Source of the DNA: Eledone cirrhosa
Lineage: Eukaryota
NCBI GenBank assembly: GCA_964016885.1
Contig: OZ024741.1
Coordinates: forward strand, 6,572,001 to 6,636,000
Direction of reading: 5' to 3'
Length of the DNA stretch: 64,000 nucleotides
A program made the translations under genes and the position numbers. Shown here piece after piece: positions 1 to 64,000 of this stretch; position 1 is the stretch's first letter, and each line of letters opens with the position of its first letter. The notes below the pieces were generated by a model. That model saw only the letters and a list, made by a program, of their open reading frames with translations, was not told where the DNA came from and ran no database searches.

Positions 1-706
1 ATAGTTGAAGACAGAGTACCTCAGACAATAGTTGAAGACAGAATACCTCAGACAATAGTTGAAGACAGAGTACCTCAGACAATAGTTGAAGACAGACTAC
101 CTCAGACAATAGTTGAAGACAGACTACCTCAGACAATAGTTGAAGACAGACTACCTCAGACAATAGTTGAAGACAGAGTACCTCAGACAATAGTTGAAGA
201 CAGAGTACCCCAGCCAATGAGAGACAGAATACCTCAGACAATTGTTGAAGACAGAGTACCTCAGACAATAGTTGAAGACAGAGTACCTCAGACAATAGTT
301 GAAGACAGAGTACCTCAGACAATAGTTGAAGACAGAGTACCTCAGACAATAGTTGAAGACAGAGTACCCCAGCCAATGAGAGACAGAATACCTCAGACAA
401 TAGTTGAAGACAGAGTACCTCAGACAATAGTTGAAGACAGAGTACCTCAGACAATAGTTGAAGACAGAGTACCTCAGACAATAGTTGAAGACAGTACCTC
501 AGACAATAGTTGAAGACAGTACCTCAGACAATAGTTGAAGACAGAGTACCTCAGACAATAGTTGAAGACAGAGTACCTCAGACAATAGCTGAAGACAGAG
601 TACCTCAGACAATAGCTGAAGACAGAGTACCTCAGACAATAGCTGAAGACGGAGTACCCCAGACAATAGTTGAAGACAGAGTACCTCAAACAATAGTTGA
701 AGACAG

Positions 707-1826
707 CACCTATTGTCCCAAATGCAAAGTATGGGTGCATAAAAGATGTAGTGGGATTACAGGTAAGCTAACTAAGAATATAGATTTTACATGTGGCCGG
801 TGCTCTGGTGCAATAAGTAGCAGCAAGTGCCCATAGAATACTAGCTGATTCCATTGCACAGATGGTTCTATAGAAATAGTGGACACCTTCCGTTACTTGG
901 GTGACAAAATCAGCAGTGGTGGAGGGTGCTCTAAAAGTACAGTAGCTAGAGTCAGAACTGGATGGAAAAAGTTCAGAGAGCTTATACCACTATTAGCCGC
1001 TAAAGGGTTCTCTCTAAAAATGAAAGGCAGGCTGTATGATGCCTGCATACGCACAGCAATGTTACATGGCAGGGAGACCCGGGCATTGTGTGCAGAGGAT
1101 ATACGTAGACTGGAGAGGAACGAAGCTTGCATGCTCCGCTGGATGTGTAATGGTAATATACGTGAACGGCAAAGCATAAACGAACTAAGGGAAAAATTAG
1201 AAATAAGAGGGATCAGATGTTGTTTACTCGAGAGAAGACTACGTTGGTAAGGTCACGTGATGCGCATGAAAGACGACAGCTGTATAAAAATGTGCAGGGC
1301 AATAAAAATAGACGGTAGTCACGGAGTAGGAAGACACAGAAAAACCTGGGACGACTTGATAAATTCCGACCCCACACACTTACACCTCTCCAAGACAATG
1401 TCACTGGACCGAGATCTTTGGCGCTACACAGTAATTCACCTAAGTACAAAGTGAAACCTACTACAGTCAGTAGGCACCTCTAACAAAAAAACACCCCTGT
1501 TCCACTACCCCCATTCCATCTACACCACCCCTTTCAATGTAAAGTTATGTTGGTACCACAACATCCAGTCCGAAACAAATGAGGTTTTGTAGGTGTCACG
1601 ACGAAAAAACACACAGTCCACGCTGTAATGTGGCCGTGTAGGTAACACGGTAAAAACCTCCCAGTCCAGACTGTAAACGTGGTTGGTGTTAGGAAGGGCA
1701 TCCAGCCGTAGAAAACCCGCCAGACAGTTCTATGCGAGCAAGACAACCACTCTTGCCTCAAGTGGGAAAACTCCCGTCCAAACCCATGCAAGCGTGGAAG
1801 ATGGACGTTAAACGATGATGATGATG
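707..1826 (+). mobile_element. RTE LINE 3' fragment copy 1 (haplotype A, 1120 bp), 5'-truncated, disrupted
   Basis: Encodes RT C-terminal motifs (FRYLGD, GWKKFRELIPLL, KGRLYDAC, GRHRKTW) broken by stops; ends GGACGTTAAAC(GAT)4; flanked by AATAGTTGA[A/T]GACAG. Confidence 0.93.
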
Positions 1827-4663
1827 AATAGTTGATGACAGAGTACCTCAGACAATAGTTGAAGACAGAGTACCCCAGCCAATAAGAGACAGAATACCTC
1901 AGACAATTGTTGAAGACAGAGTACCTCAGACAATAGTTGAAGACAGAGTACCTCAGACAATAGTTGAAGACAGAGTACCTCAGACAATAGTTGAAGACAG
2001 AATACCTCAGATAATAGTTGAAGACAGAATACCTCAGACATTAGTTGAAGACAGAGTACCTCAGACAATAGTTGAAGACAGAGTACCTCAGACAATAAGT
2101 GAAGACAGAGTACCTCAGACAATAGTTGAAGACAGAGTACCTCAGACATTAGTTGAAGACAGAGTACCTCAGACATTAGTTGAAGACAGAGTACCTCAGA
2201 CATTAGTTGAAGACAGAGTACCTCAGACAATAGTTGAAGACAGAGTACCTCAGACAATAGTTGAAGACAGAGTACCTCAGACAATAGTTGAAGACAGAGT
2301 ACCTCAGACAATAGTTGAAGACAGAGTACCCCAGCCAATGAGAGACAGAATACCTCAGATAATTGTTGAAGACAGTGTACCTCAGACAATAGTTGAAGAC
2401 TGAATACCTCAGACAATAGTTGAAGACAGAGTACCTCAGACAATAGTTGAAGACAGAGTACCTCAGACAATAGTTGAAGACAGAATACCTCAGACAATAG
2501 TTGAAGACAGAATACCTCAGACAATAGTTGAAGACAGAGTACCCCAGCCAATGAGAGACAGAATACCTCAGACAATTGTTGAAGACAGAATACCTCAGAC
2601 AATAGTTGAAGACAGAGTACCCCAGCCAATGAGAGACAGAATACCTCGGACAATTGTTGAAGACAGAATACCTCAAACAATAGTTGAAGACAGAGTACCT
2701 CAGACAATAGTTGAAGACAGAGTACCTCAGACAATAGTTGAAGACAGAGTACCTCAGACAATAGTTGAAGACAGAGTACCTCAGACAATAGTTGAAGACA
2801 GAATACCTCAGACAATGGTTGAAGACAGAGTACCTCAGACAATAGTTGAAGACAGAATACCTCAGACAATAGTTGAAGACAGAATACCTCAGACAATAGT
2901 TGAAGACAGAGTACCTCACACAATAGTTGAAGACAGAGTACCCCAGCCAATGAGAGACAGAATACCTCAGACAATAGTTGAAGACAGTACCTCAAACAAT
3001 AGTTGAAAACAGAGTACCTCAGACAATAGTTGAAAACAGAGTACCTCAGACAATAGTTTAAGACAGAGTACCTCAGACAATAGTTTAAGACAGAGTACCT
3101 CAGACAATAGTTTAAGACAGAGTACCCCAGCCAATGAGAGACAGAATACCTCAGACAATTGTTGAAGACAGTGTACCTCAGACAATAGTTTAAGACTGAA
3201 TACCTCAGACAATAGTTGAAGACAGAGTACCTCAGACAATAGTTGAAGACTGAATACCTCAGACAATAGTTGAAGACAAAGTACCTCAGATATTAGTTGA
3301 AGACAGAGTGCCTCAGACAATAGTTGAAGATAGAATACCTCAGACAATAGTTGAAGACTGAATACCTCAGACAATAGTTGAAGACAGAGTACCTCAGACA
3401 ATAGTTGAAGACAGAGTACCTCAGACAATAGTTGAAGACAGAATACCTCAGACAATAGTTGAAGACAGAATACCTCAGACAATAGTTGAAGACAGAGTAC
3501 CTCAGACAATAGTTGAAGACAGAGTACCCCCAGCCAATGAGAGACAGAATACCTTAGACAATAGTTGAAGTCAGACAATAGTTGAAGACAGAGTATCTCA
3601 GACATTAGTTGAAGACAGAGTACCTCAGACAATAGTTGAAGACAGAGTACCTCAGACAATAGTTGAAGACAGTGTACCTCAGACAATAGTTGAAGACAGA
3701 GTACCTCAGACAATAGTTGAAGACAGAGTACCTCAGACAATAGTTGAAGACAGAGTACCTCAGACAATAGTTGAAGACAGAGTACCCCAGCCAATGAGAG
3801 ACAGAATACCTCAGACAATTGTTGAAGACTGAATACCTCAGACAATGGTTGAAGACAGAGTACCTCAGACAATAGTTGAAGACTGAATACCTCAGACAAT
3901 AGTTGAAGACAGAATACCTCAGACAATAGTTGAAGACAGAGTACCTCAGACAATAGTTGATGACAGAATACCTCAGACAATAGTTGAAGACAAAGTACCT
4001 CAGACATTAGTTGAAGACAGAGTACCTCAGACAATAGTTGAAGACAGAATACCTCAGACAATAGTTGAAGACTGAATACCTCAGACAATAGTTGAAGACA
4101 GAGTACCTCAGACAATAGTTGAAGACAGAGTACCTCAGACAATAGTTGAAGACAGAGTACCCCAGACAATAGTTGAAGACAGAGTACCTCAGACAATAGT
4201 TGAAGACAGAGTACCTCAGACAATAGTTGAAGACAGAGTACCTCAGACAATAGTTGAAGACAGAGTACCCCAGCCAATGAGAGACAGAATACCTCAGACA
4301 ATAGTTGAAGACAGAGTACCTCAGACAATAGTTGAAGACTGAATACCTCAGACAATAGTTGAAGACAGAGTACCTCAGACAATAGTTGAAGACAGAATAC
4401 CTCAGACAATAGTTGAAGACAGAATACCTCAGACAATAGTTGAAGACAGAGTACCTCAGACAATAGTTGAAGACAGAGTACCCCCAGCCAATGAGAGACA
4501 GAATACCTTAGACAATAGTTGAAGACAGAGTACCTCAGACAATAGTTGAAGACAGAGTATCTCAGACATTAGTTGAAGACAGAGTACCTCTGACAATATT
4601 TGAAGACAGAGTACCTCAGACAATAGTTGAAGACAGAGTAACTCAAACAATAGTTGAAGACAG

Positions 4664-5799
4664 CACCTATTGTCCCAAATGCAAAGTATGGGTGCATAAA
4701 AGATGTAGTGGGATCACAGGTAAGCTAACTAAGAATATAGATTTTACATGTGGCCGGTGCTCTGGTGCAATAAGTAGCAGCAAGTGCCCATAGAATACTA
4801 GCTGATTCCATTGCACAGATGGTTCTATAGAAATAGTGGACACCTTCCGTTACTTGGGTGACAAAATCAGCAGTGGTGGAGGGTGCTCTAAAAGTACAGT
4901 AGCTAGAGTCAGAACTGGATGGAAAAAGTTCAGAGAGCTTATACCACTATTAGCCGCTAAAGGGTTCTCTCTAAAAATGAAAGGCAGGCTGTATGATGCC
5001 TGCATACGCACAGCAATGTTACATGGCAGGGAGACCCGGGCATTGTGTGCAGAGGATATACGTAGACTGGAGAGGAACGAAGCTTGCATGCTCCGCTGGA
5101 TGTGTAATAGTAATATACGTGAACGGCAAAGCATAAACGAACTAAGGGAAAAATTAGAAATAGAGGGATCAGATGTTGTTTACTCGAGAGAAGACTACGT
5201 TGGTAAGGTCACGTGATGCGCATGAAAGACGACAGCTGTATAAAAATGTGCAGGGCAATAAAAATAGACGGTAGTCACGGAGTAAGCAGACCCAGAAAAA
5301 CCTGGGACGACTTGATAAATTCCGACCTCACACACTTACACCTCTCCAAGACAATGTCACTGGACCGAGATCTTTGGTGCTACACAGTAATTCAGAAGAC
5401 CCGCCTTACCTAAGTATAAAGTGAAACCTACTACAGTCAGTAGGCACCTCTAACTAAAAAACACCTCTGTTCCACTACCCCCATTCCATCCACACCACCC
5501 CTTTCAATGTAAAGTTATGTTGGTACCACAACATCCAGTCCGAATAAAATGAGGTTGTGTAGGTGTCACGACGAAAAAACACACAGTCCACGCTGTAATG
5601 TGGCCGTGTAGGCAACACGGTAAAAACCTCCCAGTCCACACTGTAAACGTGGTTGGTGTTAGGAAGGGCATCCAGCCGTAGAAAACCCGCCAGACAGTCC
5701 TATGCGAGCAAGACAACCACTCTTGCCTAAAGTGGAAAAACTCCCGTCCAAACCCACTCAAGCGTGCAAGATGGACGTTAAACGATAATGATGATGATG
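4664..5799 (+). mobile_element. RTE fragment copy 2 (haplotype B, 1136 bp)
   Basis: Same junctions as copy 1; 1-bp deletion at GAAATAGAGG; retains the 14 bp AGAAGACCCGCCTT; tail GATAAT(GAT)3. Confidence 0.93.
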
Positions 5800-8700
5800 A
5801 ATAGTTGATGACAGAGTACCTCAGACAATAGTTGAAGACAGAGTACGTCAGACAATAGTTGAAGACAGAGTACCTCAGACAATAGTTGAAGACAGAGTAC
5901 CCCAGCCAATGAGAGACAGAATACCTCAGACAATAGTTGAAAACAGAGTACCTCAGACAATAGTTGAAAACAGAGTACCTCAGACATTAGTTGAAGACAG
6001 AGTACCTCAGACATTAGTTGAAGACAGAGTACCTCAGACATTAGTTGAAGACAGAGTACCTCAGACATTAGCTGAAGACAGAGTACCCCAGCCAATGAGA
6101 GACAGAATACCTCAGACAATTGTTGAAAACAGAGTACCTCAGACAATAGTTGAAAACAGAGTACCTCAGACATTAGTTGAAGACAGAGTACCTCAGACAT
6201 TAGTTGAAGACAGAGTACCTCAGACATTAGTTGAAGACAGAGTACCTCAGACATTAGCTGAAGACAGAGTACCCCAGCCAATGAGAGACAGAATACCTCA
6301 GACAATTGTTGAAGACTGAATACCTCAGACAATAGTTGAAGACAGAATACCTCAGACAATAGTTGAAGACAGAGTACCTCAGACAATAGTTGAAGACAGA
6401 ATACCTCAGACAATAGTTGAAGACAAAGTACCTCAGACATTAGTTGAAGACAGAGTACCTCAGACAATAGTTGAAGACAGAATACCTCAGACAATAGTTG
6501 AAGACTGAATACCTCAGACAATAGTTGAAGACAGAGTACCTCAGACAATAGTTGAAGACAGAATACCTCAGACATTAGTTGAAGACAGAGTACCTCAGAC
6601 ATTAGTTGAAGACAGAGTACCTCAGACAATAGTTTAAGACAGAGTACCCCAGCCAATGAGAGACAGAATACCTCAGACAATTGTTGAAGACTGAATACCT
6701 CAGACAATAGTTGAAGACACAATACCTCAGACAATAGTTGAAGACAGAGTACCTCAGACAATAGTTGAAGACAGAGTACCCCAGCCAATGAGAGACAGAA
6801 TACCTCAGACAATAGTTGAAAACGGAGTACCTCAGACAATAGTTGAAAACAGAGTACCTCAGACAATAGTTGAAAACAGAGTACCTCAGACATTAGTTGA
6901 AGACAGAGTACCTCAGACATTAGTTGAAGACAGAGTACCTCAGACAATAGTTTAAGACAGAGTACCCCAGCCAATGAGAGACAGAATACCTCAGACAATT
7001 GTTGAAGACTGAATACCTCAGACAATAGTTGAAGACAGAATACCTCAGACAATAGTTGAAGACAGAGTACCTCAGACAATAGTTGAAGACAGAATACCTC
7101 AGACAATAGTTGAAGACAAAGTACCTCAGACATTAGTTGAAGACAGAGTACCTCAGACAATAGTTGAAGACAGAATACCTCAGACAATAGTTGAAGACTG
7201 AATACCTCAGACAATAGTTGAAGACAGAGTACCTCAGACAATAGTTGAAGACAGAATACCTCAGACAATAGTTGAAGACAGAATACCTCAGACAATAGTT
7301 GAAGACAGAATACCTCAGACAATAGTTGAAGACAGAGTACCTCAGACAATAGTTGAAGACAGAGTACCTCAGACAATAGTTGAAGACAGAGTACCTCAGA
7401 CAATAGTTGAAGACAGAGTACCTCAGACAATAGTTGAAGACAGAGTACCTCAGACAATAGTTGAAGACAGAGTACCTCAGACAATAGTTGAAGACAGAGT
7501 ACCTCAGACAATAGTTGAAGACAGAGTACCTCAGACATTAGTTGAAGACAGAGTACCTCAGACATTAGTTGAAGACAGAGTACCTCAGACATTAGTTGAA
7601 GACAGAGTACCTCAGTCAATAGTTGAAGACAGAGTACCTCAGACAATAGTTGAAGACAGAGTACCTCAGACAATAGTTGAAGACAGAGTACCTCAGACAA
7701 TAGTTTAAGACAGAGTACCTCAGACAATAGTTTAAGACAGAGTACCCCAGCCAATGAGAGACAGAATACCTTAGACAATAGTTGAAGTCAGACAATAGTT
7801 GAAGACAGAGTATCTCAGACATTAGTTGAAGACAGAGTACCTCAGACAATAGTTGAAGACAGAGTACCTCAGACAATAGTTGAAGACAGTGTACCTCAGA
7901 CAATAGTTGAAGACAGAGTACCTCAGACAATAGTTGAAGACAGAGTACCTCAGACAATAGTTGAAGACAGAGTACCTCAGACAATAGTTGAAGACTGAAT
8001 ACCTCAGACAATAGTTGAAGACTGAATACCTCAGACAATAGTTGAAGACAAAGTACCTCAGATATTAGTTGAAGACAGAGTGCCTCAGACAATAGTTGAA
8101 GATAGAATACCTCAGACAATAGTTGAAGACTGAATACCTCAGACAATAGTTGAAGACAGAGTACCTCAGACAATAGTTGAAGACAGAGTACCTCAGACAA
8201 TAGTTGAAGACAGAATACCTCAGACAATAGTTGAAGACAGAATACCTCAGACAATAGTTGAAGACAGAGTACCTCAGACAATAGTTGAAGACAGAGTACC
8301 CCCAGCCAATGAGAGACAGAATACCTTAGACAATAGTTGAAGTCAGACAATAGTTGAAGACAGAGTATCTCAGACATTAGTTGAAGACAGAGTACCTCAG
8401 ACAATAGTTGAAGACAGAGTACCTCAGACAATAGTTGAAGACAGAGTACCCCAGACAATAGTTGAAGACAGAGTACCTCAGACAATAGTTGAAGACAGAG
8501 TACCTCAGACAATAGTTGAAGACAGAGTACCCCAGCCAATGAGAGACAGAATACCTCAGACAATAGTTGAAGACAGAGTACCTCAGACAATAGTTGAAGA
8601 CTGAATACCTCAGACAATAGTTGAAGACAGAGTACCTCAGACAATAGTTGAAGACAGAATACCTCAGACAATAGTTGAAGACAGAATACCTCAGACAATA

Positions 8701-9533
8701 GTTGAAGACAGAGTACCTCAGACAATAGTTGAAGACAGAGTACCCCCAGCCAATGAGAGACAGAGTACCTCAGACAATAGTTGAAGACAGAGTACCTCAG
8801 ACAATAGTTGAAGACAGAGTATCTCAGACATTAGTTGAAGACAGAGTACCTCAGACAATAGTTGAAGACAGAGTACCTCAGACAATAGTTGAAGACAGTG
8901 TACCTCAGACAATAGTTGAAGACAGAGTACCTCAGACAATAGTTGAAGACAGAGTACCTCAGACAATAGTTGAAGACAGAGTACCTCAGACAATAGTTGA
9001 AGACAGAGTACCCCAGCCAATGAGAGACAGAATACCTCAGACAATTGTTGAAGACTGAATACCTCAGACAATGGTTGAAGACAGAGTACCTCAGACAATA
9101 GTTGAAGACAGAGTACCCCAGCCAATGAGAGACAGAATACCTCAGACAATTGTTGAAGACAGAGTACCTCAGACAATAGTTGAAGACAGAGTACCTCAGA
9201 CAATAGTTGAAGACAGAGTACCTCAGACAATAGTTGAAGACAGAGTACCCCAGCCAATGAGAGACAGAATACCTCAGACAATAGTTGAAGACAGAGTACC
9301 TCAGACAATAGTTGAAGACAGAGTACCTCAGACAATAGTTGAAGACAGAGTACCTCAGACAATAGTTGAAGACAGTACCTCAGACAATAGTTGAAGACAG
9401 TACCTCAGACAATAGCTGAAGACAGAGTACCTCAGACAATAGCTGAAGACAGAGTACCTCAGACAATAGCTGAAGACGGAGTACCCCAGACAATAGTTGA
9501 AGACAGAGTACCTCAAACAATAGTTGAAGACAG

Positions 9534-10653
9534 CACCTATTGTCCCAAATGCAAAGTATGGGTGCATAAAAGATGTAGTGGGATTACAGGTAAGCTAACT
9601 AAGAATATAGATTTTACATGTGGCCGGTGCTCTGGTGCAATAAGTAGCAGCAAGTGCCCATAGAATACTAGCTGATTCCATTGCACAGATGGTTCTATAG
9701 AAATAGTGGACACCTTCCGTTACTTGGGTGACAAAATCAGCAGTGGTGGAGGGTGCTCTAAAAGTACAGTAGCTAGAGTCAGAACTGGATGGAAAAAGTT
9801 CAGAGAGCTTATACCACTATTAGCCGCTAAAGGGTTCTCTCTAAAAATGAAAGGCAGGCTGTATGATGCCTGCATACGCACAGCAATGTTACATGGCAGG
9901 GAGACCCGGGCATTGTGTGCAGAGGATATACGTAGACTGGAGAGGAACGAAGCTTGCATGCTCCGCTGGATGTGTAATGGTAATATACGTGAACGGCAAA
10001 GCATAAACGAACTAAGGGAAAAATTAGAAATAAGAGGGATCAGATGTTGTTTACTCGAGAGAAGACTACGTTGGTAAGGTCACGTGATGCGCATGAAAGA
10101 CGACAGCTGTATAAAAATGTGCAGGGCAATAAAAATAGACGGTAGTCACGGAGTAGGAAGACACAGAAAAACCTGGGACGACTTGATAAATTCCGACCCC
10201 ACACACTTACACCTCTCCAAGACAATGTCACTGGACCGAGATCTTTGGCACTACACAGTAATTCACCTAAGTACAAAGTGAAACCTACTACAGTCAGTAG
10301 GCACCTCTAACAAAAAAACACCCCTGTTCCACTACCCCCATTCCATCTACACCACCCCTTTCAATGTAAAGTTATGTTGGTACCACAACATCCAGTCCGA
10401 AACAAATGAGGTTTTGTAGGTGTCACGACGAAAAAACACACAGTCCACGCTGTAATGTGGCCGTGTAGGTAACACGGTAAAAACCTCCCAGTCCAGACTG
10501 TAAACGTGGTTGGTGTTAGGAAGGGCATCCAGCCGTAGAAAACCCGCCAGACAGTTCTATGCGAGCAAGACAACCACTCTTGCCTCAAGTGGGAAAACTC
10601 CCGTCCAAACCCATGCAAGCGTGGAAGATGGACGTTAAACGATGATGATGATG
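9534..10653 (+). mobile_element. RTE fragment copy 3 (haplotype A)
   Basis: Near-identical to copy 1, same junctions. Confidence 0.93.
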
Positions 10654-13461
10654 AATAGTTGATGACAGAGTACCTCAGACAATAGTTGAAGACAGAGTAC
10701 CCCAGCCAATAAGAGACAGAATACCTCAGACAATTGTTGAAGACAGAGTACCTCAGACAATAGTTGAAGACAGAGTACCTCAGACAATAGTTGAAGACAG
10801 AGTACCTCAGACAATAGTTGAAGACAGAATACCTCAGATAATAGTTGAAGACAGAATACCTCAGACATTAGTTGAAGACAGAGTACCTCAGACAATAGTT
10901 GAAGACAGAGTACCTCAGACAATAGGTGAAGACAGAGTACCTCAGACAATAGTTGAAGACAGAGTACCTCAGACATTAGTTGAAGACAGTACCTCAGACA
11001 TTAGTTGAAGACAGAGTACCTCAGTCAATAGTTGAAGACAGAGTACCTCAGACAATAGTTGAAGACAGAGTACCTCAGACAATAGTTGAAGACAGAGTAC
11101 CTCAGACAATAGTTGAAGACAGAGTACCCCAGCCAATGAGAGACAGAATACCTCAGATAATTGTTGAAGACAGTGTACCTCAGACAATAGTTGAAGACTG
11201 AATACCTCAGACAATAGTTGAAGACAGAGTACCTCAGACAATAGTTGAAGACAGAGTACCTCAGACAATAGTTGAAGACAGAATACCTCAGACAATAGTT
11301 GAAGACAGAATACCTCAGACAATAGTTGAAGACAGAATACCTCAGACAATAGTTGAAGACAGAGTACCCCAGCCAATGAGAGACAGAATACCTCAGACAA
11401 TTGTTGAAGACAGAATACCTCAGACAATAGTTGAAGACAGAGTACCCCAGCCAATGAGAGACAGAATACCTCGGACAATTGTTGAAGACAGAATACCTCA
11501 GACAATAGTTGAAGACAGAGTACCTCAGACAATAGTTGAAGACAGAGTACCTCAGACAATAGTTGAAGACAGAGTACCTCAGACAATAGTTGAAGACAGA
11601 ATACCTCAGACAATGGTTGAAGACAGAGTACCTCAGACAATAGTTGAAGACAGAATACCTCAGACAATAGTTGAAGACAGAATACCTCAGACAATAGTTG
11701 AAGACAGAATACCTCAGACAATAGTTGAAGACAGAGTACCTCACACAATAGTTGAAGACAGAGTACCCCAGCCAATGAGAGACAGAATACCTCAGACAAT
11801 AGTTGAAGACAGTACCTCAAACAATAGTTGAAAACAGAGTACCTCAGACAATAGTTGCAAACAGAGTACCTCAGACAATAGTTTAAGACAGAGTACCTCA
11901 GACAATAGTTTAAGACAGAGTACCTCAGACAATAGTTTAAGACAGAGTACCCCAGCCAATGAGAGACAGAATACCTCAGACAATTGTTGAAGACAGTGTA
12001 CCTCAGACAATAGTTTAAGACTGAATACCTCAGACAATAGTTGAAGACAGAGTACCTCAGACAATAGTTGAAGACTGAATACCTCAGACAATAGTTGAAG
12101 ACAAAGTACCTCAGATATTAGTTGAAGACAGAGTGCCTCAGACAATAGTTGAAGATAGAATACCTCAGACAATAGTTGAAGACTGAATACCTCAGACAAT
12201 AGTTGAAGACAGAGTACCTCAGACAATAGTTGAAGACAGAGTACCTCAGACAATAGTTGAAGACAGAATACCTCAGACAATAGTTGAAGACAGAATACCT
12301 CAGACAATAGTTGAAGACAGAGTACCTCAGACAATAGTTGAAGACAGAGTACCCCCAGCCAATGAGAGACAGAATACCTTAGACAATAGTTGAAGTCAGA
12401 CAATAGTTGAAGACAGAGTATCTCAGACATTAGTTGAAGACAGAGTACCTCAGACAATAGTTGAAGACAGAGTACCTCAGACAATAGTTGAAGACAGTGT
12501 ACCTCAGACAATAGTTGAAGACAGAGTACCTCAGACAATAGTTGAAGACAGAGTACCTCAGACAATAGTTGAAGACAGAGTACCTCAGACAATAGTTGAA
12601 GACAGAGTACCCCAGCCAATGAGAGACAGAATACCTCAGACAATTGTTGAAGACTGAATACCTCAGACAATGGTTGAAGACAGAGTACCTCAGACAATAG
12701 TTGAAGACTGAATACCTCAGACAATAGTTGAAGACAGAATACCTCAGACAATAGTTGAAGACAGAGTACCTCAGACAATAGTTGATGACAGAATACCTCA
12801 GACAATAGTTGAAGACAAAGTACCTCAGACATTAGTTGAAGACAGAGTACCTCAGACAATAGTTGAAGACAGAATACCTCAGACAATAGTTGAAGACTGA
12901 ATACCTCAGACAATAGTTGAAGACAGAGTACCTCAGACAATAGTTGAAGACAGAGTACCTCAGACAATAGTTGAAGACAGAGTACCCCAGACAATAGTTG
13001 AAGACAGAGTACCTCAGACAATAGTTGAAGACAGAGTACCTCAGACAATAGTTGAAGACAGAGTACCCCAGCCAATGAGAGACAGAATACCTCAGACAAT
13101 AGTTGAAGACAGAGTACCTCAGACAATAGTTGAAGACTGAATACCTCAGACAATAGTTGAAGACAGAGTACCTCAGACAATAGTTGAAGACAGAATACCT
13201 CAGACAATAGTTGAAGACAGAATACCTCAGACAATAGTTGAAGACAGAGTACCTCAGACAATAGTTGAAGACAGAGTACCCCCAGCCAATGAGAGACAGA
13301 GTACCTCAGACAATAGTTGAAGACAGAGTACCTCAGACAATAGTTGAAGACAGAGTATCTCAGACATTAGTTGAAGACAGAGTACCTCTGACAATATTTG
13401 AAGACAGAGTACCTCAGACAATAGTTGAAGACAGAGTAACTCAAACAATAGTTGAAGACAG

Positions 13462-14597
13462 CACCTATTGTCCCAAATGCAAAGTATGGGTGCATAAAAG
13501 ATGTAGTGGGATCACAGGTAAGCTAACTAAGAATATAGATTTTACATGTGGCCGGTGCTCTGGTGCAATAAGTAGCAGCAAGTGCCCATAGAATACTAGC
13601 TGATTCCATTGCACAGATGGTTCTATAGAAATAGTGGACACCTTCCGTTACTTGGGTGACAAAATCAGCAGTGGTGGAGGGTGCTCTAAAAGTACAGTAG
13701 CTAGAGTCAGAACTGGATGGAAAAAGTTCAGAGAGCTTATACCACTATTAGCCGCTAAAGGGTTCTCTCTAAAAATGAAAGGCAGGCTGTATGATGCCTG
13801 CATACGCACAGCAATGTTACATGGCAGGGAGACCCGGGCATTGTGTGCAGAGGATATACGTAGACTGGAGAGGAACGAAGCTTGCATGCTCCGCTGGATG
13901 TGTAATAGTAATATACGTGAACGGCAAAGCATAAACGAACTAAGGGAAAAATTAGAAATAGAGGGATCAGATGTTGTTTACTCGAGAGAAGACTACGTTG
14001 GTAAGGTCACGTGATGCGCATGAAAGACGACAGCTGTATAAAAATGTGCAGGGCAATAAAAATAGACGGTAGTCACGGAGTAAGCAGACCCAGAAAAACC
14101 TGGGACGACTTGATAAATTCCGACCTCACACACTTACACCTCTCCAAGACAATGTCACTGGACCGAGATCTTTGGTGCTACACAGTAATTCAGAAGACCC
14201 GCCTTACCTAAGTATAAAGTGAAACCTACTACAGTCAGTAGGCACCTCTAACTAAAAAACACCTCTGTTCCACTACCCCCATTCCATCCACACCACCCCT
14301 TTCAATGTAAAGTTATGTTGGTACCACAACATCCAGTCCGAATAAAATGAGGTTGTGTAGGTGTCACGACGAAAAAACACACAGTCCACGCTGTAATGTG
14401 GCCGTGTAGGCAACACGGTAAAAACCTCCCAGTCCACACTGTAAACGTGGTTGGTGTTAGGAAGGGCATCCAGCCGTAGAAAACCCGCCAGACAGTCCTA
14501 TGCGAGCAAGACAACCACTCTTGCCTAAAGTGGAAAAACTCCCGTCCAAACCCACTCAAGCGTGGAAGATGGACGTTAAACGATAATGATGATGATG
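13462..14597 (+). mobile_element. RTE fragment copy 4 (haplotype B)
   Basis: Near-identical to copy 2. Confidence 0.93.
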
Positions 14598-17500
14598 AAT
14601 AGTTGATGACAGAGTACCTCAGACAATAGTTGAAGACAGAGTACGTCAGACAATAGTTGAAGACAGAGTACCTCAGACAATAGTTGAAGACAGAGTACCC
14701 CAGCCAATGAGAGACAGAATACCTCAGACAATAGTTGAAAACAGAGTACCTCAGACAATAGTTGAAAACAGAGTACCTCAGACATTAGTTGAAGACAGAG
14801 TACCTCAGACATTAGTTGAAGACAGAGTACCTCAGACATTAGTTGAAGACAGAGTACCTCAGACATTAGCTGAAGACAGAGTACCCCAGCCAATGAGAGA
14901 CAGAATACCTCAGACAATTGTTGAAGACTGAATACCTCAGACAATAGTTGAAGACAGAATACCTCAGACAATAGTTGAAGACAGAGTACCTCAGACAATA
15001 GTTGAAGACAGAATACCTCAGACAATAGTTGAAGACAAAGTACCTCAGACATTAGTTGAAGACAGAGTACCTCAGACAATAGTTGAAGACAGAGTACCCC
15101 AGCCAATGAGAGACAGAATACCTCAGACAATTGTTGAAGACTGAATACCTCAGACAATGGTTGAAGACAGAGTACCTCAGACAATAGTTGAAGACTGAAT
15201 ACCTCAGACAATAGTTGAAGACAGAGTACCTCAGACAATAGTTGAAGACAGAGTACCTCAGACAATAGTTGAAGACAGAATACCTCAGACAATGGTTGAA
15301 GACAGAGTACCTCAGACAATAGTTGAAGACAGAATACCTCAGACAATAGTTGAAGACAGAATACCTCAGACAATAGTTGAAGACAGAATACCTCAGACAA
15401 TAGTTGAAGACAGAGTACCTCACACAATAGTTGAAGACAGAGTACCCCAGCCAATGAGAGACAGAATACCTCAGACAATAGTTGAAGACAGTACCTCAAA
15501 CAATAGTTGAAAACAGAGTACCTCAGACAATAGTTGCAAACAGAGTACCTCAGACAATAGTTTAAGACAGAGTACCTCAGACAATAGTTTAAGACAGAGT
15601 ACCTCAGACAATAGTTTAAGACAGAGTACCCCAGCCAATGAGAGACAGAATACCTCAGACAATTGTTGAAGACAGTGTACCTCAGACAATAGTTTAAGAC
15701 TGAATACCTCAGACAATAGTTGAAGACAGAGTACCTCAGACAATAGTTGAAGACTGAATACCTCAGACAATAGTTGAAGACAAAGTACCTCAGATATTAG
15801 TTGAAGACAGAGTGCCTCAGACAATAGTTGAAGATAGAATACCTCAGACAATAGTTGAAGACTGAATACCTCAGACAATAGTTGAAGACAGAGTACCTCA
15901 GACAATAGTTGAAGACAGAGTACCTCAGACAATAGTTGAAGACAGAATACCTCAGACAATAGTTGAAGACAGAATACCTCAGACAATAGTTGAAGACAGA
16001 GTACCTCAGACAATAGTTGAAGACAGAGTACCCCCAGCCAATGAGAGACAGAATACCTTAGACAATAGTTGAAGTCAGACAATAGTTGAAGACAGAGTAT
16101 CTCAGACATTAGTTGAAGACAGAGTACCTCAGACAATAGTTGAAGACAGAGTACCTCAGACAATAGTTGAAGACAGTGTACCTCAGACAATAGTTGAAGA
16201 CAGAGTACCTCAGACAATAGTTGAAGACAGAATACCTCAGACAATGGTTGAAGACAGAGTACCTCAGACAATAGTTGAAGACAGAATACCTCAGACAATA
16301 GTTGAAGACAGAATACCTCAGACAATAGTTGAAGACAGAATACCTCAGACAATAGTTGAAGACAGAGTACCTCACACAATAGTTGAAGACAGAGTACCCC
16401 AGCCAATGAGAGACAGAATACCTCAGACAATAGTTGAAGACAGTACCTCAAACAATAGTTGAAAACAGAGTACCTCAGACAATAGTTGCAAACAGAGTAC
16501 CTCAGACAATAGTTTAAGACAGAGTACCTCAGACAATAGTTTAAGACAGAGTACCTCAGACAATAGTTTAAGACAGAGTACCCCAGCCAATGAGAGACAG
16601 AATACCTCAGACAATTGTTGAAGACAGTGTACCTCAGACAATAGTTTAAGACTGAATACCTCAGACAATAGTTGAAGACAGAGTACCTCAGACAATAGTT
16701 GAAGACTGAATACCTCAGACAATAGTTGAAGACAAAGTACCTCAGATATTAGTTGAAGACAGAGTGCCTCAGACAATAGTTGAAGATAGAATACCTCAGA
16801 CAATAGTTGAAGACTGAATACCTCAGACAATAGTTGAAGACAGAGTACCTCAGACAATAGTTGAAGACAGAGTACCTCAGACAATAGTTGAAGACAGAAT
16901 ACCTCAGACAATAGTTGAAGACAGAATACCTCAGACAATAGTTGAAGACAGAGTACCTCAGACAATAGTTGAAGACAGAGTACCCCCAGCCAATGAGAGA
17001 CAGAATACCTTAGACAATAGTTGAAGTCAGACAATAGTTGAAGACAGAGTATCTCAGACATTAGTTGAAGACAGAGTACCTCAGACAATAGTTGAAGACA
17101 GAGTACCTCAGACAATAGTTGAAGACAGTGTACCTCAGACAATAGTTGAAGACAGAGTACCTCAGACAATAGTTGAAGACAGAGTACCTCAGACAATAGT
17201 TGAAGACAGAGTACCTCAGACAATAGTTGAAGACAGAGTACCCCAGCCAATGAGAGACAGAATACCTCAGACAATTGTTGAAGACTGAATACCTCAGACA
17301 ATGGTTGAAGACAGAGTACCTCAGACAATAGTTGAAGACTGAATACCTCAGACAATAGTTGAAGACAGAATACCTCAGACAATAGTTGAAGACAGAGTAC
17401 CTCAGACAATAGTTGATGACAGAATACCTCAGACAATAGTTGAAGACAAAGTACCTCAGACATTAGTTGAAGACAGAGTACCTCAGACAATAGTTGAAGA

Positions 17501-18092
17501 CAGAATACCTCAGACAATAGTTGAAGACTGAATACCTCAGACAATAGTTGAAGACAGAGTACCTCAGACAATAGTTGAAGACAGAGTACCTCAGACAATA
17601 GTTGAAGACAGAGTACCCCAGACAATAGTTGAAGACAGAGTACCTCAGACAATAGTTGAAGACAGAGTACCTCAGACAATAGTTGAAGACAGAGTACCCC
17701 AGCCAATGAGAGACAGAATACCTCAGACAATAGTTGAAGACAGAGTACCTCAGACAATAGTTGAAGACTGAATACCTCAGACAATAGTTGAAGACAGAGT
17801 ACCTCAGACAATAGTTGAAGACAGAATACCTCAGACAATAGTTGAAGACAGAATACCTCAGACAATAGTTGAAGACAGAGTACCTCAGACAATAGTTGAA
17901 GACAGAGTACCCCCAGCCAATGAGAGACAGAGTACCTCAGACAATAGTTGAAGACAGAGTACCTCAGACAATAGTTGAAGACAGAGTATCTCAGACATTA
18001 GTTGAAGACAGAGTACCTCTGACAATATTTGAAGACAGAGTACCTCAGACAATAGTTGAAGACAGAGTAACTCAAACAATAGTTGAAGACAG

Positions 18093-19228
18093 CACCTATT
18101 GTCCCAAATGCAAAGTATGGGTGCATAAAAGATGTAGTGGGATCACAGGTAAGCTAACTAAGAATATAGATTTTACATGTGGCCGGTGCTCTGGTGCAAT
18201 AAGTAGCAGCAAGTGCCCATAGAATACTAGCTGATTCCATTGCACAGATGGTTCTATAGAAATAGTGGACACCTTCCGTTACTTGGGTGACAAAATCAGC
18301 AGTGGTGGAGGGTGCTCTAAAAGTACAGTAGCTAGAGTCAGAACTGGATGGAAAAAGTTCAGAGAGCTTATACCACTATTAGCCGCTAAAGGGTTCTCTC
18401 TAAAAATGAAAGGCAGGCTGTATGATGCCTGCATACGCACAGCAATGTTACATGGCAGGGAGACCCGGGCATTGTGTGCAGAGGATATACGTAGACTGGA
18501 GAGGAACGAAGCTTGCATGCTCCGCTGGATGTGTAATAGTAATATACGTGAACGGCAAAGCATAAACGAACTAAGGGAAAAATTAGAAATAGAGGGATCA
18601 GATGTTGTTTACTCGAGAGAAGACTACGTTGGTAAGGTCACGTGATGCGCATGAAAGACGACAGCTGTATAAAAATGTGCAGGGCAATAAAAATAGACGG
18701 TAGTCACGGAGTAAGCAGACCCAGAAAAACCTGGGACGACTTGATAAATTCCGACCTCACACACTTACACCTCTCCAAGACAATGTCACTGGACCGAGAT
18801 CTTTGGTGCTACACAGTAATTCAGAAGACCCGCCTTACCTAAGTATAAAGTGAAACCTACTACAGTCAGTAGGCACCTCTAACTAAAAAACACCTCTGTT
18901 CCACTACCCCCATTCCATCCACACCACCCCTTTCAATGTAAAGTTATGTTGGTACCACAACATCCAGTCCGAATAAAATGAGGTTGTGTAGGTGTCACGA
19001 CGAAAAAACACACAGTCCACGCTGTAATGTGGCCGTGTAGGCAACACGGTAAAAACCTCCCAGTCCACACTGTAAACGTGGTTGGTGTTAGGAAGGGCAT
19101 CCAGCCGTAGAAAACCCGCCAGACAGTCCTATGCGAGCAAGACAACCACTCTTGCCTAAAGTGGAAAAACTCCCATCCAAACCCACTCAAGCGTGGAAGA
19201 TGGACGTTAAACGATAATGATGATGATG
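18093..19228 (+). mobile_element. RTE fragment copy 5 (haplotype B, CCCATCC variant)
   Basis: B type; shares a G>A change (TCCCATCCAA) only with copy 7. Confidence 0.93.
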
Positions 19229-20579
19229 AATAGTTGATGACAGAGTACCTCAGACAATAGTTGAAGACAGAGTACGTCAGACAATAGTTGAAGACAGAGT
19301 ACCTCAGACAATAGTTGAAGACAGAGTACCCCAGCCAATGAGAGACAGAATACCTCAGACAATAGTTGAAAACAGAGTACCTCAGACAATAGTTGAAAAC
19401 AGAGTACCTCAGACATTAGTTGAAGACAGAGTACCTCAGACATTAGTTGAAGACAGAGTACCTCAGACATTAGTTGAAGACAGAGTACCTCAGACATTAG
19501 CTGAAGACAGAGTACCCCAGCCAATGAGAGACAGAATACCTCAGACAATTGTTGAAGACTGAATACCTCAGACAATAGTTGAAGACAGAATACCTCAGAC
19601 AATAGTTGAAGACAGAGTACCTCAGACAATAGTTGAAGACAGAATACCTCAGACAATAGTTGAAGACAAAGTACCTCAGACATTAGTTGAAGACAGAGTA
19701 CCTCAGACAATAGTTGAAGACAGAGTACCCCAGCCAATGAGAGACAGAATACCTCAGACAATTGTTGAAGACTGAATACCTCAGACAATGGTTGAAGACA
19801 GAGTACCTCAGACAATAGTTGAAGACTGAATACCTCAGACAATAGTTGAAGACAGAATACCTCAGACAATAGTTGAAGACAGAGTACCTCAGACAATAGT
19901 TGATGACAGAATACCTCAGACAATAGTTGAAGACAAAGTACCTCAGACATTAGTTGAAGACAGAGTACCTCAGACAATAGTTGAAGACAGAATACCTCAG
20001 ACAATAGTTGAAGACTGAATACCTCAGACAATAGTTGAAGACAGAGTACCTCAGACAATAGTTGAAGACAGAGTACCTCAGACAATAGTTGAAGACAGAG
20101 TACCCCAGACAATAGTTGAAGACAGAGTACCTCAGACAATAGTTGAAGACAGAGTACCTCAGACAATAGTTGAAGACAGAGTACCCCAGCCAATGAGAGA
20201 CAGAATACCTCAGACAATAGTTGAAGACAGAGTACCTCAGACAATAGTTGAAGACTGAATACCTCAGACAATAGTTGAAGACAGAGTACCTCAGACAATA
20301 GTTGAAGACAGAATACCTCAGACAATAGTTGAAGACAGAATACCTCAGACAATAGTTGAAGACAGAGTACCTCAGACAATAGTTGAAGACAGAGTACCCC
20401 CAGCCAATGAGAGACAGAGTACCTCAGACAATAGTTGAAGACAGAGTACCTCAGACAATAGTTGAAGACAGAGTATCTCAGACATTAGTTGAAGACAGAG
20501 TACCTCTGACAATATTTGAAGACAGAGTACCTCAGACAATAGTTGAAGACAGAGTAACTCAAACAATAGTTGAAGACAG

Positions 20580-21715
20580 CACCTATTGTCCCAAATGCAA
20601 AGTATGGGTGCATAAAAGATGTAGTGGGATCACAGGTAAGCTAACTAAGAATATAGATTTTACATGTGGCCGGTGCTCTGGTGCAATAAGTAGCAGCAAG
20701 TGCCCATAGAATACTAGCTGATTCCATTGCACAGATGGTTCTATAGAAATAGTGGACACCTTCCGTTACTTGGGTGACAAAATCAGCAGTGGTGGAGGGT
20801 GCTCTAAAAGTACAGTAGCTAGAGTCAGAACTGGATGGAAAAAGTTCAGAGAGCTTATACCACTATTAGCCGCTAAAGGGTTCTCTCTAAAAATGAAAGG
20901 CAGGCTGTATGATGCCTGCATACGCACAGCAATGTTACATGGCAGGGAGACCCGGGCATTGTGTGCAGAGGATATACGTAGACTGGAGAGGAACGAAGCT
21001 TGCATGCTCCGCTGGATGTGTAATAGTAATATACGTGAACGGCAAAGCATAAACGAACTAAGGGAAAAATTAGAAATAGAGGGATCAGATGTTGTTTACT
21101 CGAGAGAAGACTACGTTGGTAAGGTCACGTGATGCGCATGAAAGACGACAGCTGTATAAAAATGTGCAGGGCAATAAAAATAGACGGTAGTCACGGAGTA
21201 AGCAGACCCAGAAAAACCTGGGACGACTTGATAAATTCCGACCTCACACACTTACACCTCTCCAAGACAATGTCACTGGACCGAGATCTTTGGTGCTACA
21301 CAGTAATTCAGAAGACCCGCCTTACCTAAGTATAAAGTGAAACCTACTACAGTCAGTAGGCACCTCTAACTAAAAAACACCTCTGTTCCACTACCCCCAT
21401 TCCATCCACACCACCCCTTTCAATGTAAAGTTATGTTGGTACCACAACATCCAGTCCGAATAAAATGAGGTTGTGTAGGTGTCACGACGAAAAAACACAC
21501 AGTCCACGCTGTAATGTGGCCGTGTAGGCAACACGGTAAAAACCTCCCAGTCCACACTGTAAACGTGGTTGGTGTTAGGAAGGGCATCCAGCCGTAGAAA
21601 ACCCGCCAGACAGTCCTATGCGAGCAAGACAACCACTCTTGCCTAAAGTGGAAAAACTCCCGTCCAAACCCACTCAAGCGTGGAAGATGGACGTTAAACG
21701 ATAATGATGATGATG
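20580..21715 (+). mobile_element. RTE fragment copy 6 (haplotype B)
   Basis: Same junctions and ORF fragments as copy 2. Confidence 0.93.
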
Positions 21716-24700
21716 AATAGTTGATGACAGAGTACCTCAGACAATAGTTGAAGACAGAGTACGTCAGACAATAGTTGAAGACAGAGTACCTCAGACAATA
21801 GTTGAAGACAGAGTACCCCAGCCAATGAGAGACAGAATACCTCAGACAATAGTTGAAAACAGAGTACCTCAGACAATAGTTGAAAACAGAGTACCTCAGA
21901 CAATAGTTGAAAACAGAGTACCTCAGACATTAGTTGAAGACAGAGTACCTCAGACATTAGTTGAAGACAGAGTACCTCAGACATTAGTTGAAGACAGAGT
22001 ACCTCAGACATTAGCTGAAGACAGAGTACCCCAGCCAATGAGAGACAGAATACCTCAGACAATAGTTGAAGACAGAATACCTCAGACAATAGTTGAAGAC
22101 AGAGTACCTCAGACAATAGTTGAAGACAGAATACCTCAGACAATAGTTGAAGACAAAGTACCTCAGACATTAGTTGAAGACAGAGTACCTCAGACAATAG
22201 TTGAAGACAGAATACCTCAGACAATAGTTGAAGACTGAATACCTCAGACAATAGTTGAAGACAGAGTACCTCAGACAATAGTTGAAGACAGAATACCTCA
22301 GACATTAGTTGAAGACAGAGTACCTCAGACATTAGTTGAAGACAGAGTACCTCAGACAATAGTTTAAGACAGAGTACCCCAGCCAATGAGAGACAGAATA
22401 CCTCAGACAATTGTTGAAGACTGAATACCTCAGACAATAGTTGAAGACACAATACCTCAGACAATAGTTGAAGACAGAGTACCTCAGACAATAGTTGAAG
22501 ACAGAGTACCCCAGCCAATGAGAGACAGAATACCTCAGACAATAGTTGAAAACAGAGTACCTCAGACAATAGTTGAAAACAGAGTACCTCAGACAATAGT
22601 TGAAAACAGAGTACCTCAGACATTAGTTGAAGACAGAGTACCTCAGACATTAGTTGAAGACAGAGTACCTCAGACAATAGTTTAAGACAGAGTACCCCAG
22701 CCAATGAGAGACAGAATACCTCAGACAATTGTTGAAGACTGAATACCTCAGACAATAGTTGAAGACAGAATACCTCAGACAATAGTTGAAGACAGAGTAC
22801 CTCAGACAATAGTTGAAGACAGAATACCTCAGACAATAGTTGAAGACAAAGTACCTCAGACATTAGTTGAAGACAGAGTACCTCAGACAATAGTTGAAGA
22901 CAGAATACCTCAGACAATAGTTGAAGACTGAATACCTCAGACAATAGTTGAAGACAGAGTACCTCAGACAATAGTTGAAGACAGAATACCTCAGACAATA
23001 GTTGAAGACAGAATACCTCAGACAATAGTTGAAGACAGAATACCTCAGACAATAGTTGAAGACAGAGTACCTCAGACAATAGTTGAAGACAGAGTACCTC
23101 AGACAATAGTTGAAGACAGAGTACCTCAGACAATAGTTGAAGACAGAGTACCTCAGACAATAGTTGAAGACAGAGTACCTCAGACAATAGTTGAAGACAG
23201 AGTACCTCAGACAATAGTTGAAGACAGAGTACCTCAGACAATAGTTGAAGACAGAGTACCTCAGACATTAGTTGAAGACAGAGTACCTCAGACATTAGTT
23301 GAAGACAGAGTACCTCAGTCAATAGTTGAAGACAGAGTACCTCAGTCAATAGTTGAAGACAGAGTACCTCAGACAATAGTTGAAGACAGAGTACCTCAGA
23401 CAATAGTTGAAGACAGAGTACCTCAGACAATAGTTTAAGACAGAGTACCTCAGACAATAGTTTAAGACAGAGTACCCCAGCCAATGAGAGACAGAATACC
23501 TCAGACAATTGTTGAAGACAGTGTACCTCAGACAATAGTTTAAGACTGAATACCTCAGACAATAGTTGAAGACAAAGTACCTCAGATATTAGTTGAAGAC
23601 AGAGTGCCTCAGACAATAGTTGAAGATAGAATACCTCAGACAATAGTTGAAGACTGAATACCTCAGACAATAGTTGAAGACAGAGTACCTCAGACAATAG
23701 TTGAAGACAGAGTACCTCAGACAATAGTTGAAGACAGAATACCTCAGACAATAGTTGAAGACAGAATACCTCAGACAATAGTTGAAGACAGAGTACCTCA
23801 CACAATAGTTGAAGACAGAGTACCCCAGCCAATGAGAGACAGAATACCTCAGACAATAGTTGAAGACAGTACCTCAAACAATAGTTGAAAACAGAGTACC
23901 TCAGACAATAGTTGCAAACAGAGTACCTCAGACAATAGTTTAAGACAGAGTACCTCAGACAATAGTTTAAGACAGAGTACCTCAGACAATAGTTTAAGAC
24001 AGAGTACCCCAGCCAATGAGAGACAGAATACCTCAGACAATTGTTGAAGACAGTGTACCTCAGACAATAGTTTAAGACTGAATACCTCAGACAATAGTTG
24101 AAGACAGAGTACCTCAGACAATAGTTGAAGACTGAATACCTCAGACAATAGTTGAAGACAAAGTACCTCAGATATTAGTTTAAGACAGAGTGCCTCAGAC
24201 AATAGTTGAAGATAGAATACCTCAGACAATAGTTGAAGACTGAATACCTCAGACAATAGTTGAAGACAGAGTACCTCAGACAATAGTTGAAGACAGAGTA
24301 CCTCAGACAATAGTTGAAGACAGAATACCTCAGACAATAGTTGAAGACAGAATACCTCAGACAATAGTTGAAGACAGAGTACCTCAGACAATAGTTGAAG
24401 ACAGAGTACCCCCAGCCAATGAGAGACAGAATACCTTAGACAATAGTTGAAGTCAGACAATAGTTGAAGACAGAGTATCTCAGACATTAGTTGAAGACAG
24501 AGTACCTCAGACAATAGTTGAAGACAGAGTACCTCAGACAATAGTTGAAGACAGTGTACCTCAGACAATAGTTGAAGACAGAGTACCTCAGACAATAGTT
24601 GAAGACAGAGTACCTCAGACAATAGTTGAAGACAGAGTACCTCAGACAATAGTTGAAGACAGAGTACCCCAGCCAATGAGAGACAGAATACCTCAGACAA

Positions 24701-25518
24701 TTGTTGAAGACTGAATACCTCAGACAATGGTTGAAGACAGAGTACCTCAGACAATAGTTGAAGACTGAATACCTCAGACAATAGTTGAAGACAGAATACC
24801 TCAGACAATAGTTGAAGACAGAGTACCTCAGACAATAGTTGATGACAGAATACCTCAGACAATAGTTGAAGACAAAGTACCTCAGACATTAGTTGAAGAC
24901 AGAGTACCTCAGACAATAGTTGAAGACAGAATACCTCAGACAATAGTTGAAGACTGAATACCTCAGACAATAGTTGAAGACAGAGTACCTCAGACAATAG
25001 TTGAAGACAGAGTACCTCAGACAATAGTTGAAGACAGAGTACCCCAGACAATAGTTGAAGACAGAGTACCTCAGACAATAGTTGAAGACAGAGTACCTCA
25101 GACAATAGTTGAAGACAGAGTACCCCAGCCAATGAGAGACAGAATACCTCAGACAATAGTTGAAGACAGAGTACCTCAGACAATAGTTGAAGACTGAATA
25201 CCTCAGACAATAGTTGAAGACAGAGTACCTCAGACAATAGTTGAAGACAGAATACCTCAGACAATAGTTGAAGACAGAATACCTCAGACAATAGTTGAAG
25301 ACAGAGTACCTCAGACAATAGTTGAAGACAGAGTACCCCCAGCCAATGAGAGACAGAGTACCTCAGACAATAGTTGAAGACAGAGTACCTCAGACAATAG
25401 TTGAAGACAGAGTATCTCAGACATTAGTTGAAGACAGAGTACCTCTGACAATATTTGAAGACAGAGTACCTCAGACAATAGTTGAAGACAGAGTAACTCA
25501 AACAATAGTTGAAGACAG

Positions 25519-26654
25519 CACCTATTGTCCCAAATGCAAAGTATGGGTGCATAAAAGATGTAGTGGGATCACAGGTAAGCTAACTAAGAATATAGATTTT
25601 ACATGTGGCCGGTGCTCTGGTGCAATAAGTAGCAGCAAGTGCCCATAGAATACTAGCTGATTCCATTGCACAGATGGTTCTATAGAAATAGTGGACACCT
25701 TCCGTTACTTGGGTGACAAAATCAGCAGTGGTGGAGGGTGCTCTAAAAGTACAGTAGCTAGAGTCAGAACTGGATGGAAAAAGTTCAGAGAGCTTATACC
25801 ACTATTAGCCGCTAAAGGGTTCTCTCTAAAAATGAAAGGCAGGCTGTATGATGCCTGCATACGCACAGCAATGTTACATGGCAGGGAGACCCGGGCATTG
25901 TGTGCAGAGGATATACGTAGACTGGAGAGGAACGAAGCTTGCATGCTCCGCTGGATGTGTAATAGTAATATACGTGAACGGCAAAGCATAAACGAACTAA
26001 GGGAAAAATTAGAAATAGAGGGATCAGATGTTGTTTACTCGAGAGAAGACTACGTTGGTAAGGTCACGTGATGCGCATGAAAGACGACAGCTGTATAAAA
26101 ATGTGCAGGGCAATAAAAATAGACGGTAGTCACGGAGTAAGCAGACCCAGAAAAACCTGGGACGACTTGATAAATTCCGACCTCACACACTTACACCTCT
26201 CCAAGACAATGTCACTGGACCGAGATCTTTGGTGCTACACAGTAATTCAGAAGACCCGCCTTACCTAAGTATAAAGTGAAACCTACTACAGTCAGTAGGC
26301 ACCTCTAACTAAAAAACACCTCTGTTCCACTACCCCCATTCCATCCACACCACCCCTTTCAATGTAAAGTTATGTTGGTACCACAACATCCAGTCCGAAT
26401 AAAATGAGGTTGTGTAGGTGTCACGACGAAAAAACACACAGTCCACGCTGTAATGTGGCCGTGTAGGCAACACGGTAAAAACCTCCCAGTCCACACTGTA
26501 AACGTGGTTGGTGTTAGGAAGGGCATCCAGCCGTAGAAAACCCGCCAGACAGTCCTATGCGAGCAAGACAACCACTCTTGCCTAAAGTGGAAAAACTCCC
26601 ATCCAAACCCACTCAAGCGTGGAAGATGGACGTTAAACGATAATGATGATGATG
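25519..26654 (+). mobile_element. RTE fragment copy 7 (haplotype B, CCCATCC variant)
   Basis: Duplicate of copy 5 at +7426. Confidence 0.93.
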
Positions 26655-28005
26655 AATAGTTGATGACAGAGTACCTCAGACAATAGTTGAAGACAGAGTA
26701 CGTCAGACAATAGTTGAAGACAGAGTACCTCAGACAATAGTTGAAGACAGAGTACCCCAGCCAATGAGAGACAGAATACCTCAGACAATAGTTGAAAACA
26801 GAGTACCTCAGACAATAGTTGAAAACAGAGTACCTCAGACATTAGTTGAAGACAGAGTACCTCAGACATTAGTTGAAGACAGAGTACCTCAGACATTAGT
26901 TGAAGACAGAGTACCTCAGACATTAGCTGAAGACAGAGTACCCCAGCCAATGAGAGACAGAATACCTCAGACAATTGTTGAAGACTGAATACCTCAGACA
27001 ATAGTTGAAGACAGAATACCTCAGACAATAGTTGAAGACAGAGTACCTCAGACAATAGTTGAAGACAGAATACCTCAGACAATAGTTGAAGACAAAGTAC
27101 CTCAGACATTAGTTGAAGACAGAGTACCTCAGACAATAGTTGAAGACAGAGTACCCCAGCCAATGAGAGACAGAATACCTCAGACAATTGTTGAAGACTG
27201 AATACCTCAGACAATGGTTGAAGACAGAGTACCTCAGACAATAGTTGAAGACTGAATACCTCAGACAATAGTTGAAGACAGAATACCTCAGACAATAGTT
27301 GAAGACAGAGTACCTCAGACAATAGTTGATGACAGAATACCTCAGACAATAGTTGAAGACAAAGTACCTCAGACATTAGTTGAAGACAGAGTACCTCAGA
27401 CAATAGTTGAAGACAGAATACCTCAGACAATAGTTGAAGACTGAATACCTCAGACAATAGTTGAAGACAGAGTACCTCAGACAATAGTTGAAGACAGAGT
27501 ACCTCAGACAATAGTTGAAGACAGAGTACCCCAGACAATAGTTGAAGACAGAGTACCTCAGACAATAGTTGAAGACAGAGTACCTCAGACAATAGTTGAA
27601 GACAGAGTACCCCAGCCAATGAGAGACAGAATACCTCAGACAATAGTTGAAGACAGAGTACCTCAGACAATAGTTGAAGACTGAATACCTCAGACAATAG
27701 TTGAAGACAGAGTACCTCAGACAATAGTTGAAGACAGAATACCTCAGACAATAGTTGAAGACAGAATACCTCAGACAATAGTTGAAGACAGAGTACCTCA
27801 GACAATAGTTGAAGACAGAGTACCCCCAGCCAATGAGAGACAGAGTACCTCAGACAATAGTTGAAGACAGAGTACCTCAGACAATAGTTGAAGACAGAGT
27901 ATCTCAGACATTAGTTGAAGACAGAGTACCTCTGACAATATTTGAAGACAGAGTACCTCAGACAATAGTTGAAGACAGAGTAACTCAAACAATAGTTGAA
28001 GACAG

Positions 28006-29141
28006 CACCTATTGTCCCAAATGCAAAGTATGGGTGCATAAAAGATGTAGTGGGATCACAGGTAAGCTAACTAAGAATATAGATTTTACATGTGGCCGGT
28101 GCTCTGGTGCAATAAGTAGCAGCAAGTGCCCATAGAATACTAGCTGATTCCATTGCACAGATGGTTCTATAGAAATAGTGGACACCTTCCGTTACTTGGG
28201 TGACAAAATCAGCAGTGGTGGAGGGTGCTCTAAAAGTACAGTAGCTAGAGTCAGAACTGGATGGAAAAAGTTCAGAGAGCTTATACCACTATTAGCCGCT
28301 AAAGGGTTCTCTCTAAAAATGAAAGGCAGGCTGTATGATGCCTGCATACGCACAGCAATGTTACATGGCAGGGAGACCCGGGCATTGTGTGCAGAGGATA
28401 TACGTAGACTGGAGAGGAACGAAGCTTGCATGCTCCGCTGGATGTGTAATAGTAATATACGTGAACGGCAAAGCATAAACGAACTAAGGGAAAAATTAGA
28501 AATAGAGGGATCAGATGTTGTTTACTCGAGAGAAGACTACGTTGGTAAGGTCACGTGATGCGCATGAAAGACGACAGCTGTATAAAAATGTGCAGGGCAA
28601 TAAAAATAGACGGTAGTCACGGAGTAAGCAGACCCAGAAAAACCTGGGACGACTTGATAAATTCCGACCTCACACACTTACACCTCTCCAAGACAATGTC
28701 ACTGGACCGAGATCTTTGGTGCTACACAGTAATTCAGAAGACCCGCCTTACCTAAGTATAAAGTGAAACCTACTACAGTCAGTAGGCACCTCTAACTAAA
28801 AAACACCTCTGTTCCACTACCCCCATTCCATCCACACCACCCCTTTCAATGTAAAGTTATGTTGGTACCACAACATCCAGTCCGAATAAAATGAGGTTGT
28901 GTAGGTGTCACGACGAAAAAACACACAGTCCACGCTGTAATGTGGCCGTGTAGGCAACACGGTAAAAACCTCCCAGTCCACACTGTAAACGTGGTTGGTG
29001 TTAGGAAGGGCATCCAGCCGTAGAAAACCCGCCAGACAGTCCTATGCGAGCAAGACAACCACTCTTGCCTAAAGTGGAAAAACTCCCGTCCAAACCCACT
29101 CAAGCGTGGAAGATGGACGTTAAACGATAATGATGATGATG
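28006..29141 (+). mobile_element. RTE fragment copy 8 (haplotype B)
   Basis: Duplicate of copy 6 at +7426. Confidence 0.93.
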
Positions 29142-32083
29142 AATAGTTGATGACAGAGTACCTCAGACAATAGTTGAAGACAGAGTACGTCAGACAATAG
29201 TTGAAGACAGAGTACCTCAGACAATAGTTGAAGACAGAGTACCCCAGCCAATGAGAGACAGAATACCTCAGACAATAGTTGAAAACAGAGTACCTCAGAC
29301 AATAGTTGAAAACAGAGTACCTCAGACAATAGTTGAAAACAGAGTACCTCAGACATTAGTTGAAGACAGAGTACCTCAGACATTAGTTGAAGACAGAGTA
29401 CCTCAGACATTAGTTGAAGACAGAGTACCTCAGACATTAGCTGAAGACAGAGTACCCCAGCCAATGAGAGACAGAATACCTCAGACAATAGTTGAAGACA
29501 GAATACCTCAGACAATAGTTGAAGACAGAGTACCTCAGACAATAGTTGAAGACAGAATACCTCAGACAATAGTTGAAGACAAAGTACCTCAGACATTAGT
29601 TGAAGACAGAGTACCTCAGACAATAGTTGAAGACAGAATACCTCAGACAATAGTTGAAGACTGAATACCTCAGACAATAGTTGAAGACAGAGTACCTCAG
29701 ACAATAGTTGAAGACAGAATACCTCAGACATTAGTTGAAGACAGAGTACCTCAGACATTAGTTGAAGACAGAGTACCTCAGACAATAGTTTAAGACAGAG
29801 TACCCCAGCCAATGAGAGACAGAATACCTCAGACAATTGTTGAAGACTGAATACCTCAGACAATAGTTGAAGACACAATACCTCAGACAATAGTTGAAGA
29901 CAGAGTACCTCAGACAATAGTTGAAGACAGAGTACCCCAGCCAATGAGAGACAGAATACCTCAGACAATAGTTGAAAACAGAGTACCTCAGACAATAGTT
30001 GAAAACAGAGTACCTCAGACAATAGTTGAAAACAGAGTACCTCAGACATTAGTTGAAGACAGAGTACCTCAGACATTAGTTGAAGACAGAGTACCTCAGA
30101 CAATAGTTTAAGACAGAGTACCCCAGCCAATGAGAGACAGAATACCTCAGACAATTGTTGAAGACTGAATACCTCAGACAATAGTTGAAGACAGAATACC
30201 TCAGACAATAGTTGAAGACAGAGTACCTCAGACAATAGTTGAAGACAGAATACCTCAGACAATAGTTGAAGACAAAGTACCTCAGACATTAGTTGAAGAC
30301 AGAGTACCTCAGACAATAGTTGAAGACAGAATACCTCAGACAATAGTTGAAGACTGAATACCTCAGACAATAGTTGAAGACAGAGTACCTCAGACAATAG
30401 TTGAAGACAGAATACCTCAGACAATAGTTGAAGACAGAATACCTCAGACAATAGTTGAAGACAGAATACCTCAGACAATAGTTGAAGACAGAGTACCTCA
30501 GACAATAGTTGAAGACAGAGTACCTCAGACAATAGTTGAAGACAGAGTACCTCAGACAATAGTTGAAGACAGAGTACCTCAGACAATAGTTGAAGACAGA
30601 GTACCTCAGACAATAGTTGAAGACAGAGTACCTCAGACAATAGTTGAAGACAGAGTACCTCAGACAATAGTTGAAGACAGAGTACCTCAGACATTAGTTG
30701 AAGACAGAGTACCTCAGACATTAGTTGAAGACAGAGTACCTCAGTCAATAGTTGAAGACAGAGTACCTCAGTCAATAGTTGAAGACAGAGTACCTCAGAC
30801 AATAGTTGAAGACAGAGTACCTCAGACAATAGTTGAAGACAGAGTACCTCAGACAATAGTTTAAGACAGAGTACCTCAGACAATAGTTTAAGACAGAGTA
30901 CCCCAGCCAATGAGAGACAGAATACCTCAGACAATTGTTGAAGACAGTGTACCTCAGACAATAGTTTAAGACTGAATACCTCAGACAATAGTTGAAGACA
31001 AAGTACCTCAGATATTAGTTGAAGACAGAGTGCCTCAGACAATAGTTGAAGATAGAATACCTCAGACAATAGTTGAAGACTGAATACCTCAGACAATAGT
31101 TGAAGACAGAGTACCTCAGACAATAGTTGAAGACAGAGTACCTCAGACAATAGTTGAAGACAGAATACCTCAGACAATAGTTGAAGACAGAATACCTCAG
31201 ACAATAGTTGAAGACAGAGTACCTCAGACAATAGTTGAAGACAGAGTACCCCCAGCCAATGAGAGACAGAATACCTTAGACAATAGTTGAAGTCAGACAA
31301 TTGTTGAAGACAGAGTATCTCAGACATTAGTTGAAGACAGAGTACCTCAGACAATAGTTGAAGACAGAGTACCTCAGACAATAGTTGAAGACAGTGTACC
31401 TCAGACAATAGTTGAAGACAGAGTACCTCAGACAATAGTTGAAGACAGAGTACCTCAGACAATAGTTGAAGACAGAGTACCTCAGACAATAGTTGAAGAC
31501 AGAGTACCCCAGCCAATGAGAGACAGAATACCTCAGACAATTGTTGAAGACTGAATACCTCAGACAATGGTTGAAGACAGAGTACCTCAGACAATAGTTG
31601 AAGACAGAGTACCCCAGCCAATGAGAGACAGAATACCTCAGACAATTGTTGAAGACAGAGTACCTCAGACAATAGTTGAAGACAGAGTACCTCAGACAAT
31701 AGTTGAAGACAGAGTACCTCAGACAATAGTTGAAGACAGAGTACCCCAGCCAATGAGAGACAGAATACCTCAGACAATAGTTGAAGACAGAGTACCTCAG
31801 ACAATAGTTGAAGACAGAGTACCTCAGACAATAGTTGAAGACAGAGTACCTCAGACAATAGTTGAAGACAGTACCTCAGACAATAGTTGAAGACAGTACC
31901 TCAGACAATAGTTGAAGACAGAGTACCTCAGACAATAGTTGAAGACAGAGTACCTCAGACAATAGCTGAAGACAGAGTACCTCAGACAATAGCTGAAGAC
32001 AGAGTACCTCAGACAATAGCTGAAGACGGAGTACCCCAGACAATAGTTGAAGACAGAGTACCTCAAACAATAGTTGAAGACAG

Positions 32084-33203
32084 CACCTATTGTCCCAAAT
32101 GCAAAGTATGGGTGCATAAAAGATGTAGTGGGATTACAGGTAAGCTAACTAAGAATATAGATTTTACATGTGGCCGGTGCTCTGGTGCAATAAGTAGCAG
32201 CAAGTGCCCATAGAATACTAGCTGATTCCATTGCACAGATGGTTCTATAGAAATAGTGGACACCTTCCGTTACTTGGGTGACAAAATCAGCAGTGGTGGA
32301 GGGTGCTCTAAAAGTACAGTAGCTAGAGTCAGAACTGGATGGAAAAAGTTCAGAGAGCTTATACCACTATTAGCCGCTAAAGGGTTCTCTCTAAAAATGA
32401 AAGGCAGGCTGTATGATGCCTGCATACGCACAGCAATGTTACATGGCAGGGAGACCCGGGCATTGTGTGCAGAGGATATACGTAGACTGGAGAGGAACGA
32501 AGCTTGCATGCTCCGCTGGATGTGTAATGGTAATATACGTGAACGGCAAAGCATAAACGAACTAAGGGAAAAATTAGAAATAAGAGGGATCAGATGTTGT
32601 TTACTCGAGAGAAGACTACGTTGGTAAGGTCACGTGATGCGCATGAAAGACGACAGCTGTATAAAAATGTGCAGGGCAATAAAAATAGACGGTAGTCACG
32701 GAGTAGGAAGACACAGAAAAACCTGGGACGACTTGATAAATTCCGACCCCACACACTTACACCTCTCCAAGACAATGTCACTGGACCGAGATCTTTGGCA
32801 CTACACAGTAATTCACCTAAGTACAAAGTGAAACCTACTACAGTCAGTAGGCACCTCTAACAAAAAAACACCCCTGTTCCACTACCCCCATTCCATCTAC
32901 ACCACCCCTTTCAATGTAAAGTTATGTTGGTACCACAACATCCAGTCCGAAACAAATGAGGTTTTGTAGGTGTCACGACGAAAAAACACACAGTCCACGC
33001 TGTAATGTGGCCGTGTAGGTAACACGGTAAAAACCTCCCAGTCCAGACTGTAAACGTGGTTGGTGTTAGGAAGGGCATCCAGCCGTAGAAAACCCGCCAG
33101 ACAGTTCTATGCGAGCAAGACAACCACTCTTGCCTCAAGTGGGAAAACTCCCGTCCAAACCCATGCAAGCGTGGAAGATGGACGTTAAACGATGATGATG
33201 ATG
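32084..33203 (+). mobile_element. RTE fragment copy 9 (haplotype A)
   Basis: Matches copy 3, including TGGCAC. Confidence 0.93.
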
Positions 33204-35959
33204 AATAGTTGATGACAGAGTACCTCAGACAATAGTTGAAGACAGAGTACCCCAGCCAATAAGAGACAGAATACCTCAGACAATTGTTGAAGACAGAGTA
33301 CCTCAGACAATAGTTGAAGACAGAGTACCTCAGACAATAGTTGAAGACAGAGTACCTCAGACAATAGTTGAAGACAGAATACCTCAGATAATAGTTGAAG
33401 ACAGAATACCTCAGACATTAGTTGAAGACAGAGTACCTCAGACAATAGTTGAAGACAGAGTACCTCAGACAATAGGTGAAGACAGAGTACCTCAGACAAT
33501 AGTTGAAGACAGAGTACCTCAGACATTAGTTGAAGACAGAGTACCTCAGACATTAGTTGAAGACAGAGTACCTCAGTCAATAGTTGAAGACAGAGTACCT
33601 CAGACAATAGTTGAAGACAGAGTACCTCAGACAATAGTTGAAGACAGAGTACCTCAGACAATAGTTGAAGACAGAGTACCCCAGCCAATGAGAGACAGAA
33701 TACCTCAGATAATTGTTGAAGACAGTGTACCTCAGACAATAGTTGAAGACTGAATACCTCAGACAATAGTTGAAGACAGAGTACCTCAGACAATAGTTGA
33801 AGACAGAGTACCTCAGACAATAGTTGAAGACAGAATACCTCAGACAATAGTTGAAGACAGAATACCTCAGACAATAGTTGAAGACAGAGTACCCCAGCCA
33901 ATGAGAGACAGAATACCTCAGACAATTGTTGAAGACAGAATACCTCAGACAATAGTTGAAGACAGAGTACCCCAGCCAATGAGAGACAGAATACCTCGGA
34001 CAATTGTTGAAGACAGAATACCTCAAACAATAGTTGAAGACAGAGTACCTCAGACAATAGTTGAAGACAGAGTACCTCAGACAATAGTTGAAGACAGAGT
34101 ACCTCAGACAATAGTTGAAGACAGAGTACCTCAGACAATAGTTGAAGACAGAATACCTCAGACAATGGTTGAAGACAGAGTACCTCAGACAATAGTTGAA
34201 GACAGAATACCTCAGACAATAGTTGAAGACAGAATACCTCAGACAATAGTTGAAGACAGAGTACCTCACACAATAGTTGAAGACAGAGTACCCCAGCCAA
34301 TGAGAGACAGAATACCTCAGACAATAGTTGAAGACAGTACCTCAAACAATAGTTGAAAACAGAGTACCTCAGACAATAGTTGAAAACAGAGTACCTCAGA
34401 CAATAGTTTAAGACAGAGTACCTCAGACAATAGTTTAAGACAGAGTACCTCAGACAATAGTTTAAGACAGAGTACCCCAGCCAATGAGAGACAGAATACC
34501 TCAGACAATTGTTGAAGACAGTGTACCTCAGACAATAGTTTAAGACTGAATACCTCAGACAATAGTTGAAGACAAAGTACCTCAGATATTAGTTGAAGAC
34601 AGAGTGCCTCAGACAATAGTTGAAGATAGAATACCTCAGACAATAGTTGAAGACTGAATACCTCAGACAATAGTTGAAGACAGAGTACCTCAGACAATAG
34701 TTGAAGACAGAGTACCTCAGACAATAGTTGAAGACAGAATACCTCAGACAATAGTTGAAGACAGAATACCTCAGACAATAGTTGAAGACAGAGTACCTCA
34801 GACAATAGTTGAAGACAGAGTACCCCCAGCCAATGAGAGACAGAATACCTTAGACAATAGTTGAAGTCAGACAATAGTTGAAGACAGAGTATCTCAGACA
34901 TTAGTTGAAGACAGAGTACCTCAGACAATAGTTGAAGACAGAGTACCTCAGACAATAGTTGAAGACAGTGTACCTCAGACAATAGTTGAAGACAGAGTAC
35001 CTCAGACAATAGTTGAAGACAGAGTACCTCAGACAATAGTTGAAGACAGAGTACCTCAGACAATAGTTGAAGACAGAGTACCCCAGCCAATGAGAGACAG
35101 AATACCTCAGACAATTGTTGAAGACTGAATACCTCAGACAATGGTTGAAGACAGAGTACCTCAGACAATAGTTGAAGACTGAATACCTCAGACAATAGTT
35201 GAAGACAGAATACCTCAGACAATAGTTGAAGACAGAGTACCTCAGACAATAGTTGATGACAGAATACCTCAGACAATAGTTGAAGACAAAGTACCTCAGA
35301 CATTAGTTGAAGACAGAGTACCTCAGACAATAGTTGAAGACAGAATACCTCAGACAATAGTTGAAGACTGAATACCTCAGACAATAGTTGAAGACAGAGT
35401 ACCTCAGACAATAGTTGAAGACAGAGTACCTCAGACAATAGTTGAAGACAGAGTACCTCAGACAATAGTTGAAGACAGAGTACCCCAGACAATAGTTGAA
35501 GACAGAGTATCTCAGACAATAGTTGAAGACAGAGTACCTCAGACAATAGTTGAAGACAGAGTACCCCAGCCAATGAGAGACAGAATACCTCAGACAATAG
35601 TTGAAGACAGAGTACCTCAGACAATAGTTGAAGACTGAATACCTCAGACAATAGTTGAAGACAGAGTACCTCAGACAATAGTTGAAGACAGAATACCTCA
35701 GACAATAGTTGAAGACAGAATACCTCAGACAATAGTTGAAGACAGAGTACCTCAGACAATAGTTGAAGACAGAGTACCCCCAGCCAATGAGAGACAGAGT
35801 ACCTCAGACAATAGTTGAAGACAGAGTACCTCAGACAATAGTTGAAGACAGAGTATCTCAGACATTAGTTGAAGACAGAGTACCTCTGACAATATTTGAA
35901 GACAGAGTACCTCAGACAATAGTTGAAGACAGAGTAACTCAAACAATAGTTGAAGACAG

Positions 35960-37095
35960 CACCTATTGTCCCAAATGCAAAGTATGGGTGCATAAAAGAT
36001 GTAGTGGGATCACAGGTAAGCTAACTAAGAATATAGATTTTACATGTGGCCGGTGCTCTGGTGCAATAAGTAGCAGCAAGTGCCCATAGAATACTAGCTG
36101 ATTCCATTGCACAGATGGTTCTATAGAAATAGTGGACACCTTCCGTTACTTGGGTGACAAAATCAGCAGTGGTGGAGGGTGCTCTAAAAGTACAGTAGCT
36201 AGAGTCAGAACTGGATGGAAAAAGTTCAGAGAGCTTATACCACTATTAGCCGCTAAAGGGTTCTCTCTAAAAATGAAAGGCAGGCTGTATGATGCCTGCA
36301 TACGCACAGCAATGTTACATGGCAGGGAGACCCGGGCATTGTGTGCAGAGGATATACGTAGACTGGAGAGGAACGAAGCTTGCATGCTCCGCTGGATGTG
36401 TAATAGTAATATACGTGAACGGCAAAGCATAAACGAACTAAGGGAAAAATTAGAAATAGAGGGATCAGATGTTGTTTACTCGAGAGAAGACTACGTTGGT
36501 AAGGTCACGTGATGCGCATGAAAGACGACAGCTGTATAAAAATGTGCAGGGCAATAAAAATAGACGGTAGTCACGGAGTAAGCAGACCCAGAAAAACCTG
36601 GGACGACTTGATAAATTCCGACCTCACACACTTACACCTCTCCAAGACAATGTCACTGGACCGAGATCTTTGGTGCTACACAGTAATTCAGAAGACCCGC
36701 CTTACCTAAGTATAAAGTGAAACCTACTACAGTCAGTAGGCACCTCTAACTAAAAAACACCTCTGTTCCACTACCCCCATTCCATCCACACCACCCCTTT
36801 CAATGTAAAGTTATGTTGGTACCACAACATCCAGTCCGAATAAAATGAGGTTGTGTAGGTGTCACGACGAAAAAACACACAGTCCACGCTGTAATGTGGC
36901 CGTGTAGGCAACACGGTAAAAACCTCCCAGTCCACACTGTAAACGTGGTTGGTGTTAGGAAGGGCATCCAGCCGTAGAAAACCCGCCAGACAGTCCTATG
37001 CGAGCAAGACAACCACTCTTGCCTAAAGTGGAAAAACTCCCGTCCAAACCCACTCAAGCGTGGAAGATGGACGTTAAACGATAATGATGATGATG
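35960..37095 (+). mobile_element. RTE fragment copy 10 (haplotype B)
   Basis: Same junctions, B diagnostic sites. Confidence 0.93.
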
Positions 37096-39222
37096 AATAG
37101 TTGATGACAGAGTACCTCAGACAATAGTTGAAGACAGAGTACGTCAGACAATAGTTGAAGACAGAGTACCTCAGACAATAGTTGAAGACAGAGTACCCCA
37201 GCCAATGAGAGACAGAATACCTCAGACAATAGTTGAAAACAGAGTACCTCAGACAATAGTTGAAAACAGAGTACCTCAGACATTAGTTGAAGACAGAGTA
37301 CCTCAGACATTAGTTGAAGACAGAGTACCTCAGACATTAGTTGAAGACAGAGTACCTCAGACATTAGCTGAAGACAGAGTACCCCAGCCAATGAGAGACA
37401 GAATACCTCAGACAATTGTTGAAGACTGAATACCTCAGACAATAGTTGAAGACAGAATACCTCAGACAATAGTTGAAGACAGAGTACCTCAGACAATAGT
37501 TGAAGACAGAATACCTCAGACAATAGTTGAAGACAAAGTACCTCAGACATTAGTTGAAGACAGAGTACCTCAGACAATAGTTGAAGACAGAATACCTCAG
37601 ACAATAGTTGAAGACTGAATACCTCAGACAATAGTTGAAGACAGAGTACCTCAGACAATAGTTGAAGACAGAATACCTCAGACATTAGTTGAAGACAGAG
37701 TACCTCAGACATTAGTTGAAGACAGAGTACCTCAGACAATAGTTTAAGACAGAGTACCCCAGCCAATGAGAGACAGAATACCTCAGACAATTGTTGAAGA
37801 CTGAATACCTCAGACAATAGTTGAAGACACAATACCTCAGACAATAGTTGAAGACAGAGTACCTCAGACAATAGTTGAAGACAGAGTACCCCAGCCAATG
37901 AGAGACAGAATACCTCAGACAATAGTTGAAAACAGAGTACCTCAGACAATAGTTGAAAACAGAGTACCTCAGACAATAGTTGAAAACAGAGTACCTCAGA
38001 CATTAGTTGAAGACAGAGTACCTCAGACATTAGTTGAAGACAGAGTACCTCAGACAATAGTTTAAGACAGAGTACCCCAGCCAATGAGAGACAGAATACC
38101 TCAGACAATTGTTGAAGACTGAATACCTCAGACAATAGTTGAAGACAGAATACCTCAGACAATAGTTGAAGACAGAGTACCTCAGACAATAGTTGAAGAC
38201 AGAATACCTCAGACAATAGTTGAAGACAAAGTACCTCAGACATTAGTTGAAGACAGAGTACCTCAGACAATAGTTGAAGACAGAATACCTCAGACAATAG
38301 TTGAAGACTGAATACCTCAGACAATAGTTGAAGACAGAGTACCTCAGACAATAGTTGAAGACAGAATACCTCAGACAATAGTTGAAGACAGAATACCTCA
38401 GACAATAGTTGAAGACAGAATACCTCAGACAATAGTTGAAGACAGAGTACCTCAGACAATAGTTGAAGACAGAGTACCTCAGACAATAGTTGAAGACAGA
38501 GTACCTCAGACAATAGTTGAAGACAGAGTACCTCAGACAATAGTTGAAGACAGAGTACCTCAGACAATAGTTGAAGACAGAGTACCTCAGACAATAGTTG
38601 AAGACAGAGTACCTCAGACAATAGTTGAAGACAGAGTACCTCAGACATTAGTTGAAGACAGAGTACCTCAGACATTAGTTGAAGACAGAGTACCTCAGTC
38701 AATAGTTGAAGACAGAGTACCTCAGTCAATAGTTGAAGACAGAGTACCTCAGACAATAGTTGAAGACAGAGTACCTCAGACAATAGTTGAAGACAGAGTA
38801 CCTCAGACAATAGTTGAAGACAGAGTACCCCAGCCAATGAGAGACAGAATACCTCAGACAATTGTTGAAGACAGTGTACCTCAGACAATAGTTGAAGACT
38901 GAATACCTCAGACAATAGTTGAAGACAGAGTACCTCAGACAATAGTTGAAGACAGAGTACCTCAGACAATAGTTGAAGACAGAATACCTCAGACAATAGT
39001 TGAAGACAGAGTACCCCAGCCAATGAGAGACAGAATACCTTAGACAATAGTTGAAGACAGAGTACCTCAGACAATAGTTGAAGACAGAGTATCTCAGACA
39101 TTAGTTGAAGACAGAGTACCTCAAACAATAGTTGAAGACAGAGTACCTCTGACAATATTTGAAGACAGAGTACCTCAGACAATAGTTGAAGACAGAGTAA
39201 CTCAAACAATAGTTGAAGACAG

Positions 39223-40358
39223 CACCTATTGTCCCAAATGCAAAGTATGGGTGCATAAAAGATGTAGTGGGATCACAGGTAAGCTAACTAAGAATATAGA
39301 TTTTACATGTGGCCGGTGCTCTGGTGCAATAAGTAGCAGCAAGTGCCCATAGAATACTAGCTGATTCCATTGCACAGATGGTTCTATAGAAATAGTGGAC
39401 ACCTTCCGTTACTTGGGTGACAAAATCAGCAGTGGTGGAGGGTGCTCTAAAAGTACAGTAGCTAGAGTCAGAACTGGATGGAAAAAGTTCAGAGAGCTTA
39501 TACCACTATTAGCCGCTAAAGGGTTCTCTCTAAAAATGAAAGGCAGGCTGTATGATGCCTGCATACGCACAGCAATGTTACATGGCAGGGAGACCCGGGC
39601 ATTGTGTGCAGAGGATATACGTAGACTGGAGAGGAACGAAGCTTGCATGCTCCGCTGGATGTGTAATAGTAATATACGTGAACGGCAAAGCATAAACGAA
39701 CTAAGGGAAAAATTAGAAATAGAGGGATCAGATGTTGTTTACTCGAGAGAAGACTACGTTGGTAAGGTCACGTGATGCGCATGAAAGACGACAGCTGTAT
39801 AAAAATGTGCAGGGCAATAAAAATAGACGGTAGTCACGGAGTAAGCAGACCCAGAAAAACCTGGGACGACTTGATAAATTCCGACCTCACACACTTACAC
39901 CTCTCCAAGACAATGTCACTGGACCGAGATCTTTGGTGCTACACAGTAATTCAGAAGACCCGCCTTACCTAAGTATAAAGTGAAACCTACTACAGTCAGT
40001 AGGCACCTCTAACTAAAAAACACCTCTGTTCCACTACCCCCATTCCATCCACACCACCCCTTTCAATGTAAAGTTATGTTGGTACCACAACATCCAGTCC
40101 GAATAAAATGAGGTTGTGTAGGTGTCACGACGAAAAAACACACAGTCCACGCTGTAATGTGGCCGTGTAGGCAACACGGTAAAAACCTCCCAGTCCACAC
40201 TGTAAACGTCGTTGGTGTTAGGAAGGGCATCCAGCCGTAGAAAACCCGCCAGACAGTCCTATGCGAGCAAGACAACCACTCTTGCCTAAAGTGGAAAAAC
40301 TCCCGTCCAAACCCACTCAAGCGTGGAAGATGGACGTTAAACGATAATGATGATGATG
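39223..40358 (+). mobile_element. RTE fragment copy 11 (haplotype B)
   Basis: Same junctions, B diagnostic sites. Confidence 0.93.
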
Positions 40359-42512
40359 AATAGTTGATGACAGAGTACCTCAGACAATAGTTGAAGACAG
40401 AGTACGTCAGACAATAGTTGAAGACAGAGTACCTCAGACAATAGTTGAAGACAGAGTACCCCAGCCAATGAGAGACAGAATACCTCAGACAATAGTTGAA
40501 AACAGAGTACCTCAGACAATAGTTGAAAACAGAGTACCTCAGACAATAGTTGAAAACAGAGTACCTCAGACATTAGTTGAAGACAGAGTACCTCAGACAT
40601 TAGTTGAAGACAGAGTACCTCAGACATTAGTTGAAGACAGAGTACCTCAGACATTAGCTGAAGACAGAGTACCCCAGCCAATGAGAGACAGAATACCTCA
40701 GACAATTGTTGAAGACTGAATACCTCAGACAATAGTTGAAGACAGAATACCTCAGACAATAGTTGAAGACAGAGTACCTCAGACAATAGTTGAAGACAGA
40801 ATACCTCAGACAATAGTTGAAGACAAAGTACCTCAGACATTAGTTGAAGACAGAGTACCTCAGACAATAGTTGAAGACAGAATACCTCAGACAATAGTTG
40901 AAGACAGAATACCTCAGACAATAGTTGAAGACAGAGTACCTCAGCCAATAGTTGAAGACAGAATACCTCAGACATTAGTTGAAGACAGAGTACCTCAGAC
41001 ATTAGTTGAAGACAGAGTACCTCAGACAATAGTTTAAGACAGAGTACCCCAGCCAATGAGAGACAGAATACCTCAGACAATTGTTGAAGACTGAATACCT
41101 CAGACAATAGTTGAAGACAGAATACCTCAGACAATAGTTGAAGACAGAGTACCTCAGACAATAGTTGAAGACAGAGTACCCCAGCCAATGAGAGACAGAA
41201 TACCTCAGACAATAGTTGAAAACAGAGTACCTCAGACAATAGTTGAAAACAGAGTACCTCAGACAATAGTTGAAAACAGAGTACCTCAGACATTAGTTGA
41301 AGACAGAGTACCTCAGACATTATTTGAAGACAGAGTACCTCAGACAATAGTTTAAGACAGAGTACCCCAGCCAATGAGAGACAGAATACCTCAGACAATT
41401 GTTGAAGACTGAATACCTCAGACAATAGTTGAAGACACAATACCTCAGACAATAGTTGAAGACAGAGTACCTCAGACAATAGTTGAAGACAGAATACCTC
41501 AGACAATAGTTGAAGACAAAGTACCTCAGACATTAGTTGAAGACAGAGTACCTCAGACAATAGTTGAAGACAGAATACCTCAGACAATAGTTGAAGACTG
41601 AATACCTCAGACAATAGTTGAAGACAGAGTACCTCAGACAATAGTTGAAGACAGAATACCTCAGACAATAGTTGAAGACAGAATACCTCAGACAATAGTT
41701 GAAGACAGAATACCTCAGACAATAGTTGAAGACAGAGTACCTCAGACAATAGTTGAAGACAGAGTACCTCAGACAATAGTTGAAGACAGAGTACCTCAGA
41801 CAATAGTTGAAGACAGAGTACCTCAGACAATAGTTGAAGACAGAGTACCTCAGACAATAGTTGAAGACAGAGTACCTCAGACAATAGTTGAAGACAGAGT
41901 ACCTCAGACAATAGTTGAAGACAGAGTACCTCAGACATTAGTTGAAGACAGAGTACCTCAGACATTAGTTGAAGACAGAGTACCTCAGTCAATAGTTGAA
42001 GACAGAGTACCTCAGACAATAGTTGAAGACAGAGTACCTCAGACAATAGTTGAAGACAGAGTACCTCAGACAATAGTTGAAGACAGAGTACCTCAGACAA
42101 TAGTTGAAGACAGAGTACCCCAGCCAATGAGAGACAGAATACCTCAGACAATTGTTGAAGACAGTGTACCTCAGACAATAGTTGAAGACTGAATACCTCA
42201 GACAATAGTTGAAGACAGAGTACCTCAGACAATAGTTGAAGACAGAGTACCTCAGACAATAGTTGAAGACAGAATACCTCAGACAATAGTTGAAGACAGA
42301 GTACCCCAGCCAATGAGAGACAGAATACCTTAGACAATAGTTGAAGACAGAGTACCTCAGACAATAGTTGAAGACAGAGTATCTCAGACATTAGTTGAAG
42401 ACAGAGTACCTCAAACAATAGTTGAAGACAGAGTACCTCTGACAATATTTGAAGACAGAGTACCTCAGACAATAGTTGAAGACAGAGTAACTCAAACAAT
42501 AGTTGAAGACAG

Positions 42513-43600
42513 CACCTATTGTCCCAAATGCAAAGTATGGGTGCATAAAAGATGTAGTGGGATCACAGGTAAGCTAACTAAGAATATAGATTTTACATGT
42601 GGCCGGTGCTCTGGTGCAATAAGTAGCAGCAAGTGCCCATAGAATACTAGCTGATTCCATTGCACAGATGGTTCTATAGAAATAGTGGACACCTTCCGTT
42701 ACTTGGGTGACAAAATCAGCAGTGGTGGAGGGTGCTCTAAAAGTACAGTAGCTAGAGTCAGAACTGGATGGAAAAAGTTCAGAGAGCTCATACCACTATT
42801 AGCCGCTAAAGGGTTCTCTCTAAAAATGAAAGGCAGGCTGTATGATGCCTGCATACGCACAGCAATGTTACATGGCAGGGAGACCCGGGCATTGTGTGCA
42901 GAGGATATACGTAGACTGGAGAGGAACGAAGCTTGCATGCTCCGCTGGATGTGTAATAGTAATATACGTGAACGGCAAAGCATAAACGAACTAAGGGAAA
43001 AATTAGAAATAGAGGGATCAGATGTAGTTTACTCGAGAGAAGACTACGTTGGTAAGGTCACGTGATGCGCATGAAAGACGACAGCTGTATAAAAATGTGC
43101 AGGGCAATAAAAATAGACGGTAGTCACGGAGTAAGCAGACCCAGAAAAACCTGGGACGACTTGATAAATTCCGACCTCACACATTTACACCTCTCCAAGA
43201 CAATGTCACTGGACCGAGATCTTTGGTGCTACACAGTAATTCAGAAGACCCGCCTTACCTAAGTATAAAGTGAAACCTACTACAGTCAGTAGGCACCTCT
43301 AACTAAAAAACACCTCTGTTCCACTACCCCCATTCCATCCACACCACCCCTTTCAATGTAAAGTTATGTTGGTACCACAACATCCAGTCCGAATAAAATG
43401 AGGTTGTGTAGGTGTCACGACGAAAAAACACACAGTCCACACTGTAAACGTGGTTGGTGTTAGGAAGGGCATCCAGCCGTAGAAAACCCGCCAGACAGTC
43501 CTATGCGAGCAAGACAACCACTCTTGCCTAAAGTGGAAAAACTCCCGTCCAAACCCACTCAAGCGTAGAAGATGGACGTTAAACGATAATGATGATGATG
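42513..43600 (+). mobile_element. RTE fragment copy 12 (haplotype B with a 48-bp 3'UTR deletion, 1088 bp)
   Basis: Deletion between two CAGTCCAC direct repeats at ~43440; several private SNPs. Confidence 0.93.
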
Positions 43601-46600
43601 AATAGTTGATGACAGAGTACCTCAGCCAATGAGAGACAGAATACCTCAGACAATAGTTGAAGACAGAGTACCTCAGACAATAGTTGAAGACAGAGTACCC
43701 CAGCCAATGAGAGACAGAATACCTCAGACAATAGTTGAAGACAGAGTACCTCAGACAATAGTTGAAAACAGAGTACCTCAGACAATAGTTGAAAACAGAG
43801 TACCTCAGACAATAGTTTAAGACAGAGTACCCCAGCCAATGAGAGACAGAATACCTCAGACAATTGTTGAAGACTGAATACCTCAGACAATAGTTGAAGA
43901 CAGAATACCTCAGACAATAGTTGAAGACAGAGTACCTCAGACAATAGTTGAAGACAGAATACCTCAGACAATAGTTGAAGACAAAGTACCTCAGACATTA
44001 GTTGAAGACAGAGTACCTCAGACAATAGTTGAAGACAGAATACCTCAGACAATAGTTGAAGACTGAATACCTCAGACAATAGTTGAAGACAGAGTACCTC
44101 AGACAATAGTTGAAGACAGAATACCTCAGACAATAGTTGAAGACAGAATACCTCAGACAATAGTTGAAGACAGAATACCTCAGACAATAGTTGAAGACAG
44201 AGTACCTCAGACAATAGTTGAAGACAGAGTACCTCAGACAATAGTTGAAGACAGAGTACCTCAGACAATAGTTGAAGACAGAGTACCTCAGACAATAGTT
44301 GAAGACAGAGTACCTCAGACAATAGTTGAAGACAGAGTACCTCAGACATTAGTTGAAGACAGAGTACCTCAGACATTAGTTGAAGACAGAGTACCTCAGA
44401 CATTAGTTGAAGACAGAGTACCTCAGTCAATAGTTGAAGACAGAGTACCTCAGACAATAGTTGAAGACAGAGTACCTCAGACAATAGTTGAAGACAGAGT
44501 ACCTCAGACAATAGTTGAAGACAGAGTACCTCAGACAATAGTTGAAGACAGAGTACCTCAGACAATAGTTGAAGACAGAGTACCTCAGACAATAGTTGAA
44601 GACAGAGTACCCCAGCCAATGAGAGACAGAATACCTCACACAATTGTTGAAGACAGTGTACCTCAGACAATAGTTGAAGACTGAATACCTCAGACAATAG
44701 TTGAAGACAGAGTACCTCAGACAATAGTTGAAGACAGAATACCTCAGACAATAGTTGAAGACAGAGTACCCCAGCCAATGAGAGACAGAATACCTCAGAC
44801 AATTGTTGAAGACAGAATACCTCAGACAATAGTTGAAGACAGAGTACCCCAGCCAATGAGAGACAGAATACCTCGGACAATTGTTGAAGACAGAATACCT
44901 CAAACAATAGTTGAAGACAGAGTACCTCAGACAATAGTTGAAGACAGAGTACCTCAGACAATAGTTGAAGAAGAGTACCTCAGACAATAGTTGAAGACAG
45001 AGTACCTCAGACAATAGTTGAAGACAGAGTACCTCAGACAATAGTTGAAGACAGAGTACCTCAGACAATAGTTGAAGACAGAATACCTCAGACAATGGTT
45101 GAAGACAGAGTACCTCAGACAATAGTTGAAGACAGAATACCTCAGACAATAGTTGAAGACAGAATACCTCAGACAATAGTTGAAGACAGAGTACCTCACA
45201 CAATAGTTGAAGACAGAGTACCCCAGCCAATGAGAGACAGAATACCTCAGACAATAGTTGAAGACAGTACCTCAAACAATAGTTGAAAACAGAGTACCTC
45301 AGACAATAGTTGAAAACAGAGTACCTCAGACAATAGTTGAAGACAGAGTACCTCAGACAATAGTTTAAGACAGAGTACCTCAGACAATAGTTTAAGACAG
45401 AGTACCCCAGCCAATGAGAGACAGAATACCTCAGACAATTGTTGAAGACAGTGTACCTCAGACAATAGTTGAAGACTGAATACCTCAGACAATAGTTGAA
45501 GACAGAGTACCTCAGACAATAGTTGAAGACTGAATACCTCAGACAATAGTTGAAGACAAAGTACCTCAGATATTAGTTGAAGACAGAGTACCTCAGACAA
45601 TAGTTGAAGATAGAATACCTCAGACAATAGTTGAAGACTGAATACCTCAGACAATAGTTGAAGACAGAATACCTCAGACAATAGTTGAAGACAGAATACC
45701 TCAGACAATAGTTGAAGACAGAATACCTCAGACAATAGTTGAAGACAGAATACCTCAGACAATAGTTGAAGACAGAGTACCTCAGACAATAGTTGAAGAC
45801 AGAGTACCCCAGCCAATGAGAGACAGAATACCTTAGACAATAGTTGAAGTCAGAGTACCTCAGACAATAGTTGAAGACAGAGTATCTCAGACATTAGTTG
45901 AAGACAGAGTACCTCAGACAATAGTTGAAGACAGAGTACCTCAGACAATAGTTGAAGACAGTGTACCTCAGACAATAGTTGATGACAGAGTACCTCAGAC
46001 AATAGTTGAAGACAGAGTACCTCAGACAATAGTTGAAGACAGAGTACCTCAGACAATAGTTGAAGACAGAGTACCTCAGACAATAGTTGAAGACAGAGTA
46101 CCCCAGCCAATGAGAGACAGAATACCTCAGACAATTGTTGAAGACTGAATACCTCAGACAATAGTTGAAGACAGAGTACCTCAGACAATAGTTGAAGACT
46201 GAATACCTCAGACAATAGTTGAAGACAGAATACCTCAGACAATAGTTGAAGACAGAGTACCTCAGACAATAGTTGATGACAGAATACCTCAGACAATAGT
46301 TGAAGACAAAGTACCTCAGACATTAGTTGAAGACAGAGTACCTCAGACAATAGTTGAAGACAGAATACCTCAGACAATAGTTGAAGACTGAATACCTCAG
46401 ACAACAGTTGAAGACAGAGTACCTCAGACAATAGTTGAAGACAGAGTACCCCAGACAATAGTTGAAGACAGAGTACCCCAGACAATAGTTGAAGACAGAG
46501 TACCTCAGACAATAGTTGAAGACAGAGTACCTCAGACAATAGTTGAAGACAGAGTACCTCAGACAATAGTTGAAGACAGAGTACCTCAGACATTAGTTGA

Positions 46601-47974
46601 AGACAGAGTACCTCAGACATTAGTTGAAGACAGAGTACCTCAGTCAATAGTTGAAGACAGAGTACCTCAGTCAATAGTTGAAGACAGAGTACCTCAGACA
46701 ATAGTTGAAGACAGAGTACCTCAGACAATAGTTGAAGACAGAGTACCTCAGACAATAGTTGAAGACAGAGTACCTCAGACAATAGTTGAAGACAGAGTAC
46801 CTCAGACAATAGTTGAAGACAGAGTACCTCAGACAATAGTTGAAGACAGAGTACCCCAGCCAATGAGAGACAGAATACCTCAGACAATTGTTGAAGACAG
46901 TGTACCTCAGACAATAGTTGAAGACTGAATACCTCAGACAATAGTTGAAGACAGAGTACCTCAGACAATAGTTGAAGACAGAGTACCTCAGACAATAGTT
47001 GAAGACAGAATACCTCAGACAATAGTTGAAGACAGAGTACCCCAGCCAATGAGAGACAGAATACCTTAGACAATAGTTGAAGACAGAGTACCTCAGACAA
47101 TAGTTGAAGACAGAGTACCTCAGACAATAGTTGAAGACAGAGTATCTCAGTCATTAGTTGAAGACAGAGTACCTCAAACAATAGTTGAAGACAGAGTACC
47201 TCTGACAATAGTTGAAGACAGAGTACCTCAGACAATAGTTGAAGACAGAGTACCCCAGCCAATAAGAGACAGAATACCTCAGACAATTGTTGAAGACAGA
47301 GTACCTCAGACAATAGTTGAAGACAGAGTACCTCAGACAATAGTTGAAGACAGAGTACCTCAGACAATAGTTGAAGACAGAGTACCTCAGACAATAGTTG
47401 AAGACAGAGTACCTCAGACAATAGTTGAAGACAGAGTACCTCAGACAATAGTTGAAGACAGAGTACCTCAGACAATAGTTGAAGACAGAATACCTCAGAT
47501 AATAGTTGAAGACAGAATACGTCAGACATTAGTTGAAGACAGAGTACCTCAGACAATAGTTGAAGACAGAATACCTCAGACAATAGTTGAAGACAGAGTA
47601 CCTCAGACAATAGTTGAAGACAGAGTACCTCAGACAATAGTTGAAGACAGAGTACCTCAGACAATAGTTGAAGACAGAGTACCTCAGACAATAGTTGAAG
47701 ACAGAGTACCCCAGACAATAGTTGAAGACAGAGTACCCCAGACAATAGTTGAAGACAGAGTACCCCAGACAATAGTTGAAGACAGAGTACCCCAGACAAT
47801 AGTTGAAGACAGAGTACCTCAGACAATAGTTGAAGACAGAGTACCTCAGACAATAGTTGAAGACAGAGTACCTCTGACAATAGTTGAAGACAGAGTACCT
47901 CTGACAATAGTTGAAGACAGAGTACCTCAGACAATAGTTGAAGACAGAGTAACTCAAACAATAGTTGAAGACAG

Positions 47975-49093
47975 CACCTATTGTCCCAAATGCAAAGTAT
48001 GGGTGCATAAAAGATGTAGTGGGATCACAGGTAAGCTAACTAAGAATATAGATTTTACATTTGGCCGGTGCTCTGGTGCAATAAGTAGCAGCAAGTGCCC
48101 ATAGAATACTAGCTGATTCCATTGCACAGATGGTTCTATAGAAATAGTGGACACCTTCCGTTACTTGGGTGACAAAATCAGCAGTGGTGGAGGGTGCTCT
48201 AAAAGTACAGTAGCTAGAGTCAGAACTGGATGGAAAAAGTTCAGAGAGCTTATACCACTATTAGCCGCTAAAGGGTTCTCTCTAAAAATGAAAGGCAGGC
48301 TGTATGATGCCTGCATACGCACAGCAATGTTACATGGCAGGGAGACCCGGGCATTGTGTGCAGAGGATATACGTAGACTGGAGAGGAACGAAGCTTGCAT
48401 GCTCCGCTGGATGTGTAATAGTAATATACGTGAACGGCAAAGCATAAACGAACTAAGGGAAAAATTAGAAATAGAGGGATCAGATGTTGTTTACTCGAGA
48501 GAAGACTACGTTGGTAAGGTCACGTGATGCGCATGAAAGACGACAGCTGTATAAAAATGTGCAGGGCAATAAAAATAGACGGTAGTCACGGAGTAAGCAG
48601 ACCCAGAAAAACCTGGGACGACTTGATAAATTCCGACCTCACACACTTACACCACTCCAAGACAATGTCACTGGACCGAGATCTTTGGCGCTACACAGTA
48701 ATTCACCTAAGTACAAAGTGAAACCTACTACGGTCAGTAGGCACCTCTAACCAATAAACACCCCTGTTCCACTACCCCCGTTCCATCCACACCACCCCTT
48801 TCAATGTAAAGTTATGTTGGTACCACAACATCCAGTCCGAAACAAATGAGGTTTTGTAGGTGTCACGACGAAAAAACACACAGTCCACGCTGTAATGTGG
48901 CCGTGTAGGCAACACGGTAAAAACCTCCCAGTCCAGACTGTAAACGTGGTTGGTGTTAGGAAGGGCATCCAGCCGTAGAAAACCCGCCAGACAGTCCTAT
49001 GCGAGCAAGACAACCACTCTTGCCTCAAGTGGGAAAACTCCCGTCCAAACCCATGCAAGCGTGGAAGATGGACGTTAAACGATGATGATGATG
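47975..49093 (+). mobile_element. RTE fragment copy 13 (A/B mosaic, 1119 bp)
   Basis: Carries the B 1-bp deletion together with the A 14-bp deletion and A tail; several private SNPs. Confidence 0.92.
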
Positions 49094-52000
49094 AATAGTT
49101 GATGACAGAGTACCTCAGACAATAGTTGAAGACAGAGTACCCCAGCCAATGAGAGACAGAATACCTCAGACAATAGTTGAAGACAGAGTACCTCAGACAA
49201 TAGTTGAAAACAGAGTACCTCAGACAATAGTTGAAAACAGAGTACCTCAGACATTAGTTGAAGACAGAGTACCTCAGACATTAGTTGAAGACAGAGTACC
49301 TCAGACAATAGTTTAAGACAGAGTACCCCAGCCAATGAGAGACAGAATACCTCAGACAATTGTTGAAGACAGTGTACCTCAGACAATAGTTGAAGACTGA
49401 ATACCTCAGACAATAGTTGAAGACAGAATACCTCAGACAATAGTTGAAGACAGAGTACCTCAGACAATAGCTGAAGACAGAATACCTCAGACAATAGTTG
49501 AAGACAAAGTACCTCAGACAATAGTTGAAGACTGAATACCTCAGACAATAGTTGAAGACAGAGTACCTCAGACAATAGTTGAAGACAGAATACCTCAGAC
49601 AATAGTTGAAGACAGAATACCTCAGACAATAGTTGAAGACAGAGTACCTCAGACAATAGTTGAAGACAGAGTACCTCAGACAATAGTTGAAGACAGAGTA
49701 CCTCAGACAATAGTTGAAGACAGAGTACCTCAGACAATAGTTGAAGACAGAGTACCTCAGACAATAGTTGAAGACAGAGTACCTCAGACAATAGTTGAAG
49801 ACAGAGTACCTCAGACAATAGTTGAAGACAGAGTACCTCAGACAATAGTTGAAGACAGAGTACCTCAGACAATAGTTGAAGACAGAGTACCCCAGCCAAT
49901 GAGAGACAGAATACCTCAGACAATTGTTGAAGACAGTGTACCTCAGACAATAGTTGAAGACTGAATACCTCAGACAATAGTTGAAGACAGTACCTCAGAC
50001 AATAGTTGAAGACAGAGTACCTCAGACAATAGTTGAAGACAGAGTACCTCAGACAATAGTTGAAGACAGAGTACCTCAGACAATAGTTGAAGACAGAGTA
50101 CCTCAGACAATAGTTGAAGACAGAGTACCTCAGACAATAGTTGAAGACAGAGTACCCCAGCCAATGAGAGACAGAATACCTTAGACAATAGTTGAAGACA
50201 GAGTACCTCAGTCAATAGTTGAAGACAGAGTACCTCAGACAATAGTTGAAGACAGAGTACCTCAGACAATAGTTGAAGACAGAGTACCTCAGACAATAGT
50301 TGAAGACAGAGTACCCCAGCCAATGAGAGACAGAATACCTCAGACAATAGTTGAAGACAGAGTACCTCAGACAATAGTTGAAGACAGAGTACCTCAGACA
50401 ATAGTTGAAGACAGAGTACCTCAGACAATAGTTGAAGACAGAGTACCTCAGACAATAGTTGAAGACAGAATACCTCAGACAATGGTTGAAGACAGAGTAT
50501 CTCAGACAATAGTTGAAGACAGAATACCTCAGACAATAGTTGAAGACAGAATACCTCAGACAATAGTTGAAGACAGAATACCTCAGACAATAGTTGAAGA
50601 CAGAGTACCTCACACAATAGTTGAAGACAGAGTACCCCAGCCAATGAGAGACAGAATACCTCAGACAATAGTTGAAGACAGTACCTCAAACAATAGTTGA
50701 AAACAGAGTACCTCAGACAATAGTTGAAAACAGAGTACTTCAGACATTAGTTGAAGACAGTACCTCAGACAATAGTTGAAGACAGTACCTCAGACAATAG
50801 TTGAAGACAGAGTACCCCAGCCAATGAGAGACAGAATACCTCAGACAATTGTTGAAGACAGTGTACCTCAGACAATAGTTGAAGACTGAATACCTCAGAC
50901 AATAGTTGAAGACAGAGTACCTCAGACAATAGTTGAAGACTGAATACCTCAGACAATAGTTGAAGACAAAGTACCTCAGATATTAGTTGAAGACAGAATA
51001 CCTCAGACAATAGTTGAAGACAGAATACCTCAGACAATAGTTGAAGACAGAATACCTCAGACAATAGTTGAAGACAGAGTACCTCACACAATAGTTGAAG
51101 ACAGAGTACCCCAGCCAATGAGAGACAGAATACCTCAGACAATAGTTGAAGACAGTACCTCAAACAATAGTTGAAAACAGAGTACCTCAGACAATAGTTG
51201 AAAACAGAGTACTTCAGACATTAGTTGAAGACAGTACCTCAGACAATAGTTGAAGACAGTACCTCAGACAATAGTTGAAGACAGAGTACCCCAGCCAATG
51301 AGAGACAGAATACCTCAGACAATTGTTGAAGACAGTGTACCTCAGACAATAGTTGAAGACTGAATACCTCAGACAATAGTTGAAGACAGAGTACCTCAGA
51401 CAATAGTTGAAGACTGAATACCTCAGACAATAGTTGAAGACAAAGTACCTCAGATATTAGTTGAAGACAGAGTACCTCAGACAATAGTTGAAGATAGAAT
51501 ACCTCAGACAATAGTTGAAGACTGAATACCTCAGACAATAGTTGAAGACAGAGTACCTCAGACAATAGTTGAAGACAGAATACCTCAGACAATAGTTGAA
51601 GACAGAATACCTGACAATAGTTGAAGACAGAGTACCTCAGACAATAGTTGAAGACAGAGTACCCCCAGCCAATGAGAGACAGAATACCTTAGACAATAGT
51701 TGAAGACAGAGTATCTCAGACATTAGTTGAAGACTGAATACCTCAGACAATAGTTGAAGACAGAGTACCTCAGACAATAGTTGAAGACTGAATACCTCAG
51801 ACAATAGTTGAAGACAAAGTACCTCAGATATTAGTTGAAGACAGAGTACCTCAGACAATAGTTGAAGATAGAATACCTCAGACAATAGTTGAAGACTGAA
51901 TACCTCAGACAATAGTTGAAGACAGAGTACCTCAGACAATAGTTGAAGACAGAATACCTCAGACAATAGTTGAAGACAGAATACCTGACAATAGTTGAAG

Positions 52001-53468
52001 ACAGAGTACCTCAGACAATAGTTGAAGACAGAGTACCCCAGCCAATGAGAGACAGAATACCTCAGACAATTGTTGAAGACAGTGTACCTCAGACAATAGT
52101 TGAAGACTGAATACCTCAGACAATAGTTGAAGACAGAGTACCTCAGACAATAGTTGAAGACTGAATACCTCAGACAATAGTTGAAGACAAAGTACCTCAG
52201 ATATTAGTTGAAGACAGAGTACCTCAGACAATAGTTGAAGACAGAGTACCTCAGACAATAGTTGAAGACAGTGTACCTCAGACAATAGTTGATGACAGAG
52301 TACCTCAGACAATAGTTGAAGACAGAGTACCTCAGACAATAGTTGAAGACAGAGTACCTCAGACAATAGTTGAAGACAGAGTACCTCAGACAATAGTTGA
52401 AGACAGAGTACCCCAGCCAATGAGAGACAGAATACCTCAGACAATTGTTGAAGACTGAATACCTCAGACAATAGTTGAAGACAGAGTACCTCAGACAATA
52501 GTTGAAGACAGAGTACCTCAGACAATAGTTGAAGACAGAATACCTCAGACAATAGTTGAAGACAGAGTACCTCAGACAATAGTTGAAGACAAAGTACCTC
52601 AGACATTAGTTGAAGACAGAGTACCTCAGACAATAGTTGAAGACAGAGTACCTCAGACAATAGTTGAAGACAGAGTACCCCAGCCAATGAGAGACAGAGT
52701 ACCTCAGACAATAGTTGAAGACAGAGTACCTCAGACAATAGTTGAAGACAAAGTACCTCAGACATTAGTTGAAGACAGAGTACCTCAGACAATAGTTGAA
52801 GACAGAGTACCTCAGACAATAGTTGAAGACAGAGTACCTCAGACAATGAGAGACAGAATACCTCAGACAATAGTTGAAGACAGAGTACCTCAGACAATAG
52901 TTGAAGACAGCGTACCTCAGACATTAGTTGAAGACAGAGTACCTCAGACAATAGTTGAAGACAGAGTACCTCAGACATTAGTTGAAGACAGAGTACCTCA
53001 GACATTAGTTGAAGACAGAATACCTCAGACAATAGTTGAAGACAGAGTACCTCAGACAATAGTTGAAGACAGAGTACCTCAGACAATAGTTGAAGACAGA
53101 GTACCTCAGACAATAGTTGAAGACAGAATACCTCAGACAATAGTTGAAGACAGTATCTCAGACAATAGTTGAAGACAGAGTACCTCAGACAATAGTTGAA
53201 GACAGAGTACCTCAGACAATAGTTGAAGACAGAGTACCTCAGACAATAGTTGAAGACAGAGTACCCCAGCCAATGAGAGACAATACCTCAGACAATTGTT
53301 GAAGACAGAGTACCTCAGACAATAGTTGAAGACTGAATACCTCAGACAATAGTTGAAGACAAAGTACCTCAGACAATAGTTGAAGACAGTTCCCTCACGT
53401 TACCTTTCTCTCCTTTTTCCCTTCATTTTCTCCCATCTTTGTCTCCCTTTCGTTATCTACTTTATTAT

Positions 53469-53552
53469 TGACTCGCCGTCTCGAGTGAAAACATTAACTC
53501 GACGTCTCGAGTGAAGGCACTGACTCGCCGCCTCGAGTGAAGGCACTGACTC
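53469..53552. repeat. 26-bp tandem repeat x3.2 with an internal ACTCG..CGAGT inverted repeat
   Basis: TGACTCGCCGTCTCGAGTGAAAACAT / TAACTCGACGTCTCGAGTGAAGGCAC / TGACTCGCCGCCTCGAGTGAAGGCAC / TGACTC. Confidence 0.9.
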
Positions 53553-54361
53553 TTTTGGTAACAAACTGTTGAAAGTGCACCTGGTTTTATCATACTGTGC
53601 AGTTTATTTTAAAGTTTTATATTTATCTTAAAACCTTCCTATCATATTTTTATGTATGAATCTAAGTTGTTCTCCAAATACTTTTTTCTAAACATATTTC
53701 TATTACACAATTTCAATTACCATATATCTCGTCATCAAAGACACTTCATCCTCAAGGACACATTAAAAATAATTCCTGACACTTCAGGTCTTGTTACCTA
53801 ATTTTTTATGATATTTTGTTTATTTACTACTTTAAATATAATTTATAGACTTCATTGAGAGGTCATCTACAAGAGTTCAGATTACTGTCTAGCAGAGATA
53901 TATTTCCTCTGGGGTTCGGATATGTCTGAGAAACACAACCTTTGGCCTCAAGGAGGACACATGGTAGATTTTTGAGACTTATTTTAGGAAAGAAACGGCG
54001 TCTTGGATGCTGGAAAATATGGTAATCAATAAAGAAAGAGTTTAGGGAGACTAAATTCTTTATCTCATTATTGAAATGGTATTTGTAACATAACTTAACA
54101 AAAGGTTCTTATATCAAATTATGTTTGGAAGTTTAAATTAAAATTGGGTGGTTTTCTTTTAGAGAATCAGAACCAGGTTTGAGATAGTTAATATTAAATC
54201 CCTCCAAATTTTTTATTATTTTCAAAATGTTTTGTTTCCTTAGAAATATTAAAAGAAATGAAAAGATTGAGACAGCTTGTGGCATTAGTAATAAAGAGGA
54301 AAGTGGTGTGTGTATAGTTCCCTGGGGCAGTGTAGACAGCGATCTACAGGACTATTATATA

Positions 54362-54552
54362 AGGGGAGTGGATTGGCAAAGTTGGTAGAGCATTGGACAA
54401 ATGCTTAGTAGTATATGTTTTGATTTCAAATCCCTTCAGGTCAATTTTGTCTTTCATCCTTCCGAGGTTAAAATATCAGTGAAGTACTGGGTAGATATAA
54501 ACAACTCCTCATTCCCCATATATTGCTGGCCTTGTGCCTATATTAGAAATTA
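54362..54552 (+). mobile_element. Degraded tRNA-derived SINE (octopus-type)
   Basis: A-box-like TGGCAAAGTTGGTAG, B-box-like TTCAAATCCC, central CTTTCATCCTTCCGAGGT, 3' GCTGGCCTTGTGCCT. Resembles an abundant octopus SINE from memory; not searched. Confidence 0.6.
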
Positions 54553-54970
54553 TATATACAAGATGTTTAAAAACATTTGATATCAGTTGCCTGTTTTAAA
54601 GGTTATGTTAAAATATTGTGAATTAGTGTGGATAAACTTTGAGGAATAAATCTTATGTTGCTCAACATTTAACCTGTCAAGTCTCGTTCTAGACTTTTAG
54701 TTTCTCGAATATTTACATCTCAAATGATATCAACTTTTTAGAAACACCCTGTATATAGGTTTCTTTCTCCGTATTTGTGGTAATTAAGATATGTATGTGT
54801 TTGAGTAGATGGTGTTGATATGTATATGTACACACATACTGACAGACATACAGAGAGAGCTATTGGAAAGATGTATTTGACCATGGAATGTGTTCTTATG
54901 TAAACTGTTGATAGCTGTATATATATGGAATATAATCTGTTTAGTTCCCACACTTAGTCACATTGTTTTC

Positions 54971-57955
54971 TCTTCCTATTACCAACACCACTGCTACAGC
55001 TGTTTTCTTATTACCATCACCACTGCTACAGCTGTCTTCCTATTACCATCACCACTTCTACAGCTATCTTCCTATTACCATCACCACTTCTACAGCTGTC
55101 TTCCTATTACCATCACCACTTCTACAGCTGTCTTCCTATTACCATCACCACTTCTACAGCTATCTTCCTATTACCATCACCACTGCTACAGCTATCTTCC
55201 TATTACCATCACCACTTCTACAGCTGTCTTCCTATTACCATCACCACTTCTACAGCTGTCTTCCTATTACCATCACCACTTCTACAGCTGTCTTCCTATT
55301 ACCATCACCACTTCTACAGCTATCTTCCTATTACCATCACCACTGCTACAGCTATCTTCCTATTACCATCACCACTTCTACAGCTGTCTTCTTATTACCA
55401 TCACCACTTCTACAGCTGTCTTCCTATTACCAACACCACTTCTACAGCTGTCTTCTTATTACCATCACCACTTCTACAGCTGTCTTCCTATTACCATCAC
55501 CACTTCTACAGCTATCTTCCTATTACCAACACCACTGCTACAGCTATCTTCCTATTACCAACACCACTTCTACAGCTGTCTTCTTATTACCATCACCACT
55601 TCTACAGCTGTCTTCTTATTACCATCACCACTTCTACAGCTGTCTTCCTATTACCATCACCACTTCTACAGCTATCTTCCTATTACCATCACCACTTCTA
55701 CAGCTATCTTCCTATTACCAACACCACTGCTACAGCTATCTTCCTATTACCAACACCACTTCTACAGCTGTCTTCTTATTACCATCACCACTTCTACAGC
55801 TGTCTTCTTATTACCATCACCACTTCTACAGCTGTCTTCCTATTACCATCACCACTTCTACAGCTGTCTTCCTATTACCATCACCACTGCTACAGCTATC
55901 TTCCTATTACCATCACCACTTCTACAGCTATCTTCCTATTACCGTCACCACTTCTACAGCTGTCTTCCTATTACCATCACCACTTCTACAGCTGTCTTCC
56001 TATTACCATCACCACTGCTACAGCTGTCTTCCTATTACCATCACCACTTCTACAGCTGTCTTCCTATTACCATCACCACTGCTACAGCTGTCTTCCTATT
56101 ACCATCACCACTTCTACAGCTGTCTTCCTATTACCATCACCACTGCTACAGCTGTCTTCCTATTACCATCACCACTTCTACAGCTGTCTTCCTATTACCA
56201 TCACCACTGCTACAGCTATCTTCCTATTACCATCACCACTTCTACAGCTGTCTTCCTATTACCATCACCACTTCTACAGCTATCTTCCTATTACCATCAC
56301 CACTTCTACAGCTGTCTTCCTATTAGCATCACCACTGCTACAGCTATCTTCCTATTACCAACACCACTTCTAGAGCTGTCTTCCTATTACCATCACCACT
56401 TCTACAGCTGTCTTCCTATTACCATCACCACTTCTACAGCTATCTTCCTATTAGCATCACCACTGCTACAGCTATCTTCCTATTACCAACACCACTTCTA
56501 GAGCTGTCTTCCTATTACCATCACCACTTCTACAGCTGTCTTCCTATTACCATCACCACTTCTACAGCTGTCTTCCTATTACCATCACCACTTCTACAGC
56601 TGTCTTCCTATTACCATCACCACTTCTACAGCTGTCTTCCTATTACCATCACCACTTCTACAGCTATCTTCCTATTAGCATCACCACTGCTACAGCTATC
56701 TTCCTATTACCATCACCACTTCTACAGCTGTCTTCCTATTACCATCACCACTTCTACAGCTATCTTCCTATTACCATCACCACTTCTACAGCTATCTTCC
56801 TATTACCATCACCACTTCTACAGCTATCTTCCTATTACCATCACCACTTCTACAGCTGTCTTCCTATTACCATCACCACTTCTACAGCTATCTTCCTATT
56901 ACCATCACCACTTCTACAGCTGTCTTCCTATTACCATCACCACTGCTACAGCTATCTTCCTATTACCATCACCACTTCTACAGCTGTCTTCCTATTACCA
57001 TCACCACTTCTACAGCTGTCTTCCTATTACCATCACCACTTCTACAGCTGTCTTCCTATTACCATCACCACTTCTACAGCTGTCTTCCTATTACCATCAC
57101 CACTTCTACAGCTGTCTTCCTATTACCATCACCACTTCTACAGCTATCTTCCTATTAGCATCACCACTGCTACAGCTATCTTCCTATTACCAACACCACT
57201 GCTACAGCTGTCTTCTTATTACCATCACCACTTCTACAGCTGTCTTCCTATTACCATCACCACTTCTACAGCTATCTTCCTATTACCAACACCACTTCTA
57301 GAGCTGTCTTCCTATTACCATCACCACTGCTACAGCTATCTTCCTATTACCATCACCACTTCTACAGCTATCTTCCTATTAGCATCACCACTTCTACAGC
57401 TATCTTCCTATTACCATCACCACTTCTACAGCTATCTTCCTATTACCATCACCACTGTAACAGCTATCTTCCTATTACCATCACCACTTCTACAGCTATC
57501 TTCCTATTACCATCACCACCGCTACAGCTATCTTCCTATTACCATCACCACTTCTACAGCTGTCTTCCTATTACCATCACCACTTCTACAGCTATCTTCC
57601 TATTACCATCACCACCGCTACAGCTATCTTCCTATTACCATCACCACTTCTACAGCTGTCTTCTTATTACCATCACCACTGCTACAGCTATCTTCCTATT
57701 ACCATCACCACTTCTACAGCTGTCTTCCTATTACCATCACCACTTCTACAGCTATCTTCCTATTACCATCACCACTGCTACAGCTATCTTCCTATTACCA
57801 TCACCACTGCTACAGCTATCTTCCTATTACCATCACCACTGCTACAGCTATCTTCCTATTACCATCACCACTTCTACAGCTATCTTCCTATTACCATCAC
57901 CACTGCTACAGCTATCTTCCTATTACCAACACCACTTCTACAGCTGTCTTCCTAT
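54971..57955. repeat. 32-bp satellite, ~93 copies (CTATTACCATCACCACTTCTACAGCTGTCTTC)
   Basis: Read directly; the 32-aa periodicity of ORFs 54890-56326 and 54963-56501 equals 3 units. Confidence 0.98.
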
Positions 57956-58858
57956 CCACCAGCTGTGTATCTTGATTGGATGAGACATACAAATGGCTGA
58001 GTTGTAACTTTATAAATGTATTATAAAGATATGTAATATCTAATCCATACTAACAGGGATATATACAGCCAGCTATATATAATTTTACTGTTTTAACCCT
58101 TTCCTGGATGTATTTCTAGTGAAATATACTCAGACATTTTGATACCAACCCAGTTTTATAATGACAAACCTTGTTTTAATCATTGTTTTTATGTTCATTT
58201 TTCCATATTGGCATTAATTGGAAAGGATGATTTTAAGACAATGTTTTACAGCCAGAAACCCTACCAAATTCCTACAGTTAGTGGTCTCTTGTAACATTCA
58301 GAGATACAGGGTACTCTTGGGACTCCAATAATCACCCTCCACTTATTCATATTTCAAATTTTGCTAATCTATCTCCAGCAAAATTTTATCTTATATGGTA
58401 GAACGCCTGCGATAAATAATTTTCTTTATACATTAAAAAACATTTTACATGACAAAAAAAGTAAATTAATAGAAATCCTGTGCGTTATAAAATAAATAAG
58501 ATGCGTTGGAGTCTCCATATGTAAACTAAACGACTAATTCTTGTTTTTTAAAATATCAACGAAGACAACCTCGGAAAATTACCGATTTTCCAACCCCTCT
58601 ACTTATTCCAACTTCCCCTTATTATTTGGGACCCAAGAGTACCTATTTTAAAAATACAGAATGTATTGGAAGAATATATTTAAGCTATATATTAAACCTA
58701 CACACCTGCCTAATGATATGGTTATTTTATTAAATCTCTTCAAATTGTGGAGTATTTACAAAATTGAATAACACAGGTGGTGTATTTCATTGGAAGTCAA
58801 ATGATTAATTAATTTTGAGAGATTTACTAAAATTATTTAATTACTGAGATAACTTACT

Positions 58859-59360
58859 TCATCACAGTTTAACGTCCTATTTCCATGCTAGTATGGGTTA
58901 GACGAGTTGTCCTGCTGCGAGACAGCCAGGTCGGAGGATTGTGTTTCACCCACACAGTACTGATTAAGGCTTGGTTTCTACAGCTGGATGCCCTTCCTAA
59001 TGCCAACCACATTTACAGTGAGTGCTGAATGCTTTTTGTGGTGACATCAACACTACCACTTTACAGTGTGGACTGGGTGCTTTTTGTTGTGACTCCTAAA
59101 CAACCTCGTTACAGTGTGGACTGGGTGCTTTTTGTTGTGACTCCTAAACAACCTCTTTACAGTGTATACTGGATGCTTTTTGTGGTGACACCTACACGAC
59201 CACTTTACAGAGTGAACTGGGTGCTTTTTGTTGTGACACCTACATGACCACTTTACAGTGTGGACTGGGTGCTTTTTGTTGTGACACCTGCATGACCACT
59301 TTATAGTGTGGGGTGAGCGCTTTTTGTCATTGCTTCAGAATGACCACTTTATGGTGTGGT
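58859..59360 (-). mobile_element. RTE-type 3'UTR/terminus fragment (or RTE-dependent SINE tail) with an expanded internal repeat
   Basis: TCATCACAGTTTAACGTCC..CCATGCTAG..GGGTTAGACG and CTGGATGCCCTTCCTAA match the reverse complement of the LINE 3' ends in this window. Confidence 0.8.
59013..59358. repeat. 48-bp minisatellite, ~7 copies
   Basis: Units like TTACAGTGTGGACTGGGTGCTTTTTGTTGTGACACCTACATGACCACT. Confidence 0.9.
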
Positions 59361-60327
59361 TTGGGGACTTGGGTGGAGGGATGCATGAGGAGTTGGCCTT
59401 ATATAATATGTTGGAAGATAAGATTTTAAATAGGGACCCCTTTAAAATGGGTGGTTTTGTCTTGTAGAATCAGCCAGGTTTGGTCAGGTTGGTATTAAAA
59501 GGGTTAAACTTCCAACTAATCTAGAAATAATGATTGCCATGTATAGTTACAGGTATGTATGTGTGGGTGAATATGTAGAAGCATGTGTACTTGTATGTAT
59601 GTGTGTATAGTTAACCATATGTATGTGTGTATATAAAAGAATTTGTGTGCTTGAGTTGGTTGAAAGTTGAAGCTAAATAGTTTACACAGTATACTAAACC
59701 TTGTAGATTTAGCCAGATCCCAAATAAACCAGTTTTCATTAGTTTTTATAATAATAATGATGAAATTATTGTGTACAGTGCTCAGGTGCACTACAACTCA
59801 TCAAAGGTGCATGTATAGTTTTATGGAACTATTCATAGAAAATGTCACTTGAGTATTTTCTTATTCTTTGAAAAACATTTCACAAAATCTTTCCTTGTCT
59901 TTGAACTTGTGAAAAGCCTGGTTAACAATTCTCTCTCTCAATACTTCTTCATTCTCCATCGTTAAGGAAAGCAATTGACTCTTTTCACCTTATGACCCTA
60001 CAATAACAATACAACCCATGGCAGCATGTGGTCAATTGTCCTGCAAGATATAGCAGCCAAATCCCCTCTTTTATTAAGTGGGGATGAAGGTAAGAGGGAC
60101 AAAAAGTGGCTATTTAACAGATTTATACGACCAAATCTGTTGGGTTTCTGATACAGTACTTTGCGTTCTAGCTGGAATTTGAAGCCCCTCAGAAGTAGTA
60201 TCCTTGTTGACCTCATTAGAGGTTAAATTTAACCTTAAAAATTGGTTGGAAAAATGTCAACTTTTACATGAATATATACGGCTTATTTTACTGAGAATAT
60301 AATTTTGGCATTCCAAGAGAGCTGGAC

Positions 60328-60420
60328 GTGGTGTGGTGTGGTGTATGTAGTGTAGTGGTGTAGTGTGGGGGTGTGGTGTATGTAGTGTAGTGTTGGAGTG
60401 TGGTGGTGTATGTAGTGTAG
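60328..60420. repeat. Degenerate (GTGTG/GTGTA)n simple repeat
   Basis: Read directly. Confidence 0.85.
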
Positions 60421-60571
60421 CGATATAGATATAATACAATAAATTATCTTAACAGATAATCCTGCTGTGTTATCTGTCAAAACATTAGCTGAGCTCTTAC
60501 TCTGTAACATATGGACATATTTAATGGTGATTAATAAACTTTGGATGTCATTAAACTCAATATTTCTTAGA

Positions 60572-61136
60572 CATTACCATCATCGTTTTTACGCCTGCTT
60601 TTCCATGCTTGCATGGGTTGGACGGGTCCTTATCTCCTCTGTCAGTCTCAGTGATTTGAAGTCAGCTCTCACAACCTCTGCCCAGCTCTTTCTTGGTCTA
60701 CCTCTACTGCGACTTCCTTCAACTGGCATTTCTTGACACTTCTTCACCCAACAATCATTGTCCATGTGCATAACATGTCTGTACCAATGCAGGCTTCTCT
60801 CCTGCACACCACCTTGAATTCCTCTTAAGCCCAGTTTCTCCCTCAACTCGCCCAAGCTCTGCCTTTCACTCACACACATTGCACATCCAACAAAACATGG
60901 TTGTTTTATTTCTCTCCAGTCTATGCACAGCCCATGTTTCACTACCATGTAGCACCACATGTCCTCTGCTGTCACAGCCCATGTTTCACTACCATGTAGC
61001 ACCACATGTCCTCTGCCGTCACAGCCCATGTTTCACTACCATGCAGCATCACATGTCCTCTGCCGTCACAGCCCATGTTTCACTACCATGAAGCATCACA
61101 CTTCACACACAGGTGTCATACAGCTGTCCTTTGTAT
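60572..61136 (-). mobile_element. Older RTE LINE, 3' part (host of the nested insertion)
   Basis: Minus-strand translation KGQLYD..MLHGSETW..LREKLGLRGI..WYRHV..RGRPRKSW; degenerate (GAT)n tail at ~60572-60585. Confidence 0.85.
60926..61100. repeat. 47-bp tandem repeat x~3.7 inside LINE coding sequence
   Basis: CACAGCCCATGTTTCACTACCATG.. starts at 60926, 60973, 61020 and 61067. Confidence 0.93.
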
Positions 61137-61515
61137 CATCATCATCATCGTTTAACGTCTATCTTCCACGCTAGCATGGGTTAGACGGGAGTTGTCCCAC
61201 TTGAGGCAAGGTTGGTCGGGTGACCGTGTCTCGCTCATCTAGGACTGTCTGGCAGGTTTTCTACGGCTGGATGCTCTTCCTAACACCAACCACATTTACA
61301 GTGTCAACTGGGAGGTTTTTACCGTGTTACCTACACGGCCACATTACAGCGTGGACTGTGTGTTTTGTCATGACACCTACATGATCTCAATCTCATTATC
61401 TCATTTATTTGGACTGGATGTTGTGGTACCAACTTTACAGAGAGAGTGGTGTTGGTAGGAGTGGGAGGATGGAGTAGGGGTAATGGATTGGGGTGTATAT
61501 TTGGTTAAGAGGTGC

Positions 61516-62007
61516 CTACTGACTGTAGGTTTCGCTTTGTACATAGGCAAGGCGGGTCTTCTGTATTACTGTGTAGCGCCACAGATCTTGGTCCAGTGAC
61601 ATTGTCTTAGAGATGTGTAAGTATGTAAGGTTCGAATTTATCAAATCGTCCCAGGTTTTTCTGGGTCTACCTACTCCGTAGCTACCATCAATTTTGATCG
61701 CCCTGCACTTTTTTATACAGCTGTTGACTTTCATGCGCATCACGTGACCATACCAACATAGTCTTCTCTCGAGTAAACAGCATCTGATCCCTCTTATTCC
61801 TAATTTTTCACTTAGTTCATTTATGCTTTGCCGTTCACGTATATTACTATTACACATCCAACGGAGCATGCATGCTTCGTTCCTCTCCAATCTGCGCAGA
61901 TCCTCTGCACACAATGCCCATGTCTCACTGCCAAGTAGCATTGCTGTTCGTATACAAGCATCATACAGCCTGCCTTTCATTTTTAGAGAGAAACCTTTAG
62001 TGGCCAA
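61516..62007 (-). pseudogene. RTE ORF C-terminal region
   Basis: KGRLYDAC..GSETW..WYGHV..GRPRKTW; homologous to the disrupted ORFs in the 13 satellite copies. Confidence 0.88.
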
Positions 62008-62095
62008 CAGCGGTAGAAGCTCTCTGAACTTTTTTCATCCCGTTCTGACTCTGGCTACTGTACTTTCAGAGCACCCTCCACCACTGCTGATTTTG

Positions 62096-63070
62096 TCACC
62101 CAGGTAACGGAAAAGGGTCCACTATTTCTATAGAACCATCTGGGCAGTAGAAGGAGCTAGTATCCTGTGGGCACTTGCTACTTATTGCACCTGAGCATCG
62201 GCCACATATAAAATCTACGTTCTTAGATAGTTTACCTGTGATCCCACTACATCTTTTATGCACCCATAGTTTGCATTTGGGACATAAAATGGAATTTTTA
62301 CCTACTCCTTTCCTACACACTGAGCATGGCCATTTCCCAGAGGGCACCTGTGCAATATTTTCCTTTCTACAAACTAGAACTTTAGTCTTAGACAAGTTAA
62401 CTTTAAGGCTTTTTGATTCTCGGCCATGCTTCCATGTTTGGAATTTCTTCTCTCGTTCAGCTATGAGAGTTAGATCATCTGCATAGAGAAGTTCCCATGG
62501 GGAGCCGGTCTTAAACTCCTCTGTTATAGCCTGAAGGGCAATAATAAATAGGAGGGGGCTAAGGACAGAGCCTTGATGAACAGCAACTTTTACACTAAAT
62601 TCTTCACTATATTCATTGTTAATTCTAACCTTGCTGACTGTTTCTTTATATATGGCTTGTATAGCTCTCACAAGCCATTCATCTACACCTAGTTTTCTAA
62701 GAGCCCACCAGATAATGGAGCGGGGGACTCTGTCAAAGGCTTTCTCCAGGTCTACAAAAGCTAAGTAGAGGGATTTACTTTTAACTAGGTACTTCTCCTG
62801 TAGTTGTTGTACAATGAAAAGAGCGTCTGTTGTACTTTTACCTGACACAAACCCAAACTGCATTTCATCTAGATCAATTCGCTCTCTGATTAGTTGCGTT
62901 ATAACTCTTTCTGTGACCTTCATGACCTGGTCAACTAACTTAATGCCTCTATAGTTTCCCCTATCTAGAGCATCCCCTTTACCCTTGTAGCAGTTAATGA
63001 TGATGCTGCTACGCCAGTCTTTCGGTATGACCCCATTCTGTATTACTTGGTTAACTATATGGGTGACCAT
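62096..63070 (-). pseudogene. Non-LTR reverse transcriptase core (RTE clade) plus PHD-like C4HC3 finger; frameshifted at both ends
   Basis: Motifs YKGKGD..NYRGIKL, QFGF, AFVDLEKAFDRVPR, QGSVLSPLLF, LLYADDL, VNLSKTK; CSVC..CPKC..HKRC..CGRC. Confidence 0.92.
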
Positions 63071-63194
63071 AGTATGTCCCCACCATTCCAGATACTTTCA
63101 ACATCTCAGCAACTATCTCCGAAGGCCCAGCGACCTTGCCTGTCTTCATATCTTTGATTGCCTTACTTATTATACTACTTTTAACTTGCACCGC

Positions 63195-63646
63195 TGTATG
63201 TAGGGCGAAACCTTTTTTAGCCAACAGTGGAAGCAGCTCTCTAAACATTTTCCATCCTATCCTTATTCTAGCTCTCAGTGCACTCATTCATTGCTAATTA
63301 AGTCACCTAGCTACCAACCACTTCTATGTGCATTACTGGTTTTCTTCCCCTCGGTTACCTCTGTGTATCTTCTACAGTCATCCCTTCCTGTTAGCTTACT
63401 TATTATCCCACTACATCTCTTGTTTCCCCAAGATTTACATTGTGTAAACCATATGGAGTTTATGCCTACTCCCTTTCAACATATTGAGCAGGGCCACTTC
63501 CCTGAAGGAATCAGGGTCCTATCTTCCCTCCTTCTCACTAACACTTTAGTTTTAGCTAAGTTTACTCTTAAGCCTTTTGATTCTAAATTTTGTTTCCATA
63601 GTCAGAACTTATTTTCAAAGTTTTTAATGGATTCAACTATAAGGAC
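63195..63646 (-). mobile_element. Older RTE LINE, 5' part (continuation of 60572-61136), degraded
   Basis: Minus strand reads VLIVES..KGLRVNLAKTKVL..GKWPC..GVGINSI..KRCSGI..RIRIGWKMFRELLPLLAKKGFALHT, with stops and indels. Confidence 0.85.
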
Positions 63647-64000
63647 CTGTAATGTTCTTACCATTTAATGATTCAGTTATAAGGACCTGTAATGTTCTTA
63701 CTATTTAATGATTCAGTTATAAGGACCTCTAATGTTCTTACCATTTAATGATTCAGTTATAAGGACCTCTAATGTTCTTACCATTTAATGATTCAGTTAT
63801 AAGGACCTGTAATGTTCTTACTATTTAATGATTCAGTTATAAGGACCTCTAATGTTCTTACCATTTAATGATTCAGTTATAAGGACCTCTAATGTTCTTA
63901 CCATTTAATGATTCAGTTATAAGGACCTGTAATGTTCTTACCATTTAATGATTCAGTTATAAGGACCTGTAATGTTCTTACCATTTAATGATTCAGTTAT
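63623..64000. repeat. 40-bp satellite (CCATTTAATGATTCAGTTATAAGGACCTGTAATGTTCTTA), ~9.5 copies, runs off the window
   Basis: Read directly. Confidence 0.96.

What the first reader, a model, noticed from the sequence alone, without database searches (positions are those of the whole stretch)
1..53397. Minisatellite-LINE composite macrosatellite: one dead RTE insertion co-amplified at least 13 times
Seen: all 13 fragments share orientation, the 5' junction (GAAGACAG|CACCTATTGT), the 3' junction and the same lesions relative to the family member at 61137-63194 (TAG after KCP, a TGA just after it, ETW>ETR, WY>W*). They are separated by 1.35-4.4 kb of 27-mers. Inference: a single insertion decayed first and was then amplified by unequal exchange or segmental duplication as part of a multi-kb higher-order repeat. 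This resembles satellite/retroelement mosaics of centromeric or heterochromatic domains, but no function can be shown from sequence.
Basis: partly seen in the sequence, partly recalled or inferred. Interest (0 to 1): 0.75.

Follow-up and report, generated by a model that had tools for sequence, protein, structure and literature searches.

The report
Dead LINE multiplied inside gene intron
One broken piece of a jumping gene sits in 13 near-identical copies inside a 54-kb block of short repeats that fills most of one intron of an intact octopus housekeeping gene; it was most likely multiplied passively as the repeat block expanded, a process already known from human satellite DNA.

Summary
A 53.7-kb array of 27-bp repeats carries 13 same-strand, 5'-truncated fragments (1.09-1.14 kb) of an RT/PHD LINE. 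All 13 share both junctions and the named lesions. The junction and a word spanning two stop codons each occur exactly 13 times in the 3.0-Gb assembly, all here. The copies form one clade (100/100) against 21 dispersed relatives, so this is one insertion copied at the DNA level. The history has stages: a shared stem of 18 substitutions, three lineages 1.4-2.1% apart (one a recombinant), then a recent burst that includes a 7,045-bp exact duplication. Contig depth in one public run indicates roughly 14-24 junctions per diploid, against gross over-assembly. The 27-mer is confined to this locus, and the array fills 78% of the 68.7-kb intron 2 of an intact UPRT gene (215 of 221 residues identical to an Octopus vulgaris protein). 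Best reading: a neutral passenger in an expanding intronic minisatellite, like the L1HS duplications in human D2Z1 and the amplified Alu insertions in Yq12. It is a clean new instance of a known process.

The parts
1..53389 (+). Composite array: 1,473 monomers of a 27-bp minisatellite in 14 blocks plus 13 LINE fragments (14,655 bp, 27%). It begins 343 bases before the window (total 53.7 kb).
707..1826 (+). LINE fragment c1, lineage A (14-bp deletion)
4664..5799 (+). LINE fragment c2, lineage B (1-bp frameshift)
9534..10653 (+). LINE fragment c3, lineage A
13462..14597 (+). LINE fragment c4, lineage B
18093..19228 (+). LINE fragment c5, lineage B (identical to c7)
20580..21715 (+). LINE fragment c6, lineage B (identical to c4, c8, c10)
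25519..26654 (+). LINE fragment c7, lineage B
28006..29141 (+). LINE fragment c8, lineage B
32084..33203 (+). LINE fragment c9, lineage A (identical to c3)
35960..37095 (+). LINE fragment c10, lineage B
39223..40358 (+). LINE fragment c11, lineage B
42513..43600 (+). LINE fragment c12, lineage B, with a private 48-bp deletion
47975..49093 (+). LINE fragment c13, lineage C: B-like 5' part and 5' flank, A-like 3' part and 3' flank (likely recombinant)
16756..31226 (+). Youngest tandem duplication: 16756-23800 is identical to 24182-31226 (7,045 bp, offset 7,426), carrying c5+c6 and c7+c8
1..64000 (+). The whole window lies inside intron 2 (68,721 bp, window-relative -2960 to 65760, GT-AG) of a UPRT homologue; the LINE fragments are in the gene's sense orientation
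61137..63196 (-). Separate dispersed member of the same LINE family (RVT_1 + PHD finger, frameshifted), about 10% from the family majority state; not part of the array

Best explanation
Thirteen copies of one 5'-truncated, inactivated LINE fragment lie in a single-locus 27-bp minisatellite inside intron 2 of an intact UPRT gene, and they were most likely multiplied as neutral passengers by repeated unequal exchanges within the array. Steps: (1) a LINE inserted once into the minisatellite (single origin shown; target-primed insertion inferred from the 5' truncation and (ATG)n tail). (2) It gathered 18 substitutions, three of them stop codons, before the surviving copies diverged (shown; that these arose after insertion is inferred). 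(3) An early duplication gave lineages A and B, each with its own flanking monomer variants, and a crossover within the LINE likely gave c13. (4) Nested multi-kb duplications of unequal length then raised the count to 13, several very recently (structure shown; unequal sister-chromatid or homologue exchange inferred). The intron is predicted to be spliced normally, so the array would have no function of its own.
For: Genome-wide exact counts: the junction 30-mer 13 of 13 here, the TAG+TGA 28-mer 13 of 13 here, although a family word occurs at least 3,992 times (the count may be capped). One clade, 100/100, against 21 dispersed copies. 18 substitutions shared by all 13; 9 of them are seen in none of the 21. 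In c1-c12 the LINE lineage matches both flanking monomer types in 12 of 12 copies. Exact shared stretches of 7,045, 2,997, 2,419 and 2,219 bp span LINE plus minisatellite at different offsets. c13 matches B at 7 of 7 sites on the left and A at 14 of 18 on the right (Fisher p=0.0007, split point chosen after looking). Rare monomers are 21 of 366 in the three outer blocks against 9 of 1,107 inside, as expected when exchange homogenises the centre. The 27-mer is single-locus: 186 of 186 dimers and 174 of 174 of a variant 23-mer. The host gene is intact: 221 codons, six GT-AG introns, 215 of 221 identical to P0122. Junction contig depth 130.8 against 18.5 and 8-9 in the unique flank of the same run.
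Against: Neutrality is inferred, not measured: no RNA run was available for the locus. Sequence alone cannot separate unequal crossover from replication-based template switching. The 7,045-bp duplication has no differences, so two of the 13 copies could be an assembly duplication. The target-site duplication is ambiguous: 14 of 15 bases match, but a deletion gives the same phase in a tandem target. The run used for depth may be the assembly's own sample, and contig depth is a coarse measure. The 20 fetched dispersed copies were the best-scoring of 40 scored among 6,331 candidates. Such high co-amplification is not common in this family: 0 runs of three or more among the first 100 listed sites.
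Confidence: 0.8

Rival explanations
1. The copies arose by replication-based amplification (template switching, break-induced replication or re-integration of a circle) rather than by unequal crossover; still a passenger.
For: Head-to-tail copies in one orientation and a recent burst: the eight core B copies differ by 0.93 substitutions on average.
Against: Units have many lengths and are nested, three lineages are interleaved, and one copy is recombinant. This rules out one rolling-circle event but not repeated template switches.
Confidence: 0.1
2. The array affects the host gene: 13 sense-strand LINE 3' ends would add polyadenylation and splice-donor-like signals, or slow transcription, so that copy number tunes UPRT output.
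For: The array holds 23 of the 34 AATAAA words of intron 2, all in the LINE fragments, and each of the three lineages has 2-3 GTRAG words. It makes up 78% of the intron.
Against: The coding sequence and splice sites are intact. Such words are common in introns (established knowledge). Other large, unrelated minisatellites lie in intron 1 and on both sides of the gene.
Confidence: 0.06
3. The array is a centromeric or constitutive-heterochromatin satellite/retroelement domain.
For: The architecture resembles mobile-element duplications in human alpha satellite and Yq12. The region is rich in tandem repeats.
Against: The monomer is at one locus only; the array is 54 kb, lies inside a gene, and sits 6.6 Mb from the start of a 416-Mb contig.
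Confidence: 0.02
4. Most of the 13 copies are an assembly over-expansion.
For: A 7,045-bp exact duplication and several identical copies.
Against: Three lineages 1.4-2.1% apart are interleaved. Junction depth is 7 times the homozygous flank depth and about 15 times the heterozygous one; the assembled array predicts 76-99 on one homologue and 165-215 on both, and 130.8 was seen.
Confidence: 0.01
5. A sequence-specific LINE inserted 13 times independently at the same monomer position.
For: All copies share target phase and orientation.
Against: Identical 5' truncation point, shared stop codons private to the array, one clade, co-duplicated flanks. The dispersed relatives sit mostly beside AT-rich microsatellites, not in this 27-mer.
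Confidence: 0.01

Closest known systems
L1HS duplications in human D2Z1 alpha satellite and amplified Alu insertions in Yq12 (PMC11451754, passages)
   Same: One retroelement insertion in a tandem array, later copied with its surroundings; the paper says most such elements are duplications of one element.
   Different: Those arrays are centromeric or heterochromatic and far larger, with about three L1HS per D2Z1 array. Here there are 13 copies in 54 kb (27% of the array) inside a gene intron.
Human DYZ2/HSat1B unit (bioRxiv 10.1101/2022.12.01.518658, passages)
   Same: A simple-repeat part of variable length joined to a 5'-truncated retroelement, repeated in tandem, more diverged at the array edges.
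   Different: DYZ2 has a near-fixed 2.4-kb unit, a third component, large arrays and relatives on other chromosomes. Here the unit is not fixed and the array is single-locus.
T2T composite repeats / macrosatellites (bioRxiv 10.1101/2021.07.12.451456, passages)
   Same: Tandem multi-kb units of TE plus satellite, mostly on one chromosome, attributed to unequal crossing over.
   Different: Defined as three or more repeat components per unit; this has two, and spacers vary from 1.35 to 4.4 kb.
5'-truncated R2 copies duplicated by crossover in Drosophila rDNA (PMC3542110, passages)
   Same: A shared 5' truncation marks copies made by recombination, the same logic used here.
   Different: R2 is site-specific and is rarely duplicated (335 of 386 single-copy, maximum four), which that paper models with selection against inserted units. 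Thirteen copies here fit an unconstrained array.
Octopus RTE LINEs, e.g. RTE-2_OV (PMC9115989, passages and supplements)
   Same: RT followed by a zinc finger; an abundant LINE in an octopus genome.
   Different: The paper calls its finger C2H2, while Pfam calls this one PHD. No sequence match could be tested, so identity with RTE-2_OV is not shown.

Membership tests
Retroelement insertion co-amplified in a tandem array (D2Z1/Yq12/R2 type) | Copies share both junctions and the 5' truncation point | tested here: met
   13 of 13; junction found nowhere else in the assembly
Retroelement insertion co-amplified in a tandem array (D2Z1/Yq12/R2 type) | Copies form one clade against dispersed family members | tested here: met
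   100/100 against 21 dispersed copies
Retroelement insertion co-amplified in a tandem array (D2Z1/Yq12/R2 type) | Flanking array sequence is duplicated together with the element | tested here: met
   Exact matches up to 7,045 bp across LINE and minisatellite; flank variants match LINE lineage in 12 of 12 of c1-c12
Composite repeat (T2T definition) | Unit made of three or more repeat components | tested here: not met
   Two components only: 27-mer and LINE fragment; definition
Composite repeat (T2T definition) | Units arranged in a tandem array, usually on one chromosome | tested here: met
Regular higher-order repeat / macrosatellite | A fixed-length unit repeated with high identity | tested here: not met
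   Spacers 1,351-4,374 bp; offsets of exact matches vary (2,487, 4,631, 7,426, 8,825 and others); only a loose A-B dimer recurs three times
Centromeric satellite | Abundant monomer in large arrays, typically on many chromosomes | tested here: not met
   186 of 186 dimers and 174 of 174 variant 23-mers at one 54-kb locus; exact words only, so diverged relatives could be missed
Centromeric satellite | CENP-A chromatin | not testable with these tools
   No chromatin data
RTE-clade LINE | Non-LTR reverse transcriptase | tested here: met
   RVT_1, E=4.8e-26, in the family member at 62099-63097; RT+PHD relatives in many animals
RTE-clade LINE | 3' end in a microsatellite-like tail | tested here: met
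   (ATG)n in the array and in the dispersed copies; feature described in PMC6007223
RTE-clade LINE | Target-site duplication of about 7-15 bp | tested here: inconclusive
   15-bp phase repeat with 14 of 15 matches, not separable from a deletion; only 1 of 16 assessable dispersed copies gave a candidate of 10 bp or more outside an AT microsatellite
RTE-clade LINE | Single ORF with endonuclease, and placement in the RTE clade of an RT tree | not tested
Exon-derived 'mirage' minisatellite | Monomer resembles a neighbouring exon or splice junction | tested here: not met
   Best match to the seven UPRT exons reached by 292 of 1,000 shuffles

The most novel reading that the evidence does not exclude
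A dead LINE gained a second route of multiplication inside a housekeeping gene, and its 13 sense-strand 3' ends make a length-polymorphic intronic array that tunes UPRT expression through premature polyadenylation or slowed transcription. Depth between the one-homologue and two-homologue expectations hints that the two homologues differ in copy number.
Probability: 0.07. Interest if true: 0.65.

Novelty: new member of a known kind. Interest (0 to 1): 0.33.

Why it matters
The 13 LINE copies act as dated markers in a minisatellite whose history could not otherwise be read. They show an intron growing from about 15 kb to 69 kb through nested duplications, part of it very recently, while the gene stays intact. 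This is a concrete example of how octopus introns can swell without new transposition. It is also a caution for TE age landscapes, because such copies look like a young LINE subfamily that never transposed. The mechanism itself is known from human satellites and Drosophila rDNA.

Tried and rejected
Coding repeat: one + frame of the 27-mer is open, but 54 of 1,473 monomers have frame-breaking lengths and LINE stops interrupt it. Origin of the 27-mer from UPRT exons: 292 of 1,000 shuffles did as well; from the LINE locus L029: 19 of 300 shuffles did as well. Expression: no RNA holder listed, which is no evidence either way. Runs X4, X5, X6 and X21 did not cover the junction or the unique flank, so no second individual could be typed. 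Target-site duplications in dispersed copies were mostly unreadable. The protein atlas gave no result for the RT. A search of 8 supplementary files of PMC9115989 for family motifs found none; files 5-8 were not searched and may hold the RTE-2_OV sequence. Supplements of the two bioRxiv preprints were not available and may list closer two-component cases. Literature searches for minisatellites in octopus introns and for LINE fragments amplified with satellites listed no description of this locus; the library lacks most subscription journals. Look-ups of earlier findings near this place and by words returned nothing.
Full report
OBSERVATION. The window is G000:C2:6572001-6636000 in a 3.0-Gb assembly; contig C2 is 416 Mb. 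A 27-bp minisatellite runs from 343 bases before the window to 53389. It holds 1,473 monomers of 79 kinds in 14 blocks. Thirteen LINE fragments of 1,088-1,136 bp interrupt it, all on the + strand, and make up 14,655 bp or 27% of the array. Each starts at the same junction and ends in an (ATG)n tail. The spacers are 1,351-4,374 bp.

THE ELEMENT. The family member at 61137-63196 (- strand) encodes RVT_1 (E=4.8e-26) followed by a PHD finger, and RT+PHD relatives occur in many animals. The fragments cover the PHD finger, the end of the ORF and the 3' UTR. A family 26-mer occurs at least 3,992 times in the assembly (2,000 on one strand looks like a cap). The label RTE fits the microsatellite tail described in PMC6007223 (passages), but I did not test the clade with a tree.

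SINGLE ORIGIN. The junction 30-mer and a 28-mer spanning the two stop codons each occur exactly 13 times in the assembly, all in this array. I aligned the 13 copies with 21 dispersed relatives: the 20 best non-array loci (40 of 6,331 candidates were scored) plus the window's own copy. The 13 form one side of a branch with support 100/100. They share 18 substitutions against the dispersed majority state, 9 of them seen in none of the 21. The TAG is in 1 of 21 dispersed copies and the TGA, ETR and W* changes in 0 of 21. Independent site-specific insertions are therefore rejected. The minisatellite stops at monomer position 15 before the LINE and restarts at position 1 after it, with 14 of 15 bases matching. 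This fits a 15-bp target-site duplication, but a deletion gives the same phase, and the first 7 bases of the fragment do not match the family. Only 1 of 16 assessable dispersed copies gave a duplication candidate of 10 bp or more outside an AT microsatellite, so this point stays open.

STAGED AMPLIFICATION. The copies fall into lineage A (c1, c3, c9), lineage B (c2, c4-c8, c10-c12) and c13. A and B differ by 2.1%, c13 by 1.4% and 1.7% from them; within A or B the differences are 0-5 substitutions. The order along the array is A B A B B B B B A B B B C. In c1-c12 the LINE lineage matches the monomer variants on both sides in 12 of 12 copies, so LINE and minisatellite were copied together. Exact repeats of 7,045, 2,997, 2,419 and 2,219 bp occur at different offsets, so there is no fixed unit, only a loose A-B dimer seen three times. 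Copy c13 matches B at 7 of 7 sites left of column 700 and A at 14 of 18 sites to the right (p=0.0007, split chosen after looking), and its flanks switch the same way. It is likely a crossover product. Rare monomers are 21 of 366 in the three outer blocks and 9 of 1,107 inside, the edge pattern that PMC12692304 describes for homogenised arrays (passages). With the rate quoted in PMC13282606 (JC 0.09 = 25 My; first third of the text read), the insertion is roughly 8 My old, the A/B split roughly 3 My and the B burst roughly 0.1 My. These dates borrow a rate from another species and are only indicative.

IS THE COPY NUMBER REAL? In run X1 a contig spans the 5' junction at depth 130.8. Contigs on the unique flank have depth 18.5 in one part and 8-9 in others, which I read as homozygous and heterozygous. 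The assembled array predicts a mean word multiplicity of 8.9 or 11.6 for that contig, depending on the path, which gives 76-99 for one homologue and 165-215 for both. The observed depth lies between, or about 14-24 junctions per diploid. This argues against gross over-assembly. It cannot confirm exactly 13: the tool warns that contig depth is not a copy number, X1 may be the assembly's own sample, and the 7,045-bp exact duplication could still be an artefact worth two copies.

SETTING. All 186 perfect 27-mer dimers and all 174 copies of a variant 23-mer in the assembly are at this locus. A Pfam scan of 121 of 234 unmasked open frames in the window and its 60-kb flanks found one non-transposon hit, a UPRTase exon. 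That exon is 98% identical to an Octopus vulgaris protein and 96% to a cuttlefish one. The protein maps to seven + strand exons on both sides of the array. They give 221 codons without a stop, 215 identical residues and six GT-AG introns of 11,883, 68,721, 1,994, 4,789, 1,266 and 194 bp. The array fills 78% of intron 2, with the LINE pieces in the sense direction. Unrelated arrays of 61-, 41-, 32-, 45- and 50-bp units lie nearby, from 1.3 kb to at least 32 kb long. This is a minisatellite-rich genic region, not the multi-locus satellite expected of a centromere. Among the first 100 listed family sites on C1 there was no same-strand run of three or more within 10-kb steps, so 13 copies is unusual for this family, on a small sample.

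MECHANISM. Shown: one insertion, shared decay, DNA-level co-duplication with flanking monomers, nested units, intronic position, intact host reading frame. Inferred: target-primed insertion, unequal exchange as the copying process, normal splicing and neutrality. The array holds 23 of the intron's 34 AATAAA words, which keeps a regulatory effect open, but no RNA evidence was available.

COMPARISON. PMC11451754 reports that most mobile elements in D2Z1 are duplications of one element and that four Alu insertions in Yq12 were later amplified (passages). The DYZ2 unit joins a variable simple repeat to a 5'-truncated Alu (10.1101/2022.12.01.518658, passages). T2T composites are tandem units of three or more components attributed to unequal crossing over (10.1101/2021.07.12.451456, passages); this array has two components, so it works like them without meeting the definition. 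Truncated R2 copies in rDNA are duplicated the same way but rarely (PMC3542110, passages). My searches listed no description of this locus.

VERDICT. The feature is real and the single-insertion reading is well supported. The centromeric analogy is not. It is a new, unusually clear instance of a known process, placed in a gene intron. Interest 0.33.

Noticed in passing
L010-L012, window-relative 91635 to at least 124000: A 50-bp tandem array of at least 32 kb starts about 17 kb past the UPRT stop codon and runs off the fetched sequence.
   Followed up: no
L003-L002, window-relative -28376 to -15731: A 12.6-kb array of about 61-bp units ends about 0.7 kb before the first UPRT coding exon.
   Followed up: no
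L001 (window-relative -6820 to -5731 and -2273 to -608); window 59006-59359: 48-bp and 61-bp arrays that overlap stretches similar to the dispersed LINE loci, likely grown from the LINE 3' UTR.
   Followed up: partly
window 54971-57955 and 63623 onward: Two more unrelated minisatellites (32-bp, 93 copies; 40-bp, 23 copies) in the same intron.
   Followed up: no
L006:3526-8755: A long LINE of another kind with frames of 590, 538 and 447 aa (RVT_1 and zf-RVT), apparently young.
   Followed up: no
L004:785-2123: PIF1 helicase fragments, probably from a Helitron.
   Followed up: no
window 53380-53400 and the 343 bases before the window: Both array ends carry monomers with TTCCC where the common unit has TACCT, possibly a trace of the seed sequence.
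   Followed up: no
LINE alignment columns 700-1170: Lineage B has 10 private changes in the 3' part and none in the first 700 columns, which may record an older exchange with a lost array copy.
   Followed up: partly
L023-L042: Most dispersed family copies sit next to (AT)n or (AC)n microsatellites.
   Followed up: partly
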